Source of the DNA: an uncultured Candidatus Saccharibacteria bacterium
Lineage (GTDB): Bacteria > Patescibacteriota > Saccharimonadia > Saccharimonadales > Saccharimonadaceae
NCBI GenBank assembly: GCA_947307225.1
Contig: CAMZIL010000001.1
Location: 220,120-284,119, forward strand
Reading direction: 5' to 3'
Length of the DNA stretch: 64,000 nt
Shown: positions 1-64,000 of the stretch, piece by piece
How positions within the stretch are numbered: position 1 is the stretch's first letter
Layout of the letters: each line of letters opens with the position of its first letter
The notes under the pieces: generated by a model
Told to the model about the DNA's origin: nothing
The model's input: the letters and a program-made list of their open reading frames with translations, nothing else
The model's database searches: none
Position numbers and translations under genes: made by a program

Positions 1-2330
1 GCGCCTCGATGCCCGCATCGACAGCCGAGGAATGCGGCACTAACTTATGCACTGCGCCATTAAACACCGTGCTCATGCCATTCACCACGCTAGTCAGCGA
101 TGTCATATTGGACGCTATCGGTATCATTTGTGTCATCAAGCTTCCAAGGAACGTGTACTTCGAAGTTATATCAAATGGACTGCGCGTTGATCTTTCATAA
201 CGAGCATTCTCCGCAATCACCGTTTCCCTTTCGCGGAAATATTGCCCAAGTTGCATGGGGCTCGCCACGGCTCCGCCCATAAACTGATGGTTCTTACTCA
301 TGTATTTACTAATGCCATCATATATTGCATTGCCGAGGTCCTCGCCAACTACCTCCGTTGCAATTTCCCTGATCAAGACCTTAGCAACTACCGGTGCCAA
401 GAAGCTCACGATCGTAGAGATAGCTAATGACATGGCTGCCTGGAAGGCTATTTGCGCGCCTTCATCTGCAAGTTTATCTACTATACAGCCAATACCAAAG
501 GAGACTGCACACGCAACGATCATCGTCGCATCTACGGCCGCGCCAGCAACCGCTGCGCCCAACCTAGCAATTGAGCATTCGCGAAAAGCCGAAGCCGAAA
601 TGCGCACGTTCGTAATTACTGATGATAGGCCGTTGTTCAGTGCTTTCAGGTTCGCATTTAAGTTAAAGCTACGCACGCCTGGGTCATTTAAGTCTGGCGA
701 CTTTCGGCTGAAGGCTGCGCCAGTAGAGTTAGCCTCCATCGCAGAGCGGGAGCGTTCCGTAACAATAGACTGATCAACCGCACCGGAAGATTTTACGGTT
801 CTAACCTCTTCATATCTACTATATGTAGGCGTAGTGAGCGACTCTGAGACTTCGTGGAGCGGCGCGCCATCACCGTCACCGGCCTGCACTTTTTGAATAG
901 CCTCAAATAAGCTAGCAGCAACCTTCAAAGTTTGCACCGCTTGATACGCAGCAACGATAGCCGTGACCGAGCTAACTACATCCGATATAGCGCACTGAAT
1001 ATTCACGGCCGCAGAAATAACGCTCGAAACTTTCGATACTTTATCTGCAATACCTGCCACCTTTGTCGCAAAACCACTCGAGTCGGTTACCTTTCCATTC
1101 TGGTCCGTTTTTATAGTGTCCCTAGAGATTGACTCGTCGCCCGCATCGGCAGTCGATGAAGTGTAAGTAGGGTCAGTCGGCTCACCGTTATTAGTCTCTT
1201 GGTGTTCAGAAATTTCCGTGGTTTCTATCTTGCCGCCAGCCGAGCCATCACCGCCCACTTCGTTTTTGACGGTGTTTTTCATGTCTTGCTTATTATGTAT
1301 ACTCCGCTGGAATTCGGCCCAAACACCACGTTTGATACCTAGTTTATTGAGGAACTTGGTCATGCCCTTATCGAACCAGACACCCACTGCGCCTCGCCAT
1401 GTGGCCGCACCCTCCTTGTAGCTGTTGCGAAACTCAACATCATTATCAAACGCGTCCTCAAAGAATATTCTGCCGTTTTTAGCCTGAGCCTTATCTGCGA
1501 CGACGGTCTGCGTTACGCCATTCGAGCGCGTGTGCTTCATGACCGTGATACCATCGGAATCCGTCTCGAATGTAATGCCGGACTTTGCTAGCTTGTTCTT
1601 CTGACGAGTCGAAACTTTGAATTCATCATCTTTGAAATAATGCCCTTTAATACAGTCTTTGACCGTATCGCCCTTAACGGTTTGCCACTTCAAGAAGTTT
1701 TTTGAACGCATGTTCTGCGAGACGGAAATCGAGTCAAAGATCTCCTGGAACTGGGAAACAAGGCTGAACGGCATCGAAAGCTGCGCCCAGAAGCTCGACA
1801 AAGCGGAACCTAGAAGTAGCGCGATAATCGTGACGAGCGGGCCGGCTTTTTTGAAGCTCTTCTTTGCTTCGGCGCGCTTACCCATCTTGAGGTCTTTAAC
1901 GCCTTTGACGGCATTCTTGAATTTGCTGCCGGTAGATTCTTTTTCGGATTCAACGTTATTCTCTTTTTCGCCAAGGGATGCTTTATTGTCACCACCTTTG
2001 CCGTTGGAGTTTGGCTTTTTGCTGGCGTCTTTTTCGCCCTGTTTTAGCAAGCCCCACTTGGAATTCCCTTCATCATCTTTCTTTTTGCCAAACTTACCGT
2101 AGCCAGCATGCGCGCCGCCATCATCATCTGTCTTTTTGCCGAGCATGTTACCGAACCAGCCTTTTTTAACTGGGTCGCCGTTCTCGTCTACTGGTTTTCC
2201 ATCAATAAGTGTTTGACTGTGCGAACGGATGTAATCCTGGTCCGCTTCGCTGTAGCGGCTGAGATCATCAAAACTATCGGCGTTATCGAAGTCGCCCGAC
2301 TCGTCGTAATAATCATCACCCTTCGCCATA
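1..2330 (-). CDS. Large polytopic membrane protein with its N-terminus in the window and its C-terminus cut by the left edge; paralog of 25064..27841
   Basis: Missing from the ORF track because no stop codon falls in the window. Hand translation of the minus strand from the ATG at 2330..2328 (MAKGDDYYDESGDFDNADSF...) stays open to position 1. Its last visible segment ...RSTRSPFDITSKYTFLGSLM... aligns with ...LHRSPFDITSKNTFLGSLL... in the 925-aa ORF 25064..27841. Both have a basic N-terminus followed by a TM helix. Confidence 0.75.
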
Positions 2331-2414
2331 TGCGAATATTATAACATGCTAACGCTTTTTGGTCTTGATTTTCTCTTCAAGATATGTGTATAATTATCTC
2401 AGGAGAAAAAGCCT

Positions 2415-3008
2415 ATGGCTAAAAAACAAAAACATAAAAAAACTGCGTCAAAAAATATTATTGTATTCATCTTCGCAATTCTTGCAGTCGCTGCAATTAC
2501 TTGCGGAGTTATCGTATTGATTCATCAAATCCGCCTCGATAACGGCGAAAAATCCGACAACGCTCAGGATAAAAATACCGCCAATGAAATCCTAAAGACC
2601 GAGGACGATCTAAAGGATGAAGAAAAGGTCGCCGAATCAAGCAACGATGCCAAAGACCGCATGGAGGCCGACGAGCGAGTTCAGCAGCCAGTCGACAAGG
2701 ATCTATCGGGTAAAAACATCGCAAAACCAGCTATTAACTTCATCTCGGAAGAAGACGGCAAGATTGCAATCGGCGGCGAGATACCAAATATCAACGAAAC
2801 GTCCGGCACTTGCACTTATGTCTTCGCCAAAGACGGAGTAGAAATCACATCTAGCACAGAAATTCTGCCAAATCCAAGCTACATATCTTGCAAGACAGCA
2901 AGAATCGACAAAAGCAAGTTCTCTGCCGGAAAATGGCAAGTAAAACTAAAATATAAATCTGAAACATCGGAGGGCGAAAGTGAAACGCAAACTTTTGAAA
3001 TCAAGTAG
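2415..3008 (+). CDS. Hypothetical N-terminally membrane-anchored protein
   Basis: 197-aa ORF with an aggag SD about 11 nt upstream of the ATG. Lys-rich N-terminus, one hydrophobic helix (IIVFIFAILAVAAITCGVIVLI), an acidic linker and a small C-terminal domain. No family recognised. Confidence 0.55.
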   Translation: MAKKQKHKKTASKNIIVFIFAILAVAAITCGVIVLIHQIRLDNGEKSDNAQDKNTANEILKTEDDLKDEEKVAESSNDAKDRMEADERVQQPVDKDLSGKNIAKPAINFISEEDGKIAIGGEIPNINETSGTCTYVFAKDGVEITSSTEILPNPSYISCKTARIDKSKFSAGKWQVKLKYKSETSEGESETQTFEIK

Positions 3009-5277
3009 CATCATCGCAAGCATCGCTTTTGTCGCAGTATTTTTCGGTACGGCTATCAATAATACGCCAGATACAAATGCAATCTCCGCTATGGATTTTA
3101 AGGCCGGCAATATTATCGACGATGCAATTTTCTACAACAAAAACACCATGACGGTCGCCGATATCCAAGCGCATTTGAATCGCTACATGCCAACCTGCGA
3201 TACGTGGGGTACTGGCGCAGTTGGTAGCGGGCGCACCATTAATGGCAAGTCTGTTCCAGCAAGCACGACGCGTGCAGATTACGCAAAGCAAATGCGTGCA
3301 GCCGGTAAGACTCGTTATCATGATCCTCCATATGTCTGTGTCCAAAATTACTACGAAAATCCAACCACACACGAGACGCTTTATGAGACTAAGAATGTCA
3401 TAAAAGAAGGCATGATTTCGTCTGCCCAAATCATCTACGACGCAGCACAAAAGTACGGGATCAACCCGCAGGTTTTGCTCGTGCTCCTAAAGAAGGAGAG
3501 CTACGTTTGGGGTGATAACTGGCCACTGAAAGACGAGTATAACACTGTGATGGGCTACGCCTGCCCTGACACTGCACCATGCGATTCAAAGTACTTCGGT
3601 TTCTACAACCAGGTCGAAATGGCAGCATGGCAGCTCAAGTATTATCGCGAGCATATTTATGACTACAACTACCGCCCATATGCAACGAATAATATCCTTT
3701 ATTCGCCAACAACTTCCTGCGGTAGAAAAGCAGTTTATCTAGAAAATATCGCTACTACTTCCCTATATATCTACACGCCATATACTCCAAATGATGCAGC
3801 GTTGCGCAACTATCCAGGCACCGCAACTTGCGGATCGTATGGCAACCGCAACTTCTTTATGTACTTTAGCGAATGGTTCGGCAGTACGCATGGCGTCAAG
3901 GCTACGAAGCTTTCCATTCCGGATGGCGACTACAAAGTTAGCCTCGGCGAATTATCTTATGAGATTTCGCTCAAACAAAATAGCGATAAGAGCTATGTCG
4001 TCACTGATTCGAAAACCGGAATGGCTCTGTCTGCAGCTGGCGCAGTGCTAGAGGGTAAAGTCGAGTTCAAGGCAGCAAATGATAGTGCCACGCAAAAATG
4101 GTATCTCTACGGCGATAACAAAGGCGGCTATTATCTAGCAGCAGCTTCAAATCCATCCTATGTCATTACGCTGAATGCCGAAAAGCAAATGGTACTCAGT
4201 ATTTACGGCGGAGATGATATTGTCGCTTCAAAGATGACTCCTGTATTTGCCGAGAAAGTTCAGAATGGTAAATATATCTTCGGCGTCTCCTACAAGGATA
4301 AATTCGTTTTGGATCTAAGCGGCAACGCCAATAGAGAGGGCGCTAATATTCAAATGTATGCCCAAAACGGCACAGACGCACAGCGCTTTGACATTGTCTT
4401 TGATGAAACAAGCGGCTACTACAAGATCATCGCATCGACCGGCAAAGTCTTAACGGCTGTAGGCGAAAAAGTCGAGACCGTAAATAATGTCGTCACTAAT
4501 ACTGATACCGGAAGCTGCATGCAGCGCTTCGGCTTTTATAAGAATAAGGATGGCAGTTATGCTGCTCGTTCCGCCTGCAATCTAAGCTACGCACTCGACA
4601 TTTCTGGCGGCAACACGAAAGAACCGACGAATGTTCAGATTTACTCTTATAATGCTTCCGTTGCGCAGCATTGGCTTCTTGCGCTCGTCAAAGCACAAGA
4701 AGAGGTAAAGCCGGAGCAGCCGACCGAGCCAGAGCAGCCTGCCCAGCCAGAACAACCAGCCGAGCCAGAGCAGCCTGCCCAGCCTGAACAGCCTGAGCAA
4801 CCTGAGCAACCGGCTGAACCAGAGCAGCCAAAGCCAGTACTAAGTGATGGCGATTACGTAATTTACTCTACCCTAAGAGCTAACTTCGTCATCGATATTT
4901 CTGGCGCCAGCAAGAAAGATGCGGCCAACATTCAAGCTTATCAAAAGAATGGAACGGTCGCTCAGCGCTTCCGTCTCAAATACGACGCAACGCGCGACGC
5001 CTACACGTTCACTAATCCAAATGCAAACAAAGTAATGGATTTGTCTGGCGGTTTAACTACGGATGGTAGAAATATCCAGACTTACACTCTAAACAATACT
5101 TGTGCACAGTTCTGGAAGATCAAGAAATCCGCTAAGGGCAACTACAACATCTTGAGCTACTGCAACGATAAATACGCAGTAGATGTTAGAGGCGCCGGAA
5201 CGGCAGATCCGACAAATATCCACTTGTGGACGGTCAACGGCACAAACGCTCAGGAATGGAAATTTACAAAACTTTAA
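2980..5277 (+). CDS. Secreted lysozyme-like (SLT/glucosaminidase-like) protein with ricin-type beta-trefoil lectin repeats
   Basis: 765-aa ORF with a GTG start and a signal-like N-terminus (SSIIASIAFVAVFFGTAINNTPDTNA). The segment AQKYGINPQVLLVLLKKESYVWG resembles the catalytic-Glu region of lysozyme-like wall hydrolases. Seven Q-x-W/F motifs (QKW, QRF, QRF, QHW, QRF, QFW, QEW) with periodic DLSG/DISG/DVRG strands are typical of ricin-B lectin folds. A PEQP linker separates the two lectin blocks. Confidence 0.7.
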   Translation: MKRKLLKSSSIIASIAFVAVFFGTAINNTPDTNAISAMDFKAGNIIDDAIFYNKNTMTVADIQAHLNRYMPTCDTWGTGAVGSGRTINGKSVPASTTRADYAKQMRAAGKTRYHDPPYVCVQNYYENPTTHETLYETKNVIKEGMISSAQIIYDAAQKYGINPQVLLVLLKKESYVWGDNWPLKDEYNTVMGYACPDTAPCDSKYFGFYNQVEMAAWQLKYYREHIYDYNYRPYATNNILYSPTTSCGRKAVYLENIATTSLYIYTPYTPNDAALRNYPGTATCGSYGNRNFFMYFSEWFGSTHGVKATKLSIPDGDYKVSLGELSYEISLKQNSDKSYVVTDSKTGMALSAAGAVLEGKVEFKAANDSATQKWYLYGDNKGGYYLAAASNPSYVITLNAEKQMVLSIYGGDDIVASKMTPVFAEKVQNGKYIFGVSYKDKFVLDLSGNANREGANIQMYAQNGTDAQRFDIVFDETSGYYKIIASTGKVLTAVGEKVETVNNVVTNTDTGSCMQRFGFYKNKDGSYAARSACNLSYALDISGGNTKEPTNVQIYSYNASVAQHWLLALVKAQEEVKPEQPTEPEQPAQPEQPAEPEQPAQPEQPEQPEQPAEPEQPKPVLSDGDYVIYSTLRANFVIDISGASKKDAANIQAYQKNGTVAQRFRLKYDATRDAYTFTNPNANKVMDLSGGLTTDGRNIQTYTLNNTCAQFWKIKKSAKGNYNILSYCNDKYAVDVRGAGTADPTNIHLWTVNGTNAQEWKFTKL
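4711..4830 (+). repeat. Coding tandem repeat (PEQP/AQPEQP linker) inside 2980..5277
   Basis: Reiterated gagccagagcagcctgcccagcc-type units encode PEQPTEPEQPAQPEQPAEPEQPAQPEQPEQPEQPAEPEQP. Confidence 0.9.
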
Positions 5278-5306
5278 AGAGAGGCGCTAAAAGCGCTTCT
5301 CTTTTT
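5278..5306 (+). terminator. Rho-independent terminator after 2980..5277
   Basis: 10-bp stem agagaggcgc/gcgcttctct with one G-U pair and a 5-nt loop, followed by tttt. Confidence 0.7.
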
Positions 5307-5325
5307 GTATGGTAAAATATAGCTT

Positions 5326-6432
5326 ATGCAGTTGGAGTTGGACAATTTAGCTAGCGTAATTCTATATCTATCCGTATTTTTGACTGCAATCGTTTTTGCG
5401 TATGTCGCGCAAAAGAAAAAGAGCAAGTATTACCTCATTTTGGCAATCTTACTCCCTGTTTTTTTGGCCGGTTTTCGTTACAGCGCCGGCACTGATTCTT
5501 TGACCTACCGCCAGCTCTATACCGAAATTGGAACCGAAAGCTCCGAGTTGACCGCTTGGCGCATCACTAGCGGCGGCCTCGAGCCATTCATCGTCATTCT
5601 TTCTATGGTCTGTAACTTCTTGCATTTGCCTGCGTCCTCGATTTTGATTATTTTTGCATTAATTACCGCATCATTCTTCTATGCGACTGCTCGTCTTTTT
5701 AATAAAGAAAAGGCTTGGATGTATTACGGGATGCTGCTACTTATTCTCTTCCCAGAAAGCCTTAATATGACGCGTCAGCTCGCCGCTACGAGCGTGCTCG
5801 CATTCGCTTTGATGTACTCAATTCGTCGTCTGCAGGCCAATAAAAAGACTCATTGGTGGTTAATTGTTTTACTTGCGGGATTTGCAATCACTCTACACTA
5901 TTCGTCCGTTATTTTGCTCCCGGTCCTGCTGCTCCCGATTATTATCAAAACTATCCGCGGAAGAAGCCTGGCGGTATTGCTCAGCACGCTTGCAGTAATA
6001 TGTATTTTCGGTTTTTCGATTGCGATTTCTACGGTCGTCGATTTAGGCTTGTTGTCCGAACGCCATTTAGCAACGTTCGAAATAACCGACGGGTCGCTTA
6101 TCAATATCAAGTTCTTCTCGTCGTTAATTCTAGTTGCTGTGCTATTTGCTAGCTACCATCGCCGCCAAAATAAGGACGACAAGTATATGGGACTGCTGCT
6201 GCTTTTGGGCGTCGCATACTCGGCGATTGGTTTTTATTCCGGCTATCTCGGCCGTCTCGCAATGCTCTTTTGGGTTTTCATTATCCTTGTCGGCGGCGAC
6301 ACAATCTGCCAAACGATGCAAAAAGAAAACCACCGCTCTGCGGCTTGCTTGGCGGTGGCAATTCTCTACTTTATTTTGTACTTCTGCGTACTCGGGTTTA
6401 ACGAATTAATCCCTTACAGCTTTATTGTCTAA
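5326..6432 (+). CDS. EpsG-family polytopic membrane protein (putative polysaccharide polymerase/glycosyltransferase)
   Basis: 368 aa with about 10 hydrophobic helices. The early motif FRYSAGTDSLTYRQLY matches the EpsG-family G-T-D-x-x-x-Y signature. Neighbours are the Wzz-like gene and galE. Confidence 0.65.
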   Translation: MQLELDNLASVILYLSVFLTAIVFAYVAQKKKSKYYLILAILLPVFLAGFRYSAGTDSLTYRQLYTEIGTESSELTAWRITSGGLEPFIVILSMVCNFLHLPASSILIIFALITASFFYATARLFNKEKAWMYYGMLLLILFPESLNMTRQLAATSVLAFALMYSIRRLQANKKTHWWLIVLLAGFAITLHYSSVILLPVLLLPIIIKTIRGRSLAVLLSTLAVICIFGFSIAISTVVDLGLLSERHLATFEITDGSLINIKFFSSLILVAVLFASYHRRQNKDDKYMGLLLLLGVAYSAIGFYSGYLGRLAMLFWVFIILVGGDTICQTMQKENHRSAACLAVAILYFILYFCVLGFNELIPYSFIV

Positions 6433-7008
6433 TTATTTGTCTGAGCAATAATCAAATTTAATAAAGATAATAATCATCGCTAGGACTACGGCGCCTGCCG
6501 CAATGATGGCTGCGGAGACAGCGCGGCGGCGAGTCGTCGTGGATGAATCTGCATTCGTAGCGCGCTTGAGAATGGTTACGTGGTAATCTTTTGCGTCATC
6601 ATAAACGGATGCGATGGCGTTGCTGGCTTTTTCAACAATCGTATTTGCGGTCTTGATAGCCTTGTCGTAATCGGTGGAAGTAGCAGTAATCGTAAATACG
6701 CCGTATGGTTTTTCGACAATAGTATATTCCGAAAGATCACTTTCGTTTAATTTTTCGTCGGTGTTGGCAATGATTGAATCGCTGAGTAATAGTTCGCCAA
6801 TCTGAGCATATGGCGAAGTTGCCGTGCCGTTGTCGACCATAGAGTTGTGAACGAAAATCTTTGAGGTCGCTTCAAACTGAGTCGGGGTTTTGAAAGCATA
6901 CCAGGTACCGACAAGGCCGCCGATGATTAGAAATAGTACGAGCACAAACCAAGACTTTTTGAGCTCTTTAATGTAGTTTCTGAAGGTAAATTTTGTCTTC
7001 GTTGCCAT
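6433..7008 (-). CDS. Wzz/CpsC-like polysaccharide chain-length determinant family protein (short form)
   Basis: 191 aa. The N-terminal motif ...ELKKSWFVLVLFLIIGGLVGTWYAF plus a C-terminal TM helix gives the Wzz topology of two TM helices flanking an extracytoplasmic domain. Overlaps galE by 1 nt. Confidence 0.55.
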   Translation of the reverse strand: MATKTKFTFRNYIKELKKSWFVLVLFLIIGGLVGTWYAFKTPTQFEATSKIFVHNSMVDNGTATSPYAQIGELLLSDSIIANTDEKLNESDLSEYTIVEKPYGVFTITATSTDYDKAIKTANTIVEKASNAIASVYDDAKDYHVTILKRATNADSSTTTRRRAVSAAIIAAGAVVLAMIIIFIKFDYCSDK

Positions 7009-8015
7009 TAGTTTTCCTTTACTTTGTTTAGATAATTAATAGTATCTCGCATAGCATCATCAATTGTCAAAACTGTGCGCCAGCCAAGTTCGCGCTCGGC
7101 TTTGGATGGGTTCGCCCAGAACTCTGGGAGATCGCCGGCACGACGTGGGCCGACCTCGCACGGAAGTGCTTCGCCGCTCGCCTTTTCAAAGGCGGCAATC
7201 ATTTCTTTGACGCTAGACGGTTTGCCGGAACCGAGATTGAAAATCTGCGTTCCAGCCTGCATATGCTCTAGCGCTGCCATGTGGCCTTTTGCGAGATCTA
7301 CAACGTGAATATAATCGCGGCGGCAAGTACCATCCTCGGTCGGATAATCATCGCCGTAAATTTGGAGTTTTGCGATACGGCCATCCATAACGCGCATAAT
7401 AATCGGCATTAGGTTATTTGGGATACCATTTGGATCCTCGCCAATCAAGCCAGACGGATGTGCCCCGATAGGGTTAAAGTAGCGCAAAAGAACAGCTTTG
7501 AACTCTGGATTGGCGACGGAATAATCTTTGACGATTTCTTCGATAAAGCACTTCGTGCGGCCATATGGACTGGAGATATTTGCGCCAGTAGTCATCGTCT
7601 CGATGTATTCTGGAGAATCCTGAACGCCATAAACCGTAGCGCTGGACGAGAAAATAAACTCGTTTACGCCGTTCTTTTTCATCGACTCAAGTAGGTTTAC
7701 TGTGCCAGTGATATTATTGCGATAATAATCGAGTGGCTTTTCGACTGACTCGCCGACTGCCTTTAGGCCAGCAAAATGAATAACCGAATCAAAATGACCA
7801 TTTGCGACGATTTGATCTAGCTGCGTCGCATCGAGCAAATCTACTTGATGAAAAACTGGGCGTTTCCCAGTGATTTTTTCAATTTGGTCTACGACAGTAA
7901 TCTTGCTATTAAAAAGATTATCGACTATTTCGACTTCGTAACCATTTTGTAGCAATTCTACTGCAGTATGAGAGCCAATATAGCCGGTTCCACCTGTAAC
8001 TAAAACCTTTTTCAT
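7008..8015 (-). CDS. galE: UDP-glucose 4-epimerase
   Basis: 335 aa with an N-terminal Rossmann motif VLVTGGTGYIGSHT, the SSSATVYG and YGRTK (YxxxK) motifs, and the typical GalE length. Confidence 0.9.
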   Translation of the reverse strand: MKKVLVTGGTGYIGSHTAVELLQNGYEVEIVDNLFNSKITVVDQIEKITGKRPVFHQVDLLDATQLDQIVANGHFDSVIHFAGLKAVGESVEKPLDYYRNNITGTVNLLESMKKNGVNEFIFSSSATVYGVQDSPEYIETMTTGANISSPYGRTKCFIEEIVKDYSVANPEFKAVLLRYFNPIGAHPSGLIGEDPNGIPNNLMPIIMRVMDGRIAKLQIYGDDYPTEDGTCRRDYIHVVDLAKGHMAALEHMQAGTQIFNLGSGKPSSVKEMIAAFEKASGEALPCEVGPRRAGDLPEFWANPSKAERELGWRTVLTIDDAMRDTINYLNKVKEN

Positions 8016-8083
8016 ATCTTATTATTATACGGCATCCTCCCTTTTTGCACAAAAAAGGATTTTGTAGTATAATAAGCCAAGGC

Positions 8084-8159
8084 CGGGGTTTGGCGCAGTT
8101 GGTAGCGCGCGCGCTTTGGGAGCGTGAGGTCATCAGTTCGAGTCTGATAACCCCGACCA
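8084..8159 (+). tRNA. tRNA-Pro (anticodon UGG), CCA encoded
   Basis: Hand-folded cloverleaf. Acceptor CGGGGTT/AACCCCG, D-stem GCGC/GCGC, anticodon stem CGCGC/GCGTG with loop TTTGGGA, T-arm ATCAG-TTCGAGT-CTGAT, discriminator A, then CCA. Confidence 0.85.
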
Positions 8160-8271
8160 TTTTTTGTTGCCCTTGATAAATTTGGCATTTTATGATATGA
8201 TGTAATTGTGGAGCAGTTTTGCTCCTCGTTTTTTATACACTTCAATATATTAGAAAGGTGGGTTTCTAAAC

Positions 8272-9147
8272 ATGGACAAATGGTCAAAAGTAAAATCCGG
8301 AAAAGTCCGCGACATTTGGCAGAGCGACAACGGTAGGTGCATAGCACTGGTCGCTACGGACCGGGTGTCGGCGTTTGACGAAAAGCTGGGCGTCATTGTC
8401 CCCGACAAAGGCAAAATTCTTACACAGATGAGTGCAAAGTGGTTCGAGCTGACCGAAAATCTCGTGCCGAATGCAATTCTCGCAACTGACGTTGAGAATA
8501 TGCCGTCATCGTGGCGCAAGGACGAATTCGCCGGCCGCACTACAGAGATGATTGCATTACGGATGCTCCCGCTCGAGGCTATCGTGCGTGGATACATCAC
8601 GGGATCAATGTGGTCAAAGTATTGCAAAGGCGAACGTACAATCAGCGACTATACTATGCCGGAAGGCCTGCAGGAATCGCAACAGTTGCCGGAACCGATT
8701 TATACGCCGACAACCAAAGCCCCTGAGGGTGAGCATGACATGGAGGTCAACTTCGAGCAGTCTGTCTTGGAGATTGAGAAGGCCGGCTTCGAAAACGCAC
8801 GCGATTTAGCTGAAAAAGTGCGCGACTATTCCCTCAAGCTCTACTCATTCTGCAGTGATTATGCAAAAAGCCGCGGCATCATCTTGGCAGACTCCAAGTT
8901 TGAGTTTGGCGTCGATGAAGAAGGCATCGTACGAGTGGCAGACGAGGTCTGCACTCCCGATTCGGCACGTTTCTGGTCGGTCGATGATTACGAGATCGGC
9001 CGCAGCCAGGCATCGATGGATAAGCAGATGCTGCGTGACTGGGTTAAACAGGCGAAGGAAGCCGGTACTTATACCACTGTACCGGACGAAATACTCCAGG
9101 AAACCGGTAGACGCTACAGAAAATGCTATGAGCTTTTGTTCGGATAA
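8272..9147 (+). CDS. purC: Phosphoribosylaminoimidazole-succinocarboxamide (SAICAR) synthase
   Basis: 291 aa. The segment GKVRDIW...ATDRVSAFD and the C-terminal LADSKFEFG match the PurC signature. An aaaggtgg SD lies upstream. Confidence 0.85.
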   Translation: MDKWSKVKSGKVRDIWQSDNGRCIALVATDRVSAFDEKLGVIVPDKGKILTQMSAKWFELTENLVPNAILATDVENMPSSWRKDEFAGRTTEMIALRMLPLEAIVRGYITGSMWSKYCKGERTISDYTMPEGLQESQQLPEPIYTPTTKAPEGEHDMEVNFEQSVLEIEKAGFENARDLAEKVRDYSLKLYSFCSDYAKSRGIILADSKFEFGVDEEGIVRVADEVCTPDSARFWSVDDYEIGRSQASMDKQMLRDWVKQAKEAGTYTTVPDEILQETGRRYRKCYELLFG

Positions 9148-9157
9148 TGCGAAGATG

Positions 9158-9186
9158 GGCCACCTCTTGAATGGGGTGGCCTTTTA
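9158..9186 (+). terminator. Rho-independent terminator after purC
   Basis: Stem ggccacc/ggtggcc with a 10-nt loop, followed by ttttatt. Confidence 0.6.
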
Positions 9187-9265
9187 TTATATAATAGGCG
9201 CAGATTGGGCATCTTGATGCCCTTTTGTTTTATTTTACATTCTACACGAGAGGAGGCTAACACCC

Positions 9266-9961
9266 ATGACTCAGAACCAAGAAGACTTCATTCAGTTTGC
9301 ACTCGACACAGAAGCGTTAAAGTTCGGAGATTTCACGCTCAAGTCAGGCCGAAAATCACCATTCTTTTTTAACACCGGCGTTTTCAATGACGGAGAGACG
9401 ATAGAAAAACTCGGTTACCACTACGCTTCAGCAATTGTCCATGCATATGGAGAAGAAATCGATGTACTATTTGGCCCTGCCTACAAAGGCATTCCTCTGG
9501 CGGTCGCAACAGCAGCCGCGTTGAAGAGGTATTTCAATCTCAATGTCCGCTATGCATCTAACCGTAAAGAGATCAAAGACCACGGAGATGCTGGCATTTG
9601 GTTTGGCTCAAAGCTTGAAGATGGCGATAGAGTCGTGATGATCGAAGATGTCACGACCTCTGGAAAATCTATGGACGAGACCGTCCCGATAGTACGAGCT
9701 CAAGCAAATGTCGAAATAGTCGGTTTGATGGTTTCGCTCGATCGCCACGAATTCGGCTCAGAGCAAACTATGACGGCACTTGAAGAAGTGTCAAAGAAAT
9801 ATGGGTTCCCTACCGCGGCAATCGTTTCAATGCCGGAGGTAATCGAATTCATGAAGGAGTGTTCGTTGTTGGAAGACATTCAGGTTCAGGCCCTTAAAGC
9901 ATACTATGCGCTGTACGGGCCGAAAAAGGCAGAGGAGGATTTTTATGAAATTAAAACCTGA
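9266..9961 (+). CDS. pyrE: Orotate phosphoribosyltransferase
   Basis: 231 aa. Contains ALKFGDFTLKSGRKSPFFFN and the PRPP-binding loop VVMIEDVTTSGKS. Confidence 0.9.
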   Translation: MTQNQEDFIQFALDTEALKFGDFTLKSGRKSPFFFNTGVFNDGETIEKLGYHYASAIVHAYGEEIDVLFGPAYKGIPLAVATAAALKRYFNLNVRYASNRKEIKDHGDAGIWFGSKLEDGDRVVMIEDVTTSGKSMDETVPIVRAQANVEIVGLMVSLDRHEFGSEQTMTALEEVSKKYGFPTAAIVSMPEVIEFMKECSLLEDIQVQALKAYYALYGPKKAEEDFYEIKT

Positions 9962-10697
9962 ACAGATCATTTGGAGTGCTGACGTCGATTACGAACAGCT
10001 AAAGATGGTGGTTGATAGCAGAGCTTTACCAATAGGAACGGTTATAAAGCTTGATCGCCTCTTCTTTGAGCGTTTCGATAAGAACGCAATCGACTATTGT
10101 CAGAACAGAGATTACCCGGTGTTCGTCGACGCAAAGATTGTCGAAATACCGGATAAGACACTCGCCATTGCAGAAACATATCTGAAGCATAGCCCATGGA
10201 TGTTAAATGTTATGGCTGGTATTTGTAGCACAGGACTGCTGCACAGCGACAATCCGAAAAAGATTGATGCTTTGGTTCGCTTTGCGGAAGCTTGCAAGGA
10301 CGCTAAAGTAAAAAGTTGTGCGGTAACAGTACTTACTAGCAAGACTGAGGAGGTTTGTGCAGACGAATTTGGCAAGACCCCGATGGAGCAAGTACTGAAC
10401 TACGTAAAGATGCTGAAGCTGGCGAAGCTCACCGACATTGTTTGTTCGCCGCTTGAAGCAGCTGAGATCAGAAAGCACGAGATGTATAACTGCCTCAGCA
10501 TTAACACCCCGGGCGTTCGCCTGCCTGATAGCGACGCAAATGACCAGGCGCGTATCATGACACCGGCAAAGGCCCTTGCGAACGGAGCAAATCGTTTGGT
10601 CATCGGAAGAAATCTGACCGACGGTGAAGGCAAGATTACCGAACGTATAAGAAGAAATTATGCACGCATTCTCGAAAATCTTGAGACTGGAGCATAA
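9945..10697 (+). CDS. pyrF: Orotidine 5'-phosphate decarboxylase
   Basis: The track ORF starts at 9906. I prefer the ATG at 9945 (MKLKPEQIIWSADVD), which follows a ggagga SD and overlaps the pyrE stop. The motifs FVDAKIVEIP, VLTS and the C-terminal LVIGRNL fit the OMP decarboxylase fold. Confidence 0.8.
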   Translation: MKLKPEQIIWSADVDYEQLKMVVDSRALPIGTVIKLDRLFFERFDKNAIDYCQNRDYPVFVDAKIVEIPDKTLAIAETYLKHSPWMLNVMAGICSTGLLHSDNPKKIDALVRFAEACKDAKVKSCAVTVLTSKTEEVCADEFGKTPMEQVLNYVKMLKLAKLTDIVCSPLEAAEIRKHEMYNCLSINTPGVRLPDSDANDQARIMTPAKALANGANRLVIGRNLTDGEGKITERIRRNYARILENLETGA

Positions 10698-10728
10698 AAA
10701 CTAATTTAACACGTGTAGACGTTCATTC

Positions 10729-10763
10729 AAAAAACGGCCCTTGGCAACGAGGGTCGTTTTTTT
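10729..10763. terminator. Bidirectional terminator between pyrF and the convergent gene 10772..12718
   Basis: An A-run, then stem acggccc/gggtcgt with one G-U pair, then a T-run of 7. Confidence 0.7.
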
Positions 10764-10771
10764 ATTGCTTT

Positions 10772-12718
10772 TTACATACCTGGAATGTGGAATGCGCTTG
10801 GATCGGAGTATACCTGATCCTGCATGACTGGGTTTACGCCATTCATGCTAGGGCTGATTGCCGTAGCGGCGACGTTTTCGGATTCTTCTTCCCTTTGGAT
10901 TGCAGGCATAATTGGCTCAACTGCTGGCGCACTAGCTGCGGCAGCCTGAGCGTCGGCCTGAATTTCGCCTGCAAATGCCTGAGCACTAGTCTGTACTGGC
11001 GCTGGAGCCGGAGCTGGCGCCGGTTCAGGTGCTGGAGCTGGCTCGGCCATTGGCATTGGAGGCATTGGCGCACCATCTAAGTCAAACGGAATTGGCGGCG
11101 GAGGCAAGATTGCGTCATCGCTAGGCATCGGAAGTGGCGGAGCAACATATTCCCCATCTTCTGGACCACCCATTGGTGGTTGTGGCGGCATCGCTGGATC
11201 TACTGCAGCGGAAGGCTGGAAGTCTGCGGTTGGCGGAGTGACTGCCGAGGATTCAATTTCGGCATGCGCAATGGTGCGTGGAACAATCGGAACGGCATTA
11301 TGTGGAGCCTCGTCGCTGGATTCAGGCGCGATTGGAGCCTCAATTGGAGGCATTTCTGCGGTCGGCAAATCCGTTGGCACCATGGATGGCCGAGGTTCAG
11401 ACTCATTGAGCTCTTTTTCCATCTGTGCTGCATAATCTACTGGGCCGACTAGAGGCATCTCTTCCTCGGTAGGAGGAATGAGAGTCTTTTCGGTGCTAAC
11501 AGCGGCTGAATCTGGATGAGATTCTGGTTCAGAAATGTTTTCTGGGTGATCAATTTGAATATCGCTGTCTTCGCGCGGACCAGCAAGTGGTTCGAGCTCT
11601 GGCGTCGGCAAATCAACTGGGGCAGCTTCGGCTGGAGCTGGAACTGCAGTAGTTTCAATCTCCGGCGCATCTTCTGGAGCGGTTGGAGTTTCATCAGTAG
11701 GTTCAACTGGAGATGGCTCCGGAGCTGGCAAATCTGGCACGTTTTCTGGCTTTTCGGCAGAGAGCTCTTCTTCTGGAGCGTTGCGGTCAATTGAAAGCTC
11801 GGACGGATCTTGTTTTTGCTCCGGTTCTTCTGGAGCCGGCTGTTCGCCCGGCATAACTTCTTGTTCACCGCTGAGTTCTGCAACTTCTTCATTTACATCA
11901 ACGGTGTTGTTCGTGAGGATATCTACTGGAATACTCGAGGAAATAAGCTGCTGATCGGCGCCGCCAGTCATAAGTGCAGCAGCAATCGACATCGTGTCAG
12001 CAGAAGTGCGCTCATTAGAGAAGCGATTAGTAGAAGCCACGATACCGGCAAGAAGTGCAGTAGCGGTTGGCTTATCGAGTAGCTTGTCGCCATTGCCGTC
12101 GTCTAACAATTCAGCAAGGCTGGCAACCATTTCGGAAACGGAAGATGCAGCTGGATCGCCCCACTCGAGATCGCCAAACTTCCCTGGCGCTGCAGCGGAG
12201 ATATTGATTGAGCTTGCATCGTGCTTGATTCTACCGTATTCGCTAAGCGCGGAGTCGAGATCGGCCTCTGAAGCAACGTTCAAAGCAATAATAAGGTCAA
12301 CGTTATAGTCGCCATGACTGAACTCGAGGTCGCCCTCATCGAGAGTGGTCTTGTACGGCGTAATGAACACCTTAACATAGTCACCTTCAATCTTGTAGCG
12401 GAGGTGGTCAGCCTTCTCTTTATCGAGAGCAATGATAAAATCCTGCAAGCTGTTCGTGTTCGATTCGAAGGTCTTTTCTGGCTCGAGGAACTCGATGGCG
12501 TTTGGAACGGCACCAGAGAAAATTGCCGTTGCGTGTTTGCCGAGTTTGTCGAGAATGAAAGATAGACCAAGTGCAGCTGACAGATCATCAACACTTGGGT
12601 TTTTTGATAACGCAACTAAAACATTGTCGCTGTCCTTGATGCGTTCAGCGACCTGAGCCTCTATGCTTTGACTCGGCTTTCTATCAGTCGGCTTGGACTG
12701 AAAATTTTTCTCTGGCAT
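10772..12718 (-). CDS. DHH-like (apparently catalytically degenerate) domain protein with a roughly 400-aa Pro/Ala/Glu-rich disordered C-terminus
   Basis: 648 aa. The N-terminal roughly 250 aa follow the NrnA/DHH pattern (VLVALSKNPSVDDLSAALGLSFILDKLGKHATAIFSG ... DLIIALNV ... GIVASTNRF) but lack the His/Asp metal motifs. The rest is low-complexity PEPxPAP sequence. Confidence 0.5.
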   Translation of the reverse strand: MPEKNFQSKPTDRKPSQSIEAQVAERIKDSDNVLVALSKNPSVDDLSAALGLSFILDKLGKHATAIFSGAVPNAIEFLEPEKTFESNTNSLQDFIIALDKEKADHLRYKIEGDYVKVFITPYKTTLDEGDLEFSHGDYNVDLIIALNVASEADLDSALSEYGRIKHDASSINISAAAPGKFGDLEWGDPAASSVSEMVASLAELLDDGNGDKLLDKPTATALLAGIVASTNRFSNERTSADTMSIAAALMTGGADQQLISSSIPVDILTNNTVDVNEEVAELSGEQEVMPGEQPAPEEPEQKQDPSELSIDRNAPEEELSAEKPENVPDLPAPEPSPVEPTDETPTAPEDAPEIETTAVPAPAEAAPVDLPTPELEPLAGPREDSDIQIDHPENISEPESHPDSAAVSTEKTLIPPTEEEMPLVGPVDYAAQMEKELNESEPRPSMVPTDLPTAEMPPIEAPIAPESSDEAPHNAVPIVPRTIAHAEIESSAVTPPTADFQPSAAVDPAMPPQPPMGGPEDGEYVAPPLPMPSDDAILPPPPIPFDLDGAPMPPMPMAEPAPAPEPAPAPAPAPVQTSAQAFAGEIQADAQAAAASAPAVEPIMPAIQREEESENVAATAISPSMNGVNPVMQDQVYSDPSAFHIPGM

Positions 12719-12804
12719 TTTTAATTTTCTTTGTTTATTTTTGACCTAATTTGAACATAGTTTAGCATAAGCTGGTTCAAATTGCAAGCCTTTATCTGTA
12801 ACTC

Positions 12805-12833
12805 TTTACATTTTTGCAAAAATAGAATATAAT
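12805..12833 (+). promoter_or_regulatory. Sigma-70-type promoter for rpsT
   Basis: TTTACA (12805-12810), a 17-nt spacer, then TATAAT (12828-12833), about 38 nt upstream of the rpsT ATG. Confidence 0.6.
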
Positions 12834-12871
12834 AATGGGAATTGTAATAATAAGTTTAAGGAAAAGTATAA

Positions 12872-13294
12872 ATGCCGATTATTAAATCCGCAAAAAAGGC
12901 GGCTCGCCAATCTATTAAGCGCCGCGATAACAACCAGCAGATCAAGAAGACTATCCGCGCTGCCCTCAAAGAGTTCCGCGCAAAGCCTACTGCAGATAAC
13001 ATGAAGAAGGTTCAGTCCGAGTATGACAAGGCCGTCAAAAAAGGTCTTATCAAGAAGAACACTGCAAGCCGCCGCAAAGCTAAGCTTGCTATCTTCGCTA
13101 AAGCTGCAGGCGTAAAGAACACTGCTAGCGCAAAGAAGACCGCAGCTCCAAAGGCCGCTGCAAAAGCTGCTCCAGCAAAGAAAGCTGCAGCTCCAAAGGC
13201 TACCGCAGAAAAGAAACCAGCTGCAAAGAAGACTACCACCGCAGCTAAAAAGCCAGCCGCAAAGAAAACTACTGCAAAAAAGGCTGAAAAATAA
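12872..13294 (+). CDS. rpsT: 30S ribosomal protein S20 with a Lys/Ala-rich C-terminal extension
   Basis: The N-terminus MPIIKSAKKAARQSIKRRDNN... is the S20 signature. At 140 aa it exceeds the usual roughly 85-90 aa, the excess being AKKTAAPKAAAKAAPAKKAAAPK-type repeats. Confidence 0.85.
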   Translation: MPIIKSAKKAARQSIKRRDNNQQIKKTIRAALKEFRAKPTADNMKKVQSEYDKAVKKGLIKKNTASRRKAKLAIFAKAAGVKNTASAKKTAAPKAAAKAAPAKKAAAPKATAEKKPAAKKTTTAAKKPAAKKTTAKKAEK

Positions 13295-13304
13295 ACAGTT
13301 ATTC

Positions 13305-13333
13305 AAAAATCCGCCCCTAGAGGCGGATTTTTT
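13305..13333. terminator. Bidirectional terminator between rpsT and 13335..13907
   Basis: aaaaatccgcc-cctaga-ggcggattttt hairpin flanked by A and T runs. Confidence 0.75.
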
Positions 13334-13334
13334 G

Positions 13335-13907
13335 TTAGCTTATCTTATCCATTGGGTCATTTTTGGATGACTCGAGAATCTCGCCATAAGTCTCGTTTAC
13401 CGGCTTGCCAGTAACACGAAGCACTTTGAAGGTTTCCATGATATCGTTGTAGGCCTCGCGAGGATCGTCTCCATCGGCCAAATCAGACTCGATACGAGCA
13501 TAATAGCCAGGAAGGCCATCAATCTTATCAATGTAGACATTCACTGATTCGCCCATGCGTAGTTCTTCGCGGCGACGGCTAACTTCGTAGCGCAGTTCAT
13601 AACCAAGCTGATATAAGATATGCGCCATCTCGGAGTAATCTTTAACGACCGTTGCGTTCACGAGATCAAATTTTTCATCTTCAAAGTGGCGGCGCATAAC
13701 GAGTGCGTAGGTAGCCTTTTTCTCTGGGTCTTTTACAATAGTGCGAAGGCTAAGGCGAGGCATCGCTTTATCACGCGCAAAGCGCTTCGGGACAAAGACG
13801 CGATCATGCTGCCAGTATGGTGCTGAGAAGGAAAAATCAATCTCATTTAGGGTTTCAGTGAAATCCGCTCTGGAGTTGAGCTTCATTTTGATGATTGTCT
13901 TTTTCAT
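13335..13907 (-). CDS. CYTH-like domain protein (CyaB/thiamine triphosphatase fold, divergent N-terminal motif)
   Basis: 190 aa. The core ...VVKDYSEMAHILYQLGYELRYEVSRRREELRMGESVNVYIDKIDGLPGYYARIES follows the CYTH pattern. The N-terminal ExExK motif is replaced by IKMK. Confidence 0.45.
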   Translation of the reverse strand: MKKTIIKMKLNSRADFTETLNEIDFSFSAPYWQHDRVFVPKRFARDKAMPRLSLRTIVKDPEKKATYALVMRRHFEDEKFDLVNATVVKDYSEMAHILYQLGYELRYEVSRRREELRMGESVNVYIDKIDGLPGYYARIESDLADGDDPREAYNDIMETFKVLRVTGKPVNETYGEILESSKNDPMDKIS

Positions 13908-13918
13908 TCAGCTCCTTT

Positions 13919-14341
13919 CTATAGCTCCGCGCCCTGTCGCGCTTTATTTGCCCATTCGTCGGCGAGCTCGTTGCCCTCTGTGCCAACATGCCCGCGAGTC
14001 CAAACCAAATTCACTTTCGGTTTGCTTTCATACAAATCAAATAACTCTTTGACTAGCTCTAGGTTTTTGATTGGGCCAGACTTCTTGGTCCAGCCATTCG
14101 CCTTCCAGCCAGCAGCCCATTTCGTGACTACATTTACCCAGAATTCAGAATCAGTCGAAATCTGATCACCATCAGCGGCAATCTTGTAGGCGGCAATTAA
14201 CGCCATTGCTTCCATACGGATATTAGTAGAGTTGGCCTCTTTACCGAGAGCGACCGGACATTTTTCGTCCAAATCAATCACTGCAAAACCGCCTGGACCC
14301 GGATTTGGAGAGGCAGAGCCGTCGGTAAAGTAGTGTTTCAT
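13919..14341 (-). CDS. rnhA: Ribonuclease HI
   Basis: 140 aa with YFTDGSASPNPGPGG (catalytic Asp), MEAMA (Glu) and WTRGHVGTEGNELADEWA (Asp). Confidence 0.9.
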   Translation of the reverse strand: MKHYFTDGSASPNPGPGGFAVIDLDEKCPVALGKEANSTNIRMEAMALIAAYKIAADGDQISTDSEFWVNVVTKWAAGWKANGWTKKSGPIKNLELVKELFDLYESKPKVNLVWTRGHVGTEGNELADEWANKARQGAEL

Positions 14342-14369
14342 ACTTCTATTATACCCTATCTGTTGGTAT

Positions 14370-16145
14370 CTATTTAGAGAAACCGTTGCCGATAATAACG
14401 ATGAAGTCTGCTTCGGTCGATTTTAGACTCTCTGGAATGGTCGTCGACAAGATGCGCTCTTTGCCGTCGATCTTGTAGTACTTCTTGAGCGCTTCAGCGG
14501 TCTGCGTCATCTTTGAATTCTTCTGATAGATGCGAACGCCATCAAAGCCACTCTGGTCGCTTGGTGCATTACCGGTAGACTTTACGATGTAGCCCTTATC
14601 TTCGAGCTTGGTCTTCTCTTTACTGGCAATGCCGTAGGCGGAAGTACCGTTAAGGACCGTCACCTGCGCATTTTCGGACGTGAAGGCCTCGGCGCTAAAT
14701 TTGCGCTTAATGTAAGTCTTGATAGCCGAATAGTTGCCAACGCCTGCTCTTGGGAGAACATAGGAGATACCATTAACCGTACCCGTAGTCATCAAAGCGG
14801 CAGGCTTGTCGTCGGTTGAATAAAGTGAGATAGACTCAAGGTTCTTCATATCGACGTTGCTGGCTACCTTGAGAGCAGTCTTAATCTCTGTATCCTTGAA
14901 GTCTGTACGGAGGTTGTCGCCGACAGCATCTTTAATCTTCATTACAGCGATAAGATCAGAGGTAATGTTCTTCGCCCTAGCCTTTTTAATAATCGCCTCG
15001 AGAATGCGCTGCTGGAAGACCTCACGGTTGAAGTTGCCGCTAGCTGCACCATAACCACCAAATGCGTTGCGGACGCGAGCCACGCCAAGCGCTTTTGCGC
15101 CATCAAGGTGGATAACCTGGCCATTTGGATAATCGATGTACACCTTGTGTTTGCTGTTCAAGTCACGGAGGCCCTTCTTACTGGTCGTTTCAATGGTAAC
15201 TTCATCACCTTCCCAGACTTGGCCCTTATAGGTAAATACAACATCAATACCGCCAATTGCATCGACAATCTTAGTGACGGCATCCCAGTTGGCGTGAATC
15301 TTGTAATGAACCTCTACGCCGAGAACCTCAGTAAAGGCATCTGCGAGCTTTTGCGAAGCGCGCTGCTCATATTCCTTGCGGCTTTCTGCGGTCTTTTTGT
15401 TCTTTGAGTATTCGCAATAATAAACCTCGTTTAACTTACCGGTGCCGGTGCAGGTATAAGAGGCCTTAAGATCGCGCGGAAGGCTAACAGCCTTTGCGTT
15501 GCCGGTTTCCTGATTAATACTAAGAAGCATCATTGAGTCGGTCAGGAAGCCACCCGCATAGTTTGGATCGTCCATGTTGTAGCCCTCAGTACCGAAGATG
15601 AGGATGTTCGTACGACCGTTACTATCTTTTTTGAGCGGAGTATCTGGATCGGAGAAGATAAGGCCGAGAAGGCTACCATTATCCGTAACCTTAGCGACAA
15701 AATCGTTTGCGTAGAAATAGAGGCCTACGCCAGCGGCAATAATCAATAGGAAGAGAATCAAAAGAATTCTGCGGATAATTTTACCCTTTTTCTTTTTGGT
15801 TTTGTGTTTCTTCGCCTTCTTTTGCTCTTTCTTTGGCACTTCGGCGAGATCAGTTGGATCAACGTCTTTCACTTCTTCTAAAAATTCCTTTACGGCGTTA
15901 TCGTGGCGCTGATCTTTTTCAGACTCAGCCTGCTCTACTTCTAAAGCTTCGTTTTCAGCAATAAGCGCCTTGAGATCCTTTTTCTTTTTTGGCAGCTCAA
16001 GGTTACGCGCCGGTTTTACAATTACCTTTTTTGGGATATTACTTTTGGCGACAGCCCTTTTAGCAGTAGTCCTACTCGCAGTTTTTGCTACTGGTTTTTT
16101 ACTTCCACTTCTCCGCTGTAGCCCGTCAATTGACTTGCCATTCAT
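14370..16145 (-). CDS. LytR-CpsA-Psr (LCP) family cell-wall glycopolymer ligase with a C-terminal LytR_C-like domain
   Basis: 591 aa. Basic cytoplasmic N-terminus, one TM helix, the LCP core (NILIFGTEG...DSMMLLSINQETGNAKAVSLPRDL) and a C-terminal domain ending VLNGT...IVIIGNGF. Confidence 0.8.
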   Translation of the reverse strand: MNGKSIDGLQRRSGSKKPVAKTASRTTAKRAVAKSNIPKKVIVKPARNLELPKKKKDLKALIAENEALEVEQAESEKDQRHDNAVKEFLEEVKDVDPTDLAEVPKKEQKKAKKHKTKKKKGKIIRRILLILFLLIIAAGVGLYFYANDFVAKVTDNGSLLGLIFSDPDTPLKKDSNGRTNILIFGTEGYNMDDPNYAGGFLTDSMMLLSINQETGNAKAVSLPRDLKASYTCTGTGKLNEVYYCEYSKNKKTAESRKEYEQRASQKLADAFTEVLGVEVHYKIHANWDAVTKIVDAIGGIDVVFTYKGQVWEGDEVTIETTSKKGLRDLNSKHKVYIDYPNGQVIHLDGAKALGVARVRNAFGGYGAASGNFNREVFQQRILEAIIKKARAKNITSDLIAVMKIKDAVGDNLRTDFKDTEIKTALKVASNVDMKNLESISLYSTDDKPAALMTTGTVNGISYVLPRAGVGNYSAIKTYIKRKFSAEAFTSENAQVTVLNGTSAYGIASKEKTKLEDKGYIVKSTGNAPSDQSGFDGVRIYQKNSKMTQTAEALKKYYKIDGKERILSTTIPESLKSTEADFIVIIGNGFSK

Positions 16146-16293
16146 TCCTCTATTTTATCATTTTTAAGCTTAACTAGCATCTTGTGGGGCGTAGAAAAAT
16201 GCAGTTTTGCACAATGTGTTAAAAAGTTTCGTAATAATTTGCCATTCCCGCAACCGAACATGTTCGGTTTTACAGGGGTAATGTGGTGTTCGG

Positions 16294-16326
16294 GAACAAA
16301 AAACCGGCCCTTAATAGCCGGTTTTA
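16294..16326 (-). terminator. Terminator downstream of jag
   Basis: Stem aaccggc/gccggtt. On the minus-strand RNA it is followed by tttttt. Confidence 0.6.
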
Positions 16327-16337
16327 TATATGTAAAA

Positions 16338-16811
16338 CTAGTCTTCGTCAACGACGTCTTTGCGCACAATGTGTAGGCGGCGTTCGCGGCCTTCGCCCTG
16401 GCTAAAGGTCTCAATGTCGGAATAGTCCTGAGCAAAGCGGTGGACGACACGGCGATCGGCGGCGTTGAGGTCGAGAATCTTTTCTCTACCAGTCTTGCGG
16501 ACGTCCTGAATCCACTGTTCTGCCTGGCGCTCAATCTTGTCTGCGCGCTGGCGCTTGTAATCTGCGACATCGATGTTAACGCGGGTAACTTCTGCGTTGC
16601 GAGCGACGAGCGTCATCATGACGATGTGCTGAAGGGCGCGGAGGTTGTTTGCGTTCTTGCCGATTAGGAGCGAATTCATGCTGGTCGATGGGATCGAAAG
16701 CTGAATTACGTCATCCTCAATGGTCGAGTAGACCGCTACGTTAATACCGAAGAATGACAGTAAATCCTCGAGATACTTCGTCGCGAAGCGGATTGATTCG
16801 TCTGTATTCAT
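16338..16811 (-). CDS. jag: Jag/KhpB-type RNA-binding protein (KH + R3H domains)
   Basis: 157 aa in the conserved position downstream of yidC. Has a KH-like segment LLIGKNANNLRALQHIV and an R3H-like C-terminus (NAADRRVVHRF). Confidence 0.8.
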   Translation of the reverse strand: MNTDESIRFATKYLEDLLSFFGINVAVYSTIEDDVIQLSIPSTSMNSLLIGKNANNLRALQHIVMMTLVARNAEVTRVNIDVADYKRQRADKIERQAEQWIQDVRKTGREKILDLNAADRRVVHRFAQDYSDIETFSQGEGRERRLHIVRKDVVDED

Positions 16812-16814
16812 ATA

Positions 16815-17879
16815 TTATCTCCTTTTCTTTTTATTAGAAGCGGAGATGCGTGTAATATGTACTTTGTCTTCTTTTTTATTTTTATTAGACGCGTAGTGCG
16901 TAGTTTTCTTTTCCACGGTGTTGTCTTCGACGATGACAGCCTCTTTTGCTTCCTTGAGCTCCTTCAAGATGCGCTTGTCAGCAGCGGCTTCCATCTCGGT
17001 ATAATCACGACTAAGAATAAATTTCTGGATACCGACAGTAAGAATATTGTTTAGAAGGTAGTAGAAGACGAGTGCGCCCGGAAGGCTGATCATGATCATA
17101 AGCATCATGAGTGGCATCATCCAGGACATCTGCCCCTGTGCTACGGCGTTGATTTCGCTCTGATCTGCTTCTTTGCCTGAAGCAGCATCCTTCATGATAT
17201 CGCGCATCGTGCGGCGCTTTTTGCCCTTTTGGCGAGAAGGATCCATCTGCTTGGACATAATATATTGAGTAGCGGCAGATAGCAATGCAAAGATAAGGAT
17301 AACTACTGAGCTCTTTGAAGCGAAGCCAGCAGTAACGGAAAGGTTAACAATACCGAAGAGTTTTGGTTCAAACTCATACTTTGGCTCATCGCCCTTTTTG
17401 CCACCCTCGGTCCACTTCTTGTGCTCTTCGAGGTATTTAGTCTGTTTTGGAATAATATCATCAATGTTGCGAAGTGGTTTTACGAAAGAATATGCCGAAT
17501 GATCAACATTGTAGTTTTCGCGTGGGCGAGCTGCAACGTTAATCGCGGTAAAGAGGCTAATGAAGAGTGGAAGCTGAATCAAGATAGTAAGCATGGAGCG
17601 GAATGGCTTTACATTCTTGCGTTTATATAGGTCCATCATCTGGAGAGATTCCATCTGGCGGTTGCCCTTGCAGCGCTTCTTGATCTCTGCGAGCTCCGGC
17701 TGGATCTCTTTCATGATGCGAGTCTGGTGAAGCTGACGCTTCATCAATGGCCACATGAAGATCTTAACAAGAATAACAAAGATAATAATTGCAACGCCAA
17801 AGTCGCCAACTAGAGAATAAATCGCAAAAAAGATATTTACGATCGGGCGCACAATAAGCATATCAATTAAATCAAACAT
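16815..17879 (-). CDS. yidC: Membrane protein insertase YidC
   Basis: 354 aa. Motifs WPLMKRQ...Q..M..IQPE..EI and MMDLYKRKNVKPF, multiple TM helices, a basic C-terminal tail, and rnpA-yidC-jag synteny. Confidence 0.9.
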   Translation of the reverse strand: MFDLIDMLIVRPIVNIFFAIYSLVGDFGVAIIIFVILVKIFMWPLMKRQLHQTRIMKEIQPELAEIKKRCKGNRQMESLQMMDLYKRKNVKPFRSMLTILIQLPLFISLFTAINVAARPRENYNVDHSAYSFVKPLRNIDDIIPKQTKYLEEHKKWTEGGKKGDEPKYEFEPKLFGIVNLSVTAGFASKSSVVILIFALLSAATQYIMSKQMDPSRQKGKKRRTMRDIMKDAASGKEADQSEINAVAQGQMSWMMPLMMLMIMISLPGALVFYYLLNNILTVGIQKFILSRDYTEMEAAADKRILKELKEAKEAVIVEDNTVEKKTTHYASNKNKKEDKVHITRISASNKKKRR

Positions 17880-17906
17880 ATATTACACACTCCCTAATGA
17901 GCTCTA

Positions 17907-18248
17907 TTATATTATTTTTGCCTCAATAAGTAAATTGTGAATAAGGGAACGGAGCTCTTTAAAATCGATAAAAGCGATTTCTTTTGTATAAACAATAAAG
18001 ATACAGTCAACTGGCTGCTGAATATTCTGACGCTCAAGGCGGATTGCTTCATAGACGCGGCGGCGAATACGGTTGCGGCCAATAGCAGATTTTAGAACTT
18101 TCTTGCTGACTACTACTGCGTAGCGCTGTTTATTTCTAGCATTAGATGCAAAAACCAGGGATATTTTAGAATCCCTGATTGTTTTGCCGTGTTGATAGGT
18201 AAATCTTACCCCTCCACGTGAATGAAACCGATATTGTTTAGATAACAT
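17907..18248 (-). CDS. rnpA: Ribonuclease P protein component
   Basis: 113 aa, basic, contains AIGRNRIRRRVYEA, and lies directly downstream of rpmH. Confidence 0.85.
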   Translation of the reverse strand: MLSKQYRFHSRGGVRFTYQHGKTIRDSKISLVFASNARNKQRYAVVVSKKVLKSAIGRNRIRRRVYEAIRLERQNIQQPVDCIFIVYTKEIAFIDFKELRSLIHNLLIEAKII

Positions 18249-18252
18249 CCGC

Positions 18253-18390
18253 TTAGGCGCTAAGGCGTGCGCGACCCTTAATGCGACGGCGAGCGAGGAC
18301 CTTGCGGCCGCTTACCGTAGCGTTGCGTTTGCGGAAACCGTGCTCAACTTTGCGTTGGCGCTTGTGCGGTTGATAAGTGCGCTTTGGCAT
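18253..18390 (-). CDS. rpmH: 50S ribosomal protein L34
   Basis: Too short for the ORF track. Hand translation gives [45 protein letters not shown] (45 aa), the canonical L34 sequence, in the conserved position next to rnpA and facing dnaA. Confidence 0.95.
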
Positions 18391-18630
18391 AATTACTTTC
18401 CTGACTTTCTGATTATTGTTTTATATAAAGAATTATGTCTATTTTACTATTTTTCGTCTGGTTTTTCAACTATTTTTCCACAGTGCGCTCCCCTATTCAT
18501 TTTTCACCTGTGGAAAATTCTAATCTGTTATTTTGTTTCAAGTATTAGAAAATATTTCTGATTTTTATTTTCTGATATTAAAACTGTGGAAAACTTTGTA
18601 TAATATGTAGCAGAAAAGGAGGTCAAAGAG
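18391..18630. promoter_or_regulatory. oriC part 1 / dnaA promoter region with DnaA boxes
   Basis: AT-rich rpmH-dnaA spacer with three 9-mers one mismatch from TTATCCACA: TTTTCCACA (18474-18482), TGTGGAAAA (18509-18517) and TGTGGAAAA (18585-18593). The last abuts a TGTATAAT -10 element (TATAAT at 18599-18604) upstream of dnaA. Confidence 0.7.
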
Positions 18631-20007
18631 ATGCCTAACAAGTGGCAGACAGTTCTGGACGAGATAAAAAACACTATCTCTGACATGGCCTTCGAAATTT
18701 ACTTCAAAGATACTAAATTCGTTTCCGAGGAAGATAATACCGTCACATTTTCTGTCTTGAATTCCCTTACGAAGTCAACTGTTGAAAAGAAATATCACGA
18801 TAAGGTTTTAGCCGCATTAAAATCTGCCGGCTTTAATTGTAATAATTTTAAGGTCATTGTAAGCAGCAATAATGCAACTAAATCCGTTATTCGCAGACCA
18901 GTAGAGGTTATTCCTGGCGCACCGGTCGAACGACGTAGCAACACTACTACTTCTATAAGCCAGAGTTTGCCGAATAGTTCTGCCTTCGCGGTTAATAATA
19001 ATGGTCTTAGCCCAAAGTACCGCTTAGATAATTATATTGTTGGCAGTAATAATGATCTTGCTGTTAGTGCGGCGCGTGCAATTATCGATAATCCTGGTAG
19101 CACCCAATATAACCCGCTCTTCCTCTATGGTGGATCTGGCTATGGTAAAACTCACCTTATCCAGGCAATCGGCAATGAATTACAAAAAAATTATCCAAAT
19201 CTAAAAATTCTCTACGTAACAATCGAGGAGTTTTACCACGATTTCGTCACGGCAATGCGCAAAAAGTTGGATGGATTCCAAAATAAATATCGCAAGCTAG
19301 ACGTTTTGATCGTTGATGATTTCCAGTTTATTGAAGGTAAGCAGGCATCTCAAGACGAGTTCTTCCATACCTTCAATGAACTATATAAGCAAAACAAACA
19401 AGTCATCGTCAGCGCAGATAGGCTCCCTAGCCAGATTGCCACAGTCGACCCTCGTCTAGCATCTCGCCTCACGATGGGTATTTCTATAGATATCCAGCTA
19501 CCAGATTTTGAAACGCGCTGTGCAATTTTAAAGGCAAAAGCGGATCTTCTGGGGGAAACTGTCGATAACGCAACTATTGAATATTTGGCTGAAAACTTCA
19601 GCACTAATATCCGAGATCTCGAAGGTGAACTAAACCGCGTCCTATTACTCGCAAACGTGAGAGGCGTCCCCACAAGTGAAGTCATCGGAGAAATTACGCC
19701 AGTTGTTCAGAGTGTACATAGAATTTCATCCAAGCAACTAATCGATCGTGTAGCCAAGTACTATAACCTCACATCTAAAGATCTCCTTGGCACGAGCCGC
19801 ATGAAGGATATTAAAAATGCGCGCCAAGTCGCTATGTATCTCATGAATGAAGAGCTTGGGCTCAGTACCGTTAAGATTGGTAATGAGTTTAATAAAGATC
19901 ACACTACTATCATGCACGGCATTAAGGTTGTAAAAGAAAATATCCAGAAAGACTTTAGCGTCCGCGAGCAAATATCAGAGTTGAGGGGAAAAATTTATGC
20001 CAACTAA
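18631..20007 (+). CDS. dnaA: Chromosomal replication initiator protein DnaA
   Basis: 458 aa. Walker A GGSGYGKTHL, box VII/sensor motifs (IRDLEG), and the C-terminal DNA-binding helix (ARQVAMYL...DHTTIMHG). Confidence 0.97.
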   Translation: MPNKWQTVLDEIKNTISDMAFEIYFKDTKFVSEEDNTVTFSVLNSLTKSTVEKKYHDKVLAALKSAGFNCNNFKVIVSSNNATKSVIRRPVEVIPGAPVERRSNTTTSISQSLPNSSAFAVNNNGLSPKYRLDNYIVGSNNDLAVSAARAIIDNPGSTQYNPLFLYGGSGYGKTHLIQAIGNELQKNYPNLKILYVTIEEFYHDFVTAMRKKLDGFQNKYRKLDVLIVDDFQFIEGKQASQDEFFHTFNELYKQNKQVIVSADRLPSQIATVDPRLASRLTMGISIDIQLPDFETRCAILKAKADLLGETVDNATIEYLAENFSTNIRDLEGELNRVLLLANVRGVPTSEVIGEITPVVQSVHRISSKQLIDRVAKYYNLTSKDLLGTSRMKDIKNARQVAMYLMNEELGLSTVKIGNEFNKDHTTIMHGIKVVKENIQKDFSVREQISELRGKIYAN

Positions 20008-20259
20008 TTGTGTAAAACTTGTATATAAGTCGGTAGAAAAGTGTGCGAAAAATCCGTGCAAGAAAAATGTGAATAATTTCAATTTAAATGCATTTATTCA
20101 ACTTTTTAACCAAAATTCCCAACTTTTAAATAGTTTTTCGCAAGTCTTTTCAACCCTCAAAAATAGCTTTTCTTATCTATTAAATTCTAGTTTTGCACTT
20201 TTTACACAGACATCTACTATTACTACTAATATTATTAAGGGATTTTAAAAGGAGGATAA
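20008..20259. promoter_or_regulatory. oriC part 2 (dnaA-dnaN spacer): degenerate DnaA boxes and an AT-rich candidate unwinding region
   Basis: Box-like 9-mers are TGTGTAAAA (20009-20017), TGTGCGAAA (20042-20050), TGTGAATAA (20068-20076) and TTTTACACA (20200-20208). They flank a very AT-rich tract at about 20085-20200. Confidence 0.55.
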
Positions 20260-21363
20260 ATGGAAGTAGAAGTTTTACAAGAACGACTCGCTAAGGCACT
20301 AAGTGTAGTAAGTCGTGTAGCGGCAAGCACTAAGGCTGGCTTACCAATTCTTAGTAACGTATTATTGAGAGCCGAAGATAAACAGTTAACTTTAACTGCA
20401 ACAAATCTAGAGCTAGCGACAGTCGAATATGTAAATGCGAAGATTATTAAGAATGGTACAATCACTGTTCCAGCAAGACTTCTTGCAGATTTTATCTCTA
20501 ACCTCCCAAAAGAAACTATCAAATTAAGTGTAGATGGCGAAAAACTAACCGTTGCTGCTGGTAAATATAAATCCACAATTAATGGCATTTTGGCCGATGA
20601 CTTCCCTGAACTCCCTACGATTGATGAAAAAAGCGCAGTTGCCTTTAAAATCCCTGCAGATATTTTTAAAGAGGCAATTAATCAGGTAATTATTGCTAGT
20701 AGTAATGATACTACTCGTCCAGCATTGACCGGTGTCTTCTTTAATACTTTTGAGGGTGCTCTATATATTGCCGCAACGGATGGTTATCGTTTGGCGGACA
20801 GAAAGTTTGTTGACGATGTTAAGAGTGAGATAAAAGCAATTGTTCCAACACCAGCGCTTCGCGAAGTTTTGAGCTCTATTACCGATAGCGTTGAGGATGT
20901 AGAGGTGATGATTATTGATACGCAGATCCAATTTAGAATTGGCGAGGTGGAAGTTACGTCTAAATTGATTGATGCTAGCTTCCCTGATTATCGCCAGTTA
21001 ATTCCTAAAGACACTAATGCGAAAGCGGAGCTTGATAAGGCTGAATTAGTAAGAATGACAAAGGTTGCAGCATTGTTTGCGCGCGAGTCCGGCGGATCGG
21101 TTGTTTGTGAAGCAAAGAAGGCTGAGAATTCCTTTGGTGTTTCCGCAGTAGCAAGCGAAGTTGGCGAAAACTCCGCAACGATGGAAGCGAAGGTTTCTGA
21201 TGATGGCAAAGTAACACTCAATTCGCGCTACCTACTGGATGCTCTAAATGTAATGGCCGAGAATGAAGTGGAGTTTAATTTCTCTGGTAAGATTTCCCCG
21301 GTGGTGATTAGAAATATTAAGAATGACAATTACACGCATATTATTATGCCGCTCAAGAGCTAA
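20260..21363 (+). CDS. dnaN: DNA polymerase III beta sliding clamp
   Basis: 367 aa. Three-domain clamp pattern (LSNVLL...LTLTATNLE; TRPALTGVFF; DGYRLA; the end MPLKS) and dnaA-dnaN-recF synteny. Confidence 0.95.
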   Translation: MEVEVLQERLAKALSVVSRVAASTKAGLPILSNVLLRAEDKQLTLTATNLELATVEYVNAKIIKNGTITVPARLLADFISNLPKETIKLSVDGEKLTVAAGKYKSTINGILADDFPELPTIDEKSAVAFKIPADIFKEAINQVIIASSNDTTRPALTGVFFNTFEGALYIAATDGYRLADRKFVDDVKSEIKAIVPTPALREVLSSITDSVEDVEVMIIDTQIQFRIGEVEVTSKLIDASFPDYRQLIPKDTNAKAELDKAELVRMTKVAALFARESGGSVVCEAKKAENSFGVSAVASEVGENSATMEAKVSDDGKVTLNSRYLLDALNVMAENEVEFNFSGKISPVVIRNIKNDNYTHIIMPLKS

Positions 21364-22388
21364 TGAATATCATTCAAAAAATTAGTCTTAAAAATTTCCG
21401 TTGTCACGAAGATTTTGTATTGGACTGTAATCGTCCTACGACTTTGATTATTGGTGAAAATGGAAGTGGAAAAACCTCCGTGCTTGAGGCAATATATATG
21501 GCTTTGCGCGGAAAAAGTTTTAAGGCGGTTGACGATGATATTTTACGGAGAGATGCGGAGTTTTATCGGATAGAAGTGGATTTATGTGATGCAAAGAAGG
21601 TAATAATTCGTTATAATCCGGTTCTCAATAAAAAAGAATTTGAGATAGACGGTAAGAAAAGTATTAGGTTGCCGAAAAAAGATCGATACCCTGTTGTGCT
21701 TTTTGAGCCAAATAACATTTATTTAATAGAATCATCTCCTTCGCGTAGACGCGATTACTTTGATGAGTTATTTAAGCAGATTGATAATAACTATACGGTA
21801 ATACTTGGACGCTATAATAAGGCTCTGAAACAGCGAAATGATTTGCTAAAAAATGAGACTATTTCTAAGGACGATTTGTTCTCGTGGGATATTCTTTGTG
21901 CACAATATGGATCACAAATAAAAGCGACGCGCAAAAGAATTTTAGACAAAATCAATGAGCGGATGACTGATAACTATCGTTGGATAGCAAAAAATAATGA
22001 TAGCTGCTCTATAAAATATGCTGGCGATATAGTCGATGAAAATGAATATTTGGCGCGCCTTGCTAAAAATTACGAGAAGGATAAAGTGTTCGGTTATACT
22101 TCATTCGGCGCACACAGAGATGATTATGAGTTTATTTTTAATAATGCGTCGGCAGATGGGTCCGCTTCGCGTGGCGAAATGAGGAGTATTATTTTGGCGC
22201 TCAAATTTATTGAGGCTAAAATTCTCGAGGAAGAAACTGGTGATAGACCAGTAGTATTACTTGATGATATCTTTTCGGAATTAGATGATGCACGTCAAAA
22301 ACATCTAGTACAAAACTTTAAAGATTATCAGATGATCATTACTAGTACGAATGTTCCGGCGGAAATGACAGTTAGTAAGAATTTATAG
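21363..22388 (+). CDS. recF: DNA replication/repair protein RecF
   Basis: 341 aa. Walker A GENGSGKTSVLEA, an SMC-like signature, Walker B VVLLDDIFSELD. Its start overlaps the dnaN stop (TAATG). Confidence 0.9.
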   Translation: MNIIQKISLKNFRCHEDFVLDCNRPTTLIIGENGSGKTSVLEAIYMALRGKSFKAVDDDILRRDAEFYRIEVDLCDAKKVIIRYNPVLNKKEFEIDGKKSIRLPKKDRYPVVLFEPNNIYLIESSPSRRRDYFDELFKQIDNNYTVILGRYNKALKQRNDLLKNETISKDDLFSWDILCAQYGSQIKATRKRILDKINERMTDNYRWIAKNNDSCSIKYAGDIVDENEYLARLAKNYEKDKVFGYTSFGAHRDDYEFIFNNASADGSASRGEMRSIILALKFIEAKILEEETGDRPVVLLDDIFSELDDARQKHLVQNFKDYQMIITSTNVPAEMTVSKNL

Positions 22389-23286
22389 TATCTAGAGTTT
22401 CTTTTTTGATACCGGGCGCATTGTAGATAGTAAATAGTGGCTGTGGGGTTGCAACAATTTCCCAATCGCCATCATCTTTTTTCTGAAGAATAATTCGGTA
22501 GTGCCCATAGGTTGTGTCATTTTTATAGTCGTTGACGTATGCGCTCGTGTAATAATATTTCCCTACTTGTTGAACTTCGTCGATGACGTAATTGTCTGAT
22601 AGGTTATAAGCTAGGCGAACGAATTTTTTTACATCAGTAACTGGATTTTGCTGATATTCTTTAGTGAATGGATTTTTGGTGTGAAAAACAATATTTTGGC
22701 TGCTTAGGTCGACATTTTTGATGGTTTTTAGTTTTGCTACTGCAACATCAAGATATTTTGGTTCAGCCTTAACGTCTATAATTGGTTTATTTTCATCATC
22801 ATAACGATAGCTAATGGAATAAAGTGAATTATTCATTGGCAAGTAAGTGAGGATAGGATAATCTAGTTTGATTTTTTGGCCCTGGCGGTTAAGTAGGTCG
22901 CCAACTAAGCCTTCAACTTTTGCAAACTCTTCGCGATGTTGGGTAATGTATTCTTTGCCCTCGTCGTCGAGCGCATTGAGAGTTCCGTATAGTTCGGCAT
23001 CTTCTTCAGTGATTTCAACATCCCTTTCATATACTTCGAAATGATTATTGTAGCTGACTTTTAGATGATACTGACCCGGTAATAGCCAGTTAGTAGAGTT
23101 ATTGGCGATGCGCGTATCGTTTAGTGTGACGGTGGCTGTATTTGGCGCAAATCTAACAATAGTTTTAGTCTTTCCGGAGCGATAAATCATCGTTGCGAGC
23201 GAGTAGAAAATGATAATTACCAAGAGCGCTGCGGATAGTATTAGTAGTGTTTTTACTCTTTTGTTTTGAATGTTTATTTTCTTCAT
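22372..23286 (-). CDS. Membrane-anchored protein with a PEGA-like beta domain; last gene of the T4SS-like operon
   Basis: The track ORF extends to 23298. The ATG at 23286 (MKKINIQNKRVKT...) forms a TAATG overlap with the upstream hydrolase stop. One TM helix, then VTLNDTRIANNSTNWLLPGQYHLKVSYNNHFEVYERDVEI, which resembles a PEGA domain. Confidence 0.5.
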   Translation of the reverse strand: MKKINIQNKRVKTLLILSAALLVIIIFYSLATMIYRSGKTKTIVRFAPNTATVTLNDTRIANNSTNWLLPGQYHLKVSYNNHFEVYERDVEITEEDAELYGTLNALDDEGKEYITQHREEFAKVEGLVGDLLNRQGQKIKLDYPILTYLPMNNSLYSISYRYDDENKPIIDVKAEPKYLDVAVAKLKTIKNVDLSSQNIVFHTKNPFTKEYQQNPVTDVKKFVRLAYNLSDNYVIDEVQQVGKYYYTSAYVNDYKNDTTYGHYRIILQKKDDGDWEIVATPQPLFTIYNAPGIKKETLDTINSY

Positions 23287-25067
23287 TAGTTGCTCCAAAC
23301 CGTATTTTGCAGATTTTGCTGATAGCTTGTGCCGTTGCCGGAAGAGTACTTTGGATTGCGGTACCAGCGAACAATTACGCCGTTGCCGTGGATAAGATCT
23401 TCGCGGCCAGCCATTGGTGCGCGACCAGAGCTAAAGCTATAGGAAGCAGAGGCAATGACGGAATCGAAACCTTGGATTTCGCCGACATAAATAAAGGTGT
23501 GGCCGCTGGAAAATGCGATGTCTCCAGCCTGAAGGATACTTGTGTCGACTGGCGTTCCTTCAGATCCATTCAAGAGACGCCAACCGTTTCTTTTTACCCA
23601 AGCTTCCTGTTCGCCGGTTGCGCCGTTGCCGTCATTATAATTTGGTTCGAGGCCAGAGTTTTGAGTAATAACAGTAACGAAGCCGCCACAGTCGATACCA
23701 GGCACGCCATTAACGGAACCGCCGACATAACGTCCTTCACTGATGGATTTTGTGACAGCATTGGCGTATTCCGGCATGCGCTGTAGATATGGGCCCTTGT
23801 GGTATTCTGGCCAAGCGTATGCTTTGACGAGGCTTTCGAAGTTCCCGTTTATTGCGCAGCCCTTGGAATTAATGTTGCTGTTTACGGTGTCATAAAGTGT
23901 CTTTGCAAATAGTTTTGCGCCTTCATCATTAGGGTGAATATAATCATACAAATATTTATCGGCTTTGCCAGCAACTTCTTTTGCCCAGTCAGCAACAACG
24001 ATATTGGAGTTTTTATTTGCAAACTCAAAGAAGAGATCATTGTTTGATTTATAGTTATTAGTTGTGCTCCAATCGGTAACAAAAGTAATGTTTTTATTGG
24101 TGCCGATGGCTTTAATGGCATTGTCAATATCTTGAGAAGTGAGGTTTGAACTGTTTGCGCCAAGTGCGAAGATCACATTATCCTTAATGTCTTTTTTGCT
24201 CTTTGCAATATCGACTGCTTCGTTCCATTTGCGTCCATTTTGCGCATAGATGTCTTTTTCGGTTAGATCTGGGAATTGTGCAAGCAAAGCGGTTTTTGAA
24301 GCAACGGTAATTGAATCGCCGAAGATAGTGAGATTTTTGCCGTCTTCTTTTGAGCTACTGGCAGTACTTCTGCCCTTGCCGGCAAATTCATCGTAGAATT
24401 CACGAGCATATTTGCGGCGGTTTGCAGTGCCCTGATAATAAAGACCAATGTATGGCGTGTAATAAAGAATTGGGCTTTCACCGTTAACGGCGCGTTCGAA
24501 AATTGCAAGGAATGCTTCGGCTGCTGCTTCTGGCGTCGTTTGCTTTTTGACCTCGGTTTGCCAGTCGTAATCATTTTCTGTGAGCGACAGCTCCAACTCG
24601 ATTTCGAGAATTCGATCGAGATCATTTTCTGGAATCTTTTTAGAAGCACCAGCTGGCCAGTATTCTGGCTGTGTGTATTGTCCTAGTCCGGCGTCGGTAA
24701 GTTTATTAATCAACTGAGTACGACGGCTATGACCCCATTGAAATAGACCGAAGAATGATGAATTACTTGCGCGGGTTGGTTCGAGACCGGTTTCTTGCTT
24801 TGCGTTGCCGAGGATACCAGCAGCCTGTGCGTCATTGAAGCCGTTGTCGATATAGAAGTTCCAGATCTTTTCTTCAATAGTATTGCCGGTGAGTTTTGTT
24901 GACGAAGAGCCGCAGAGATCGTCGCTACCGTTTGGGTTGTAATAGTAAATACCGCTACTATCGAACATATCCAAGACATCGTCGTCTGGAAGCGCGGCAA
25001 AAGCCGGCTCGGAAATTAATACTGCCGCGATGATCATTAGAATGGTTGATTTCAGAATGGTTTTCAT
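23286..25067 (-). CDS. Secreted three-domain cell-wall hydrolase: lysozyme-like + SGNH/GDSL esterase + NlpC/P60 peptidase
   Basis: 593 aa with a signal peptide (MKTILKSTILMIIAAVLISEPAFA). The N-domain GILGNAKQETGLEP...FGLFQW resembles the phage-tail-lysozyme family. The middle domain has LTIFGDSITVA (SGNH block I) and DYIHPNDEG (block V). The C-domain has GIDCGGFV (Cys) and SSGHTFIYVG (His) of NlpC/P60. ATGA overlap with 25064..27841. Confidence 0.75.
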   Translation of the reverse strand: MKTILKSTILMIIAAVLISEPAFAALPDDDVLDMFDSSGIYYYNPNGSDDLCGSSSTKLTGNTIEEKIWNFYIDNGFNDAQAAGILGNAKQETGLEPTRASNSSFFGLFQWGHSRRTQLINKLTDAGLGQYTQPEYWPAGASKKIPENDLDRILEIELELSLTENDYDWQTEVKKQTTPEAAAEAFLAIFERAVNGESPILYYTPYIGLYYQGTANRRKYAREFYDEFAGKGRSTASSSKEDGKNLTIFGDSITVASKTALLAQFPDLTEKDIYAQNGRKWNEAVDIAKSKKDIKDNVIFALGANSSNLTSQDIDNAIKAIGTNKNITFVTDWSTTNNYKSNNDLFFEFANKNSNIVVADWAKEVAGKADKYLYDYIHPNDEGAKLFAKTLYDTVNSNINSKGCAINGNFESLVKAYAWPEYHKGPYLQRMPEYANAVTKSISEGRYVGGSVNGVPGIDCGGFVTVITQNSGLEPNYNDGNGATGEQEAWVKRNGWRLLNGSEGTPVDTSILQAGDIAFSSGHTFIYVGEIQGFDSVIASASYSFSSGRAPMAGREDLIHGNGVIVRWYRNPKYSSGNGTSYQQNLQNTVWSN

Positions 25068-27841
25068 ACGAGGTAATTCCTTTTATCGATGAAGATTTGT
25101 TCGATGGTTGGAATAATTGCGACGGGATTTGAGATTGTTTCGTCGGAAAAGTCGTAATTTTCCGCTTTCGGCTTTTCTCCGCCAAATGAGTAGCGTGTGG
25201 ATGGATCATATTTTGCCATCTGATCCGAGTAGCGCACATATTCGAGGAGGAAGGCGATGTCGTCTTTGCTTTGACCGGTAATGCGAGCTAGTGTCCCTTC
25301 GAATGAAGTGTCGGTTGGGTGTTCTTTATCAAATTCTTTTTGATAAGCCAAAACAGGATTGGACTCTTCTTTGTCATCGTCCATACCGCTAATGATGCGC
25401 ATATCTTCTACGTAGCGCTGATAGTATTTGATTTCGTTTTCCCAACGAGGGTTTTCTGGACCCATGCGGCACCAGTCACCGGTGCCCCAATCGTGGTTAG
25501 CGGTATCTTCGGCGGCGTTATAAATATCAACCATGTCCTCTATGATGAAGGCGTTATTACCAATCGTACCAAAGTCGGTCTGCAATGCGTTCATGACATT
25601 AACGTCGAGGACGCCCCATGGCGACTCGCGTTCAACGCAGGCAGTAATAAACTTTGCGAGCTCGGATCCTTTTTTGATTTTGCCATCTTCGTCGAGATTT
25701 GGTTCGATGACTGCAATGTATTGTGGGTCACTCGGATCGAGATCAATAGTCGAATAATCCATGCCGACAATTTCTTGGTCATACATATCGCAGACGGTAT
25801 TATCTAGAGCTTCTGCGCCTGTACAATCGGTATAGTGTGACGTGTAGACATCGGAATTATCATAGGCGGAGCTTGTTGGTAGAAATACGTTTGTTGATTT
25901 CTTGAAGACGTTTGCGAAGTTAGACAATAAGCTAAAGGTGTTAGTCGTATAGGACATGAAGGCAAACTTCGAAAGCAAGGATCCAAGGAAAGTATTTTTG
26001 CTTGTAATGTCGAATGGGCTGCGGTGGAGACGGTCAATTTCTGCTTCTTGCGCAAGTGCAAGAGCGGTCTCGTTGTTTTGGCGTTTAATGTATTCTTCGG
26101 ACGCCGGCATATAAGCACTGGCTTGAGTTGCGAGTTTGAAGTTGGCGGCGGCGCCTCCCTGCGAGAAGAGCTCGCCGGCCGGAATGCCAGTGTAAGATTC
26201 GAAAATGTTGCCTGCAAATATTTTAGCGACGTACGGGATAATGGCGCTAACAACTGCGCTGACGACGCCGGTAATAATAATGCTGCCGACGGTTTTTGCG
26301 ACCGCAGTAACTACAAAGTTTGCTAGAGTGCCGCCCGGAACTGCGTTTGAAACGAGAGACATCACTGCGGAAGCAGCCAAGACGCCGTTACAGGTGGCAT
26401 TTGTGGCGCCGCTTGCGATTGCAATTGTCGTGGCGGCACGCGTAACGGTTTTAATGGAGTATGGTGCGGTATTTTTTGGGTCGGAAGGTGTGTTGCCGAG
26501 GACGAGTTTTGCGCCGTCAGATTGTAGTGGAGAGCCGGTTACTTCCTTTTCTTCGGTCGTACCGTCGTCGTTAACGTATTGAATTTTGTTTGTAGTTTCG
26601 CCAGTGAGGAAGTTTAGAACTTCGTTAATGGCTGAAGCGTCGCCCTCGCCTGCCATCATTTTGCTAATAGACTCCATGAGGCTAAGGAAGTATGCGGTTG
26701 ATTGAAATATTTGATAGGCTGAGACTGTAATGGCGGCCATGTTGGCGAGTTTTAATGCGGAACAAATTGGTACGCCTGCACCGACGACTTTGTTTGCCAT
26801 GCCGTTCACCATAGAACGAGCTTTTGCTTCTGGCGTGTCGCCTTCGAGCTTTCTAGTATCAACATCGTCACTCTTCGTGAGGCGCTCTTCACCGGTTTCT
26901 TCGTCGGTTGTGCGATTAACGGAGTTGAATTTTGAATCGGTACCGGTTACGCGATCGGAAACGGTATCTTTGAAGGCTTTTGTATCAGTCTCATTGTCGC
27001 CAGTAGTTTTATGTTTGTCAAAAATATCACGCGTTGCGCCCTTCTTTTTGTAGTAATAGTCGGCGGAATCATCAAAGAAGCCAGCTACGCGACCGCGCTT
27101 TGCTTTATAGTAGGATTCGCGGAAATTAGCGTCGCTGACAAACTTGTTTTGGAATGCGTTTGCGTCGATAGTTTCGTTGTTATAACGAAGAACGGTCTTC
27201 GAGGTCGATGGTTTAAGGCCGTTATCAACATGGAAAACGCCGTCCGCATCAAGATGGCCAACTTCAATGCCGTTCTTTTTGAGGCGCGTCTTCATGTAAG
27301 GCGTGAAAGTAGTATAGCGTTTGCTAAAGCGACTGATGGTGATTTGGTCGCCACCGTTAATGAGATACTTGAAAATGCGCGCATTGCGGGAGTTGTAGGA
27401 AGTAAACTGAAGATCGGTAGCCTCAGTGTATAAGCTGGATAGATGAGGGCCAAGAATGGACTGCGAAGCATAGAAGAGTGCGCCGCCGCCAAATAGGAGG
27501 CTCATGATGATCGTGATTGGCGCAACGCGACGTTTGAAGTTGCCCTTGCCCTTTCCGCCCTTGGCGGTAGCTTTAGTTTTGCGTGATGCATTGCGGCCAG
27601 TGACAGAATTGCGAAAAGAGCCGTAGTTGCGAACGCGTTCACGTTCAACACTCTTTAGGTTTTCGATAGCGCGATCAGAAAAGCGTTCTGGAGAGGATTC
27701 GTCAGAGGTAGATGCGGATTTTTCTGCATCAGAAAGTTCTTGGCGCGCGATATAATCCGGCCTAATTTCAGGAGCCTCCATACCGTTGTATGGATCGTGC
27801 CTGCCGCGATACTTTTTACCACCTGAATTGTCTGACGACAT
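25064..27841 (-). CDS. Large polytopic membrane protein of the T4SS-like operon (family unknown); paralog of 1..2330
   Basis: 925 aa. Basic N-terminus, a TM helix (APITIIMSLLFGGGALFYA), a roughly 230-aa exposed region, a cluster of Gly/Ala-rich TM helices, and a roughly 330-aa C-terminal domain. Lies between the virB4-like gene and the hydrolase gene. Confidence 0.7.
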   Translation of the reverse strand: MSSDNSGGKKYRGRHDPYNGMEAPEIRPDYIARQELSDAEKSASTSDESSPERFSDRAIENLKSVERERVRNYGSFRNSVTGRNASRKTKATAKGGKGKGNFKRRVAPITIIMSLLFGGGALFYASQSILGPHLSSLYTEATDLQFTSYNSRNARIFKYLINGGDQITISRFSKRYTTFTPYMKTRLKKNGIEVGHLDADGVFHVDNGLKPSTSKTVLRYNNETIDANAFQNKFVSDANFRESYYKAKRGRVAGFFDDSADYYYKKKGATRDIFDKHKTTGDNETDTKAFKDTVSDRVTGTDSKFNSVNRTTDEETGEERLTKSDDVDTRKLEGDTPEAKARSMVNGMANKVVGAGVPICSALKLANMAAITVSAYQIFQSTAYFLSLMESISKMMAGEGDASAINEVLNFLTGETTNKIQYVNDDGTTEEKEVTGSPLQSDGAKLVLGNTPSDPKNTAPYSIKTVTRAATTIAIASGATNATCNGVLAASAVMSLVSNAVPGGTLANFVVTAVAKTVGSIIITGVVSAVVSAIIPYVAKIFAGNIFESYTGIPAGELFSQGGAAANFKLATQASAYMPASEEYIKRQNNETALALAQEAEIDRLHRSPFDITSKNTFLGSLLSKFAFMSYTTNTFSLLSNFANVFKKSTNVFLPTSSAYDNSDVYTSHYTDCTGAEALDNTVCDMYDQEIVGMDYSTIDLDPSDPQYIAVIEPNLDEDGKIKKGSELAKFITACVERESPWGVLDVNVMNALQTDFGTIGNNAFIIEDMVDIYNAAEDTANHDWGTGDWCRMGPENPRWENEIKYYQRYVEDMRIISGMDDDKEESNPVLAYQKEFDKEHPTDTSFEGTLARITGQSKDDIAFLLEYVRYSDQMAKYDPSTRYSFGGEKPKAENYDFSDETISNPVAIIPTIEQIFIDKRNYLV

Positions 27842-27890
27842 ATCTCTTTAATTATACAATTTTTCAGAGAGATTGTCGACGATAAACACT

Positions 27891-29684
27891 TTACTTTTTG
27901 GCGTTTGGATTCGTAGTAATAAGCGACTCTTCGGTTTCCGATGCAACGATTTGAATATGGACGTGATTTTGGCCGGCAAAGAAGAGGCCTTGACCGACTG
28001 GGAAGCTTGCGAGACGCTTGCGTTCCTCGCTGGTAAGCTTGAATACGTCAGAGAGAACGTCGACGGCGGACGAAGACTGCTTTAGAAGTAGCTGCATCGA
28101 GGAGTTGTTGACGATAGCGCGGCCCATCTTGGAAGACATAAAGTCCTCAACGTCCTGGGTAATTGTAGTAAGACCGAGATAGTACTTACGAGCGCGCTTA
28201 GCGAGGCTAAAGAGGAAGCTTGCAGAATCTTCATATTTCATAAGCTGCCAGGCCTCATCGACGATGAGCATGCGCTTTTTCTGGTTTGCGCGAGTAATGT
28301 TCCAAATATGGTTCAGGACGATGTACATAGCGACTGGGCGAAGTTCGTCTTCGAGGTCGCGAATGTTGAAGACGACCATCTGGTTGTTGATGTCGATGTT
28401 ACTCTGCTGAGAGAAGATACCAGCGAAAGTACCAGTGGTATATTTGCGAAGGCGCTGTGCGAGACCTGGGCCAGTGCCGCCCATGTGAAGCAAAGTATCG
28501 TAGAGGTTGATGATGGTTGGAGGTGGAGCGGTATGAGTGAGCGGATCGCTGGTAATACCGGCACGTGCGTAAGTATCAATTAAAGCCTGATCGAGGTCTG
28601 CCTCTTCATTTGGGCTAAGGACACCACCGCCAAGCATGAGGCGGAAGAGACCATGGAGCGTGACGAGGTTTGCGCGAAGTGCATCATTGGCATCTTCGGC
28701 ATCGACAACCTTTGGAAGATCGAATGGGTTGATGCGAACATCGGAGCTAAGGCTGAGGCGGATATAGGTGCCACCAACAGCATCAGCGAGTTTCTGATAC
28801 TCGTTTTCTGGGTCGATAATGAGAACTTCAGTGCCGACCATCATGGAACGGAGAGCCTCGAGCTTCACGGTGAAGGATTTACCTGCACCAGACTTTGCGA
28901 AGACGACCATGTTGGCGTTTTCCAGTGAGAAGCGGTCGAAGATAACGAGACCGTTGTTGTGCATGTTGATACCGTAAAGGATACCCTTTTCCTGAGTAAG
29001 GTCTGCGGAAGTGAATGGGAAGCTAGTGGAAATAGCGCCCGTGTTCATGTTGCGGCGAATCTGGAGATGATCAGTACACTGTGGCATGGTACTGTTCATA
29101 CCCTGCTCTTGCTGTGAGCTAGCAACCTTTGTGAAGATCATTTGCTGACCAAAGATGTTTTCAATCTTGTGCTGAACAAACTGAAGCTCGTCTAGAGAGT
29201 CGGCGTAAATAGTAATATATAGTGCGTAGCGGAAGAAGCGTTCGGCGCCAACCTGGAGCTGATCGCGGAGATCCTCGGCATCGGTAATAGCCGCTTCGAG
29301 CTCTGGATCGCGAACTTTACCCTTTTCGCTGTTGATATCCATCGTAGCTTCGAGCTGAGTAACCTTTTTCGTAAGGTTTTTCATAATGACAGCGGTATCG
29401 ACAGGATAAATATACATCGAAACATCGAGCACCTCGTCCATATTAATAATGGAGCTGAGCCAGCCGGTTAGAAGTGTGCGTGGATAGCCGTAGACATACA
29501 TCGTGCGGCCATATTTGGTACCGATGCGGAAATGGTCGGAATGAAATTCGAGACTAGATGGCGAAATGAGATCGCGAAGAGTGGTAATACCAGCTTCAAA
29601 CGCGCGCTGGATTTCGACTTCTTCTTGGAGCTGAGCTTGTGCAGCAATGTCTGCTGCGCTGAGTTGACGTTGTTTTTTACCCAT
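27891..29684 (-). CDS. virB4: VirB4/TrbE-family T4SS ATPase, C-terminal (ATPase) part
   Basis: 597 aa. Walker A VVFAKSGAGKSFTVK, Walker B MLIVDEAWQLM, the upstream IGTKYGRTMYVYGYPRTL...W segment typical of Gram-positive VirB4 (ConE/PrgJ/TcpF type), and FFAGQNHV near the end. Confidence 0.85.
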   Translation of the reverse strand: MGKKQRQLSAADIAAQAQLQEEVEIQRAFEAGITTLRDLISPSSLEFHSDHFRIGTKYGRTMYVYGYPRTLLTGWLSSIINMDEVLDVSMYIYPVDTAVIMKNLTKKVTQLEATMDINSEKGKVRDPELEAAITDAEDLRDQLQVGAERFFRYALYITIYADSLDELQFVQHKIENIFGQQMIFTKVASSQQEQGMNSTMPQCTDHLQIRRNMNTGAISTSFPFTSADLTQEKGILYGINMHNNGLVIFDRFSLENANMVVFAKSGAGKSFTVKLEALRSMMVGTEVLIIDPENEYQKLADAVGGTYIRLSLSSDVRINPFDLPKVVDAEDANDALRANLVTLHGLFRLMLGGGVLSPNEEADLDQALIDTYARAGITSDPLTHTAPPPTIINLYDTLLHMGGTGPGLAQRLRKYTTGTFAGIFSQQSNIDINNQMVVFNIRDLEDELRPVAMYIVLNHIWNITRANQKKRMLIVDEAWQLMKYEDSASFLFSLAKRARKYYLGLTTITQDVEDFMSSKMGRAIVNNSSMQLLLKQSSSAVDVLSDVFKLTSEERKRLASFPVGQGLFFAGQNHVHIQIVASETEESLITTNPNAKK

Positions 29685-29685
29685 T

Positions 29686-30528
29686 TTAGTTCTCCTCTCC
29701 TGGTTCGCCCTTCTTTACATACAGATGCGCGAGTTTATTGAAATCACCGAGTGGTTCGCGGACGGCAGTGTCTGGGTTGTTAAAGTTGTAGTAGAGCTGA
29801 CCGAGTTCCTTGGTGTTTAGACGAACGGACTGAATACCGATTTGAAAGAGACCAGAAACGACGGCTTCGGCGCGGTTGTTGATTTCTGTGACGGCCTTGT
29901 CGTAAGTTGCGCGATCGATGCGCGTTACTGGTGGAGTCTTATCCTTTGTGAAGGTCTTGAAGAAGTTCTTTGACTGTTCAAGAGCTTTTTCGGCTTCCTT
30001 TGAAGTGTAATAAGGAATCACGACGAAGAAGGACTTGTCCATAATGTTTGCTTCTTGGCTAAGGACGTCGATGAAGTTAATGTAATCATCCATAAGAACA
30101 CCGAGGAGCATGTTGTCGTTTTGGCGACGAAGGTCCATGAGGCGATCGATATAAGGAGCAATATCAACGCGCTGAGAACGAACGAGAATTTGAACGGTGA
30201 AAGTTAAGGAGTTGAGGAAGTTTTGATACGAGAATTCGACGGCCTCGCGCTCTTCCTCGGACATAAGATCAAAGTTGATAGATTTACATGCAACGACAGC
30301 GCGGAAGGAGCCATCTTTCATAATAACCATGGAGTCGCGAAGCTCGGAAATAAGGAGGCTAGCCTGCGATGAGTTTGGGTTATCGCGGCGTTGAGCTGGC
30401 TGTTGTTGTTGAGCCGTCGCAATAGTGCGGCCGTTAACGGCCTGTGGTGCTGCCGCTGCGCCTGGCTGTTGTGGCGGCATGAAGCCCGGCTGGGCTGGTT
30501 GTGGTTGTAGTGGTTGATTTGGTTGCAC
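29686..30528 (-). CDS. VirB4 N-terminal-domain protein (separate ORF) with a Gln/Pro-rich leader
   Basis: 280 aa. After about 60 aa of Q/P-rich sequence, ...MVIMKDGSFRAVVACKSINFDLMSEEEREAVEFSYQNFLNSLTFTVQILVRSQRVD...FFVVIPY follows the N-domain pattern of monoderm VirB4 proteins. Its stop TAA (29686-29688) lies 1 nt from the ATG of 27891..29684, which has its own ggagaggag SD. Confidence 0.65.
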   Translation of the reverse strand: MQPNQPLQPQPAQPGFMPPQQPGAAAAPQAVNGRTIATAQQQQPAQRRDNPNSSQASLLISELRDSMVIMKDGSFRAVVACKSINFDLMSEEEREAVEFSYQNFLNSLTFTVQILVRSQRVDIAPYIDRLMDLRRQNDNMLLGVLMDDYINFIDVLSQEANIMDKSFFVVIPYYTSKEAEKALEQSKNFFKTFTKDKTPPVTRIDRATYDKAVTEINNRAEAVVSGLFQIGIQSVRLNTKELGQLYYNFNNPDTAVREPLGDFNKLAHLYVKKGEPGEEN

Positions 30529-30537
30529 GTTGACTCC

Positions 30538-31584
30538 TTAGTGTAATGAAATATAAACTTCGTTATCGTTTCCTTTTTTCTCTTGTATGCGCCTTGCCTG
30601 TTGCGCGATTGTCTCGATCGAGAAATCGGTATTATTAGCAAGGTTTTGCATATCTGCGTCTGGTACTGGCGGGGCTTCTGGTTCTGGAATTGGTTCTGGA
30701 GCCGGAGCGCTCTGCTCTTCGACGGCTGCAACTTCCTCGACGGAAGCTGGCTTTGAGAGCGCATCATGAATTTCGTCGATATCTGGCTGAATCGTTGCGG
30801 CGCTGGCAGCAACGTTGACCTGCCCAGACATCGGGTTGATAGGAGACATTGCTTGCATCTGTGGCGGAAGCGATTCGTAGCCGGTAGTTGGTTCTGGGTT
30901 GTAAGTCGGCATAACTGGAGGCTGGAACGCAACTGGTTCCGGAACCGGCGTTTGATGAGTGATAGTTGGCGTCTCATGTGGAGCGTCGCCATAAATGCTG
31001 TTTTTATTGATAGCGTCACGCATTTGCTCGACGAGTTGAGCATGATGAGTAGCATTGTTCTGCTCTAGAGTTTGGTTGAGATTGTAGCTCTGACTCTTTT
31101 CGTAAATATCCTGCATCTCGGCAGCTTCGTTTGCGACATCATCGCGAAGGTTAGAGTTGGTTTCCTTGATGGCGTAACCTTCGGTATCGACGATGTTGGC
31201 GAGGAAGGAAAGACGATGGCTAGCCTCTTCCTGGCTGAGATCTTTGGTACGGTTTTCCTCAACAACCTTTGGTGCTGTGACGGTAATAGCAGTATCGGAC
31301 TGCCCTGGCATCCAAACGCGTTTTTGTGGTTTCAAATAGAAATCTACAACAGCGGAGAGATAAGTTTCCATCGGCTGATCTTTTTTGAGCGGCAAAGCAA
31401 GAATGCCAAGAAAGATAATGACCGGAATCGGAATAATGACTAATAGTGGAAAAATCTGGAACAAAAGAAAGGCAACAAAACCAAGACCCGCGGCAATCAT
31501 TAGATAGACGAATTGGCGGAAGCTAAAAGGACCGATAAGTTTATCGTCCGCCTCGACATCTTGAGGGACCTTATATTGAGCCAT
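30538..31584 (-). CDS. PrgI-family (VirB3-like) T4SS membrane protein with a long C-terminal extension
   Basis: 348 aa. The N-terminus MAQYKVPQDVEADDKLIGPFSFRQFVYLMIAAGLGFVAFLLF plus a second TM helix matches the PrgI-family signature. It sits immediately upstream of the virB4-like ORFs. Confidence 0.7.
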   Translation of the reverse strand: MAQYKVPQDVEADDKLIGPFSFRQFVYLMIAAGLGFVAFLLFQIFPLLVIIPIPVIIFLGILALPLKKDQPMETYLSAVVDFYLKPQKRVWMPGQSDTAITVTAPKVVEENRTKDLSQEEASHRLSFLANIVDTEGYAIKETNSNLRDDVANEAAEMQDIYEKSQSYNLNQTLEQNNATHHAQLVEQMRDAINKNSIYGDAPHETPTITHQTPVPEPVAFQPPVMPTYNPEPTTGYESLPPQMQAMSPINPMSGQVNVAASAATIQPDIDEIHDALSKPASVEEVAAVEEQSAPAPEPIPEPEAPPVPDADMQNLANNTDFSIETIAQQARRIQEKKGNDNEVYISLH

Positions 31585-31610
31585 ACTTATATTTTACCAT
31601 AAACACAATA

Positions 31611-31640
31611 CAAAAAGCGCCGGATATTACCGGCGCCTTT
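31611..31640 (-). terminator. Terminator after the VirB6-like gene
   Basis: Minus-strand RNA reads aaaggcgccgg-taatat-ccggcgcttttt. It is followed by a TGGTAAAAT -10 element 6 nt from the ATG of 30538..31584. Confidence 0.7.
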
Positions 31641-31656
31641 AAGAGGATTTTTGTTT

Positions 31657-34584
31657 TTAGGTAAGCTTGATGCCGAGCATCTTGCGTACGGACTGGTTCA
31701 TGCTTGCGCGCTGTGACGACATGTTCGCCTTCTGGAGCGACTCTCTCTGGTTTGCGAGCGTATCGAGAAGCTCACGGCTAACCATACCACCATCGGTTTG
31801 GACACCATCATGGTTGAGCTCGAGGAGCGCATCGTTGAACTGTGCGAGAGTTGCGGTCTTGACGCTTGCGAGCTGGCCAGCGGTCATATCGCGGAAGTAC
31901 TTGACGAGGTTATCGTGGACTTCTTGGCGGTGAGCGTTGAAGAAGGTGTTATCGCCATTCTTTCTATAGCCGTAGGTCATGTACTTGTTGAAGGAAGCGA
32001 GCTGTTCACCATCCATCATGCCAGAACATGCAGACGCACGGAGGTGCTTAATATCTGTGAAGATATAGTGATCATCGTCAAGGAGACCCTTCTTTGCAGC
32101 TGAGAGCATGAAGTTGTACATCGTGCGGTCAGCGCCAGCGTAGATCTTACCATCTTTAACGTTCGTAAGGATGGACTCGATATCGACCATACGGAAGACG
32201 TCGAGATCGTCCTGGTTGTTGTAGATCTTTTCGCCATTAACTTCGTTGTAGGAAAGATCGAGGTGATCGCCTGGCATGAATCTACCATTAAGGAAGGTCT
32301 TGAAGTCGATGAATGGATCGAGGACTGGAGTCTTGCCCTTTGCGATAGCGTGGTTGTATTTACCGCGGCGAATCATGTTAGCCTTAGCCCAAGCCCAGAG
32401 GATAGGGTCATCAGACTTGAGGGCGAGACAGGAGTCGTTGAGCTCCTTCTGGAAGCGGATGTGGTCTTCGCTGTCGCCAACGAGTCCAGCGGTGCCGTCG
32501 CCGAGAATCTCCATAATATCGCCGTAGTCGCCACGTTTAGCCATGACTGCGATAGCTGCGTTCATCGAGTTGTAGTCACCACTCTTGATAGATTCGGTAA
32601 GAGCGTTGCCTGGGATAGTACCAGCTGGAGAATCATCGTAAAGTTCGTAGTAGACGCCCTGGGCTTCCTTGTTGAGCTTGCGGCGAGATGCGATAGCGTC
32701 AGCAAGCGTAAAGTTGATTGCCTGGCGGCCAGTATCATAGAAGGCCTTTTCGGATGCAGTGAGTGGACCAGCAGCGAGTGCGGCGAGTTCGTCGGCATTG
32801 AGAGTCTTGCCAGCGAGACGCTTCTTCTCTGCTTCCTCGTATGCACGCTTCTTGATAGAAATCGTGTCATAATCTTCAGCATTGATGTTGAAGGCATCGA
32901 GAACGCGCTGATGGATTGCGTTGCCCTCCGCATCGACGTGCTCGCGAATAAGCTCAGCACGGCTCTTAGCATTGTTGTGGGTAACGACGCGGCGGCGAGA
33001 TTCGGCAGTGTGGCTATCAACGATAGCATTTTCGTATGCTCTGTTGATAGATCTGACCTGAGCGAGATCGCGTGCGCGGACGCGCTTGTCGGTGCCGTCA
33101 TCCTTGAAGCCTTCATCGAAGTCGCTTTCAATATTCATACGAGTAGTTGCGTAATCAAGCTTGCGGCGCTCGTTCTCATAGTGGCGAATACCACGAGAGT
33201 TGAGGGTGCCGTCACGGCGACGCCAGGTTGCCATTGCGTTGGTGAGGTTACGATCCTTGTTATTAATAGCAAGTTCGTTCGTATCAAACTCACGCTTTAC
33301 ACGCTGGCGCTCGAGGTATTGAGCGAGGCGAGTAGATGGCATCGTAGGATTATGCTTGTTGAGCTGCTTTTGCTTAGCGAGAGCCTGATGGCTGAGGGAC
33401 CAGCGACCAGCAGCTGCCTGAGCAGGCATCGTTGCGCGATGGACGAGACCGTCGATCTTGCCAAGAACAGTATTAGACATACGCATGAGTGGGATGGACA
33501 TGAAGAGTGGAAGAATCTTGACGGCGATACCGAGGACGACGCCGAGCCAGTTGGTTGCGGAAGTGATAATGACGAGACCAGCGAGCTGGGATGCGCCATA
33601 AAGAATGCTAAACATTGGGTAGAAGAACAACATCTGCGCGAGAGTGTGGTACCACTTTTGGAACCACTTCTCGGTGTTTGGAAGCATGTAGGCGATAAGT
33701 GCGACTGGGGAGATTAGGACGAGCAAGAAGATGAGCGCCTGACGAGCTGCCATGGTGATAACAGCGGAAATGACGGCGATAAGGCCAGAAAGAAGAACTG
33801 GAAGAAGGACCCAGATGACGCCACCGATACCACCATATACTACGGCGCCAGCAAAGACTGCGCCGGCTGCGGTACCGATACCGAGCATAGCTGCGACGAT
33901 ACCAGAGACGGATGCGCCACCAGCTGCATCAGAGATGGTACCGTTTTCAATAGCGATGTCTTGGATATTCTTGAAGAAGCCCTGGAAGCTGTTGCCGAGA
34001 ACGTTGCTGACATCGACGGCGAGCGTACAGATAATGTAGCTAAGGTTTACGAGGATGGCAGTAATAATAATGCGCGGGAGAACCTTCTTGATGCCGTAGT
34101 TATTAATGCCGACACCGGTGAGCTGCGAGAAGATGACAACGAGGAAGAACACTACGAATAGTGCGTTTGCGAGGTTCTTGAAGTAATCCCAGACGACGTA
34201 GATAGGAGAGCTGGTATCAGTTGGAATCGGGTTTACTTCGATAATCTGGGTAAGAAGACCGTAGGCGCCATCGATGACATTACCGAAGAGACCTGCGCCC
34301 GGACAAATGATCCAACCCAAACTACCCACCTGGTCGTAACAACTAACTTTAGAGGAGTCCTCATCGTCTCCCTCTTCGCCGGTATCGTTAGTGTTGTTAT
34401 CAGTGGGTTCTGAATTATCAGCTGGGGTCGTAGCACCTGGTTCATCTGTTACAATAGAGGTGTTTGCGTCATTATTATTACCATTACCGGAATTCGGAGT
34501 CGCAAAAACGGGGCCGGATAATGCTAATACGCCAAATACGGCCGCTATAACAGATAGGACGATGCTTTTAATACACTTGCCCAT
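31657..34584 (-). CDS. VirB6/TrbL-like polytopic T4SS membrane protein with a roughly 600-aa C-terminal soluble domain
   Basis: The track ORF runs to 34605. I prefer the ATG at 34584 (MGKCIKSIVLSVIAAVFGVLALSGPVFA, a signal peptide), which lies 9 nt downstream of TGTGCTATAAT. The exposed Cys-containing segment (CYDQVGSLGWIICPGAGLF) and at least 6 TM helices fit the topology of VirB6/ConG-like channel subunits. Confidence 0.6.
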   Translation of the reverse strand: MGKCIKSIVLSVIAAVFGVLALSGPVFATPNSGNGNNNDANTSIVTDEPGATTPADNSEPTDNNTNDTGEEGDDEDSSKVSCYDQVGSLGWIICPGAGLFGNVIDGAYGLLTQIIEVNPIPTDTSSPIYVVWDYFKNLANALFVVFFLVVIFSQLTGVGINNYGIKKVLPRIIITAILVNLSYIICTLAVDVSNVLGNSFQGFFKNIQDIAIENGTISDAAGGASVSGIVAAMLGIGTAAGAVFAGAVVYGGIGGVIWVLLPVLLSGLIAVISAVITMAARQALIFLLVLISPVALIAYMLPNTEKWFQKWYHTLAQMLFFYPMFSILYGASQLAGLVIITSATNWLGVVLGIAVKILPLFMSIPLMRMSNTVLGKIDGLVHRATMPAQAAAGRWSLSHQALAKQKQLNKHNPTMPSTRLAQYLERQRVKREFDTNELAINNKDRNLTNAMATWRRRDGTLNSRGIRHYENERRKLDYATTRMNIESDFDEGFKDDGTDKRVRARDLAQVRSINRAYENAIVDSHTAESRRRVVTHNNAKSRAELIREHVDAEGNAIHQRVLDAFNINAEDYDTISIKKRAYEEAEKKRLAGKTLNADELAALAAGPLTASEKAFYDTGRQAINFTLADAIASRRKLNKEAQGVYYELYDDSPAGTIPGNALTESIKSGDYNSMNAAIAVMAKRGDYGDIMEILGDGTAGLVGDSEDHIRFQKELNDSCLALKSDDPILWAWAKANMIRRGKYNHAIAKGKTPVLDPFIDFKTFLNGRFMPGDHLDLSYNEVNGEKIYNNQDDLDVFRMVDIESILTNVKDGKIYAGADRTMYNFMLSAAKKGLLDDDHYIFTDIKHLRASACSGMMDGEQLASFNKYMTYGYRKNGDNTFFNAHRQEVHDNLVKYFRDMTAGQLASVKTATLAQFNDALLELNHDGVQTDGGMVSRELLDTLANQRESLQKANMSSQRASMNQSVRKMLGIKLT

Positions 34585-34722
34585 AACTATTCTATTATAG
34601 CACACATAAGCATTTTCGTCAAGTATTATGTAGTGATTTTTAGGGTTTTTCGAGGGTTTTTACCATTTTTGCTTAAGTTTTTGCGCTTTTCAGGGCTTTT
34701 ATCGTATAATTAAGGTAATATT

Positions 34723-35199
34723 ATGAAGAAAAAACTTATTTTAGTGCTAGCGGTGGGATTGACGCTGGGTATTTCTCTGTTGGCTGTGCCAGGCGCTTAC
34801 GCTAATAGTAGTTCTAGCCCAAATAGTACAGAGACGACTGGAAATTCGACGGAACCGAAGAAAAAGTGTACTTCTATCCTTCCCGGCGAGCTATGTGATG
34901 ATGACAATAAGGGCGAAGGTATTACATATATTATTAGCCTCGTGATTGCGATTTTGACTGGCGCCGTAGTGGTGGCCGGTACGATCGGTATTATTATTTG
35001 TGGCGTGACCTGGATGACGGCTCGTGAGAATGAGGCACAGGTTGCGATGGCAAAGAAGAGGATGCTCGATATTATAATTGGCTTGGTGGCTTGGGTGCTT
35101 TTGGCACTGGTGGCGAATCTGTTTATTCCAAAGAGTACTGATGAAATCGAAAAAAATAAAAGGGGCGAGATTACGAAGAGCCTCGGGAGTAAAGCATGA
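34723..35199 (+). CDS. Pilin-like T4SS protein (VirB2/TrbC topology), subtype A
   Basis: 158 aa. Signal peptide, an exposed Cys-containing segment, then two hydrophobic helices separated by MTARENEAQVAMAKKRMLDIIIG. Paralogous to the N-terminal module of 42629..43864. Confidence 0.65.
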   Translation: MKKKLILVLAVGLTLGISLLAVPGAYANSSSSPNSTETTGNSTEPKKKCTSILPGELCDDDNKGEGITYIISLVIAILTGAVVVAGTIGIIICGVTWMTARENEAQVAMAKKRMLDIIIGLVAWVLLALVANLFIPKSTDEIEKNKRGEITKSLGSKA

Positions 35200-35852
35200 A
35201 AAAACTAGTAGTTGCTCTAGCGGTGGCTTTTATGTCAGTCCTAGGGCTAGTGATGTTGCCTGCGCAGAATGCGGCGGCAGCAGATTGTAGAACGCATTTC
35301 TTGGGTTTGCCGGCATGGTATGACGGTTTGACCGAAGGCAGCGACTGTCATATTAAGTCGCCTCAAGATGCCGACGGCGTAAAGACCTATGTTTGGACGA
35401 TTGTCTTGAACATCGTCTGTATGGTTCTCGGCGTAGTCGGTTATGTTGCGATCGGTTTCGTGATGTGGGGCGGTATTCAATATATGCTCGCTCAAGGTGA
35501 TCCTGGCAAGGTGGCTAGGGGTAAAAAGACGATTTTGAACGCGATCATTGGTTTGATTATTACGATGTCAGCCTCGATTTTAAGTGGCGCGATTTCCGGA
35601 ATCGTATCTGGTGCCAGCACCGGTAGCGGCAAGGCATTCTTTGGCGATCTCTTTGGCAAGGTCTTCTTCTGGAGCGGTGTCATTGCAGTCATTATGATTG
35701 TTTACGGTGGCATCCAATATATTACAAGCGTTGGCAACCCAGCAGGTATTGCTAAGGCGAAAAACACTATTCTCTACTCGCTAGTCGGTTTGATTATCGT
35801 AATTGCGGCGGCGGCGATTGTAAGCACGGTAGTAGGAGCAATACCAGAATGA
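35196..35852 (+). CDS. Pilin-like T4SS protein with two tandem pilin modules
   Basis: 218 aa. The first module ends in GGIQYMLAQGDPGKVARGKKTILNAIIGLIITMSAS and the second in GGIQYITSVGNPAGIAKAKNTILYSLVGLIIVIAAAAIV. ATGA overlaps at both ends. Confidence 0.7.
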   Translation: MKKLVVALAVAFMSVLGLVMLPAQNAAAADCRTHFLGLPAWYDGLTEGSDCHIKSPQDADGVKTYVWTIVLNIVCMVLGVVGYVAIGFVMWGGIQYMLAQGDPGKVARGKKTILNAIIGLIITMSASILSGAISGIVSGASTGSGKAFFGDLFGKVFFWSGVIAVIMIVYGGIQYITSVGNPAGIAKAKNTILYSLVGLIIVIAAAAIVSTVVGAIPE

Positions 35853-36235
35853 AAAAACTAATAGCATTAATATTCGCAGCAATTATTTCGTTTGGTGCGC
35901 TATGCGTAGTCCCAACCTACGCCTCGGCAGCCAACAACGACGCATGTAATAAATATAAGAATAAGAGCGACCCAAACTACAAGATTGTTTGTGGCAGCGG
36001 CAGTGAGGAAAAGGCTGAGAACACCGTGAAGAGCGTTCTACAGACAGTCTTCCTCTGGACTGGTATCATCGCTGTAATTGTTATTGTGATTGGCGGCATT
36101 TTCTATACGATTTCCCAGGGCGATCCTGGCAAGATTAAGAAGGCGAAGGATACGATTTTGTATGCAATCATTGGTTTGATTGTGTCGTTGCTTTCTTTCG
36201 CGATCGTTACATTTGTTTTGGACAAAATACAATAA
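35849..36235 (+). CDS. Pilin-like T4SS protein, subtype B
   Basis: 128 aa. Signal peptide, then the shared core GGIFYTISQGDPGKIKKAKDTILYAIIGLIVSLLSFAIVTFVL. Confidence 0.7.
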   Translation: MKKLIALIFAAIISFGALCVVPTYASAANNDACNKYKNKSDPNYKIVCGSGSEEKAENTVKSVLQTVFLWTGIIAVIVIVIGGIFYTISQGDPGKIKKAKDTILYAIIGLIVSLLSFAIVTFVLDKIQ

Positions 36236-36247
36236 TAAGGAGGTGTT

Positions 36248-36529
36248 ATGAGCCTAAAGCTTTTGGCGGAAGGTATTCGACAACAGGTAAATAATGTCGG
36301 TGGCCAGGATTTGGAGACCGATGTTAGCAAAGGTATCAAGGCGGCAATTTTCTGCGCCGGTATCGTGGCGGTGTTCGTGATTATCCTCGGCGGCGTCAAT
36401 TACATGATGTCTCAGGGCGATTCGGGCAAAATTGCAAAAGCAAAGAACACTATTATATATGGTTTGATTGGCTTGATTGTGACGATTTTAGCCTTCGCAA
36501 TCGTAAGCTTTGTCCTAAGTAGATTTTAA
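36248..36529 (+). CDS. Pilin-like T4SS protein, subtype B (short, no classical signal peptide)
   Basis: 93 aa with the core GGVNYMMSQGDSGKIAKAKNTIIYGLIGLIVTILAFAIVSFVL. An aaggagg SD lies upstream. Confidence 0.65.
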   Translation: MSLKLLAEGIRQQVNNVGGQDLETDVSKGIKAAIFCAGIVAVFVIILGGVNYMMSQGDSGKIAKAKNTIIYGLIGLIVTILAFAIVSFVLSRF

Positions 36530-36580
36530 TTACGAATATGGTATTATATAAATAAGGAACTTTTCTAAAAAGGAGAAAGA

Positions 36581-37087
36581 ATGAAAAAACTAGGTAAAAT
36601 CTTAAAAGGTGGAGCGATTGCGATCTTCGTAGCGCTTCTCGTCACCGTTCCGGTATTTGCAGATGCAAAGTCGAACTGTGAGAAGAAGCTTAACGTTAAG
36701 CTCACGAACGGTACCAAGCCAAGTGGCAACGGTACTTGGATTAAGTGTGGCGGCACGATGAAGATCGGCAACACTACTTACTCTATCTATGGTCACGACC
36801 AAGCAGCTTGTGCAAACGCTGGTCAGGCTGCAAGCAACCCAGAGCAGTGTGAAGGCGATGATCTTAACAGTGTTATCCAGATCATCATCAACACCATTAT
36901 CTTTGCTATCGGTATGGTTTCCGTTATCATGATTATCCTTGGTGGTATTAGCTATGCAACTTCCCAGGGTGATCCTGCTAAGGTCAAGAAAGGCAAAGAC
37001 ACCATCCTTTACGGTATTATCGGTTTGGTCGTTGCGCTTCTCGCATTTGCAATTGTCAGCTTCGTATTAAACGCACTAAGTAGCTAG
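36581..37087 (+). CDS. Pilin-like T4SS protein, subtype B
   Basis: 168 aa. Signal peptide, an exposed Cys-rich segment, and the core GGISYATSQGDPAKVKKGKDTILYGIIGLVVALLAFAIVSFVLNAL. An aaaggag SD lies upstream. Confidence 0.7.
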   Translation: MKKLGKILKGGAIAIFVALLVTVPVFADAKSNCEKKLNVKLTNGTKPSGNGTWIKCGGTMKIGNTTYSIYGHDQAACANAGQAASNPEQCEGDDLNSVIQIIINTIIFAIGMVSVIMIILGGISYATSQGDPAKVKKGKDTILYGIIGLVVALLAFAIVSFVLNALSS

Positions 37088-37095
37088 GAGTAAAA

Positions 37096-37407
37096 ATGTC
37101 AGTACTATCAATTCTCGCAAGCACTCAAGCAGGTCAAGCCAAGAACGGCGTTAATGCTATCGGTGGTAGTAGTAGCGACGATCTCACTGCAAGCATCAGC
37201 ACCATCATCAATGCAGTTATCTTTGTTATCGGTATTGTCGCCGTTATCATGATTATCCTCGGCGGTATCAGCTATGCTACCTCCCAGGGCGACCCAGCAA
37301 AGGTTAAAAAAGGTAAGGACACTATCCTTTACGGCATCATCGGTTTGATTGTTGCCCTTCTTGCCTTCGCGATTGTTGGCTTCGTGCTCAACGCATTGCA
37401 GAAATAA
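37096..37407 (+). CDS. Pilin-like T4SS protein, subtype B (short)
   Basis: 103 aa. The core GGISYATSQGDPAKVKKGKDTILYGIIGLIVALLAFAIVGFVLNAL is nearly identical in protein to 36581..37087 but has many synonymous differences. Confidence 0.7.
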   Translation: MSVLSILASTQAGQAKNGVNAIGGSSSDDLTASISTIINAVIFVIGIVAVIMIILGGISYATSQGDPAKVKKGKDTILYGIIGLIVALLAFAIVGFVLNALQK

Positions 37408-37414
37408 GTCTAGA

Positions 37415-37442
37415 GAAACTTCCCTTCGGGGAAGTTTTTTGT
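37415..37442 (+). terminator. Terminator of the pilin operon
   Basis: gaaacttccc-ttcg-gggaagtttc-type hairpin followed by a T-run. Confidence 0.8.
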
Positions 37443-37467
37443 TGGTCGGAGATTTTCACTAGGGCAC

Positions 37468-37497
37468 AAAAATACCTCTCGCAAGAGAGGTATTTTA
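37468..37497 (-). terminator. Terminator downstream of the hsp20 gene
   Basis: aaaaatacctctc-gcaa-gagaggtatttt palindromic hairpin flanked by A/T runs. Confidence 0.75.
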
Positions 37498-37508
37498 AAA
37501 CGCAGTTA

Positions 37509-38018
37509 TTAGTTAATGGTGATGCGCTTTGGTTCCTCGACCTTTTCCTTTTCAAAGGTAATGGTGAGAACGCCATCTTTGAGGATCGCTTCGACGCCAT
37601 CTTCTACGACCTGTACTGGAAGTGCGATGGTGCGGCTGAATTCGCCCCAATAGCATTCCTGGATGTGCCACTGAGTAGCTTTTTCATCTTCGCCGCCGCT
37701 GAGAACGCCGGAGATGGTAAGGATGTTGTCGGAAATAGAAACATCGAGATCTTTGCGTTCGATGCCTGCAGTGCGGGCTTTGATAATAAGCTTATCGGCA
37801 GTTTCGTAAACATCGACAGCTAGCTGGCCAGGGAGATTTTCGGTCTCGTCTTCCCAGTTGTCTTCGGTGGTTTCTTCTGCGTAAGTTTCTTCGACTGGAG
37901 CGTCGTCTGCGGATTCCACCAATCCTTCGTCGGACAAACCAGCGTTGCCTTCTTCCTCAGAGAGGAAAGCGGCGGTGAGCTCATCGTCTAAGCTCATTTC
38001 GTCTTGTTTGCGAGCCAT
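37509..38018 (-). CDS. Hsp20/alpha-crystallin family small heat-shock protein
   Basis: 169 aa. Acidic N-terminus, then an alpha-crystallin domain (LAVDVYETADKLIIKARTAGIERKDLDVSISDNILTISG...FSRTIALP...AILKDGVLTITFEK). Confidence 0.85.
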   Translation of the reverse strand: MARKQDEMSLDDELTAAFLSEEEGNAGLSDEGLVESADDAPVEETYAEETTEDNWEDETENLPGQLAVDVYETADKLIIKARTAGIERKDLDVSISDNILTISGVLSGGEDEKATQWHIQECYWGEFSRTIALPVQVVEDGVEAILKDGVLTITFEKEKVEEPKRITIN

Positions 38019-38055
38019 AGTTTATACTCCTCCACTATTTACACTCTTACGCTTT

Positions 38056-38084
38056 ATTATAGAGAGCTGTTTAAGTAAAATCAA
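38056..38084 (-). promoter_or_regulatory. Sigma-70-type promoter for hsp20
   Basis: On the minus strand: TTGATT (38084-38079), a 17-nt spacer, then TATAAT (38061-38056), about 38 nt upstream of the ATG at 38018. Confidence 0.55.
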
Positions 38085-38103
38085 GAGAAAGGAGGATTTT
38101 GTT

Positions 38104-38751
38104 GTGAAAAATACAATACTTAAAAACATAGGCGAAATCTTTTGTCCGCATATCTGTATTTCTTGTGGAAAAACCGGTGGAATACTCTGTAAATGTTGTA
38201 AAAATGACATCATTTCTAAGCACGAGCAGAAATGCTTGGTTTGCGGAGAATGACTCCAAAACCATGTCTGTCTGCGCTGTTCGTTGCCCTTTTCTGAGCA
38301 ATTTTGTGTTGGAAAACGTGACGGCGCATTAAAACAGCTTATTCATGTGTACAAATATGATTCTGTTCGAGCGGCAAGTTTTGTGTTCGCTGAATTGCTG
38401 AGCGGCATGGTAGGTGGCGATTATTGTCTGGTGCCGCTGCCGACAATTGGTCGCCATATTCGCGAAAGGGGTTTTGACCATGTTGAACTGTTTTGCAAGA
38501 AGACGGGGATGCCAGTTGAGAGGCTGCTGTTTAGGGCGAATAATAGCGTGCAGGTCGGGGCGACTAGCGAGCAGCGTCGAGAGCAAGCGAAGAAAGCGTA
38601 TGGTTTAAGAGGTAGCGTTCGAAGTGGTAAGAGATATTTGTTAGTTGATGATGTATGGACGACTGGTAGCTCGATGCTCGCGGCTGCAGAGATTCTTCGT
38701 GCGGCCGGAACAAAAAACCTCGCAATCGCGGTGATTGCGAGGAGTATATAA
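38104..38751 (+). pseudogene. comFC: comFC (ComF-family phosphoribosyltransferase-fold competence protein) interrupted by one in-frame TGA
   Basis: GTG start at 38104 after an aaggagga SD. The N-terminal zinc-ribbon part (CPHICISCGK...CKCC...CLVCGE) ends at the TGA at 38251-38253. The same frame continues LQNHVCLRCSLPF...VGKRDGALKQLIHVYKY...LVPLPT...RGFDH...YLLVDDVWTTGSS (PRT motif) to 38751. The track shows this as two ORFs (37945..38253 and 38284..38751). Confidence 0.75.
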
Positions 38752-38763
38752 GAATTTGGATAT

Positions 38764-39168
38764 TTAAACGGTGGTTTCGCCGCCGACTGCGTTGATGACG
38801 AAGTTGACGATTGCGTAAGCTAGGATCGAGATGATAAGACCGATGATAGCGTACATGATGGTGTTCTTTGCATCGGTGACCTTCTTACTATCGCCACCAG
38901 AGATGACATAGCGAAGACCGCCATAGATAAGCATGATAACAGAGATGATACCAACTGCGTAGAGAACGGTGTTGGTAATCTTTGTGAAGACGCCATTGAC
39001 GCCGACGAGCTCGGAAGGCATGCCTGCACCTTTTGCGGTGTTTGCACCAGCCTGAGCTGGGTTTACCGAGTTGCTGGCTTCGGCGGCCATAGCGCGACCG
39101 GCCATTAGGGTGACAGCTGCTGCTGCACCAGTGATAACTTGGCTAGCTTTTTTGAAGAATTTTTTCAT
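38764..39168 (-). CDS. Pilin-like T4SS protein, subtype B (dispersed copy)
   Basis: 134 aa. Signal peptide, then the core GGLRYVISGGDSKKVTDAKNTIMYAIIGLIISILAYAIVNFVINAV. Confidence 0.65.
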   Translation of the reverse strand: MKKFFKKASQVITGAAAAVTLMAGRAMAAEASNSVNPAQAGANTAKGAGMPSELVGVNGVFTKITNTVLYAVGIISVIMLIYGGLRYVISGGDSKKVTDAKNTIMYAIIGLIISILAYAIVNFVINAVGGETTV

Positions 39169-39334
39169 AGGTTTGTTTAAATATCCTTAACGATGTTCCT
39201 ATTATATAACAAAAACATAATCTTTGTCCAGTAGACAAAGGAGCCGGCGCAAAACGACGTTCGTCATAGCTCCTCGGTTTACCGGACGAAAGCGTTTGAT
39301 TATAAGATACGATTGTGGTAGAATTGAGTGTGTT

Positions 39335-39427
39335 GGAGGGTTACCCAAGTGGCTGAAGGGGACGGTTTGCTAAATCGTTAGACTGGCGAAAGCTGGTGCG
39401 AGAGTTCGAATCTCTCACCCTCCGCCA
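39335..39427 (+). tRNA. tRNA-Ser (anticodon GCU), CCA encoded
   Basis: Hand fold. Acceptor GGAGGGT/ACCCTCC, anticodon stem ACGGT/ATCGT with loop TTGCTAA, a long variable arm, T-loop TTCGAAT, discriminator G, then CCA. Confidence 0.85.
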
Positions 39428-39499
39428 AAAGATGCTCTAGTTTAGGGCATTTTTTGATTGTTTTTCTTGTTAAAATGCTTGTGTTATAATGAAATTACT

Positions 39500-39964
39500 A
39501 TGGCTGAAAAGACAATTGTGAACTGGGAAGCTCGCGAATTTATCGAATATAAAAAGAACTTTGGGTGGTACGCAGGTTTTGCCCTAGTTGTAATTGCCTT
39601 ATGTTTGTTGGCATTTTTCTTGCAGCAATGGACATTTTTGGCGCTCGTGATCGTTGCGGCGATAGCATTGTTGACCTATACGATGCGTCCTCCACGCATG
39701 CTTCACTATTCCTTATCTGATAAGGGTCTTTCTGAAGGTAATAATTTGCATACTTTCGAACAGTTCAAATCTTTCGGCGTTTTGAATGAAAACAACCACT
39801 ATTGCATCATCTTGGTGCCGAAAAAGAGATTCGGAACTCGTGTCCGCGTTTACTTCCCTGAGACCGAAGGTGAACAGATCGTTGATGTCTTTGGCGCTCG
39901 TTTACCGATGGAGCCAGTCAAACTTGATGCGCTCGACAAACTAGTGCGTTTCTTGCGCATTTAG
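39500..39964 (+). CDS. Hypothetical membrane protein (two TM helices + soluble domain)
   Basis: I prefer the ATG at 39500 (MAEKTIVNWEAREF...), 9 nt downstream of TGTTATAAT, over the track start at 39458. Two adjacent hydrophobic helices are followed by a roughly 90-aa domain. Confidence 0.55.
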   Translation: MAEKTIVNWEAREFIEYKKNFGWYAGFALVVIALCLLAFFLQQWTFLALVIVAAIALLTYTMRPPRMLHYSLSDKGLSEGNNLHTFEQFKSFGVLNENNHYCIILVPKKRFGTRVRVYFPETEGEQIVDVFGARLPMEPVKLDALDKLVRFLRI

Positions 39965-40017
39965 ACATAAGCGTGATAAAATAATTGTAATTAAAAGATT
40001 AGATAAAGGTGGGCAAA

Positions 40018-40485
40018 ATGGACCAAAATAATACTGCGACTCCAGATGAGTTGCAACAAGCAATCAATAGCATTACTAACCCTGGCGCAGAGTCTGAGGC
40101 TGACACTGTCGCTGCTGTTACCGAAAGCGTAGCCGCAGAAGCACCGGCAGCTGCTGAATATGTTGCTCCAGAAGCACCAGCAGAGGCAGCACCAGTTGTA
40201 CCAGAAGGCAAAGCTGTTTACGGAGACCCTGATTTGGATCGTGTAAAGTCTATGGCTCTCTCTGATCTTCGCCCAATTATCGAGAGCGTTGATCTTGAGC
40301 CATCAAAGAAATTCAAGATTTACAAAGAGATCATTGATCTCACTGAAGACAAAGCTTGCATCGAGCCAGCTTATAACGCAGCAAAGAATATTGAGGATCA
40401 GAAAGAAAGAGCAGAGGCATTGCTCTATGTCGTCGATACTATCGACAGACTCGGCATCCCAATGCAGACCGAAGCTCAGGCCTAA
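40018..40485 (+). CDS. Hypothetical acidic protein
   Basis: ATG at 40018 after an aaaggtgg SD (track start 40009). 155 aa with an Ala/Glu-rich N-terminus and a helical C-terminal half. No family recognised. Confidence 0.5.
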   Translation: MDQNNTATPDELQQAINSITNPGAESEADTVAAVTESVAAEAPAAAEYVAPEAPAEAAPVVPEGKAVYGDPDLDRVKSMALSDLRPIIESVDLEPSKKFKIYKEIIDLTEDKACIEPAYNAAKNIEDQKERAEALLYVVDTIDRLGIPMQTEAQA

Positions 40486-40582
40486 TTATCTAATCTAATC
40501 TTGTATGGTAGCCTGTTCCTCCGGGCAATCATAAAAAAGATTCCGCTCTCGCCGGCGGAATCTTTTTGTGTTGCGGTTATCT

Positions 40583-42208
40583 CTAGTACATGCCGCCACC
40601 CATGCCGGCAGCTGCGGCTGGGTCGTTTTTCTCTGGAATGTCTACGATGAGAGCACCCATGGTAATGGTGGTTGCAGCGATGCTGACAGCGTTCTGGACT
40701 GCCTCGCGAGTGACGCGGGCTGGATCGACGACGCCGGCTTTCTTGAGGTCAACGAGGCCATCGCCTGGCTTCATAACGTTAATACCCTGCCCATCTGCAG
40801 CATTTTCTACCTGGGCGAGAAGTGCCTGAGAGTTGAGGCCGGCATTTTCCATGATTTGAGTAAATGGTGCCTTCAAAGCGTTCTTTAGGATTGTTGCGCC
40901 AGCATTATCGTCTTTGATCTGTTTTGCAAGATTGACGAGCGTCACGCCGCCGCCCGGTACGATACCTTCGTCGAGAGCAGCTTTGGTTGCAGCAACAGCA
41001 TCATCGACGCGATATTTCTTCTCATCGATCTCGGTTTCGGTTGCACCGCCGACCTTGATGACGGCGACTTTGCCAGCAAGAGCGGCTGCGCGCTTGTTGA
41101 ATTGCTCGGTTTCGTAGTCGGACATAGCAGCTTCGGCCTGAGCTTGGATATCTGCAATGCGAGCCTTTACTTCGCGGCTGTCGCCAGCACCGTTAACGAT
41201 AGTAGTTTGATCTTTAGTAGCAATAATCTTGCGAGCTTGACCGAGAACTTCGAGACCGGATTCTTCGAGGCTCATACCCTTTTCGCTAGAGACAACGGTT
41301 GCGCCAGTGAGAGTTGCGATATCTTCCATGATGGCTTTGCGCTGTTCGCCGAAGGCTGGAGCCTTGAGAACGAGCGTATTGAAGACGCCTTTGAGCTTGT
41401 TGAGAACGAGAACAGAGAGAGCTTCGCCCTCAACCTCTTCGGCGATAATAACGAGATCCTTGCGGCCAGTTTGTGCCATCTTTTCGAGGAATGGAACGAT
41501 ATCGTTGACGGCAGAGATTTTCTTATCGGTAATGAGGATGGAAGGCTTGTCGAAGGTAGCTTCTTGGCGTTGGGTGTCAGTGATGAAGAATGGAGATGCG
41601 TACCCCTTGTCGTAGGTGTAGCCTTCGGTGATTTCGGATTGCATTTCGAGGCCCTGGCCCTGTTCGACGGTAACGACGCCATCTTTGCCAATCTTTGAGA
41701 TAACGGTTGCGATGAGCTTGCCGATTTCAGCATCGCCAGCGGAGATGGTTGCAACCTCGGCAACCTTGCTGTCGTCGCCTTCAATTTGCTCGGCAGTTTT
41801 GTTGATGCCTTTGACGATTTCGGCGCCAGCGGCTTCGATGCCCTTGCGAAGGTCCATTGGGTTATGACCGGCCGCGATTAGCTTATTCGCTTCAGCAATA
41901 ATGTTGTAGGTGAGAACGGTAACAGTGGTGGTACCATCGCCAGCGACCTTGTTGAGCTTTTGGGCTGCGGTCTTGATTAGCTTTGCGCCCATCTGGTAAC
42001 CGAGGGTTTCGTCGTCTTCATTGCCGAGATCGACGGCTTCTGCGACAGTAACGCCATCATGAGTGATGGTTGGTGCACCATAGCTCTTTTCGATTACAAC
42101 GTTACGGCCTTTTGGACCGAAAGTTACTTTTACTGCGTCATAGAGAGCTTTTGCGCCGCCGAGAACTTTTTCGCGGGCTTCTGCATCATAAAATACTTTC
42201 TTTGCCAT
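40583..42208 (-). CDS. groL: Chaperonin GroEL
   Basis: 541 aa. Contains AKKVFYDAEAREKVLGGA..., GDGTTTVTVL and the C-terminal GGM-type tail (AAAGMGGGMY). Confidence 0.98.
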   Translation of the reverse strand: MAKKVFYDAEAREKVLGGAKALYDAVKVTFGPKGRNVVIEKSYGAPTITHDGVTVAEAVDLGNEDDETLGYQMGAKLIKTAAQKLNKVAGDGTTTVTVLTYNIIAEANKLIAAGHNPMDLRKGIEAAGAEIVKGINKTAEQIEGDDSKVAEVATISAGDAEIGKLIATVISKIGKDGVVTVEQGQGLEMQSEITEGYTYDKGYASPFFITDTQRQEATFDKPSILITDKKISAVNDIVPFLEKMAQTGRKDLVIIAEEVEGEALSVLVLNKLKGVFNTLVLKAPAFGEQRKAIMEDIATLTGATVVSSEKGMSLEESGLEVLGQARKIIATKDQTTIVNGAGDSREVKARIADIQAQAEAAMSDYETEQFNKRAAALAGKVAVIKVGGATETEIDEKKYRVDDAVAATKAALDEGIVPGGGVTLVNLAKQIKDDNAGATILKNALKAPFTQIMENAGLNSQALLAQVENAADGQGINVMKPGDGLVDLKKAGVVDPARVTREAVQNAVSIAATTITMGALIVDIPEKNDPAAAAGMGGGMY

Positions 42209-42217
42209 ATTTTCTCC

Positions 42218-42472
42218 TTACAAAGTTGCTAAAACGTCTTCTTCTTTAACGATGAGGTAATCCTTGCCGTCATACTTAATCTCCGTTGCGGAGTACTCGC
42301 GGTAAAGGATGCGGTCGCCCTTCTTGATGTTTTTTACATCTGGGCCGATGGATTCAACGGTAGCAGTGGTAGACTTCTCTTTTGCTTCGCCGAGAAGAAT
42401 GCCTGAAGCGGTAGTGCTGGTTGCGGCATCTTTTTTAGCAACGACGCGATCAGCGAGCGGTTTGATAGACAT
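42218..42472 (-). CDS. groES: Co-chaperonin GroES
   Basis: I prefer the ATG at 42472 (MSIKPLADRVVAKK...), preceded by a caggagga SD. This gives 84 aa, against the 106-aa track ORF. Confidence 0.93.
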   Translation of the reverse strand: MSIKPLADRVVAKKDAATSTTASGILLGEAKEKSTTATVESIGPDVKNIKKGDRILYREYSATEIKYDGKDYLIVKEEDVLATL

Positions 42473-42525
42473 AGGATAATTTTCCTCCTGAAAATTAAGT
42501 TCTGTATCTAGTATAGAGCCGGTTA

Positions 42526-42552
42526 TTAGCACTGTCAAGCAGTGAGTGCTAA
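42526..42552. promoter_or_regulatory. CIRCE (HrcA operator) upstream of groES-groEL
   Basis: TTAGCACTG-N9-GAGTGCTAA, one mismatch from the consensus TTAGCACTC-N9-GAGTGCTAA, about 55-80 nt upstream of the groES start. Confidence 0.85.
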
Positions 42553-42628
42553 CTATAAAATGACAGCGGTATTGCTAATGCTTATAAAATAATACATAAT
42601 GGAATTAATTAAGGTTGGAAAAAGGTAA

Positions 42629-43864
42629 ATGATAAAACGTAAATCTTTCTTTGCAGCCGCAATTATAGCGGTGGCAGCGTTTGTGTTAAATGTGGCGGTT
42701 GCGCCTGCTACTTCTGCTCTTGAGGCTTGTAAGTGCGATAACCCAGTAGAATCTAATATCCTCGGTAACTGTGAATACCAAGGTAAAAAGATGTACTGCG
42801 ATCAGAGCGGCGAAGGCAAAGGTATCAAGAACCTCTTAGTCATCGGCGTCAATATTCTTCTCGCAGGTGTTGTTGTGGCCGGCACGGTCGGCATTATTAT
42901 ATCTGGCGTCACCATCATGACAGCTCGTGAAGACGAAGCGCAGGTCGCCAAAGCAAAGAGGCGTATCCTCGATATCGTTATCGGTATTGCCGCATTTGCC
43001 CTATTCTGGTTGATGATTAATCTCTTGTTGCCGTCAGTGGATAAATCTGTCGTTAATACGGATGAATCTGGTATGAACCAACAGGGGCCAGGTGGAGGTC
43101 CAAACTCTTCGAAGCCGACGACTCCGAATTCGACTCCATCAAATCCGTCCAACCCATCAAATCCGTCTAATCCATCTAATCCATCAACTCCATCGAACCC
43201 GAATTCAACTCCGGTAAATCCGGTAAGCCCTTCAAACCCGAACGGTACGCCACCAATTACGGCAACGAAGGCCGGCAAACCAATCCCTCCACTCAAAGGT
43301 AACTCTAATACTATTCCTTGCGATCCGCGTACGACGCAGTACAAGACTGTAACGAATGCGCATTACAATAAAACAAAAGTTGCAGCCTTAAACCTTTGTA
43401 AAGTGCCAAATATTACGGGGTCCAATATTGTCAACTCGCGCGTTTCGGGTGCTTTTTATGAAATGGCGCAGGCGTATTACAACAAGTATGGAAAAAAGTT
43501 AAATGGTTCTAGCTCGTTTAGGGCATATGAAGATCAGGTGTATTTTTGGAATTGTTATCAGGAGAAAAAGCGTGGCGTAACAAATCCGTGCAATGGTGGT
43601 AATACAGCCGCCGAGCCTGGTTCGTCTAATCATGAGATGGGCCTGGCGATCGACTTTGATGTGCCAAAAGCAACCAACCAAAACAACCCAGTAACTTCTT
43701 GCCCGTCATCTCCGGGCTGGCCAAATGTATCAGATAAGAAGCAGAGTATAAATCGTTGGAAATATACTGAAATGTCGCGTTGGTTCTGCAATAATCTCAG
43801 CACGTTTGGTCTTAGTCGAAGGGTCAACGACGAACCATGGCACGTGGACCCGTCTAGCTATTAA
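42629..43864 (+). CDS. Fusion protein: pilin-like subtype A membrane module + SNP-repeat linker + peptidase M15 (VanY/LD-carboxypeptidase-like) domain
   Basis: 411 aa. The N-terminal 135 aa parallel 34723..35199 (GKGIKNLLVIGVNILLAGVVVAGTVGIIISGVTIMTAREDEAQVAKAKRRILDIVIG). A PSNPSNPSNPSNPS linker follows. The C-domain has SSFRAYEDQ, GSSNHEMGLAIDF (SxHxxGxAxD) and DEPWHVD (ExxH). Confidence 0.75.
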   Translation: MIKRKSFFAAAIIAVAAFVLNVAVAPATSALEACKCDNPVESNILGNCEYQGKKMYCDQSGEGKGIKNLLVIGVNILLAGVVVAGTVGIIISGVTIMTAREDEAQVAKAKRRILDIVIGIAAFALFWLMINLLLPSVDKSVVNTDESGMNQQGPGGGPNSSKPTTPNSTPSNPSNPSNPSNPSNPSTPSNPNSTPVNPVSPSNPNGTPPITATKAGKPIPPLKGNSNTIPCDPRTTQYKTVTNAHYNKTKVAALNLCKVPNITGSNIVNSRVSGAFYEMAQAYYNKYGKKLNGSSSFRAYEDQVYFWNCYQEKKRGVTNPCNGGNTAAEPGSSNHEMGLAIDFDVPKATNQNNPVTSCPSSPGWPNVSDKKQSINRWKYTEMSRWFCNNLSTFGLSRRVNDEPWHVDPSSY

Positions 43865-43882
43865 TACAGTATAATAATAGAT

Positions 43883-44830
43883 ATGAGAGAGCTGATAACG
43901 GTCATTGTCCCGGTATATAATGCTGCGCGCACGATTAAAACATGCGCGAAATGTCTTACGGACCAGAGTTTTGGCGACTATGAAGTTATTTTCGTAAACG
44001 ATGGTTCGACGGATGAGTCTGAGGAGATTTTGAAGCAGATTTGCGCAAAAAATGACAAGTTTCAGTTTGTAACGACCGAGAATGGTGGCGCTGGTGCGGC
44101 GCGAAATGTAGGAATGGATAAGGCGACAGGTGACTATATTTGTTTTGTTGACGCTGATGACGTTATCTCTGAAAACTATTTGAAGCAGTTGCATGATTTG
44201 GCGGTTAAGACAGACGCGGACGTAGTATGCGCAAAATATGCGAAGAATAAAACGGCCGATTTTGAGTTGATTGTCAAAGAGACAGAGGTTATTAGCGGCG
44301 ACAAGGCGATTGATGCCCTGCTCCAGATGAAGATTGATAATGGTCCGGTCGCGAAGCTCTTCAAACGTGATGTGATTGGCAAAAAACGAATGCCGAATTA
44401 CGCTGTGGCGGAAGATTTGTATTTCAATTATGAAGTGTTCAAGGATGCAAAGAAGATTGCAATTAATGACTCCGTAATGTATTCATATTTGATTAAGACC
44501 GGTAGTCTGACAAAGCGATTCTCTCCGGAGAGAATGGGCAGCCTTGAGGCGGTGGAACGAATAAATGATAGCGAGAAGAGCTTTTATTCGAAGGCACGTT
44601 TATTCATGGAGGCGTATTTTATCTGCGAGGCAATTATCCTGGCAAAGGCTACTGAGCAGTATTCGTCTGAGTATGGTATTGTTTGCAACATTCTAGAAAG
44701 AGAGCGCGGAACTATCCTAAGAGATAAGAGGGCGACAAGGCGTCAAAAATTAGTCGCAAGATTGCTGGGTTTTGGGCCAAAACTTGCGGTGAAAGTTACG
44801 ACGGCAAAACAACGCGTAAAGAGGCACTAG
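43883..44830 (+). CDS. Glycosyltransferase family 2
   Basis: 315 aa. Contains ITVIVPVYNAARTI...VIFVNDGSTDES and a DAD (DxD) motif. Confidence 0.85.
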   Translation: MRELITVIVPVYNAARTIKTCAKCLTDQSFGDYEVIFVNDGSTDESEEILKQICAKNDKFQFVTTENGGAGAARNVGMDKATGDYICFVDADDVISENYLKQLHDLAVKTDADVVCAKYAKNKTADFELIVKETEVISGDKAIDALLQMKIDNGPVAKLFKRDVIGKKRMPNYAVAEDLYFNYEVFKDAKKIAINDSVMYSYLIKTGSLTKRFSPERMGSLEAVERINDSEKSFYSKARLFMEAYFICEAIILAKATEQYSSEYGIVCNILERERGTILRDKRATRRQKLVARLLGFGPKLAVKVTTAKQRVKRH

Positions 44831-45885
44831 CTGAGTAGTTTTAGCCAGAGTGGCCCGACTGTTTCAAGAGTATAATAGTCCGCGAGTTCGCGGGCTTTTT
44901 TGCCGCGTGCGACGATATCGTCGGAATGAATATATTGTTTGATTTTATCGGCGAGATCTTTAATGTTGTTTTGCTCTGCAAAAATGATGCAAGATTTGCC
45001 ATGGTCCATCTCTCGTAGGGCTGGGATATCGAAACTGATGACTGGCACGCCGTTGGATAAAGCCTCGATGGCGGCTAGCGAGAAGGATTCGTTGTGCGAT
45101 GAGACGATAAAACCAGAGCACTTCTGCAGCTTTTCTTGGATTTTATCCGTAAAAGGTACGACCGAGACGAGTTTCTCGAGGTGATTTTGATGAATAATGT
45201 CGATGAGTTTGATGTGATCTTCCCCGTCGCCGTAGAGGGTGAGATGCCAAGGAGCGAAGTCGTCTTTGATGAGGCTGATTGCCTCGAGGAGACGGTCGTA
45301 GCCTTTGACGCCAGTTAGGCGACCGGTCGCAACAAGCTCTTTACTCTTGAGTGGAGCGGCAGTTTTTGGGACGCTTGCGAGGATATTTGGGATAACTGCG
45401 ACGTTTTTGACGCCATGTTCGCGGTAGATTTTGGCTGCGTTCTTTGTCAGGACGACGAGCTTGTCTGCGCGACGATAGTAGAAGGTGTTAAAAAATTGGC
45501 GAATCTTGGTGTAGTATTCCCAGGCGGCATGTTCTGTGCAGATGATTTTGCCTTTGAACGCGCGTTTTTGCTGAAGAATCGGCATCGCAATCCAAGGATG
45601 GCAAGTAATGATCGTATCTGACGCGCCATTCTCTTTTACGAGGATGGTTTTTAGAAACTTTTTTAGCTTCTTGCGATCGAGAATGTCGTTGACCGGGTAG
45701 CCACAATGCTCGATTTGAACCTTGTCCGATAGCGGAAAGAACGGCTGCCCTTTCATCGTGTTGATAGAGATGATTTTTACGTTAAAACCGTTCTCGACGA
45801 GGTAATTTGAGATATTGCAAACAACACGTTCGACGCCGCCGACCATGGTAATACAGTTAACGACCCAAGTGATGTTTTTTGCCAT
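44827..45885 (-). CDS. Glycosyltransferase family 4 (GT-B fold)
   Basis: 352 aa. N-terminal GGVERVV motif and a C-terminal E-x7-E-like region (SHNESFSLAAIEALSNGVPVI). Confidence 0.8.
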   Translation of the reverse strand: MAKNITWVVNCITMVGGVERVVCNISNYLVENGFNVKIISINTMKGQPFFPLSDKVQIEHCGYPVNDILDRKKLKKFLKTILVKENGASDTIITCHPWIAMPILQQKRAFKGKIICTEHAAWEYYTKIRQFFNTFYYRRADKLVVLTKNAAKIYREHGVKNVAVIPNILASVPKTAAPLKSKELVATGRLTGVKGYDRLLEAISLIKDDFAPWHLTLYGDGEDHIKLIDIIHQNHLEKLVSVVPFTDKIQEKLQKCSGFIVSSHNESFSLAAIEALSNGVPVISFDIPALREMDHGKSCIIFAEQNNIKDLADKIKQYIHSDDIVARGKKARELADYYTLETVGPLWLKLLS

Positions 45886-45888
45886 ATC

Positions 45889-46377
45889 TTATTGTTCCTT
45901 TTCGTAGAGAGTGAAGTCGTAGGTAAGGTTGCCATCGCTTCCTTGGCCGAGGACTTCTTTTTTATAGAGAGATTTGTCGAATTCTGGAAAGAAAACGTCC
46001 GCATCGGCGTCAGAGGCGTGTACTTCGGTTAGGTAAAGTTTTTTGCAGTGCGGAAGCATCTGTTTGTAAACCATGCCGCCGCCGATAACGAATATTTCGT
46101 TTTCGTCGTTTTCGTGCTTCTTGATGAAGGCGTCAAGATCTGTTACTGGGTTAACATCGTCATCTTTGAGCTCGTCGGCATTCATCGTGAGGACGAAGTG
46201 CTCGCGGTCTGGGAGCTTGCCTGGAAGACTGCGCCAGGTATTTAGGCCCATGAATACTGGATGGCCAAGAGTAGTTTTCTTGAAAAACTGTAAATCGCCA
46301 GGGATTTTAAAGACGAGGCCGCCTCTTTTGCCGAGTTCGCGGTTTTCGCCGACTGCTGCAATGAGAGAAAAACTCAT
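45889..46377 (-). CDS. folA: Dihydrofolate reductase
   Basis: 162 aa. Contains LIAAVGENRELG...IPGDLQFFKKTT..PVFMG..TW.SLP and VIGGGMVY. Overlaps thyA by 1 nt. Confidence 0.9.
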   Translation of the reverse strand: MSFSLIAAVGENRELGKRGGLVFKIPGDLQFFKKTTLGHPVFMGLNTWRSLPGKLPDREHFVLTMNADELKDDDVNPVTDLDAFIKKHENDENEIFVIGGGMVYKQMLPHCKKLYLTEVHASDADADVFFPEFDKSLYKKEVLGQGSDGNLTYDFTLYEKEQ

Positions 46378-47330
46378 TAAGCTGTCACTTCCATCTTGAT
46401 TACGCCCTGATGTTCGTAATCGATAAGTTTAATATCCTTGAGGTCTTTGCTGCTGTCGAACTTGAAGAAGTCTTTGATGTCTGGATTGATCCAAAGCTTT
46501 GGTGCATCAAAGAGTTTTCCGTCTTTGGCGAGCTTTTCGTCGCGGCGGCGGAGCTGTTCTTTGATACCGTCAATCTGGTTTTCGTAGATGTGAGCGTCGT
46601 TGATGACGTAAGTCATTTGGCCGGCTTCCATGCCAACGGTCTGAGCGATAAGATGGCAAAGAACGGCGTATTGCGCGACGTTGAATGGCATGCCGAGAGG
46701 AACATCGTTCGAGCGGACGGTGACCATCATGTTTAGACGTGGCTTCTTGCTGCCGACATGAGAAACGTGCCACTGAGTGTTCCAGACGCAGCTAGGAAGT
46801 GCGGCGGTTGGGAGCCATTCATTCTGCCAGAGGGACATAATCATACGGCGGTTGCCGGGGTTAGTCTTGAGGGTTTCAATGAGGCTCTGAGTGAGCTGAT
46901 AACGGTTAACGATCCAGCCGTAGGCAGTGCCGATAGTGTGGGCGAATTCTTTTGGATCCCATTCGCGGCCCTGATATTTGCCGTCTTCTGGGATTTCCCA
47001 TTCGTCCCAAATCTTGATGCCACGATCATGAAGCCAGCGGACATCATTGCTCTGCTGCTGGTAAATCCAGAGCATTTCAAGCACGGCGGTTTTGAAGGCG
47101 ACGAACTTGGTGGTAAGAATTGGGAATTCCTCAGAAAGGTCGAACTGGAGGATTTGATGAGGAAGGCGGATGGTGGCGGACTGAAGAGCGCCTTGTGCGG
47201 CGTGATCTGGAATGTTATTTTTGGCGCCACTATCTTTACGCTTGTCGGTGGTTGCGTAGTTTACGACACGCTCGCCGTTCTTTAGAATACGCTCGCAGAG
47301 ATCGAGGTATTGCTCGTCAAATTTACTCAT
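46377..47330 (-). CDS. thyA: Thymidylate synthase (ThyA type)
   Basis: 317 aa. Contains QYLDLCERILKNG, RRMIMSLWQ, the active-site LPSCVW (Cys) and DAHIYENQ. Carries an N-terminal insertion relative to compact ThyA proteins. Confidence 0.9.
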   Translation of the reverse strand: MSKFDEQYLDLCERILKNGERVVNYATTDKRKDSGAKNNIPDHAAQGALQSATIRLPHQILQFDLSEEFPILTTKFVAFKTAVLEMLWIYQQQSNDVRWLHDRGIKIWDEWEIPEDGKYQGREWDPKEFAHTIGTAYGWIVNRYQLTQSLIETLKTNPGNRRMIMSLWQNEWLPTAALPSCVWNTQWHVSHVGSKKPRLNMMVTVRSNDVPLGMPFNVAQYAVLCHLIAQTVGMEAGQMTYVINDAHIYENQIDGIKEQLRRRDEKLAKDGKLFDAPKLWINPDIKDFFKFDSSKDLKDIKLIDYEHQGVIKMEVTA

Positions 47331-48381
47331 TTTCCTCCTTTAGTATTGCTATTGTTTCTTCCAAACGTTGTTTTATTGGAACGACAGATTCCCACCCGAG
47401 TTCTTTTAGTTTTGAAGCGTCGAGGATGGCTTTTGTTGCAGTCGAATAGCCTTTCCTTTCGGATTCATCAGGTAAATCAAATACGACTTTTGTGCCCGCG
47501 ATTTCAGCTAAGGTTTCAGCGAGCTCTTTTAGAGTGATATTTTGTTTGTCGCTAGCAATATTGTAGGCTTCGCCATTTACGCCATTGATCATACAGAAGA
47601 TGATAGCGCTGACGATATCGCTGACGTATAGATATGAAAAATACTGGCTGCCTTCACTTTTTAGAACGATGTCCTCGCTATTGAGGCTGTTCTTAATGAA
47701 TTGAGAGCTTGCTTTCGTGTCGCTCATAAGCATCGTTGGCCCAAAGACGCGCGACAAGCGTGGAATGACGACATCTAGATCATATTGCTGCTTGTATGCT
47801 TGGCAGAGAGCTTCGCCGCAGCGTTTACTTTCCGGATAACCGGCGCGGAGCGTGTTGCTGTCGATGTAGCCGAGATATTTCTCGTCGAATTTTTCGACAT
47901 CGCCACGGTTTTCGCCGTATACTTCTACGGACGATAAGAAGATAAAGCGAGCATGGTGATCAGCGGCTATTTTTGCCATATTGTTAGTGCCGGTGATGTT
48001 TGTCTCGATCGTGCTTACTGGGTAGGTAGAGTATGCGAGTGGATGAGTATTGCTTGCGGCATGGATAACATAATCGATGCCTCTGTCAGGAAGGTTGATT
48101 TTATTGTCATTAATATCGGATTCGACAAAGATGAAGTTTTCATTTTCAAAGCAATCCGGGAAGCGTTTTTTGGCTTTTTCGGCATTTCTGCCGAGGGCTA
48201 TAATCGTGCAGTTTAGAGATTGCTGCTCATTCTGGCGCATGACTAGGTCGATAAGATATTTACCGATCATACCGGTGGCGCCAGAGATAAGAATAGTCTT
48301 ATCTTTTAGTTTTGATACGAATGGGCTGCTTTTTGCGCATTCATCAAGATTTTGTTGGTAGGTAGTCATTATTTGAGCCAA
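47323..48381 (-). CDS. NAD(P)-dependent SDR-family epimerase/dehydratase/reductase
   Basis: 352 aa. Rossmann motif ILISGATGMIGKYL and catalytic YPESK (YxxxK). Overlaps the cytidylyltransferase gene by 13 nt. Confidence 0.75.
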   Translation of the reverse strand: MAQIMTTYQQNLDECAKSSPFVSKLKDKTILISGATGMIGKYLIDLVMRQNEQQSLNCTIIALGRNAEKAKKRFPDCFENENFIFVESDINDNKINLPDRGIDYVIHAASNTHPLAYSTYPVSTIETNITGTNNMAKIAADHHARFIFLSSVEVYGENRGDVEKFDEKYLGYIDSNTLRAGYPESKRCGEALCQAYKQQYDLDVVIPRLSRVFGPTMLMSDTKASSQFIKNSLNSEDIVLKSEGSQYFSYLYVSDIVSAIIFCMINGVNGEAYNIASDKQNITLKELAETLAEIAGTKVVFDLPDESERKGYSTATKAILDASKLKELGWESVVPIKQRLEETIAILKEENE

Positions 48382-49100
48382 TCTGGTTTTTTAGTTTTAA
48401 GAATAGCTGTGAACAGTTCAATATCTGCAGTGGTGGTCAGCTTGATATTACGGTCGGAACCGCTGGCAAGATGAAGCGTTTTCCCGAGCTCAACCATCAT
48501 TGTGTTGACGTATGAAGAATTGCCAACACCGATGTTTTTTGCGTAGGCTTCGTCATATGCTTCGCTGACTTCTCCAAATTTGTATGCCTGAGGAGTCGAA
48601 ACACGTCTGAGGTTATCGCGAGGAATGTATTCAGTGGTGGTTTTTGAATCGTTTTCGTCTACCTTAAAGATTTGCTCATTGTATGGAAGAGAGGTTACGC
48701 CGTTTCCGAACTCTTCGCAGGTTGCAATTACGTCTGACAAGACAAAGTCGTCAACTAGTGGGCGGACGCCGTCGTGAATGACTACGATGTCATCTGAATC
48801 GGCGCCGTTGTCGCGGAGTTTTTTGATGCCCATATAAATCGACTCTTGGCTAGTTTCTCCTGGCTTTGCGATGTATTTCAATTTAGTGATTCCAAATTGT
48901 TTAGCATATGCCTCGAGAATACTCTCCCAACCTTCGCGGCAAACAACTTCGATTTCGTCGATTTTTGGATGATTCTGGAAAGCCTCTAGGGTATAAATGA
49001 TGATCGGTTTGTCTTCGACGTTGATAAACTGTTTTGGAATGTCTTGGCCCATACGGTTACCGGAACCGCCGGCGAGAATAATAGCGATTGTCTTGCTCAT
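48369..49100 (-). CDS. IspD/TarI-family cytidylyltransferase (candidate CDP-alditol synthase)
   Basis: 243 aa. The N-terminus AIILAGGSGNRMGQDIPKQF is the IspD/TarI signature. Confidence 0.8.
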   Translation of the reverse strand: MSKTIAIILAGGSGNRMGQDIPKQFINVEDKPIIIYTLEAFQNHPKIDEIEVVCREGWESILEAYAKQFGITKLKYIAKPGETSQESIYMGIKKLRDNGADSDDIVVIHDGVRPLVDDFVLSDVIATCEEFGNGVTSLPYNEQIFKVDENDSKTTTEYIPRDNLRRVSTPQAYKFGEVSEAYDEAYAKNIGVGNSSYVNTMMVELGKTLHLASGSDRNIKLTTTADIELFTAILKTKKPDWLK

Positions 49101-49176
49101 GATACTCCTACGTTATATGTATAGTATAACAGAGATTAGAGTAGAGCAGCAGATGCACTAGTGGTAAAATCAAAGT

Positions 49177-50424
49177 ATGGGTATAAAAGAAAAAATTCCT
49201 TTTTATGATTCTTTAGTAATTCCTTATCATGTGGGCAAGGCGGCTCTGTTCGGCACGCTGAAGGGCTTCCCCGGTAAGCGCATGACCGTTATTGGTGTGA
49301 CTGGCACGAATGGCAAGACGACGACGTCGTTTATGATCTGGAAGATGCTCAATAATTCTGGCCGTAAGGCGGGCGTTATGACCACTGTTGGTTGGGGCGT
49401 CGATGAGATCCATGAACAAATGGAACACATGACAACGGTCGACGTTAATCTGTTGAATGAGCGCATCAAGAAAATTGCAGATGCGGGCGCCGAATATCTT
49501 GTCCTAGAGCTTACGAGCCATGCCCTTTCGCAGCACCGTGATCTTGGTATTCCAATTGACGTGGCTGTGATGACGAATGTGACGCACGAGCACCTAGATT
49601 ATCACAAGACATTCGAGCGTTATCGCGACGCAAAACGTAAATTATTCAAGAAAGCGAAGTTCGGTATTATTAACGCCGACGATCCTTCGGCAGGATACTT
49701 TGAGAGTGATGTCGAGAAACACGTTACTTATGGCATTAAATATGGCGATCTGAAGGCGGAGAAGATAAAGCTTCGTCCAGATGGCGTAGAATATGTGACC
49801 TCTGATGGCCTGAAGGTGAAAACTCGTATTGCGGGCCAGTTTAATGTTTCTAATTCCCTCGCCTGCGTAGCAGTTGGCCGTCGTTTGGGGCTTTCTGACA
49901 AGGAAATTGCGGACGGCATCTATGCCCTGACAGAGGTAGAGGGCCGTATGGTAAAGATTGACGAAGGACAAGATTTCACGGCAATCATGGATTATGCGCA
50001 TACGCCGGATGCATTCGAAAAGCTTCTCCCAGATATGAAGAAAGCGACGACTGGCCGTTTGATCGTGATGTTTGGTTCGGCTGGCGGTCGACGTGATCCG
50101 TCAAAACGTAAACCGATGGGCGTAATTGCTGGTAAATATGCTGATATTGTAGTCCTAACAGAGGAAGATGACCGTGATACTCCTGGTGAAGAAATCCTCG
50201 AGATGATCGCTGAGGGCGCACGCGAGAGCGGCAAGAAAGATGGCAAAGATTTGATTAAGATTTTGGACAGGCCAAGTGCAATTTATGAGGCCTGCAAGAT
50301 GGCAAAGAAAGGTGACACGGTTCTTTTCCTCGGTAAAGGCAATGAAAAAACGATTGAGCGTGCAGATGGCGCACATGCGTATTACGAGTTAGATGAGATA
50401 AAGAAAGCGTTGAAAAAACTATGA
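49177..50424 (+). CDS. Mur-ligase family protein, MurE-like central and C-terminal domains, no N-terminal domain
   Basis: 415 aa. The P-loop GVTGTNGKTTT already appears at about residue 43. MDYAHTPDAFEKLL and FGSAGGRRDPSKRKPMG...VVLTEEDDRD resemble MurE. Confidence 0.65.
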   Translation: MGIKEKIPFYDSLVIPYHVGKAALFGTLKGFPGKRMTVIGVTGTNGKTTTSFMIWKMLNNSGRKAGVMTTVGWGVDEIHEQMEHMTTVDVNLLNERIKKIADAGAEYLVLELTSHALSQHRDLGIPIDVAVMTNVTHEHLDYHKTFERYRDAKRKLFKKAKFGIINADDPSAGYFESDVEKHVTYGIKYGDLKAEKIKLRPDGVEYVTSDGLKVKTRIAGQFNVSNSLACVAVGRRLGLSDKEIADGIYALTEVEGRMVKIDEGQDFTAIMDYAHTPDAFEKLLPDMKKATTGRLIVMFGSAGGRRDPSKRKPMGVIAGKYADIVVLTEEDDRDTPGEEILEMIAEGARESGKKDGKDLIKILDRPSAIYEACKMAKKGDTVLFLGKGNEKTIERADGAHAYYELDEIKKALKKL

Positions 50425-51356
50425 GCAAAGTAGCAGTATTAATTCCTTGTTGGAATGAAGCAGTAACTGTCGAGAAGGTTGTAAAGGACTTCAAGAAGGC
50501 TTTGCCTTCGGCAGAAATCTATGTTTACGACAATAACTCTACTGACGATACGGTTAAAAAGGCGAAGGCTGCCGGCGCAATCGTGCGCTATGAGCACAAA
50601 CAAGGCAAAGGCAACGTTGTGCGCAGAATGTTCCGCGAGATTGATGCGGATGCATATATTTTGGTTGATGGCGACGACACCTACCCAGCCGAAGCAGCTC
50701 AATCGATGATAGATGCTGTTTTGAAAGATGGCGCAGATATGGTTGTCGGCGATCGTTTGTCTTCGACATATGCGAAGGAAAATAAGCGCATGTTCCATAA
50801 CTTTGGCAATGACTTAGTGCGCTTTTCGATTAACCACATTTTTAAGTCAAACATTCGCGATGTGATGACTGGTTATCGTGCGTTTAGCTATCAGTTTGTG
50901 AAGACCTTCCCTGTTCTCACGAAGAGATTCGAGATTGAGACAGAGATGACGATTCATGCGGTCGATAAAAATATGCAGATTGAAAATATTGTTGTCGAGT
51001 ATCGCGATAGGCCAGCTGGTAGTGAATCGAAACTAAATACGATTCCAGATGGCGTAAAGGTACTCTTTACGATTGCGAGCCTGTTTAGAGATTATCGCCC
51101 AGCACGCTTTTGGGGCTTTGTGGCCGGAGCGATGTATCTGTTGGCGATTATCTTTGCTACGCCAGTGTTTATTGACTATTGGAATACTGGTATAGTCGAA
51201 CGCTTCCCGACGCTTATAGTGTGTGGCTTCGTAGTAATTGCAGCGACGCTGTCGCTCTTCGCTGGCTTTATTTTGCAGGCGATTCTGCGCAACAATAGGC
51301 GTGAGTTTGAATTCAAACTTCAGCAAGTTGACCAAGAAAAGAAGAATCGTAAATAA
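50421..51356 (+). CDS. Glycosyltransferase family 2, GtrB/DPM1-like polyprenyl-phosphate glycosyltransferase
   Basis: 311 aa. Contains VAVLIPCWNE...YVYDNNSTDDT and VDGDDTY, plus two C-terminal TM helices. ATGA overlap with 49177..50424. Confidence 0.75.
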   Translation: MSKVAVLIPCWNEAVTVEKVVKDFKKALPSAEIYVYDNNSTDDTVKKAKAAGAIVRYEHKQGKGNVVRRMFREIDADAYILVDGDDTYPAEAAQSMIDAVLKDGADMVVGDRLSSTYAKENKRMFHNFGNDLVRFSINHIFKSNIRDVMTGYRAFSYQFVKTFPVLTKRFEIETEMTIHAVDKNMQIENIVVEYRDRPAGSESKLNTIPDGVKVLFTIASLFRDYRPARFWGFVAGAMYLLAIIFATPVFIDYWNTGIVERFPTLIVCGFVVIAATLSLFAGFILQAILRNNRREFEFKLQQVDQEKKNRK

Positions 51357-51386
51357 AAAAATATCCCCGGAAGGGGATATTTTTTG
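51355..51386. terminator. Bidirectional terminator between 50421..51356 and 51396..52271
   Basis: aaaaaatatcccc-ggaa-ggggatatttttt perfect hairpin with flanking A/T runs. Confidence 0.8.
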
Positions 51387-51395
51387 AGCTATCAA

Positions 51396-52271
51396 TTAGT
51401 TAGATAGTTTGCCGTAGTTGGTCCAAGTGATCTTGGAGACCTTGCCGTTCGTAACCTGGAACTCAAAGCTCTTGTAGTAACCGGCCTTGTAGGTAAGAAC
51501 ATCGTAGCTGCTGTAGCTGTTCTTGTCGGTTGGCTCGCCGAAGGCCTTTAGGAGGTCTGCGCGAGAGCTGCCGAGGTGGATGCCACCGTAGAACTTAATC
51601 TTGGAAAGCTCTGCAGTTAATTCATCTTTGTAAGAAGTGCTAATAGAGTACTTACCGATTTTTGCTTTGCCGACGGTGATATCGCTGCTGGTATCGTTGT
51701 ATGGATAGTAGTCGATGTATGCACCGCTGCTGGACTTTAGGCTGCTGCCGATAAGAATGAGATACTGGTTTGGCTTAACGGTCTTTGCCTTAGCTTCGCT
51801 AGTGACTTTGTAGCCAACGGATTCGAAGTCGCCAACCTTGCTGTTGTAGTCGAATTTTTTGCCGTCGATCTTTAGCCAGTAATTAGAGTTGTCTTTGTAA
51901 GGAGTTGCGCTGGTGACATAGTCGTCATCTTCGTCTTCATCCTCATCTTCATCCTCGTCTTCGTCTTCGTCGTCGTAATCTCCGTCCTCGTCCTCATCCT
52001 CGTCTTCGTCTTCATCTTCATCCTCGTCCTCATCCTCGTCGTCCTTGTCGGCCTTCTTGGTCTTGGAAGAGTTGGTGTCTTTCTTTTCGTCGCCACCCTT
52101 GTTGTTCAAGATAAGGATAGCTGCAACGGTACCACCTGCGATGATGAGCACGGCGATGATAACTGCGATAATGATGCCAACATTAGACTTCTTTGCTGGC
52201 TGATTTGGCGTGCCTGGTGCAGCTGGCGAAGGAGCTGCTGCAGGCTTGCTAAGGATACTTTGATTCTCCAT
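51396..52271 (-). CDS. Membrane-anchored protein with a poly-Asp/Glu tract and a C-terminal beta-rich domain
   Basis: 291 aa. One TM helix (VGIIIAVIIAVLIIAGGTVAAILIL), then about 55 aa of almost pure D/E (DEDEDEDEDEDEDEDEDGDYDDEDEDEDEDEDEDEDDD), then a roughly 170-aa domain. Confidence 0.55.
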   Translation of the reverse strand: MENQSILSKPAAAPSPAAPGTPNQPAKKSNVGIIIAVIIAVLIIAGGTVAAILILNNKGGDEKKDTNSSKTKKADKDDEDEDEDEDEDEDEDEDEDGDYDDEDEDEDEDEDEDEDDDYVTSATPYKDNSNYWLKIDGKKFDYNSKVGDFESVGYKVTSEAKAKTVKPNQYLILIGSSLKSSSGAYIDYYPYNDTSSDITVGKAKIGKYSISTSYKDELTAELSKIKFYGGIHLGSSRADLLKAFGEPTDKNSYSSYDVLTYKAGYYKSFEFQVTNGKVSKITWTNYGKLSN

Positions 52272-52317
52272 TAAAAACTCCTTTGTTATTCGTTAATTGT
52301 ATTATAACTTAAATAAT

Positions 52318-53169
52318 TTAATTTAGCCATAAGCTTACACAGCGAATATAGCCGCCACCTTTTTTGAGTTCGGTGACATCTGGCGTCAGGCAAGTAAGGC
52401 CACGTGCTTCGAGTTCTGCTTGGAGCTTTGGTGCCTTGTTGCTCATGATGACATGCTTGCCAGTGCTGACGAGGTTACAGGCAAAACCGGCCGTGCATTC
52501 GTTGAAGTCGACGATGATTTTATCGAGGTCGTCGAGGGCTTCGATTTGAGCGCGCGAGGCATCATCGAATGCCATCGGGCAGTAGGCGATAGTGTGCTCG
52601 TCGATAACGGAAAGCGCGAGGTCTAGATCATACCAGAAGCTGTCGGCGTGATTAGTGTATGGATTGATGTGCTCTGTGCCGTCTGGATTAAGCTGAGGCT
52701 TGGCGTGGAGCTGGATGAGCGTGAGGCCGAGAGTTTTTGCTGCGAATGCTTGGGCAGCTGGATCGGAGCGATAGCCGGAGCCAGCAAATAGGTAATTGCC
52801 GCAGCGGAGAGAATCGCCCTGCCCTGAGAAAATGTGGCCGTCTGGCACCTCAACGCATTTGTAGCCGAGCGCAGTCAACTGGGCTTTGGCATATGGCTCC
52901 TCGCCTTTGCGCGCCTCTGGGAGGCGTGACATCACGGCGACGCCGTCCTTTACGAGTGCCCAGTTGGCGGTATAGACGCCATCTTGGCAGGATTCTGGCG
53001 CGGCAACTTTGACGATTTCGATGCCGGCTTGTCTAAAGCAATCAACAATAGCGGCGTGTTCGGAACATGCCTTTTTGACGTCGATTTTATCTTTGTTGTA
53101 GTATGGGTTGATTTCGTAGTCGTCTGCAAAAAATTCTGCACCCGAGACTAGGAGTTTTTGATTAATCAT
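52318..53169 (-). CDS. Amidinotransferase-fold enzyme (DDAH/arginine-deiminase superfamily)
   Basis: 283 aa. The C-terminal ...KGGGYIRCVSLWLN carries the superfamily catalytic-Cys motif. The overall alternation matches the repeated beta-beta-alpha-beta propeller of pentein enzymes. Confidence 0.6.
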   Translation of the reverse strand: MINQKLLVSGAEFFADDYEINPYYNKDKIDVKKACSEHAAIVDCFRQAGIEIVKVAAPESCQDGVYTANWALVKDGVAVMSRLPEARKGEEPYAKAQLTALGYKCVEVPDGHIFSGQGDSLRCGNYLFAGSGYRSDPAAQAFAAKTLGLTLIQLHAKPQLNPDGTEHINPYTNHADSFWYDLDLALSVIDEHTIAYCPMAFDDASRAQIEALDDLDKIIVDFNECTAGFACNLVSTGKHVIMSNKAPKLQAELEARGLTCLTPDVTELKKGGGYIRCVSLWLN

Positions 53170-53903
53170 TTAGCTGTATTAGTTTCTTTTGGTTCGTAAT
53201 TTGCAATGCCGTCGACGATGGCGTCGGAATTGAAGCCAAGGGCGAATGCGACAGTAGCGGCAGCGGCCATGTAGAGGTAAGCGTTCTGATCAGTGACATA
53301 GGTGGCAACCTCGAAGCGCTCGCTGTTGTATAGAAGGGTTGCCTCTGTGCCCTGCTTGTAGATCTTGCCTGGAGTGACTTTCAAATCGGCAGAACGGTCG
53401 CGGCCATAGGAATAGGTGGCAGTCTTGCTAGGATATTCAACGAAGACGTTGTAGTTTGCGTCGTCGCGGTTTAGAATGCTGAAATCTGGCTTGGTATTAA
53501 ACAAAATAGCCTTTGCATCGCTGGACTCGGCGCCTGCGACGTCGGATTCACTGATGTCATCGGTAATAACGGCTGCATGAATTGGCATGCCATAGAAAAG
53601 ATGATTGGCTAGCGCATGGCTGTCGGCGGAAACGACGGCATAGTCGGTGCCGGTTTTCCAGATTTTGAACAGCTGTTTATAGAGGTCGGAAGTCGATTTT
53701 GGATCGACAATAAGTCCGACGCGCGCATCGCGCTGCTTGATAATTTCTTGCACAAAGTGCGCAGTTACATCCCGCCCATTAGTGCCAGTAATAGCAATAA
53801 TCTTTAAATCTTTTGCAGGGTTGCTGTAGTAAGTTTTAAAGAATTTTGCCTTGGCTTTTTGAAGTTTTGGTTTGAGTCCGGATTTCTTCTGCTTGTCTGC
53901 CAT
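53166..53903 (-). CDS. Mur-ligase central-domain-like protein with a degenerate P-loop
   Basis: 245 aa. LKIIAITGTNGRDVTAHF sits where Mur ligases have GTNGKT(T/S). No C-terminal domain. 4-nt overlap with 52318..53169. Confidence 0.5.
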   Translation of the reverse strand: MADKQKKSGLKPKLQKAKAKFFKTYYSNPAKDLKIIAITGTNGRDVTAHFVQEIIKQRDARVGLIVDPKSTSDLYKQLFKIWKTGTDYAVVSADSHALANHLFYGMPIHAAVITDDISESDVAGAESSDAKAILFNTKPDFSILNRDDANYNVFVEYPSKTATYSYGRDRSADLKVTPGKIYKQGTEATLLYNSERFEVATYVTDQNAYLYMAAAATVAFALGFNSDAIVDGIANYEPKETNTAK

Positions 53904-54083
53904 AAAAATAGTATATCATCTCTTGAAAAAATGTGCTATAATGGCATGTATCGCGTATTGCTTTTGCATGCGTTGATGAACTTTTAATCTTTGAACGGTG
54001 GAAGTATACGTCCTCTGGGCGTTTTGTTATACAAAATACTCACTGGCGTATATTCATCCACAATTTAGATCTCGTTTAGATAT

Positions 54084-54160
54084 GTGCCCGTAGCTCAGCT
54101 GGATAGAGCGTTAGCTTGCGGAGCTAAAGGTCGTACGTTCGAATCGTATCGGGCATACCA
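54084..54160 (+). tRNA. tRNA-Arg (anticodon GCG), CCA encoded
   Basis: Hand fold. Acceptor GTGCCCG/CGGGCAT (G1-U72 pair), D-arm GCTC-AGCTGGATA-GAGC, anticodon stem TTAGC/GCTAA with loop TTGCGGA, T-loop TTCGAAT. Preceded by an ATGTGCTATAATG extended -10 element at 53931-53943. Confidence 0.8.
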
Positions 54161-54180
54161 TGATTTTGAGATTTAAAGCA

Positions 54181-54208
54181 AAAGGCGCCTCTTATTGGGG
54201 CGCTTTTT
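54181..54208 (+). terminator. Hairpin/terminator between tRNA-Arg and tRNA-Ser
   Basis: Stem aaaggcgcc/ggcgctttt with one G-U pair and a 9-nt loop. The T-run is partly within the stem. Confidence 0.45.
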
Positions 54209-54233
54209 GTGTTTTTATGTTAAGATAAGACGT

Positions 54234-54321
54234 GGAAGCGTGGCCGAGTGGTTGAAGGCGCACGACTCGAAATCGTGTGGGCAGCAATGTCTCGGAGGTT
54301 CGAATCCTCTCGCTTCCGCCA
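54234..54321 (+). tRNA. tRNA-Ser (anticodon CGA), CCA encoded
   Basis: Hand fold. Acceptor GGAAGCG/CGCTTCC, anticodon stem CACGA/TCGTG with loop CTCGAAA, a long variable arm, T-loop TTCGAAT, discriminator G, then CCA. Confidence 0.85.
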
Positions 54322-54336
54322 TGAGCTTCGCTCATG

Positions 54337-54359
54337 AACAGACCTACGGTCTGTTTTTT
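54337..54359 (+). terminator. Terminator after tRNA-Ser(CGA)
   Basis: aacagacc-tac-ggtctgtt hairpin running into tttttt. Confidence 0.7.
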
Positions 54360-54528
54360 CTTGCGAAAAAACGGAAGCTCTAATTTCGCTTCGCGAAAGG
54401 CGCTTCCGCCATGAGCAAAATAACGACCGAAAGGTCGTATTTTTGTGTCCGATTGACTAGAGATGGGTTTTGTGGTATAATTATATATGTAGTTATTCCG
54501 TATTCGAAACTCTATCGGGAGGTGAACC

Positions 54529-54819
54529 ATGAAATACTACGCAGCTGCAAAAATTGATAGTCAGGGTCGGGTGTATCTGAAGGATTTTATAGAACCTGGT
54601 GCTAAAGTCGTCATTTACGTCGACGATTCTGACATAAGTGTGATTCATATTGAGCCTTATCTCGATTTGGATCATAAGGACATTCCGAAATGTGGCATTC
54701 ATCGTGTCAGCACGGACAAGCCGCGCGTTTGCGTTCCGAAAGCTATGCTTGGGGACGCGAAGAGATGCTTGATTACTGATGATGGCAAGAACGGTGTATT
54801 GCTAAAGCTGGTCTTTTAA
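54529..54819 (+). CDS. Small SpoVT/AbrB-like (MraZ-like motif) protein, hypothetical
   Basis: 96 aa with a gggaggtg SD. The N-terminal KIDSQGRVYLKDF and later STDKPRVCVPKAM resemble the paired D-x-x-G-R-[IV]-x-[IL]-P swapped-hairpin motifs. A hairpin terminator lies at 54826-54848. Confidence 0.4.
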   Translation: MKYYAAAKIDSQGRVYLKDFIEPGAKVVIYVDDSDISVIHIEPYLDLDHKDIPKCGIHRVSTDKPRVCVPKAMLGDAKRCLITDDGKNGVLLKLVF

Positions 54820-54889
54820 CCAGCTGGGCTCGTATGAGCCCTTTTTTTATGCTTTGCTCTTTTGGTAAAATAGATTGAAAAGGAGGATT

Positions 54890-55267
54890 ATGGCAAGTAT
54901 TTTTTCGAGGATTATTGCAGGCGAGATTCCGTCCTACAAGATTTATGAAGACGAAAAAACATACGCATTTCTAGATATCAACCCAGAGAGCAAGGGGCAT
55001 ACTTTGGTTGTTCCAAAGGCAGAAGTCGACAAGATTTATGAGCTCTCCGATGAAGATTACCATGCTTTGTGGGCGAGTGTGAAAAAGGTTGCTGCTCATA
55101 TGGAAGAGGTTTCCGGGCGTCGTACGCTGATGAAAGTGATCGGCACTGACGTGCCACATGCGCACGTTCATTTGATGCCAATGGATGAAACTTGGGAATA
55201 TGGACGCACGCTTAGCTTGACTGAAGACGAGTTCAAAGAGATTCAGTCGAAGCTACAGATGAACTAG
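54890..55267 (+). CDS. HIT-family (histidine triad) nucleotide hydrolase/transferase
   Basis: ATG at 54890 after an aaaggagga SD (track start 54875). IFSRIIAGEIPSYKIYEDEKTYAFLDINP and the triad HAHVHLMP. Confidence 0.9.
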   Translation: MASIFSRIIAGEIPSYKIYEDEKTYAFLDINPESKGHTLVVPKAEVDKIYELSDEDYHALWASVKKVAAHMEEVSGRRTLMKVIGTDVPHAHVHLMPMDETWEYGRTLSLTEDEFKEIQSKLQMN

Positions 55268-55295
55268 TGATATACTAGGACAAAAGAGAGGTAAA

Positions 55296-56036
55296 ATGGC
55301 GGAAACGGCAAAAATAAAAGAGATTATTCCGGTCGAGTCTGATTACGAGATGTTGACCAGCCCGGATTACGAGCAAACAAAACAGTTACAGCAGTATAAA
55401 GCCGACGCGGAGCGTAATTTGATGGCGATGTCGCGTACGGCGCGTGGTGTGATCGACACTTCTGCAAGTGCTGAGAAGGCGCAGTCGATGACTGGCGTGA
55501 CTGGCGAAGTGGCCGCAGATCTTGCAAAGCAGAATTTTGATACAGCAATTGAGATTGCGTTTGAAAATCGCGATCATCAGTTTGAGTCTCCGACAGAGTT
55601 GCGTGCATTCGTGGAGGCTTTAGCTGAGCAAGTAAACTCTGGTATCGTGAAAGATGGCAATTTGATCCGTTCGTCAGACTCTCAAAAATATCCGTATGTG
55701 CGTATTGCTAATCTCGAGAACGAGATGGATAAGTTTTACAACGGGCTTTATGAACGTTTGAATGATCCTGACCATGATCCAGTCGAAGCGGCGGCATATG
55801 CCGAGTTCGGCATCGATTTCGCTGGCCATTTCTTCGCAGACGGCTGTGGCAAGACCGCAAAAGTTGTTTCCAGCTATGTTTTGATGCGTTCCGGTCATGA
55901 ATTGCCAGAGTATAAGGGCGGCCGCGAGGCTTATTACGCCAATCAGCTAAAACAGATTGCTGGTGAGGATGAGCAGGCTGATGCAGAAGGATATCAGAAG
56001 TTTTTGAATTACTATAGAGGTTTGTTTGAGGATTAA
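55296..56036 (+). CDS. Fic/Fido-like protein with a non-canonical active-site motif
   Basis: 246 aa. The layout ...DPVEAAAYAEFGIDFAGHFFADGCGKTAKVVSSYVLMRSGHELP parallels Fic domains. HFFADGCGKTAK sits where HxFx(D/E)GNGRxxR is expected. Confidence 0.5.
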   Translation: MAETAKIKEIIPVESDYEMLTSPDYEQTKQLQQYKADAERNLMAMSRTARGVIDTSASAEKAQSMTGVTGEVAADLAKQNFDTAIEIAFENRDHQFESPTELRAFVEALAEQVNSGIVKDGNLIRSSDSQKYPYVRIANLENEMDKFYNGLYERLNDPDHDPVEAAAYAEFGIDFAGHFFADGCGKTAKVVSSYVLMRSGHELPEYKGGREAYYANQLKQIAGEDEQADAEGYQKFLNYYRGLFED

Positions 56037-56038
56037 AG

Positions 56039-56599
56039 ATGGAAGATTTAGCAAGAAAATATCACGCAGAACAATTTCGTAACAATAACAAGGTGCCATA
56101 TTTTGAGCACTGTGTCGGTGTCGCAGCAATTTTGACGGCAGTTTTAGCCCAGACCAAGGAAGCGTATGAAGAAGAAGTACGCGATATGGTCGCTGCGGCT
56201 TATGGCCATGACCTTATTGAGGATACAGATGTTTCTGATACGGAAATTGCGGCAGCAAGCAATATGCATGTTTTGCAGCTAATCCGCGAATTATCCAACC
56301 CTGTCGACGATGCACATACAGATGAGTACATGCGCCAGTTGAGCGTGGCTTCCGAAGAGGCGCGCATCGTGAAGTATTGTGACTTGCTCGAGAATACGAC
56401 GAGTGTTTGCTATGGTTTGCATGATCTTGGTTTAGATTGGGCGCATAACTTCTATCTCCCGATTTTGACTCGTTCGACAACGGTGCTTGCGGCGACGAAT
56501 TTTGAAAAATTCGCACAATCAGCGGAAAAACTTCGGGTTATGCTAGATGTTTCGACGAAACTGCTGTACGCGAAAATTGAAATGATGGAGAAAAAGTAA
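56039..56599 (+). CDS. SpoT/Mesh1-type HD-domain hydrolase (small alarmone hydrolase-like)
   Basis: 186 aa. Contains ARKYHAEQFRNNNKVPYFEHCVGVA and AAAYGHDLIEDT (HD motif), then VLQLIRELSNP, matching the (p)ppGpp-hydrolase HD domain pattern. Starts 3 nt after the previous stop. Confidence 0.7.
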   Translation: MEDLARKYHAEQFRNNNKVPYFEHCVGVAAILTAVLAQTKEAYEEEVRDMVAAAYGHDLIEDTDVSDTEIAAASNMHVLQLIRELSNPVDDAHTDEYMRQLSVASEEARIVKYCDLLENTTSVCYGLHDLGLDWAHNFYLPILTRSTTVLAATNFEKFAQSAEKLRVMLDVSTKLLYAKIEMMEKK

Positions 56600-57936
56600 T
56601 GAGCGAGTTGGCAGCTGCGGCATCCTTCGATAATGAGGCAAATAAAGAAGCTGCAAAAATTACGCACCTTGGCGGTTGGCAAGGGATGGATAATCCTGCT
56701 TTTAAGAGCGACGACGTTGATCGCGAGAAGCTGATCGATACGAGTGGGGGTTGGGATTCGTTGGCGGCACCTGAGGAAATAAATCTTGTTTACGCCTTGG
56801 ACGAGACTGGCAACTTCATGAACAATGAGGCCAGGCTGAATGTGTATGAGAAACATCGTTATGCGATCGAAAAGGATTCGTCGATGAAAACTTTCTGGTT
56901 ATTCCCGGCCGATGGTTATGAATTTCCAGATGTCAGTAGCGAAGATTTCGAAGATGCGATTGATAATCCTGGAAACTGGCAGCCTGAGCGCGCGGCAATC
57001 CATAGAGAAATTATTCAAAATGAGGTTCAGGACGCACTTAAGTTGAGCCGCAGTTTGCGTAAAGCCGAGGAAGAGAGGGGCGTCGGCCCGACAATTTATG
57101 CAATGCGCGGTTTGTCGGCGGCAGGAAAAACCCAGGCAATCAAGAAGATTGATGGCGTAGTGATTGAGGATGGCACGACGGTTGGTGCCCTTTCGCCAGA
57201 TACGGCGAAGAGGGATTTGTTTGCTGTAAGTGGCGGCGTGACGGATCAGATTCATAAGGAAAGCGGTAGTATTAGGCGCCGTGTTGAAAGAACCGTCAAA
57301 GCTATGGCGCTAGATATAGGGGTTTCTGATATTCGCGATAGCGTGATGAAAGATGTGGCTGATATTGAGCTAACCATTCGCGATGCCGAGGAAACGAAGC
57401 GCAGACTCGAAATGATCGATATTGATGTCCCGCTAGAGGTGTCGGCGACTCGTTTGTTGCTCCGTCCAAAGGGCGGCGCTGATCCAAACCCGAATCCAGG
57501 TTATCTCTCGAAAGCGTTTGGTGGTATTCGTGGAAACCGTGCCAAGGCTATTGAGCAGCTGAAGACGGCTTATACTGAGGGGAGAGTCAGTGATGTGAGC
57601 TATACGCTGTTCTGCTATGATAGCGAGAGTGAACCGAAGGTAATTCAGAGAGAGGCCTATAAACTTTGGGTCGATCCAGAAACGCATGAGCTACGCGAAG
57701 AGGTGTTGGACCAAAAACTCTTTGATGAGGCGACGGAGAGCCCAGAGAATGCCCCGGCCGTCTTGAAAGGGACTGTGATTACGCCGGAATATTTGGATGA
57801 TTATTGCCGTAAATACTTTAACGGCGATGAGAATAGCGCTAAGTATGAGCAGGAATTGCGTGAAGGAATTGCGCCTTATCTTGCCCTTGAGGAGCCAATG
57901 ACGCTTTGGGAAGCGTTGCAGGCTAAGAACGAATAG
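56599..57936 (+). CDS. Zeta-toxin-like P-loop kinase domain protein
   Basis: 445 aa. The central Walker A MRGLSAAGKTQAIKKI, followed by conserved Asp/Lys/Arg positions, fits the zeta/AAA_33 kinase fold. The N-terminal roughly 190 aa and the C-terminal roughly 120 aa are unassigned. GTAATG overlap with the HD gene. Confidence 0.5.
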   Translation: MSELAAAASFDNEANKEAAKITHLGGWQGMDNPAFKSDDVDREKLIDTSGGWDSLAAPEEINLVYALDETGNFMNNEARLNVYEKHRYAIEKDSSMKTFWLFPADGYEFPDVSSEDFEDAIDNPGNWQPERAAIHREIIQNEVQDALKLSRSLRKAEEERGVGPTIYAMRGLSAAGKTQAIKKIDGVVIEDGTTVGALSPDTAKRDLFAVSGGVTDQIHKESGSIRRRVERTVKAMALDIGVSDIRDSVMKDVADIELTIRDAEETKRRLEMIDIDVPLEVSATRLLLRPKGGADPNPNPGYLSKAFGGIRGNRAKAIEQLKTAYTEGRVSDVSYTLFCYDSESEPKVIQREAYKLWVDPETHELREEVLDQKLFDEATESPENAPAVLKGTVITPEYLDDYCRKYFNGDENSAKYEQELREGIAPYLALEEPMTLWEALQAKNE

Positions 57937-57944
57937 GAGTTGAT

Positions 57945-58148
57945 ATGGATGAGGTAAATGGTAAAGAAAAATTCGACTTTATGAAGTTTGCGAGGATTTA
58001 TCCAAATAGCAACGGTAGCGCACGTTTGTCTGAGTGCCCAACGGAAGAGGATCGCATTCGTTACGAGAAAATGTATTACGACGAAGATTCTGTTTTGACG
58101 GTTGAGGAATTCGCAGAATTGCTTGATCGCGAAGACGAGACTGCCTAG
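57945..58148 (+). CDS. Small acidic protein, copy 1 of a tandem pair
   Basis: 67 aa. Shares ...FARIYPNSNGSARL.ECPTEEDRIRYEKMY..EDSVLTVEEFAELLDREDETA with 58264..58482. A ggag SD lies upstream. Confidence 0.55.
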   Translation: MDEVNGKEKFDFMKFARIYPNSNGSARLSECPTEEDRIRYEKMYYDEDSVLTVEEFAELLDREDETA

Positions 58149-58163
58149 CGCCCCCTGTCAGTA

Positions 58164-58192
58164 TTGACAATTTTAAGCATATGTGCTATAAT
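58164..58192 (+). promoter_or_regulatory. Consensus sigma-70 promoter for the second small acidic ORF
   Basis: TTGACA (58164-58169), an exactly 17-nt spacer, then TATAAT (58187-58192) with a TGn extension (tgtgcTATAAT). Confidence 0.7.
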
Positions 58193-58263
58193 GTAATTGT
58201 CCTATCTCTTTTGGGAGGTTTGGATGAATTTTTGACCTGTTCGGTTAGATTGGAGGTGGTCGT

Positions 58264-58482
58264 ATGGCAATAGGAGGGCCTAAAGCGAGCACACGAAAAG
58301 AACCTTTTGACTGGGAGTTGTTCGCAAGAATATATCCCAACAGCAACGGTAGCGCACGTTTGTGCAAATGTCCTATGGAGGAGGATAAAATACGCTACCA
58401 AAAGATGTACGAATCGGAAGATTCCGTATCGACGGTTGAGGAATTTGCAGAATTGCTTGATCGCGAAGATGAGACCGCCTAG
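58264..58482 (+). CDS. Small acidic protein, copy 2 of a tandem pair
   Basis: 72 aa with a ggaggtgg SD. The C-terminal 55 aa are about 80% identical to copy 1. A hairpin terminator lies at about 58551-58590. Confidence 0.55.
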   Translation: MAIGGPKASTRKEPFDWELFARIYPNSNGSARLCKCPMEEDKIRYQKMYESEDSVSTVEEFAELLDREDETA

Positions 58483-58594
58483 TCTCAAATGCTATACCGG
58501 AGGTTTATATGACAATATTCATAATTAGTTGACGCTCTTTTCTCGGTAAAAAGGCTGGAGCCATTGTGGTTCCGGCCTTTTATTTTTTTGTATC

Positions 58595-58622
58595 AAAAAG
58601 AGCAGGTCTCCCTGCTCTTTTT
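58595..58622 (-). terminator. Terminator downstream of valS
   Basis: aaaaagagcagg-tctc-cctgctcttttt perfect hairpin directly after the valS stop. Confidence 0.8.
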
Positions 58623-58623
58623 G

Positions 58624-61185
58624 CTAGACTAGCTTGAATTCGGCTTTCATGTCTTCGAGAAGCTGCTCTTTTGTGGCGAGCTGCGACTTGGTCTCGTCGA
58701 CTAACTCTTTTGGTGCCTTTTCTACGTAATTTGGATTGCGTAGGCGAGCCTCAAGCGTGTTAATCTCCTGGCCGAGCTTTAGGATACGATCCTCGAGGTT
58801 GGCTTTGTACTTCGCATGAAGATCAGCTGGAATATCAAGGTAGATATTCGGGTGACCTTCGATTGCGAGGTGAAGACCTCTAGCGTTTTCTGGCTGAATC
58901 TGTGGAACGCCTGGAGCCTTGGTGTAGTGCTGGAGAAGAAGCTGGTTTTCATAGACGAGCTGGTCGTCGTAGAAAGCGATTGGATAGCTGCCAGCGCCTG
59001 GGAGGCTCTGGAAGTGGCTTCTGACGTTAGACACGATAAGTATAAGCTCTTCGAACTTGGAGGCCCTTGCAGGGCTAAATTTGAGCTCAGAAGGCCATTT
59101 TTGTGTGGCACACATGCCGTCCGTCCAGTCAAGCGTCTGCCAAATGGTTTCCGTGACGAATGGCGCAAATGGATGAAGCATGATTAAGACCTGCTCAAGA
59201 GTCTTCTTTAGGAGTGGGATATTCTTCCAAAGTTTTTCACCTTCGAGGAACCAGTCCGCGTATTTGTTCCAGATGAAATCGTAGATAGCATCACCCGCCT
59301 CGGCAAAGCGGTACTTGTCGAGAAGCTTCTGAATCTCTTTGTTGGTCTTGTTGAGTTCGCGGCAGATCCAATCCTCGCCGTTGCTGAGGCATTCTGCTTC
59401 CCCGCCCTTCTTTTCGGCGTTGTCTACCATGTCCTGAATGAGACGTGAAATATTCCAAAGTTTGTTGCAGAGGTTGCGGCTTGCGACAACCTTTGAGCTG
59501 CTGAAGGCCTGGTTGACGCCGGCGCTGCGGCTAGCGATAAGACCAAGGCGCAATGCGTCTGAGCCATATTTGGCGACGATATCGATTGGGTTGATGACGT
59601 TGCCCTTGGACTTTGACATCTTTTGGCCTTTTTCGTCCAACACCATGCCGTGCATATAGACATCTTTGAATGGAACTTCACCGGTGTTATAGAGGCCAAG
59701 CATGATCATGCGGCCGACCCACTGGAAGAGGAGGTCTGCGCCGGTTTCCATGACGCTGGTTGGATAGTGCTGCTTGCGATCGCTGGTGGTGATGTATGGC
59801 CACTGACCAGAGCTGAACCAAGTATCGAAGGTATCTTCATCGCGGCGATAGACTTTGCCGCCCTTCTCTATTTCGGTCTGATCGACACGTTTGTCGAAAA
59901 TCCAATCAGTTGGATCGTTGACGTTTACAAAGGCCGGAATTGGGATACCCCATGGGATCTGGCGTGAAATGTTCCAGTCCTTGAGGTTCTTTAGGTAGTT
60001 AATGAGAACGCGCTTTTTGTTGTCTGGATGGAATTTAATCTTGTTCTTCTCGAGAGCCTCGATAGCAGCCTTTGCGAGAGGTTTAACGTCGACGAACCAC
60101 TGCTCCTTTAGGAGAGGCTCGATAACGGTATCGCACTTGTAGCAGTGGCCAACAGAGTGTTTGATGCTCTCTTCGCCGCGGAGTAGACCCTGATCTTCGA
60201 GATCGGAGAGAACCTTTTGACGGGCTTCGGTAGTAGAGAGGCCTTCGTAGTTAGCACCTGCAGCGGCGGTCATCTTGCCATCGAAACCGATGACGGTAAC
60301 CATCTCGAGGTTGTGGCGCTGGCCTACCTCATAGTCGTTCTGATCGTGAGCTGGGGTGATTTTAACGACGCCGGTACCGTATTCTGGGTCAGCGTGCTCG
60401 TCTGCGATAATTTCGATTTCGCGGTCGGTGAGTGGTAGCTTGACTTTCTGGCCGATTATGTTCTTGTAGCGGTTATCCTTGGGGTTAACGGCTACGGCAG
60501 TATCGCCCATTAGGGTTTCTGGACGAGTGGTAGAAACGATGACTTCCTCGATGCCGTCTTTTGCTTTTACTAGTGGATAAGCGATGCGCCAGAGTTTACC
60601 CTTCTCGTCTTTATGGGTAACCTCGATATCTGCGAAAGCGGTCTGGTGTTTGGTACAGAAGTTTACGAGTTTTTCGCCACGATAGATCAGACCCTGTTTC
60701 CAGAGTTTTTCGAAGGTGTTGTAGACGGTATCGACGACTTTTTTGTCGAGCGTGAAGGTGAGGCTGTCCCAATCGCATGATGCGCCGAGTGCGCGGAGCT
60801 GAAGCTCCATGTTGCCGCGCTGTTCGTGGACAAAGTCCCAAACCTGGTTGTAGAGTTCATCGCGGCCGTAATCGAAGCGTGTTTTGCCCTCTGCTTCTAG
60901 CTTGCGTTCGTAGACGACCCAGGTTTCGAAGCCTGCGTGGTCGGCGCCTGGAATATACCAGGTGTTGTCGCCCTTGAGGCGGTGGTAACGGGTTAGGATA
61001 TCTTCGAGAGCGATGGTCAGGCCATGGCCAATGTGTAGATTACCGTTTGCATTTGGCGGTGGCATGACAATCGTGTAATTCTCAGCGTTTTTGTCTTCGC
61101 GAGGTTTAAAGGCACCGGCCTTTTCCCAGAGTTGGTAGATTTCTGGTTCGTATTGATCCGGTTCATAAGCTTTGCTAAATTTCAT
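58624..61185 (-). CDS. valS: Valine--tRNA ligase
   Basis: I prefer the ATG at 61185 (MKFSKAYEPDQYEPEIYQLWEK), giving 853 aa. The track ORF adds 26 implausible residues. Has the HIGH motif (PNANGNLHIGH), the KMSKS motif (KMSKSKGN) and a C-terminal coiled coil. Confidence 0.95.
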   Translation of the reverse strand: MKFSKAYEPDQYEPEIYQLWEKAGAFKPREDKNAENYTIVMPPPNANGNLHIGHGLTIALEDILTRYHRLKGDNTWYIPGADHAGFETWVVYERKLEAEGKTRFDYGRDELYNQVWDFVHEQRGNMELQLRALGASCDWDSLTFTLDKKVVDTVYNTFEKLWKQGLIYRGEKLVNFCTKHQTAFADIEVTHKDEKGKLWRIAYPLVKAKDGIEEVIVSTTRPETLMGDTAVAVNPKDNRYKNIIGQKVKLPLTDREIEIIADEHADPEYGTGVVKITPAHDQNDYEVGQRHNLEMVTVIGFDGKMTAAAGANYEGLSTTEARQKVLSDLEDQGLLRGEESIKHSVGHCYKCDTVIEPLLKEQWFVDVKPLAKAAIEALEKNKIKFHPDNKKRVLINYLKNLKDWNISRQIPWGIPIPAFVNVNDPTDWIFDKRVDQTEIEKGGKVYRRDEDTFDTWFSSGQWPYITTSDRKQHYPTSVMETGADLLFQWVGRMIMLGLYNTGEVPFKDVYMHGMVLDEKGQKMSKSKGNVINPIDIVAKYGSDALRLGLIASRSAGVNQAFSSSKVVASRNLCNKLWNISRLIQDMVDNAEKKGGEAECLSNGEDWICRELNKTNKEIQKLLDKYRFAEAGDAIYDFIWNKYADWFLEGEKLWKNIPLLKKTLEQVLIMLHPFAPFVTETIWQTLDWTDGMCATQKWPSELKFSPARASKFEELILIVSNVRSHFQSLPGAGSYPIAFYDDQLVYENQLLLQHYTKAPGVPQIQPENARGLHLAIEGHPNIYLDIPADLHAKYKANLEDRILKLGQEINTLEARLRNPNYVEKAPKELVDETKSQLATKEQLLEDMKAEFKLV

Positions 61186-61617
61186 GCGTTTTATTATAAC
61201 ATGTTTTGTTGCGGTTTTACAGGGGCGAATTCCGGTGTGAGATGTGGGCATATTAGGACACATTTTTGCATTAGTGTTTTCGGGCGAACTTGCTATGTAT
61301 TTGGAAGTTTGTGCTGAGTTCCCTGCCCTCTAACAGAGATGGATTTTTAGCATAAAAAGAATTTCACATGAAAAAGTACGCAAAATATGCATAATCACTT
61401 TCACGTGAAATTTGACAAACCTTGCAAAATGTAGCTTAATGCGTCCCCGCTGCGCCTGCATTTTGCGTCTCACCTACCAAACGATCGATTTCGTTTGATG
61501 TTTTTATTATAACGTAAGCGGGATGCTAGCACAAGCGGTTTCTAGTATAAGGATAAGCAGGATATTGAGATTAACGGGTTTTGTGTAAAAAGCTAGTGTA
61601 AATGTTAAAATGTAGGC

Positions 61618-61827
61618 ATGGCATTTATAAGGAAGTTTCCTACTACGAGTGGCGCTACTGGCGTTCAGGTTTGCTGGAAGCAGAACGGGGAAGTCGTAAA
61701 AACGGTTCATGTTGGCTCGGCGAACTCTGATGTGGCGCTTGAAAAGCTCCTCAAAAAGGCGCAGAAAATTATGGACGAGGGGAAGCGGCCGCTGTTTGAT
61801 TTAACTGAGTTTGATCGTAAAAAATAA
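61618..61827 (+). pseudogene. Possible N-terminal remnant of an IS1634-like DDE transposase (or an orphan small ORF)
   Basis: 69 aa: MAFIRKFPTTSGATGVQVCWKQNGEVVKTVHVGSANSDVALEKLLKKAQKIMDEG.... From memory, the pattern K-x-x-SGAT-x-VQ ... H-[IV]-GSA ... L-x-x-A matches N-termini of a transposase family common in Actinobacteria. No DDE domain follows. It sits in an unusually long non-coding stretch. Confidence 0.35.
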
Positions 61828-61841
61828 CGCCCTTAATGGCG

Positions 61842-62780
61842 CTATTTTCTTGTGATTTTTCGTTTTAGCTTGTTTATTGGGCGGAGAAGGGAATAAAGCG
61901 CGTATTTTTTGCGGTTTAGGAGGATGTCATAGGTACCGGCGTAGTCGATTTGATAGCCGCCAAAGGATTTTTTGAATTTCGAAAAGCCGAACCACGGATC
62001 TTTCGGGTCATTAGAGGTGGTAATGCCCCAAAAATCGAAAATTTTCTTGCCGGCGGCCTTGGCGTCGAAAATCATTTGCGTCAGGAGGATCGCGCCGCCT
62101 TCTTTTTTGCGAAATTCGTAATCGGCGCCGGCGTAGGCGTAATAGCAGGTCTCGTCGCCGGTGTACATAATTGTCGCGGCGATTGGGATTTTTTTGCCGT
62201 TTTCGTCCGTGAAATCCGCGATATAAAGGGTTGCGAAGTCAAATTTAAGCTGATTTTCGAGATATTTCCGTTCATTTGTCTGAAAATTATCTTTTTCGGC
62301 GACGCTTTCGTAAAATTTGAAAAAAATCTCCATGTCGGCCGGTTTTTTGCTAGTGCGCACGGAAATGCCTTTTAGGGCACGGTTTTTATAGGCGCGAGCC
62401 TTGTTTTTGCCGATACTTTCAAAAATTTGGTCTTCCGTCTGGTTTAAATCCATCGCCCAGGTGTGTTCTGGATCAAAATGCGTCGTTTTTTTCGCGCCAA
62501 TTTTGCGCATTTCGGCCTCAGAGAAGGGAATCGTCGGCTCAATTCGCGCAAAAATGCAATTTTTGGCATTTCCGAGCTTTTTTATGGCGGCGATTGCCGG
62601 TTTTAGGGCTTTTTTATCTTTTAAAGTCGGACCATAGGGTAAAAATAGGTAGTTTCCGAGGGAAGTTGGCTTTAAAATTGCCATAAATTCATAATTTTTG
62701 CCTTTTTCGCGGAAAATTTCGAAGCCTTCGGCTCTCTGGAACTCTTCCCATGCTTTAGATTGGAGAAAATGTGGCTTCAT
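61842..62780 (-). CDS. FemAB-family peptidoglycan interpeptide-bridge aminoacyltransferase
   Basis: 312 aa. The N-terminus FLQSKAWEEFQRAEG and the C-terminal FDFWGI...GFSKFKKSFGG match the FemX/FemAB (lipid II aminoacyl transferase) pattern. Confidence 0.8.
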   Translation of the reverse strand: MKPHFLQSKAWEEFQRAEGFEIFREKGKNYEFMAILKPTSLGNYLFLPYGPTLKDKKALKPAIAAIKKLGNAKNCIFARIEPTIPFSEAEMRKIGAKKTTHFDPEHTWAMDLNQTEDQIFESIGKNKARAYKNRALKGISVRTSKKPADMEIFFKFYESVAEKDNFQTNERKYLENQLKFDFATLYIADFTDENGKKIPIAATIMYTGDETCYYAYAGADYEFRKKEGGAILLTQMIFDAKAAGKKIFDFWGITTSNDPKDPWFGFSKFKKSFGGYQIDYAGTYDILLNRKKYALYSLLRPINKLKRKITRK

Positions 62781-62812
62781 GATGGCTATTTTTATGCGTC
62801 TGGTGATATATT

Positions 62813-64000
62813 TTATTTTTCCACAGGCTTTTGCACAGGGGATTTTTTATCGGCGAGAATGTCGATGATCTTCTTTGTTTCGATGACAGGAAGGTCGGTC
62901 GGTAGGCAGAGAATACGCTTGCAGGTCTCTTCGGCGAGCGGAGTCTTTTTTGGATCGTAGCGATAGATTCTTAGGGAGTTTGGACCAGGGTAGAGCAGCG
63001 GGTAGTACCAGCGTCGGATGAAGTAGCCTTGCGAGCTGAGCAAGTCGTAAGCCTCGTTTGCTTTTTCTGCCGTCTCGAAGAGAATAGGGAAGGCGAGAAG
63101 TGGCTCGCGTAGTTTAGTGACGCGACTAAAATGCTTTGATTTTAGCTTCGACTGATAGAGATTAACGTTGGCTGAGCGGCGGATGAAGTTTTGCTTTACC
63201 GTTTCGAGCTGGCTAAGGATGCGCTCATTGATAAACTTGTTAGTCGTGCGCGGTTCGTCTTGTTGTCCGTCTTGCTCGAACGGATAGATTGGCGGCTCGA
63301 GAATGCCGGCTTTGATTTCGAAATTGCGGAAATTGCGGCGCAAGTTACCGTGTAAGCGTTGAATGATTGCGTTGTTGACGCGGTAAGTGCGGACGCGGAG
63401 TGCCATGTGGCGATCAGGCTGTTTTAATCTGTTAAATTTCTCGATAATGCGTTCGTATAGATCTGGTTGAGACTCTTTGAGTTTCGGATTAATATAGACG
63501 GCGCCGCCGAACTTGGTGCCAGTGAGAATTTTTTCGACGCCGAAAGAGTGGATGGAAATATCTGCAAGAACTTCGTCCTCTTTGCCGCGCGCAAGGCGAG
63601 TGACGCAGTGGGCAGCATCCTCGATGAGGAGGATTTTGTGCTTGTCTGCGAATTTGCGAATTGCGGATTTATCGCCAATCATGCCGAGCGTGTGCTGCAT
63701 AACGATGGCATGAGTTTTCGGTTTTACGAGTTTGTCGTTTGGTTTGCCGGTACTAAGAATTTCCGGAGTAATGTCATTGTAAACAGGGGTGAGACCGGCG
63801 ACAAGAATTGGGTTTACGGCTGTAATGCAGGTGTATGGCGTGGTGATAATTTCGCCATCGCCGAAGCAGTCGCGGATAGCTTCAAAAACGAGTGCCATGC
63901 CAAAACGAGCCTTGAGGCATAGATGCCAATCCTCAGTTTTTGTACCTGATAGATGCGCCAATTTTTGGCGGATTTTTAACACAGACTCCTCGTAATCCAT
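62813..64000 (-). CDS. DegT/DnrJ/EryC1/StrS-family PLP-dependent sugar aminotransferase (start at or beyond the window edge)
   Basis: 395 aa, with the ATG exactly at 64000..63998, so the true start could lie outside the window. HTLGMIGDKSAIRKFADKHKILLIEDAAHC and SFGVEKILTG (PLP Lys) are typical of the family. Confidence 0.75.
   Translation of the reverse strand: MDYEESVLKIRQKLAHLSGTKTEDWHLCLKARFGMALVFEAIRDCFGDGEIITTPYTCITAVNPILVAGLTPVYNDITPEILSTGKPNDKLVKPKTHAIVMQHTLGMIGDKSAIRKFADKHKILLIEDAAHCVTRLARGKEDEVLADISIHSFGVEKILTGTKFGGAVYINPKLKESQPDLYERIIEKFNRLKQPDRHMALRVRTYRVNNAIIQRLHGNLRRNFRNFEIKAGILEPPIYPFEQDGQQDEPRTTNKFINERILSQLETVKQNFIRRSANVNLYQSKLKSKHFSRVTKLREPLLAFPILFETAEKANEAYDLLSSQGYFIRRWYYPLLYPGPNSLRIYRYDPKKTPLAEETCKRILCLPTDLPVIETKKIIDILADKKSPVQKPVEK

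What the first reader, a model, noticed from the sequence alone, without database searches (positions are those of the whole stretch)
22372..37407. Origin-proximal, monoderm-type T4SS-like apparatus with no visible DNA-transfer module
Seven minus-strand genes are joined by 1-4 nt overlaps or very short gaps: a VirB6-like protein (31657..34584), a PrgI/VirB3-like protein (30538..31584), a two-part VirB4 (29686..30528 and 27891..29684), a 925-aa polytopic protein, a three-domain wall hydrolase and a PEGA-like protein. They face a divergent operon of six pilin-like genes. The set resembles the minimal Gram-positive conjugation machinery (ConG/ConD/ConE/CwlT logic). However, the 64 kb contains no relaxase, no VirD4/FtsK-type coupling ATPase, no integrase and no att-like boundaries, and the cluster ends inside the recF 3' end about 2.4 kb from the oriC spacer. 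This argues for a chromosomally fixed secretion or surface-filament machine rather than an ICE. In a reduced-genome, possibly episymbiotic bacterium it is a strong candidate for host contact or effector delivery. T4SS-like genes have been noted before in Saccharibacteria, so the new points are the composition (extra polytopic protein family, pilin expansion, hydrolase architecture) and the core-genome position.
Basis: partly seen in the sequence, partly recalled or inferred. Interest (0 to 1): 0.8.

Follow-up and report, generated by a model that had tools for sequence, protein, structure and literature searches.

The report
Saccharibacteria origin-side type IV secretion system
This is the chromosomal, relaxase-less type IV secretion system with a pilin gene array that sits next to the replication origin in Saccharibacteria; it is real and biologically important, but it was already described and shown to be essential in a close relative, so this is a rediscovery.

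Summary
Seven minus-strand genes (22372-34584) face six plus-strand VirB2-like pilin genes (34723-37407), directly downstream of dnaA-dnaN-recF. HMM tests confirm five assignments:
- a VirB4 ATPase of the monoderm CD1110 family, above NCBIfam's cut-off;
- a separate TrsD protein that matches exactly the N-terminal part of VirB4 profiles that the ATPase lacks;
- PrgI/VirB3;
- a lysozyme + SGNH + NlpC/P60 wall hydrolase;
- T4SS pilins.

The VirB6 call has only moderate fold support. The PEGA call is unverified. The 925-aa protein has no known fold. I found no relaxase, coupling ATPase, integrase or att repeats in the 64 kb.

The window comes from a gut or rumen Saccharibacterium. Gene order matches SEML1_0004-0021 of Southlakia epibionticum, where Tn-seq showed the cluster to be essential (Wang 2023). 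The monoderm ancestry, the TrsD split, the pilin arrays, the missing relaxase and the dnaA proximity are all published (McLean 2020; Quiñonero-Coronel 2025).

My modest additions:
- VirB4 and TrsD are far more conserved than DnaA, while the exposed parts evolve fast.
- The 925-aa family (1336 cluster representatives) is a scaffold with two insertion hot spots that carry catalytic domains in relatives.
- The hydrolase's SGNH domain resembles that of OatA.

Function and substrate remain unknown.

The parts
22372..23298 (-). 308-aa membrane-anchored exported protein (TM helix 17-35). It occupies the position of SEML1_0004/0005 (prealbumin-like / PEGA proteins).
   Evidence: ORF; TM. No significant HMM hit; the best is a transthyretin-like domain at E 0.22. 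Detected in 16/80 related loci at 23-52% identity.
23286..25067 (-). Secreted three-domain wall hydrolase: lysozyme-like (res 65-228), SGNH (res 245-400; G250-D-S252, N305, D375-x-x-H378), NlpC/P60 (res 453-537; C460, H523).
   Evidence: Phage_lysozyme2 4e-23; GDSL_2 0.01; NlpC/P60 0.021. The SGNH part hits OatA C-terminal domains 6vjp at 9.8e-7 and 5ufy at 0.011 (entry identities from PMC9487903). Motifs were read from the translation.
25064..27841 (-). 925-aa membrane protein of unknown fold. It has a basic N-terminus, a TM helix at 106-124, hydrophobic helices around 358-396 and 463-543, and a C-terminal domain with conserved Cys 673/684/735/791. Positional counterpart of SEML1_0007.
   Evidence: No Pfam, NCBIfam or PDB hit, also when searched as a profile. 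The family has 1336 representatives at E<=1e-3. AF2 pLDDT is 53.5 and the fold search gave nothing. Relatives carry CHAP, GDSL or Metallophos inserts at two hot spots.
27891..29684 (-). VirB4 ATPase, larger part (597 aa). Walker A at A263-S270 (GAGKS), Walker B at L473-E477.
   Evidence: NF045971 conju_CD1110 1.4e-116, 390.6 bits > cut-off 325, profile positions 174-732/752. P-loop_TraG 7e-30. PDB 4ag5 7.7e-48. 81-94% identical in 80 Saccharibacteria genomes.
29686..30528 (-). TrsD-like protein (280 aa), equivalent to the detached N-terminal segment of VirB4.
   Evidence: NF041427 TrsD 1e-8. It also matches TIGR00929 at positions 18-179/792, NF045975 at 102-254/894 and NF045971 at 12-138/752. 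These are the parts the 597-aa protein does not cover. It is a separate, abutting ORF in all 80 related loci. It is not a paralogue of the 597-aa protein (hhalign).
30538..31584 (-). PrgI/VirB3-like membrane protein with a long proline-rich C-terminal tail.
   Evidence: PF12666 PrgI 1.2e-13, 51.9 bits > 27; sequence.
31613..31640 (-). Terminator-like hairpin between the VirB6-like gene and prgI.
   Evidence: 11-bp stem with 7 GC pairs and a T run. This is a consensus match only.
31657..34584 (-). Extended VirB6-like protein (975 aa from ATG 34584): signal peptide, conserved Cys89/Cys101, 6-7 TM helices at 143-375, and a 600-aa alpha-solenoid C-terminal domain.
   Evidence: No significant HMM hit. 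AF2 pLDDT 72.6. Foldseek matches R388 TrwI/VirB6 chains 8rtd_L, 8rt9_F and 7o3v_J with prob 0.94-0.97, TM 0.36-0.40 and E 0.13-0.22. Many homologues carry a precomputed PF19590 hit. The start follows P0121, which is 975 aa and 100% identical.
34723..35199 (+). VirB2-like pilin 1 (sub-threshold).
   Evidence: PF18895 5e-5, 23.7 bits < 26.6. Signal peptide plus two TM helices.
35196..35852 (+). Tandem double VirB2-like pilin 2.
   Evidence: PF18895 9.7e-22, two matched stretches.
35849..36235 (+). VirB2-like pilin 3.
   Evidence: PF18895 1.6e-9.
36248..36529 (+). VirB2-like pilin 4.
   Evidence: PF18895 3.1e-10.
36581..37087 (+). VirB2-like pilin 5.
   Evidence: PF18895 2.9e-10.
37096..37407 (+). 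VirB2-like pilin 6.
   Evidence: PF18895 4.1e-13. 74% identical to pilin 5 over 91 aa.
38764..39168 (-).
   Evidence: PF18895 5.9e-11. Present in 65/80 related loci.
42629..43864 (+). Pilin-like N-terminus fused to a VanY D,D-carboxypeptidase domain. Possibly associated with the system.
   Evidence: VanY 5e-11; PF18895 4.3e-4, sub-threshold.
18631..22388 (+). dnaA, dnaN and recF: the origin-side context.
   Evidence: Pfam; DnaA-box-like cluster at 18474-18593; GC skew.

Best explanation
This is the Saccharibacteria (Patescibacteria-clade) type IV secretion system. It is a descendant of the monoderm MPF-FATA conjugation machine that has become a fixed, origin-proximal chromosomal locus. It is the positional orthologue of SEML1_0004-0019 of Southlakia epibionticum, which is essential for growth on the host.

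Shown here:
- A split VirB4 motor (TrsD plus a 597-aa ATPase with intact Walker motifs).
- A PrgI/VirB3 membrane anchor.
- A secreted lysozyme/SGNH/NlpC-P60 wall hydrolase.
- Seven VirB2-type pilin genes.
- No DNA-processing genes within 64 kb.

Inferred assembly:
- TrsD, VirB4 and PrgI form the cytoplasmic-membrane engine.
- The extended VirB6-like protein forms the membrane channel. Its 600-aa cytoplasmic alpha-solenoid domain may act as a docking platform in place of a coupling protein.
- The hydrolase and the 925-aa scaffold protein open the peptidoglycan of the epibiont and/or the host. The OatA-like SGNH domain would strip O-acetyl groups so that the muramidase can cut.
- The pilins polymerise into a tube or filament that reaches the host envelope.

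The machine is therefore a contact conduit to the host bacterium, not a conjugation apparatus. The substrate and its direction are not shown. My rough split is: import or extraction of host macromolecules 0.35, export of effectors 0.35, attachment only 0.15, conjugation 0.05.
For: - Component assignments. VirB4 is above the curated CD1110-family cut-off. TrsD and VirB4 cover complementary parts of three VirB4 profiles. PrgI and five pilins are above their gathering scores.
- VirB6-like fold.
- Hydrolase domains.
- Organism: the 80 best VirB4 relatives are all uncultured assemblies. Most are labelled Saccharibacteria or Nanosyncoccaceae; a few carry other or generic labels.
- Conserved order comF-hsp20-pilins-VirB6like-PrgI-TrsD-VirB4-variable module-recF-dnaN-dnaA.
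- Same order and gene sizes as SEML1_0003-0022, where nearly all of these genes are Tn-seq essential.
- No relaxase, T4CP or integrase domains in the window and no att-like repeats.
- Strong purifying selection on the motor: VirB4 84% and TrsD 76% median identity, against DnaA 48%, DnaN 58% and RecF 55% in the same 33 genomes.
- Published phylum-wide survey with the same conclusions.
- Tubular structures at a Patescibacteria-host interface, suggested to be T4SS pili.
Against: - No substrate, effector or direction of transport can be read from the sequence.
- The VirB6 assignment rests on a fold match below usual significance (E 0.13, TM 0.39) and on a precomputed Pfam accession whose name I could not check.
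- No VirB8-like component was found in this window.
- The 925-aa and 308-aa proteins have no assignable fold. Their membership of the machine is inferred from operon position and from the essentiality of the ML1 counterparts.
- The rest of this genome was not available, so a distant T4CP or relaxase cannot be excluded.
- The loci compared were picked by VirB4 similarity, which inflates VirB4 identity somewhat.
Confidence: 0.85

Rival explanations
1. It is a nucleic-acid or nutrient import machine. A T4CP-less T4SS would run inward, as in H. pylori ComB or the archaeal Ced system, and pull host DNA, RNA or nucleotides through the pilin tube to feed an organism that cannot make nucleotides.
For: - No coupling protein or relaxase near the locus.
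- A conserved comF-like gene lies beside the pilin array in 49/80 loci.
- ComEC competence is dispensable in S. epibionticum while the T4SS is essential, and import has been proposed in the literature.
- A Patescibacteria relative feeds on host RNA and shows tubular structures at the interface.
Against: - There is no direct evidence for direction.
- The weak CedB/CedD matches of VirB4 only reflect the shared ATPase fold.
- The ML1 comF-like gene is non-essential.
- No nuclease or nucleic-acid-binding component is recognisable in the locus.
Confidence: 0.35
2. It is an effector or toxin export machine that manipulates or damages the host bacterium, comparable to the Xanthomonas bacteria-killing T4SS or the Streptococcus suis 89K system.
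For: - The exposed parts (VirB6-like, 925-aa protein, hydrolase, pilins) evolve fast while the motor is frozen. This is the pattern expected for host-facing components.
- Relatives of the 925-aa protein carry swappable catalytic domains.
- The window also encodes an AvrRxo1-family zeta-toxin-like kinase and a weak Fic-like protein about 19 kb away.
- Effector delivery has been speculated in the literature.
Against: - No coupling protein is present to recruit cytoplasmic substrates.
- No effector with a recognisable T4SS signal is known.
- The AvrRxo1-like gene is not linked to the locus and may be an ordinary toxin-antitoxin module.
Confidence: 0.35
3. It is a conjugative element (ICE), or the decayed remnant of one, that happens to lie near oriC.
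For: - VirB4 belongs to a family of conjugal transfer ATPases (CD1110).
- A tRNA-Ser gene lies at the right edge of the cluster.
- GC is slightly raised (0.49-0.52) across 26-34 kb.
Against: - No relaxase, T4CP, integrase or recombinase in 64 kb.
- No direct repeats flank the region.
- The same locus sits between recF and hsp20/comF in dozens of species.
- The motor is more conserved than DnaA.
- The ML1 orthologues are essential.
- Relaxases are rare in the phylum.
Confidence: 0.05

Closest known systems
Southlakia epibionticum ML1 T4SS, SEML1_0006-0019 with neighbours 0004/0005 (Wang et al. 2023, Cell; PMC10633639)
   Same: The order is the same: recF, small exported proteins, multi-domain lysozyme/cysteine-peptidase hydrolase, a large roughly 1000-aa protein, VirB4, TrsD-like, PrgI, VirB6-like with an ARM-like domain, six pilins on the opposite strand, hsp20, comF-like, tRNA-Ser, further pilin. 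There is no relaxase or coupling protein in the cluster.
   Different: - This window has one extended VirB6-like gene, not two, and lacks the NTF2-like SEML1_0012 gene between them.
- The 925-aa protein lacks the C-terminal DD-peptidase domain reported for SEML1_0007.
- The hydrolase has an SGNH domain where ML1 has a second lysozyme-like domain.
- One 308-aa protein replaces two small ones.
- I did not align the sequences directly with ML1.
Patescibacteria-clade T4SS as surveyed by Quiñonero-Coronel et al. 2025 (Microb Genom; PMC12102498)
   Same: VirB4 related to MPF-FATA; adjacent TrsD, PrgI/VirB3 and VirB6; VirB2 arrays of 2-11 divergent pilins; no relaxase; dnaA/dnaN neighbourhood.
   Different: No difference in kind. 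That study does not describe the 925-aa family or the SGNH domain of the hydrolase.
Monoderm conjugative T4SS of the MPF-FATA class (pGO1 TrsC-TrsD-TrsE-TrsF-TrsG; CTn2 CD1110; pCF10 PrgH-L; ICEBs1 ConB-G/CwlT)
   Same: VirB4 is of the CD1110 family. TrsD is a separate gene upstream of VirB4, as in pGO1. There is a PrgI/VirB3-like protein and a multi-domain wall hydrolase, and no outer-membrane core. The pGO1 gene order is recalled from memory.
   Different: There is no relaxase or T4CP nearby and no surface adhesin of the PrgB type. A VirB2-type pilin array is present, which Gram-positive systems lack. The locus is chromosomal, origin-proximal and, in the relative, essential.
T4CP-less T4SSs: Bordetella Ptl, Brucella VirB, H. 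pylori ComB
   Same: They work without a nearby coupling ATPase, and none of them is conjugative.
   Different: They are diderm systems with a VirB7/9/10 core complex. There is no sequence relationship beyond VirB4 and VirB2.

Membership tests
Type IV secretion system, monoderm MPF-FATA class | VirB4-family ATPase of the monoderm type with intact Walker A/B | tested here: met
   NF045971 conju_CD1110 1.4e-116, 390.6 bits > cut-off 325. PDB 4ag5 (Thermoanaerobacter VirB4) 7.7e-48. GAGKS at 266-270 and DE at 476-477.
Type IV secretion system, monoderm MPF-FATA class | VirB3-like (PrgI/TrsC) small membrane protein next to VirB4 | tested here: met
   PF12666 PrgI, 51.9 bits > 27. It lies two genes upstream of VirB4.
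Type IV secretion system, monoderm MPF-FATA class | VirB6-like polytopic channel protein | tested here: inconclusive
   No significant HMM hit. The AF2 model matches R388 TrwI/VirB6 with prob 0.94-0.97, but at E 0.13-0.22 and TM 0.36-0.40. Homologues carry a precomputed PF19590 hit, a family absent from the local Pfam copy; I recall its name as TrbL_3.
Type IV secretion system, monoderm MPF-FATA class | VirB1-like peptidoglycan hydrolase in the cluster | tested here: met
   Phage_lysozyme2 4e-23, plus an SGNH domain (6vjp 9.8e-7) and NlpC/P60 motifs.
Type IV secretion system, monoderm MPF-FATA class | VirB8-like (NTF2-fold) bitopic protein | tested here: not met
   No Pfam or NCBIfam hit in any cluster gene. 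The ML1 NTF2-like gene has no counterpart here. The fold of the 308-aa protein was not predicted, so a cryptic VirB8-like domain is not excluded.
Conjugative element (ICE / conjugative T4SS) | Relaxase, type IV coupling protein, integrase, att boundaries | tested here: not met
   None appears among ORFs of 150 aa or more in the 64 kb, and no flanking direct repeats were found. The rest of the genome is not testable here.
Patescibacteria-clade T4SS (Wang 2023; Quiñonero-Coronel 2025) | VirB4 of the Patescibacteria clade | tested here: met
   81-94% identity to the VirB4 of 80 uncultured genome assemblies, most of them labelled Saccharibacteria or Nanosyncoccaceae; 596 confirmed relatives among the candidates. 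No tree was built.
Patescibacteria-clade T4SS (Wang 2023; Quiñonero-Coronel 2025) | Separate TrsD gene adjacent to virB4 | tested here: met
   NF041427 1e-8 and complementary coverage of the VirB4 profiles. A separate ORF in 80/80 loci.
Patescibacteria-clade T4SS (Wang 2023; Quiñonero-Coronel 2025) | Array of divergent VirB2-like pilins near virB4 | tested here: met
   Six in tandem plus one nearby, with PF18895 E-values from 1e-9 to 1e-22 (the first is sub-threshold). Pairwise identity is 25-74%.
Patescibacteria-clade T4SS (Wang 2023; Quiñonero-Coronel 2025) | Chromosomal position near dnaA/dnaN | tested here: met
   The cluster abuts recF, about 2.1 kb from the dnaA-dnaN spacer. The same arrangement is seen in 33 of the 80 related loci within the 10 kb fetched.
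Patescibacteria-clade T4SS (Wang 2023; Quiñonero-Coronel 2025) | Essential for epibiotic growth | not testable with these tools
   Shown only for S. epibionticum ML1 by Tn-seq.

The most novel reading that the evidence does not exclude
The fast-evolving module between virB4 and recF may be the host-wall-breaching, host-range-determining head of the machine. It consists of the 925-aa scaffold family, whose C-terminal domain has two insertion hot spots that accept CHAP, SGNH, metallophosphatase or DD-peptidase cassettes in different species, and a hydrolase that pairs a muramidase with an OatA-like de-O-acetylase and an endopeptidase. The frozen TrsD/VirB4 motor would then drive a pilin tube that extracts host macromolecules.
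Probability: 0.2. Interest if true: 0.75.

Novelty: already known. Interest (0 to 1): 0.3.

Why it matters
The Saccharibacteria T4SS is one of the few machines known to be essential for the epibiotic lifestyle of Patescibacteria, and its substrate is a recognised open question. This window adds another well-preserved instance from a gut or rumen lineage. It also gives a few testable details:
- a motor that is far more conserved than DnaA, against rapidly diverging exposed parts;
- a large uncharacterised scaffold family with swappable enzyme inserts;
- a hydrolase that may remove peptidoglycan O-acetyl groups.

It does not reveal a new kind of system.

Tried and rejected
- **TrsD as a paralogue of VirB4's own N-terminus.** An hhalign comparison of 80-sequence alignments found no relationship. 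TrsD instead matches the N-terminal profile segments that VirB4 lacks.
- **PDB sequence and profile searches** for TrsD, the 925-aa protein and the VirB6-like protein found nothing.
- **AF2 model of the 925-aa protein** from a 25-sequence alignment was poor (pLDDT 53.5). Its fold search gave only noise. I draw no conclusion from it.
- **Pfam accessions PF19590 and PF26593** are attached to homologues in the precomputed tables. Neither could be named or reproduced with the local Pfam copy, so I treat them only as hints.
- **A fused TrsD-VirB4 protein (Rosetta stone).** The best 120 TrsD homologues are all 260-360 aa, in line with the published absence of fusions.
- **ICE boundaries.** The only direct repeats between 16 and 44 kb are the pilin paralogues.
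- **PEGA domain in the 308-aa protein.** Not detected; the best match is a transthyretin-like domain at E 0.22.
It was replaced by a scan of eight long members.

Full report

Yes. The ORF table shows seven minus-strand genes:
- 22372-23298 (308 aa)
- 23286-25067 (593 aa)
- 25064-27841 (925 aa)
- 27891-29684 (597 aa)
- 29686-30528 (280 aa)
- 30538-31584 (348 aa)
- 31657-34605/34584 (982/975 aa)

Six plus-strand genes lie between 34723 and 37407. Junctions range from a 13-nt overlap to a 72-nt gap. The 72-nt gap between the VirB6-like gene and prgI holds a terminator-like hairpin. Promoter-like sites precede the 925-aa gene and the VirB6-like gene. The 'operon' may therefore be two or three transcription units.

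On the left are yidC, jag, dnaA, dnaN and recF. Three TTTTCCACA boxes sit just upstream of dnaA. Cumulative GC skew rises steadily from about 20 kb. The 308-aa gene overlaps the 3' end of recF by 17 nt. On the right are hsp20, a comF-like phosphoribosyltransferase, a seventh pilin (38764-39168, minus strand), tRNA-Ser and groESL.

**2. Component assignments**

*VirB4.* The 597-aa protein is a VirB4 ATPase.
- NCBIfam NF045971 (conju_CD1110, a monoderm conjugal-transfer ATPase family) scores 390.6 bits against a curated cut-off of 325, at E 1.4e-116.
- Pfam P-loop_TraG gives 7e-30.
- The closest solved structure is the Thermoanaerobacter VirB4 C-terminal domain 4ag5, at 7.7e-48.
- Walker A (GAGKS 266-270) and Walker B (DE 476-477) are intact.

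- The 280-aa protein matches NF041427 TrsD at 1e-8.
- It also matches profile positions 18-179 of TIGR00929, 102-254 of NF045975 and 12-138 of NF045971.
- The 597-aa protein covers 239-731, 285-893 and 174-732 of the same three profiles.
- The two genes are separate, abutting ORFs in all 80 related genomes examined, so this is not a frameshift.
- The two proteins are not paralogues of each other.

*Other components.*
- PrgI/VirB3 passes Pfam's gathering score.
- Five of the six tandem pilins pass PF18895. The first is sub-threshold but has the same signal-peptide-plus-hairpin architecture. The second is a tandem double pilin.

**3. The wall hydrolase**

The 593-aa protein has a signal peptide and three domains.
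- A Phage_lysozyme2 domain (4e-23).
- A middle SGNH domain with G250-D-S252, G303-x-N305 and D375-x-x-H378. Its closest solved relatives are the C-terminal SGNH domains of the peptidoglycan O-acetyltransferase OatA: 6vjp at 9.8e-7 and 5ufy at 0.011. The identity of those entries is confirmed in PMC9487903.
- A weak NlpC/P60 match with a plausible Cys460/His523 pair.

The protein lacks the acetyl-donating membrane domain of OatA. I therefore infer that the SGNH domain acts as a de-O-acetylase that makes O-acetylated peptidoglycan accessible to the muramidase. This is an inference, not a result.

**4. The less certain parts**

*VirB6-like protein.* It has no significant HMM hit.
- An AlphaFold2 model built from 28 homologues has mean pLDDT 72.6, and about 90 over residues 500-980.
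- Foldseek finds R388 TrwI/VirB6 chains with probability 0.94-0.97. E-values are only 0.13-0.22 and target-normalised TM-scores only 0.36-0.40.
- The large C-terminal domain matches alpha-solenoid proteins.
- I rate the VirB6 assignment as probable but not proven.

*The 925-aa protein.* It has one clear TM helix and a few weakly hydrophobic helices.
- It has no Pfam, NCBIfam or PDB match, even when searched as a 60-sequence profile.
- Its model is too poor to use.
- It belongs to a sizeable family: 1336 cluster representatives at E<=1e-3 and 491 at E<=1e-30.
- Relative to the window protein, longer members carry inserts at two recurrent positions. At about residue 717-721 there is a GDSL/SGNH domain in P0395, and unassigned inserts of about 200 aa in four others. 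At about residue 815-825 there is CHAP in P0085, a calcineurin-like phosphoesterase in P0423, and an unassigned insert of about 190 aa in P0039.
- The ML1 counterpart has a C-terminal DD-peptidase domain.
- The window's copy is therefore the bare scaffold of a family that often carries wall-active enzymes.

*The 308-aa protein.* It is membrane-anchored, but the PEGA label is not reproduced. Its best match is a transthyretin-like domain at E 0.22.

**5. No DNA-transfer module in the window**

Pfam scans of essentially all ORFs of 150 aa or more found no relaxase, VirD4/FtsK/TcpA-type ATPase, integrase or recombinase. A repeat search between 16 and 44 kb found only the pilin paralogues. The rest of the genome could not be examined. 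The literature reports VirD4-like genes far from virB4 in many Patescibacteria, including a non-essential one in ML1.

**6. Organism and synteny**

The 80 best VirB4 matches in one-genome-per-species GTDB contigs are all uncultured assemblies. Most are labelled Saccharibacteria, Nanosyncoccaceae or Nanosyncoccus, largely from rumen and gut, at 81-94% identity.

tblastn of the window's proteins against these loci shows a conserved order: comF, hsp20, pilin array, VirB6-like, PrgI, TrsD, VirB4, a variable module, recF, dnaN, dnaA, yidC. dnaA, dnaN and recF all lie within the 10 kb fetched in 33 of the 80 loci.

Conservation is very uneven in those 33 genomes:
- VirB4 84% and TrsD 76% median identity.
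- DnaA 48%, DnaN 58% and RecF 55%.
- VirB6-like 40% and the 925-aa protein 34%.
- The hydrolase matches over only about a third of its length.

The variable module can differ outright. In L013, VirB4 is followed by a 482-aa hydrolase and a 225-aa anchored protein, then recF, with no 925-aa gene. L021 is rearranged. The loci were chosen by VirB4 similarity, which biases VirB4 identity upward, but that cannot account for a gap of this size.

**7. What is already known**

- McLean et al. 2020 (PMC7427843) described a conserved Saccharibacteria region with VirB4, VirB6, VirB2 and PrgI homologues and an array of four to six secreted small proteins.
- Wang et al. 2023 (PMC10633639) defined the S. 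epibionticum T4SS as SEML1_0006-0019, immediately after dnaA, dnaN and recF. They showed by Tn-seq that it is essential. They noted its resemblance to Gram-positive conjugative systems, the pilin series and the lack of coupling and relaxase proteins.
- Their tables list the same succession of genes and similar sizes. These include a PEGA protein, a lysozyme/cysteine-peptidase hydrolase, a 1113-aa protein, VirB4, a TrsD-sized gene, PrgI, two VirB6-like proteins with ARM-like domains, six pilins, hsp20, a comF-like gene and tRNA-Ser.
- Quiñonero-Coronel et al. 2025 (PMC12102498) surveyed the phylum. They reported the Patescibacteria VirB4 clade next to MPF-FATA, widespread TrsD, PrgI and VirB6, 441 pilin arrays of 2-11 genes, near absence of relaxases, and enrichment of dnaA/dnaN near virB4 with a gene-dosage hypothesis.
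- A 2025 FEMS review summarises this. A 2024 PNAS perspective calls the role 'completely unknown'.

**8. Mechanism**

*Shown:* a split VirB4 motor, a VirB3-like anchor, a secreted multi-domain wall hydrolase, seven VirB2-type pilins, and no nearby DNA-processing genes.

*Inferred:*
- TrsD, VirB4 and PrgI form the membrane engine.
- The extended VirB6-like protein forms the channel. Its cytoplasmic solenoid may serve as a docking platform.
- The hydrolase and the 925-aa scaffold open the peptidoglycan.
- The pilins form a tube or filament toward the host.

*Unknown:* the substrate and its direction. I give roughly equal weight to import of host macromolecules and export of effectors, less to attachment only, and very little to conjugation.

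**9. Verdict**

This is another member of the same orthologous locus with minor differences: a single VirB6-like gene, an SGNH domain in the hydrolase, and an insert-free 925-aa scaffold. Interest as a discovery is low to moderate. The incremental observations in sections 3, 4 and 6 may be useful to people working on this machine.

Noticed in passing
window 56599-57936 (+), with 55296-56036, 56039-56599, 57945-58148 and 58264-58482: A 445-aa protein matches the XopAJ/AvrRxo1 family of zeta-toxin-like type III effector kinases (NF041405, E 3.7e-42, 144.7 bits, below the curated cut-off of 300). Upstream lie an HD-domain protein and a protein with a weak Fic/DOC match (E 0.0032; motif HFFADGCGK). 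Downstream are two small paralogous ORFs of 67 and 72 aa. This could be a toxin-antitoxin module or a candidate effector set.
   Followed up: partly
window 42629-43864 (+): A 411-aa protein combines a pilin-like N-terminal hairpin (PF18895, E 4.3e-4) with a VanY D,D-carboxypeptidase domain (5e-11). It may be a wall enzyme tethered like a T4SS pilin.
   Followed up: no
window 27891-30528 compared with 18631-22388, across L001-L080: VirB4 (median 84% identity) and TrsD (76%) are far more conserved between Saccharibacteria species than DnaA (48%), DnaN (58%) or RecF (55%) in the same genomes. The VirB6-like protein, the 925-aa protein and the hydrolase diverge fast.
   Followed up: yes
window 22372-34584 (-): The seven structural genes lie on the minus strand to the right of the presumed origin, so they are transcribed head-on to replication. 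The pilin array is co-directional with replication. The same orientation holds in the related loci.
   Followed up: no
window 2980-5277 (+): A 765-aa protein with five ricin-B lectin repeats (PF14200, 6e-43) sits among polysaccharide genes (EpsG, Wzz, epimerase). It could be a carbohydrate-binding adhesin.
   Followed up: no
window 10772-12718 (-) and 12806-13306 (-): A 648-aa protein has only weak DHH/NrnA-like matches (E 3e-4 to 0.013). A 166-aa protein beside it has no match. Both are uncharacterised.
   Followed up: no
L013 11863-13988; L021 11862-21401: In some related species the stretch between virB4 and recF is only about 2 kb and holds a 482-aa hydrolase and a 225-aa anchored protein, with no 925-aa gene. 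In others recF/dnaN are not within 10 kb. The module downstream of virB4 is therefore a variable region.
   Followed up: partly
window 38284-38751 (+): A comF-like phosphoribosyltransferase gene lies between hsp20 and the seventh pilin. It is conserved there in 49 of 80 related loci. Its ML1 counterpart is non-essential.
   Followed up: partly

Follow-up and report, generated by a model that had tools for sequence, protein, structure and literature searches.

A saccharibacterial array of VirB2-like pilin paralogues that may be specialised subunits of one type IV secretion system

Why should a saccharibacterial type IV secretion (T4SS) locus carry so many pilin-like genes, and are these interchangeable variants of a surface subunit or different parts of one structure? 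The window examined here, by which we mean the whole 64-kb stretch of DNA analysed, contains open reading frames at the positions reported in a first-pass annotation. A profile built from the modules and searched against all six reading frames recovers nine pilin modules spread over eight genes, with scores of 88 to 180 bits. The next best match in the window reaches 6.9 bits (E 0.44), so the nine lie far beyond chance. Seven modules are of subtype B: two in 35196-35852, one each in 35849-36235, 36248-36529, 36581-37087, and 37096-37407, and one in 38764-39168 on the minus strand. Two are of subtype A (34723-35199 and the N-terminus of 42629-43864). The expansion into tandem and dispersed copies is therefore real, but the first count was inflated; eleven modules (nine of subtype B and two of subtype A) had been claimed, two too many, and the six tandem genes hold seven rather than eight, given the assignment of modules to genes. 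Two non-pilin genes lie inside 34723-39168, encoding Hsp20 (37509-38018, minus strand) and a ComFC-like protein (about 37945-38751, plus strand). The comFC gene has a conserved in-frame TGA.

The tandem array (34723-37407, plus strand) is a single operon of six tightly packed genes, with two ATGA overlaps and intergenic gaps of 8 to 51 nt with Shine-Dalgarno sequences. Gene 1 (34723..35199, 158 aa) encodes a subtype-A pilin-like protein in which a signal peptide and a Cys pair precede a two-helix hairpin with the loop MTARENEAQVAMAKKR; it comes first in the arrays of all nine related loci, and scores 23.7 bits on PF18895, under the Pfam cut-off of 26.6 bits, and 21.9 bits on TrbC. Gene 2 (35196..35852, 218 aa), the start of which overlaps the gene 1 stop (ATGA), encodes a two-module, four-helix pilin that matches PF18895 in two stretches (77.3 bits) and has 315 full-length homologues. 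Residues C31, W41, Y42, and C51 of its exposed segment are invariant in 38 homologues. Gene 3 (35849..36235, 128 aa, 38.1 bits on PF18895), again overlapping its predecessor via ATGA, encodes a single-module pilin with a signal peptide and a Cys pair, and forms the position-4 clade across species. Gene 4 (36248..36529, 93 aa, 40.4 bits), preceded by an AAGGAGG Shine-Dalgarno sequence, and gene 6 (37096..37407, 103 aa, 49.7 bits) encode short pilins without a signal peptide. Gene 5 (36581..37087, 168 aa, 40.5 bits) has an exposed domain of about 65 aa with four Cys and belongs to the position-6 clade, with a core identity of 77% across species. The modules of genes 5 and 6 share 81% nucleotide identity over 193 nt, suggesting that the gene 6 module is a recent copy of the gene 5 module or was converted from it; gene 6 is missing from a close relative (L015). 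A terminator-like hairpin followed by a T run, identified as a pattern match in a consensus scan, stands just after the array (37420..37432, plus strand).

Every subtype-B gene passes the PF18895 (T4SS_pilin) cut-off, with 38 to 77 bits, which bears out the proposed membership of a T4SS pilin family. Scores on the TrbC/VirB2 Pfam (PF04956) are below the cut-off (E about 2e-4), and many orthologues elsewhere have recorded PF04956 matches. Identity among B modules is 28% to 79%, compared with 18% to 24% between A and B modules and 52% between the two A modules, and profile-profile comparison (hhalign probability 96.8%, E 2.5e-10) indicates that the two subtypes are homologous. The core motif described in the first-pass annotation approximates the modules, but both modules of 35196-35852 and that of 38764-39168 each deviate from it at 2 to 4 positions; only G32, K49, and G58 are invariant in all nine. 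Read by eye, a signal-peptide-like N-terminus is present in six of the eight proteins, in agreement with the earlier statement that most copies have one (36248-36529 and 37096-37407 are without), and the exposed segments of five proteins contain cysteines in pairs. The interhelix loop carries a net charge of +1 to +3. AlphaFold2 models of two proteins are long helical hairpins: that of gene 2 has four long helices (pLDDT 78), and that of the dispersed pilin has helices at 60-89 and 94-128. A sequence search of solved structures gave chance matches only, and Foldseek searches with both models returned nothing but helical hairpins of a generic kind, with no match at E ≤ 0.001 and neither VirB2 nor TraA among them.

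The dispersed pilin (38764..39168, minus strand, 134 aa, PF18895 42.7 bits) is apparently monocistronic. Pattern matches place a promoter-like site upstream (39201..39230, minus strand; TGGACA, 18 nt, TATAAT; 11 of 12 positions) and a terminator-like hairpin downstream (38718-38742, minus strand). It is the most conserved copy, with 73% to 93% full-length identity to the best 120 of 3992 matches and, between species, 73% identity in the exposed part and 88% in the core. The remaining gene (42629..43864, plus strand, 411 aa) joins a subtype-A module through a Pro/Ser/Asn-rich linker to a VanY (M15) D,D-carboxypeptidase, with scores of 42.9 bits on VanY PF02557 and 20.7 bits on PF18895. Homologous pilin-VanY fusions occur in both domain orders. 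More widely, pilin modules are repeatedly fused to enzymes or adhesin domains, including Big_2 Ig-like domains in a related locus (L005), and covalent "poly-pilins" of 3 to 17 modules exist, among them poly-pilins of 6 to 17 hairpins that carry no other domain. One poly-pilin was confirmed as an uninterrupted ORF within a pilin array. The two-module gene and the poly-pilins demonstrate that different modules can lie next to one another, with linkers on the outside.

The array adjoins a set of T4SS genes on the minus strand. Divergent from it is a 982-aa polytopic membrane protein (31657..34605), a candidate VirB6-like platform with about seven hydrophobic segments in its first 375 residues and no Pfam or NCBIfam match; its position corresponds to that of SEML1_0013/0011 of Southlakia epibionticum, annotated as VirB6-like by fold (Wang 2023; PMC10633639). 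Beyond it lie genes for PrgI (VirB3-like; 30538..31584, PF12666 51.9 bits), a 280-aa TrsD/TraC-N-like protein (29686..30528), a VirB4-type ATPase (27891..29684; P-loop_TraG 104 bits, also AAA_10 and DUF87) with 37% identity to a CD1110-family VirB4, and a lysozyme in a VirB1/PrgK-like role (23286..25067, Phage_lysozyme2 82.6 bits). The TrsD-like protein has a weak TraC_F_IV match and 28% identity to the equivalent gene of a Pontibacillus cluster, and its orthologue in a related locus (L014) carries PF26593 TraC-like. No VirB5 was recognised among the genes scanned. The PrgI/VirB4/lysozyme cluster adjoins dnaA, dnaN, and recF, and the gene order agrees with that of SEML1_0001-0024 and of pCF10 prgF-prgK. 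The association of the pilins with the adjacent VirB4 cluster is upheld by synteny, which holds across nine related loci and extends to S. epibionticum and a Firmicutes plasmid.

Among the closest described counterparts is S. epibionticum ML1, in which, with orthology judged by position only, the same order is found: dnaA, dnaN, recF, lysozyme, large protein, VirB4, TrsD-like, PrgI, VirB6-like, six divergent PF18895 genes, Hsp20, ComFC, and one opposite-strand pilin. Its pilin set (SEML1_0014-0019 plus SEML1_0024; PMC10633639) likewise includes short copies without a signal peptide. ML1 differs in that two large membrane proteins stand in place of the single one of the window, and a two-module gene seems to be lacking, to judge from the lengths of its genes and their Pfam positions (Tables S1 and S2). 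Tn-seq classed each of the six array genes as essential (Wang 2023, Table S1; PMC10633639), on the basis of 11 to 15 insertion sites per gene, and polar effects are possible for upstream genes. The dispersed, most conserved copy in the window matches SEML1_0024 by position, and SEML1_0024 is non-essential in co-culture; conservation and essentiality are therefore not simply aligned.

Arrays of this type had been reported in TM7x as an "array of small Sec-secreted proteins" (McLean 2020; PMC7427843) and surveyed as 441 arrays of 2 to 11 genes (Quinonero-Coronel 2025; PMC12102498). According to these two papers, PF18895/PF04956 tandem arrays near virB4 are commonest in Saccharimonadia and have low between-copy identity, and, as in the window, a relaxase and coupling protein are absent nearby. 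A multi-copy array is the norm in Saccharimonadia in the published accounts (PMC12102498, PMC10633639, PMC7427843), and the one described here is not exceptional within its lineage. The passages of PMC12102498 and PMC7427843 consulted contain no mention of multi-module genes or enzyme fusions, and both papers leave a role of the copies in host adaptation open.

More distant systems share the hairpin. PrgF of Enterococcus faecalis pCF10 is VirB2-like and has been modelled on a pentamer of VirB6, the lumen being lined by its loop (ter Beek 2025; bioRxiv 10.64898/2025.12.18.695078). This small protein of two helices and a short, charged loop is essential to the working of its monoderm T4SS, and its gene directly precedes those for VirB6-like, PrgI, VirB4, and lysozyme proteins. 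However, PrgF exists as one copy of 75 aa, has neither signal peptide nor exposed domain, carries an acidic loop where that of the window modules is basic, and, at an hhalign probability of 22%, has no demonstrable sequence relationship to those modules. Pilin-like conjugal transfer proteins of mycoplasma integrative elements (Mbov_0395/ICE_MMCAP2_0565; NCBIfam NF045849, cut-off 40 bits) match five of the seven subtype-B genes at 40.6 to 44.1 bits. A Pontibacillus (Firmicutes) megaplasmid has a homologous cluster, its VirB4 sharing 37% identity, with two tandem pilin-like genes, and a Pontibacillus protein shares the signal peptide, Cys pair, hairpin, and motif Y-ITSQGDP-K (58.8 bits on the B profile). 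The NF045849 elements differ in having one or two copies, not eight, and in being mobile rather than located at a chromosomal origin. The diderm VirB2/TrbC/TraA pilins (PF04956) have the same hairpin topology and ties to VirB4 and VirB6, whereas the window genes score under that family's cut-off and belong to a monoderm, which lacks an outer-membrane complex.

By analogy with the VirB2 paralogues of Bartonella and Anaplasma, Quinonero-Coronel 2025 (PMC12102498) suggests a repertoire of alternative exposed surfaces that evade host defences or fit different host strains, and antigenic or host-range diversification was also the first reading of this locus. As first described, divergent exposed parts are set on conserved membrane cores; paralogues resemble one another in the core and differ strongly in the exposed N-termini, and between species the exposed parts are 30% to 43% identical, as against 47% to 77% for the cores. 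Lineage-specific gain and loss at array positions 5 to 7 (one extra gene in L005 and L006, no sixth gene in L015) and the similarity of the gene 5 and 6 modules are also consistent with diversification. However, the modules of nine related species cluster by array position, not by genome, which identifies them as positional orthologues by sequence, and this order is kept in nine loci among which the VirB6-like proteins are only 40% to 57% identical. Comparison with a 94.7%-identical strain yields 84 synonymous and 4 non-synonymous differences, with no amino-acid change in genes 3 and 4 and dN/dS of 0 to 0.04 with exposed parts included, indicating strong purifying selection on the array copies. 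Nucleotide identity between copies is only 60% to 81%, and no recombination or silent cassettes, long identical repeats, or invertible segments were found at the locus. Because all array copies lie in one tightly packed operon, they are probably co-expressed, not switched. Together with the essentiality calls in S. epibionticum and the invariant Cys pair and aromatics of gene 2, these data argue against diversification, which we consider unlikely; the diversifying pattern put forward for the arrays of Bartonella and Anaplasma is not seen here.

The modules might instead be membrane anchors or scaffolds that hold extracytoplasmic domains or organise the T4SS and never polymerise into a fibre. 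Such a role is consistent with the VanY fusions in both domain orders, the Big_2 fusion in L005, the generic hairpins returned by fold searches, and the fact that no pilus or stalk of these proteins has been observed in any Patescibacterium. Most copies, however, have little or nothing beyond the hairpin (93 aa in gene 4 and 103 aa in gene 6), and poly-pilins of 6 to 17 hairpins hardly fit anchors. A VirB2-type role is indicated by the basic loop, the motif of which is conserved, and by the family relationship to TrbC, DUF4134, and ICE pilin-like proteins, and anchors are an improbable explanation. Still less credible is that the copies are redundant and kept for dosage, as a large supply of one kind of subunit. 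PMC12102498 proposes that an origin-near location raises expression, and the core motif is alike in all subtype-B copies. Against this, the paralogues are only 28% to 57% identical, one pair excepted, each array gene was scored essential in S. epibionticum, and each paralogue has its own combination of signal peptide (present or absent), exposed-domain length, and Cys pattern that is kept across species.

Judged from these comparisons, the copies appear not to be interchangeable variants and to represent an old, fixed set of specialised paralogues under purifying selection. A heteromeric structure of non-redundant subunits, the other option raised at the outset, fits the data better than diversification, although we infer assembly itself, including fibre formation, its heteromeric nature, and the carrying of a substrate. 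Most likely, the copies would co-assemble into one heteromeric structure or take distinct places in it (base, shaft, tip). Type IV pilus and type II pseudopilus pilins offer an analogy only, in which non-redundant, co-encoded paralogues build one filament at defined positions; their fold, assembly machine, and evolutionary origin are unrelated. Each module would be a two-helix membrane hairpin with both termini outward and the short basic loop predicted to be cytoplasmic. By analogy with VirB2 and PrgF, membrane insertion and, in six of the eight proteins, signal-peptide cleavage would be followed by VirB4-driven extraction of the hairpins; on the VirB6-like platform these may stack and so form a tube or stalk across the cell wall. 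The basic loop would line the lumen, leaving Cys-stabilised N-terminal segments and C-terminal fused domains outside.

Set against PMC12102498 and PMC7427843, positional orthology and purifying selection are tested in the present analysis only. The locus is probably the VirB2-like pilin set of an origin-proximal, chromosomal, monoderm (MPF-FATA-like) saccharibacterial T4SS, in which specialised paralogues may co-assemble.

A profile of the region shared by the two-helix pilin hairpin units (modules), searched in six reading frames over the 64 kb window, recovered nine modules in eight ORFs at 88-180 bits and no further ones, the rest of its matches reaching at most 6.9 bits. Six of these ORFs lie in tandem on the plus strand (34723-35199, 35196-35852, 35849-36235, 36248-36529, 36581-37087, and 37096-37407; array genes 1 to 6), a dispersed one is found at 38764-39168 (-), and 42629-43864 (+) encodes a 411-aa pilin-VanY fusion. 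Seven modules belong to subtype B, two of these within 35196-35852, and two to subtype A, in 34723-35199 and at the N-terminus of 42629-43864. Subtype B modules are 28-79% identical to one another and 18-24% identical to those of subtype A, and aligning their profiles shows the two subtypes to be homologous (hhalign 96.8%, E 2.5e-10). Genes 5 and 6 share 81% nucleotide identity across their modules. The pilin-gene array described in the first-pass annotation is real and the rest of that description holds approximately, but its totals (nine B plus two A modules, with eight modules in the tandem genes) are too high, since the profile shows only nine modules in eight ORFs. The tandem genes form a tight operon: at two junctions stop and start codons overlap as ATGA, the gaps measure 8-51 nt and contain Shine-Dalgarno sequences, and pattern matching places a terminator-like hairpin directly after the last gene. 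Genes for Hsp20 and a ComFC-like protein separate the array from the opposite-strand copy, for which pattern matches indicate its own promoter-like site (11/12 matches) and terminator-like hairpin. ARAGORN and Rfam scans found four tRNAs and nothing else. A tRNA-Ser (GCT) at 39335-39427 (+) lies just past the dispersed pilin; one is also present in the equivalent neighborhood of Southlakia epibionticum ML1, but its order relative to the pilin differs.

The assignment of these genes to the T4SS pilin family, judged from their sequences, is sound. All subtype B genes, six of the eight, match PF18895 (T4SS_pilin) at 38.1-77.3 bits, above the curated gathering cut-off of 26.6 bits; the subtype A proteins fall short of it (23.7 and 20.7 bits) and are tied to subtype B by hhalign. 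Five subtype B genes also just pass NF045849 (Mbov_0395 pilin-like proteins of mycoplasma ICEs) at 40.6-44.1 bits against a cut-off of 40, a marginal pass that denotes family-level similarity only since the model is of the "equivalog" type, and the dispersed copy (29.6 bits) and the subtype A proteins (16-19 bits) stay under it. Sub-threshold matches extend to other T4SS pilin-like families (TrbC/VirB2, DUF4134, and DUF6112). No protein reached the 27.9-bit cut-off of PF04956 (VirB2/TrbC), the best three scoring 21.0-22.0 bits (E about 2e-4), and PF04956 matches are on record for several orthologues. In the AlphaFold2 models, the dispersed pilin folds into a long helical hairpin (helices 60-89 and 94-128, pLDDT 81-92 across the hairpin), and the two-module protein has four long helices. 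Because the inter-helix loops are basic (net charge +1 to +3), an N-out, C-out topology with a cytoplasmic loop fits. Foldseek searches of the PDB with both models, in which the signal-peptide helix was retained and may have harmed the search, gave nothing at E<=0.001; all they retrieved were generic hairpins, of chemoreceptor, CnrX, syntaxin, and 14-3-3 proteins, which speak neither for nor against a VirB2 fold. Profilins matched by the nine-module profile among all PDB chains (E 0.3-2) are noise, reflecting chance likeness to GG-KYM-QG-PG-V-RGKK. Since searches of solved structures were uninformative, the VirB2-fold claim rests on family profiles and architecture.

The array adjoins VirB6-like, PrgI, TrsD-like, VirB4, and lysozyme genes, an arrangement kept in the related loci L002-L010 and L014. 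Its divergent neighbors encode a 982-aa polytopic protein, PrgI, a TrsD/TraC-N-like protein, the VirB4 ATPase, a 925-aa protein, and a lysozyme, with dnaA, dnaN, and recF just beyond. The N-terminal TraC/TrsD-like part of VirB4 (29686-30528) and the P-loop part (27891-29684) are separate adjacent minus-strand genes in different frames; this split, a known trait of this T4SS class, is also seen in S. epibionticum and in a Pontibacillus cluster discussed below. Relatives of the 982-aa protein (40-57% identity) all come from metagenome-assembled genomes of Saccharibacteria, of which two are labeled as isolates from sheep and yak rumen, and two public metagenomes contain a contig that matches part of the array at 94.7% identity. 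A series of pilin subunits has been annotated inside the essential T4SS cluster of S. epibionticum (Wang et al. 2023, PMC10633639), where a run of six pilin genes, all with essential scores, precedes Hsp20, ComFC, and a non-essential opposite-strand pilin (Table S1), the same layout as in the window. Such an array had already been described in TM7x (McLean et al. 2020, PMC7427843). A broader survey counted 441 arrays, each with 2-11 pilin genes, among 383 Patescibacteria assemblies, with copies of low identity for which host adaptation was proposed by analogy to Bartonella and Anaplasma (Quinonero-Coronel et al. 2025, PMC12102498), and a 2025 review termed the array remarkable and speculated on a pilus-like conduit (PMC12857230). 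The window array is a new example of this published feature and no new kind of system, and the interpretation in the first-pass annotation repeats ideas already in the literature.

The several copies could represent a variable repertoire, as the first-pass annotation proposed in terms of antigenic or host-range diversification, or a fixed set of subunits. Module counts were taken over ten related loci, nine of which reach into the array, six with a 10-kb flank spanning it whole. The subtype A gene is first in the array in 9/9 loci that reach it. In the six fully spanned loci it is followed by the two-module gene and then by three to five single-module genes of characteristic architecture, and the opposite-strand copy lies about 1.3 kb beyond. 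In a neighbor-joining tree of 71 modules, positions 1, 2, 3, 4, 6, and 8 each form a clade with one module per genome, and lineage-specific turnover is limited to positions 5 and 7. The sixth array gene is absent from a close relative (L015); together with the turnover and the similarity of genes 5 and 6, this confines change to the distal end of the array. Exposed parts are divergent compared with the cores (30-43% versus 47-77% identity between species), the exception being the opposite-strand copy (73% exposed, 88% core). Comparison with a 94.7%-identical strain, covering gene 1 (partial) to gene 4, revealed 84 synonymous and 4 non-synonymous differences over 1.6 kb (dN/dS 0-0.04), with no amino-acid change in genes 3 and 4; neither strain-to-strain shuffling nor raised non-synonymous change in the exposed parts was seen against this strain. 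The exposed part of the two-module gene carries a Cys...W-Y...Cys signature that is invariant in 38 homologues. In 34300-39600 we found neither silent cassettes nor long repeats of near identity nor invertible elements that would permit switching, as in phase-variable repertoires such as Neisseria pilE/pilS; the inverted repeats in this stretch all come from the diverged modules, and the copies are 60-81% identical to one another at the nucleotide level. Given the low dN/dS, the positional clades, and the lack of switching cassettes, the diversification reading gains no support from these tests. Taken with the essential score of every array copy in S. epibionticum, they argue against both a variable repertoire and simple redundancy, and favor a fixed set of specialized subunits.

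The dispersed pilin at 38764-39168 (-) is 73-93% identical over its full length to the best 120 of 3992 matches, far above the array genes. Its conservation and separate transcription would suit a major subunit, an idea weakened because SEML1_0024, the gene at the corresponding place in S. epibionticum, is non-essential in co-culture, whereas the six array genes were all scored essential (PMC10633639).

The comFC-like gene between the array and this copy (37945-38751, +), whose product carries a phosphoribosyltransferase domain behind zinc-finger CxxC motifs, contains an in-frame TGA at 38251-38253. In-frame stops are also present in the orthologues of L002, L003, L005, L006, L007, L009, L014, and L015, and the gene is intact in L008 only among the related loci compared. 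The stops are TGA in 11/11 checked; the true terminator is TAA in the two loci read (L014 and L015). Besides the window, the site is present in L002, L014, and L015. Two more TGAs line up with codons for Trp in other species, and the domain downstream is conserved and in frame. Stop usage in 40 long window ORFs (TAA 26, TAG 9, TGA 5) indicates that TGA is still a stop in this genome. Either parallel gene decay in these lineages or programmed UGA read-through could account for the pattern.

The gene order in the window matches that of Enterococcus faecalis pCF10, where a small two-helix gene, prgF, is followed by VirB6-like, PrgI, VirB4, and lysozyme genes. PrgF scores 6.0 bits by hmmsearch with the B profile and has an hhalign probability of 21.8%, with helix 1, loop, and helix 2 collinear. 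By analogy to VirB2 and PrgF, hairpins would first be inserted in the membrane, then extracted and stacked on a VirB6 pentamer into a tube, with loops facing the lumen and both termini on the outer side, as modeled for PrgF (bioRxiv 10.64898/2025.12.18.695078). On this analogy, the window pilins would polymerize into an extracellular pilus with its lumen lined by the loop. A tblastn search of 72,556 plasmids with gene 6 gave one weak match (E 0.02), to a Firmicutes megaplasmid, but its annotated context is informative. This Pontibacillus sp. ALD_SL1 cluster (NZ_CP062975.1, 351801-361354; the record is typed non-mobilizable in PLSDB) has the gene order of the window, with VirB4 37% and TrsD-like 28% identical to those of the window, and includes a pair of neighboring pilin-like genes, whose products of 151 and 145 aa both combine a signal peptide with a Cys pair. 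These features and a loop motif are common to the Pontibacillus and window pilins. Whether such pilins came with the monoderm T4SS or were borrowed from diderm systems is left open in the 2025 survey (PMC12102498). The homologous two-pilin cluster on a Firmicutes plasmid suggests that the pilins, even as a small array, are native to the monoderm T4SS lineage instead of having been taken over from diderm systems.

Multi-module proteins bear on how the subunits may be arranged. The two-module gene is widespread (315 homologues), and a module-profile search of 1.84 billion representative proteins returned 78,080 clusters, whose top matches carry 3-17 modules behind one signal peptide (P0264-P0409, from public metagenomes); one of them is 1775 aa long and has 17 T4SS_pilin modules. 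A six-module protein (L016:1777-3435) is an uninterrupted ORF under table 11 inside a pilin array; because its modules share 76-95% nucleotide identity, some residual probability of assembly artefacts in the repeats persists. Literature searches on PF18895 and on Saccharibacteria, T4SS, and epibionts gave no paper on multi-module poly-pilins. Covalently joined hairpins with short external linkers must adjoin each other in whatever structure they build. In the fusion at 42629-43864 (+), a VanY D,D-carboxypeptidase follows a Pro/Ser/Asn-rich linker, and homologues place VanY before or after the module (P0241-P0253). An array pilin of another locus (L005:7123-8736, -) bears two Big_2 Ig-like domains. 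The topology deduced from sequence would place both kinds of fused domain outside the cell. Poly-pilins and the enzyme and Ig-like fusions fit a mixed-subunit structure able to display cargo, and they are also compatible with the rival reading, in which pilin modules serve purely as membrane anchors. The heteromeric fiber suggested by the first-pass annotation is the favored but unproven reading of the array, and the copies look like fixed, specialized parts that probably co-assemble.

The T4SS is essential for the growth of Saccharibacteria on host bacteria, and the pilin array is its oddest feature since, to our knowledge, monoderm T4SSs were long thought to be without pilins. The comparative tests narrow the options and direct the search toward a mixed-subunit structure. 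One such structure, which we consider rather unlikely in this strict form, is an obligately heteromeric T4SS conduit in which modules occupy fixed neighboring positions and some carry outward cargo acting on the host wall. In some lineages, neighbors would be joined in one polypeptide, from the two-module gene of the window up to 17-module poly-pilins, and outward cargo, such as VanY peptidase or Ig-like adhesin domains, would be held at the epibiont-host contact. Every solved T4SS pilus known to us consists of one kind of pilin, which would make an obligate heteromer a new architecture. If correct, the heteromeric conduit would give a concrete picture of the way in which Saccharibacteria breach their Gram-positive hosts.
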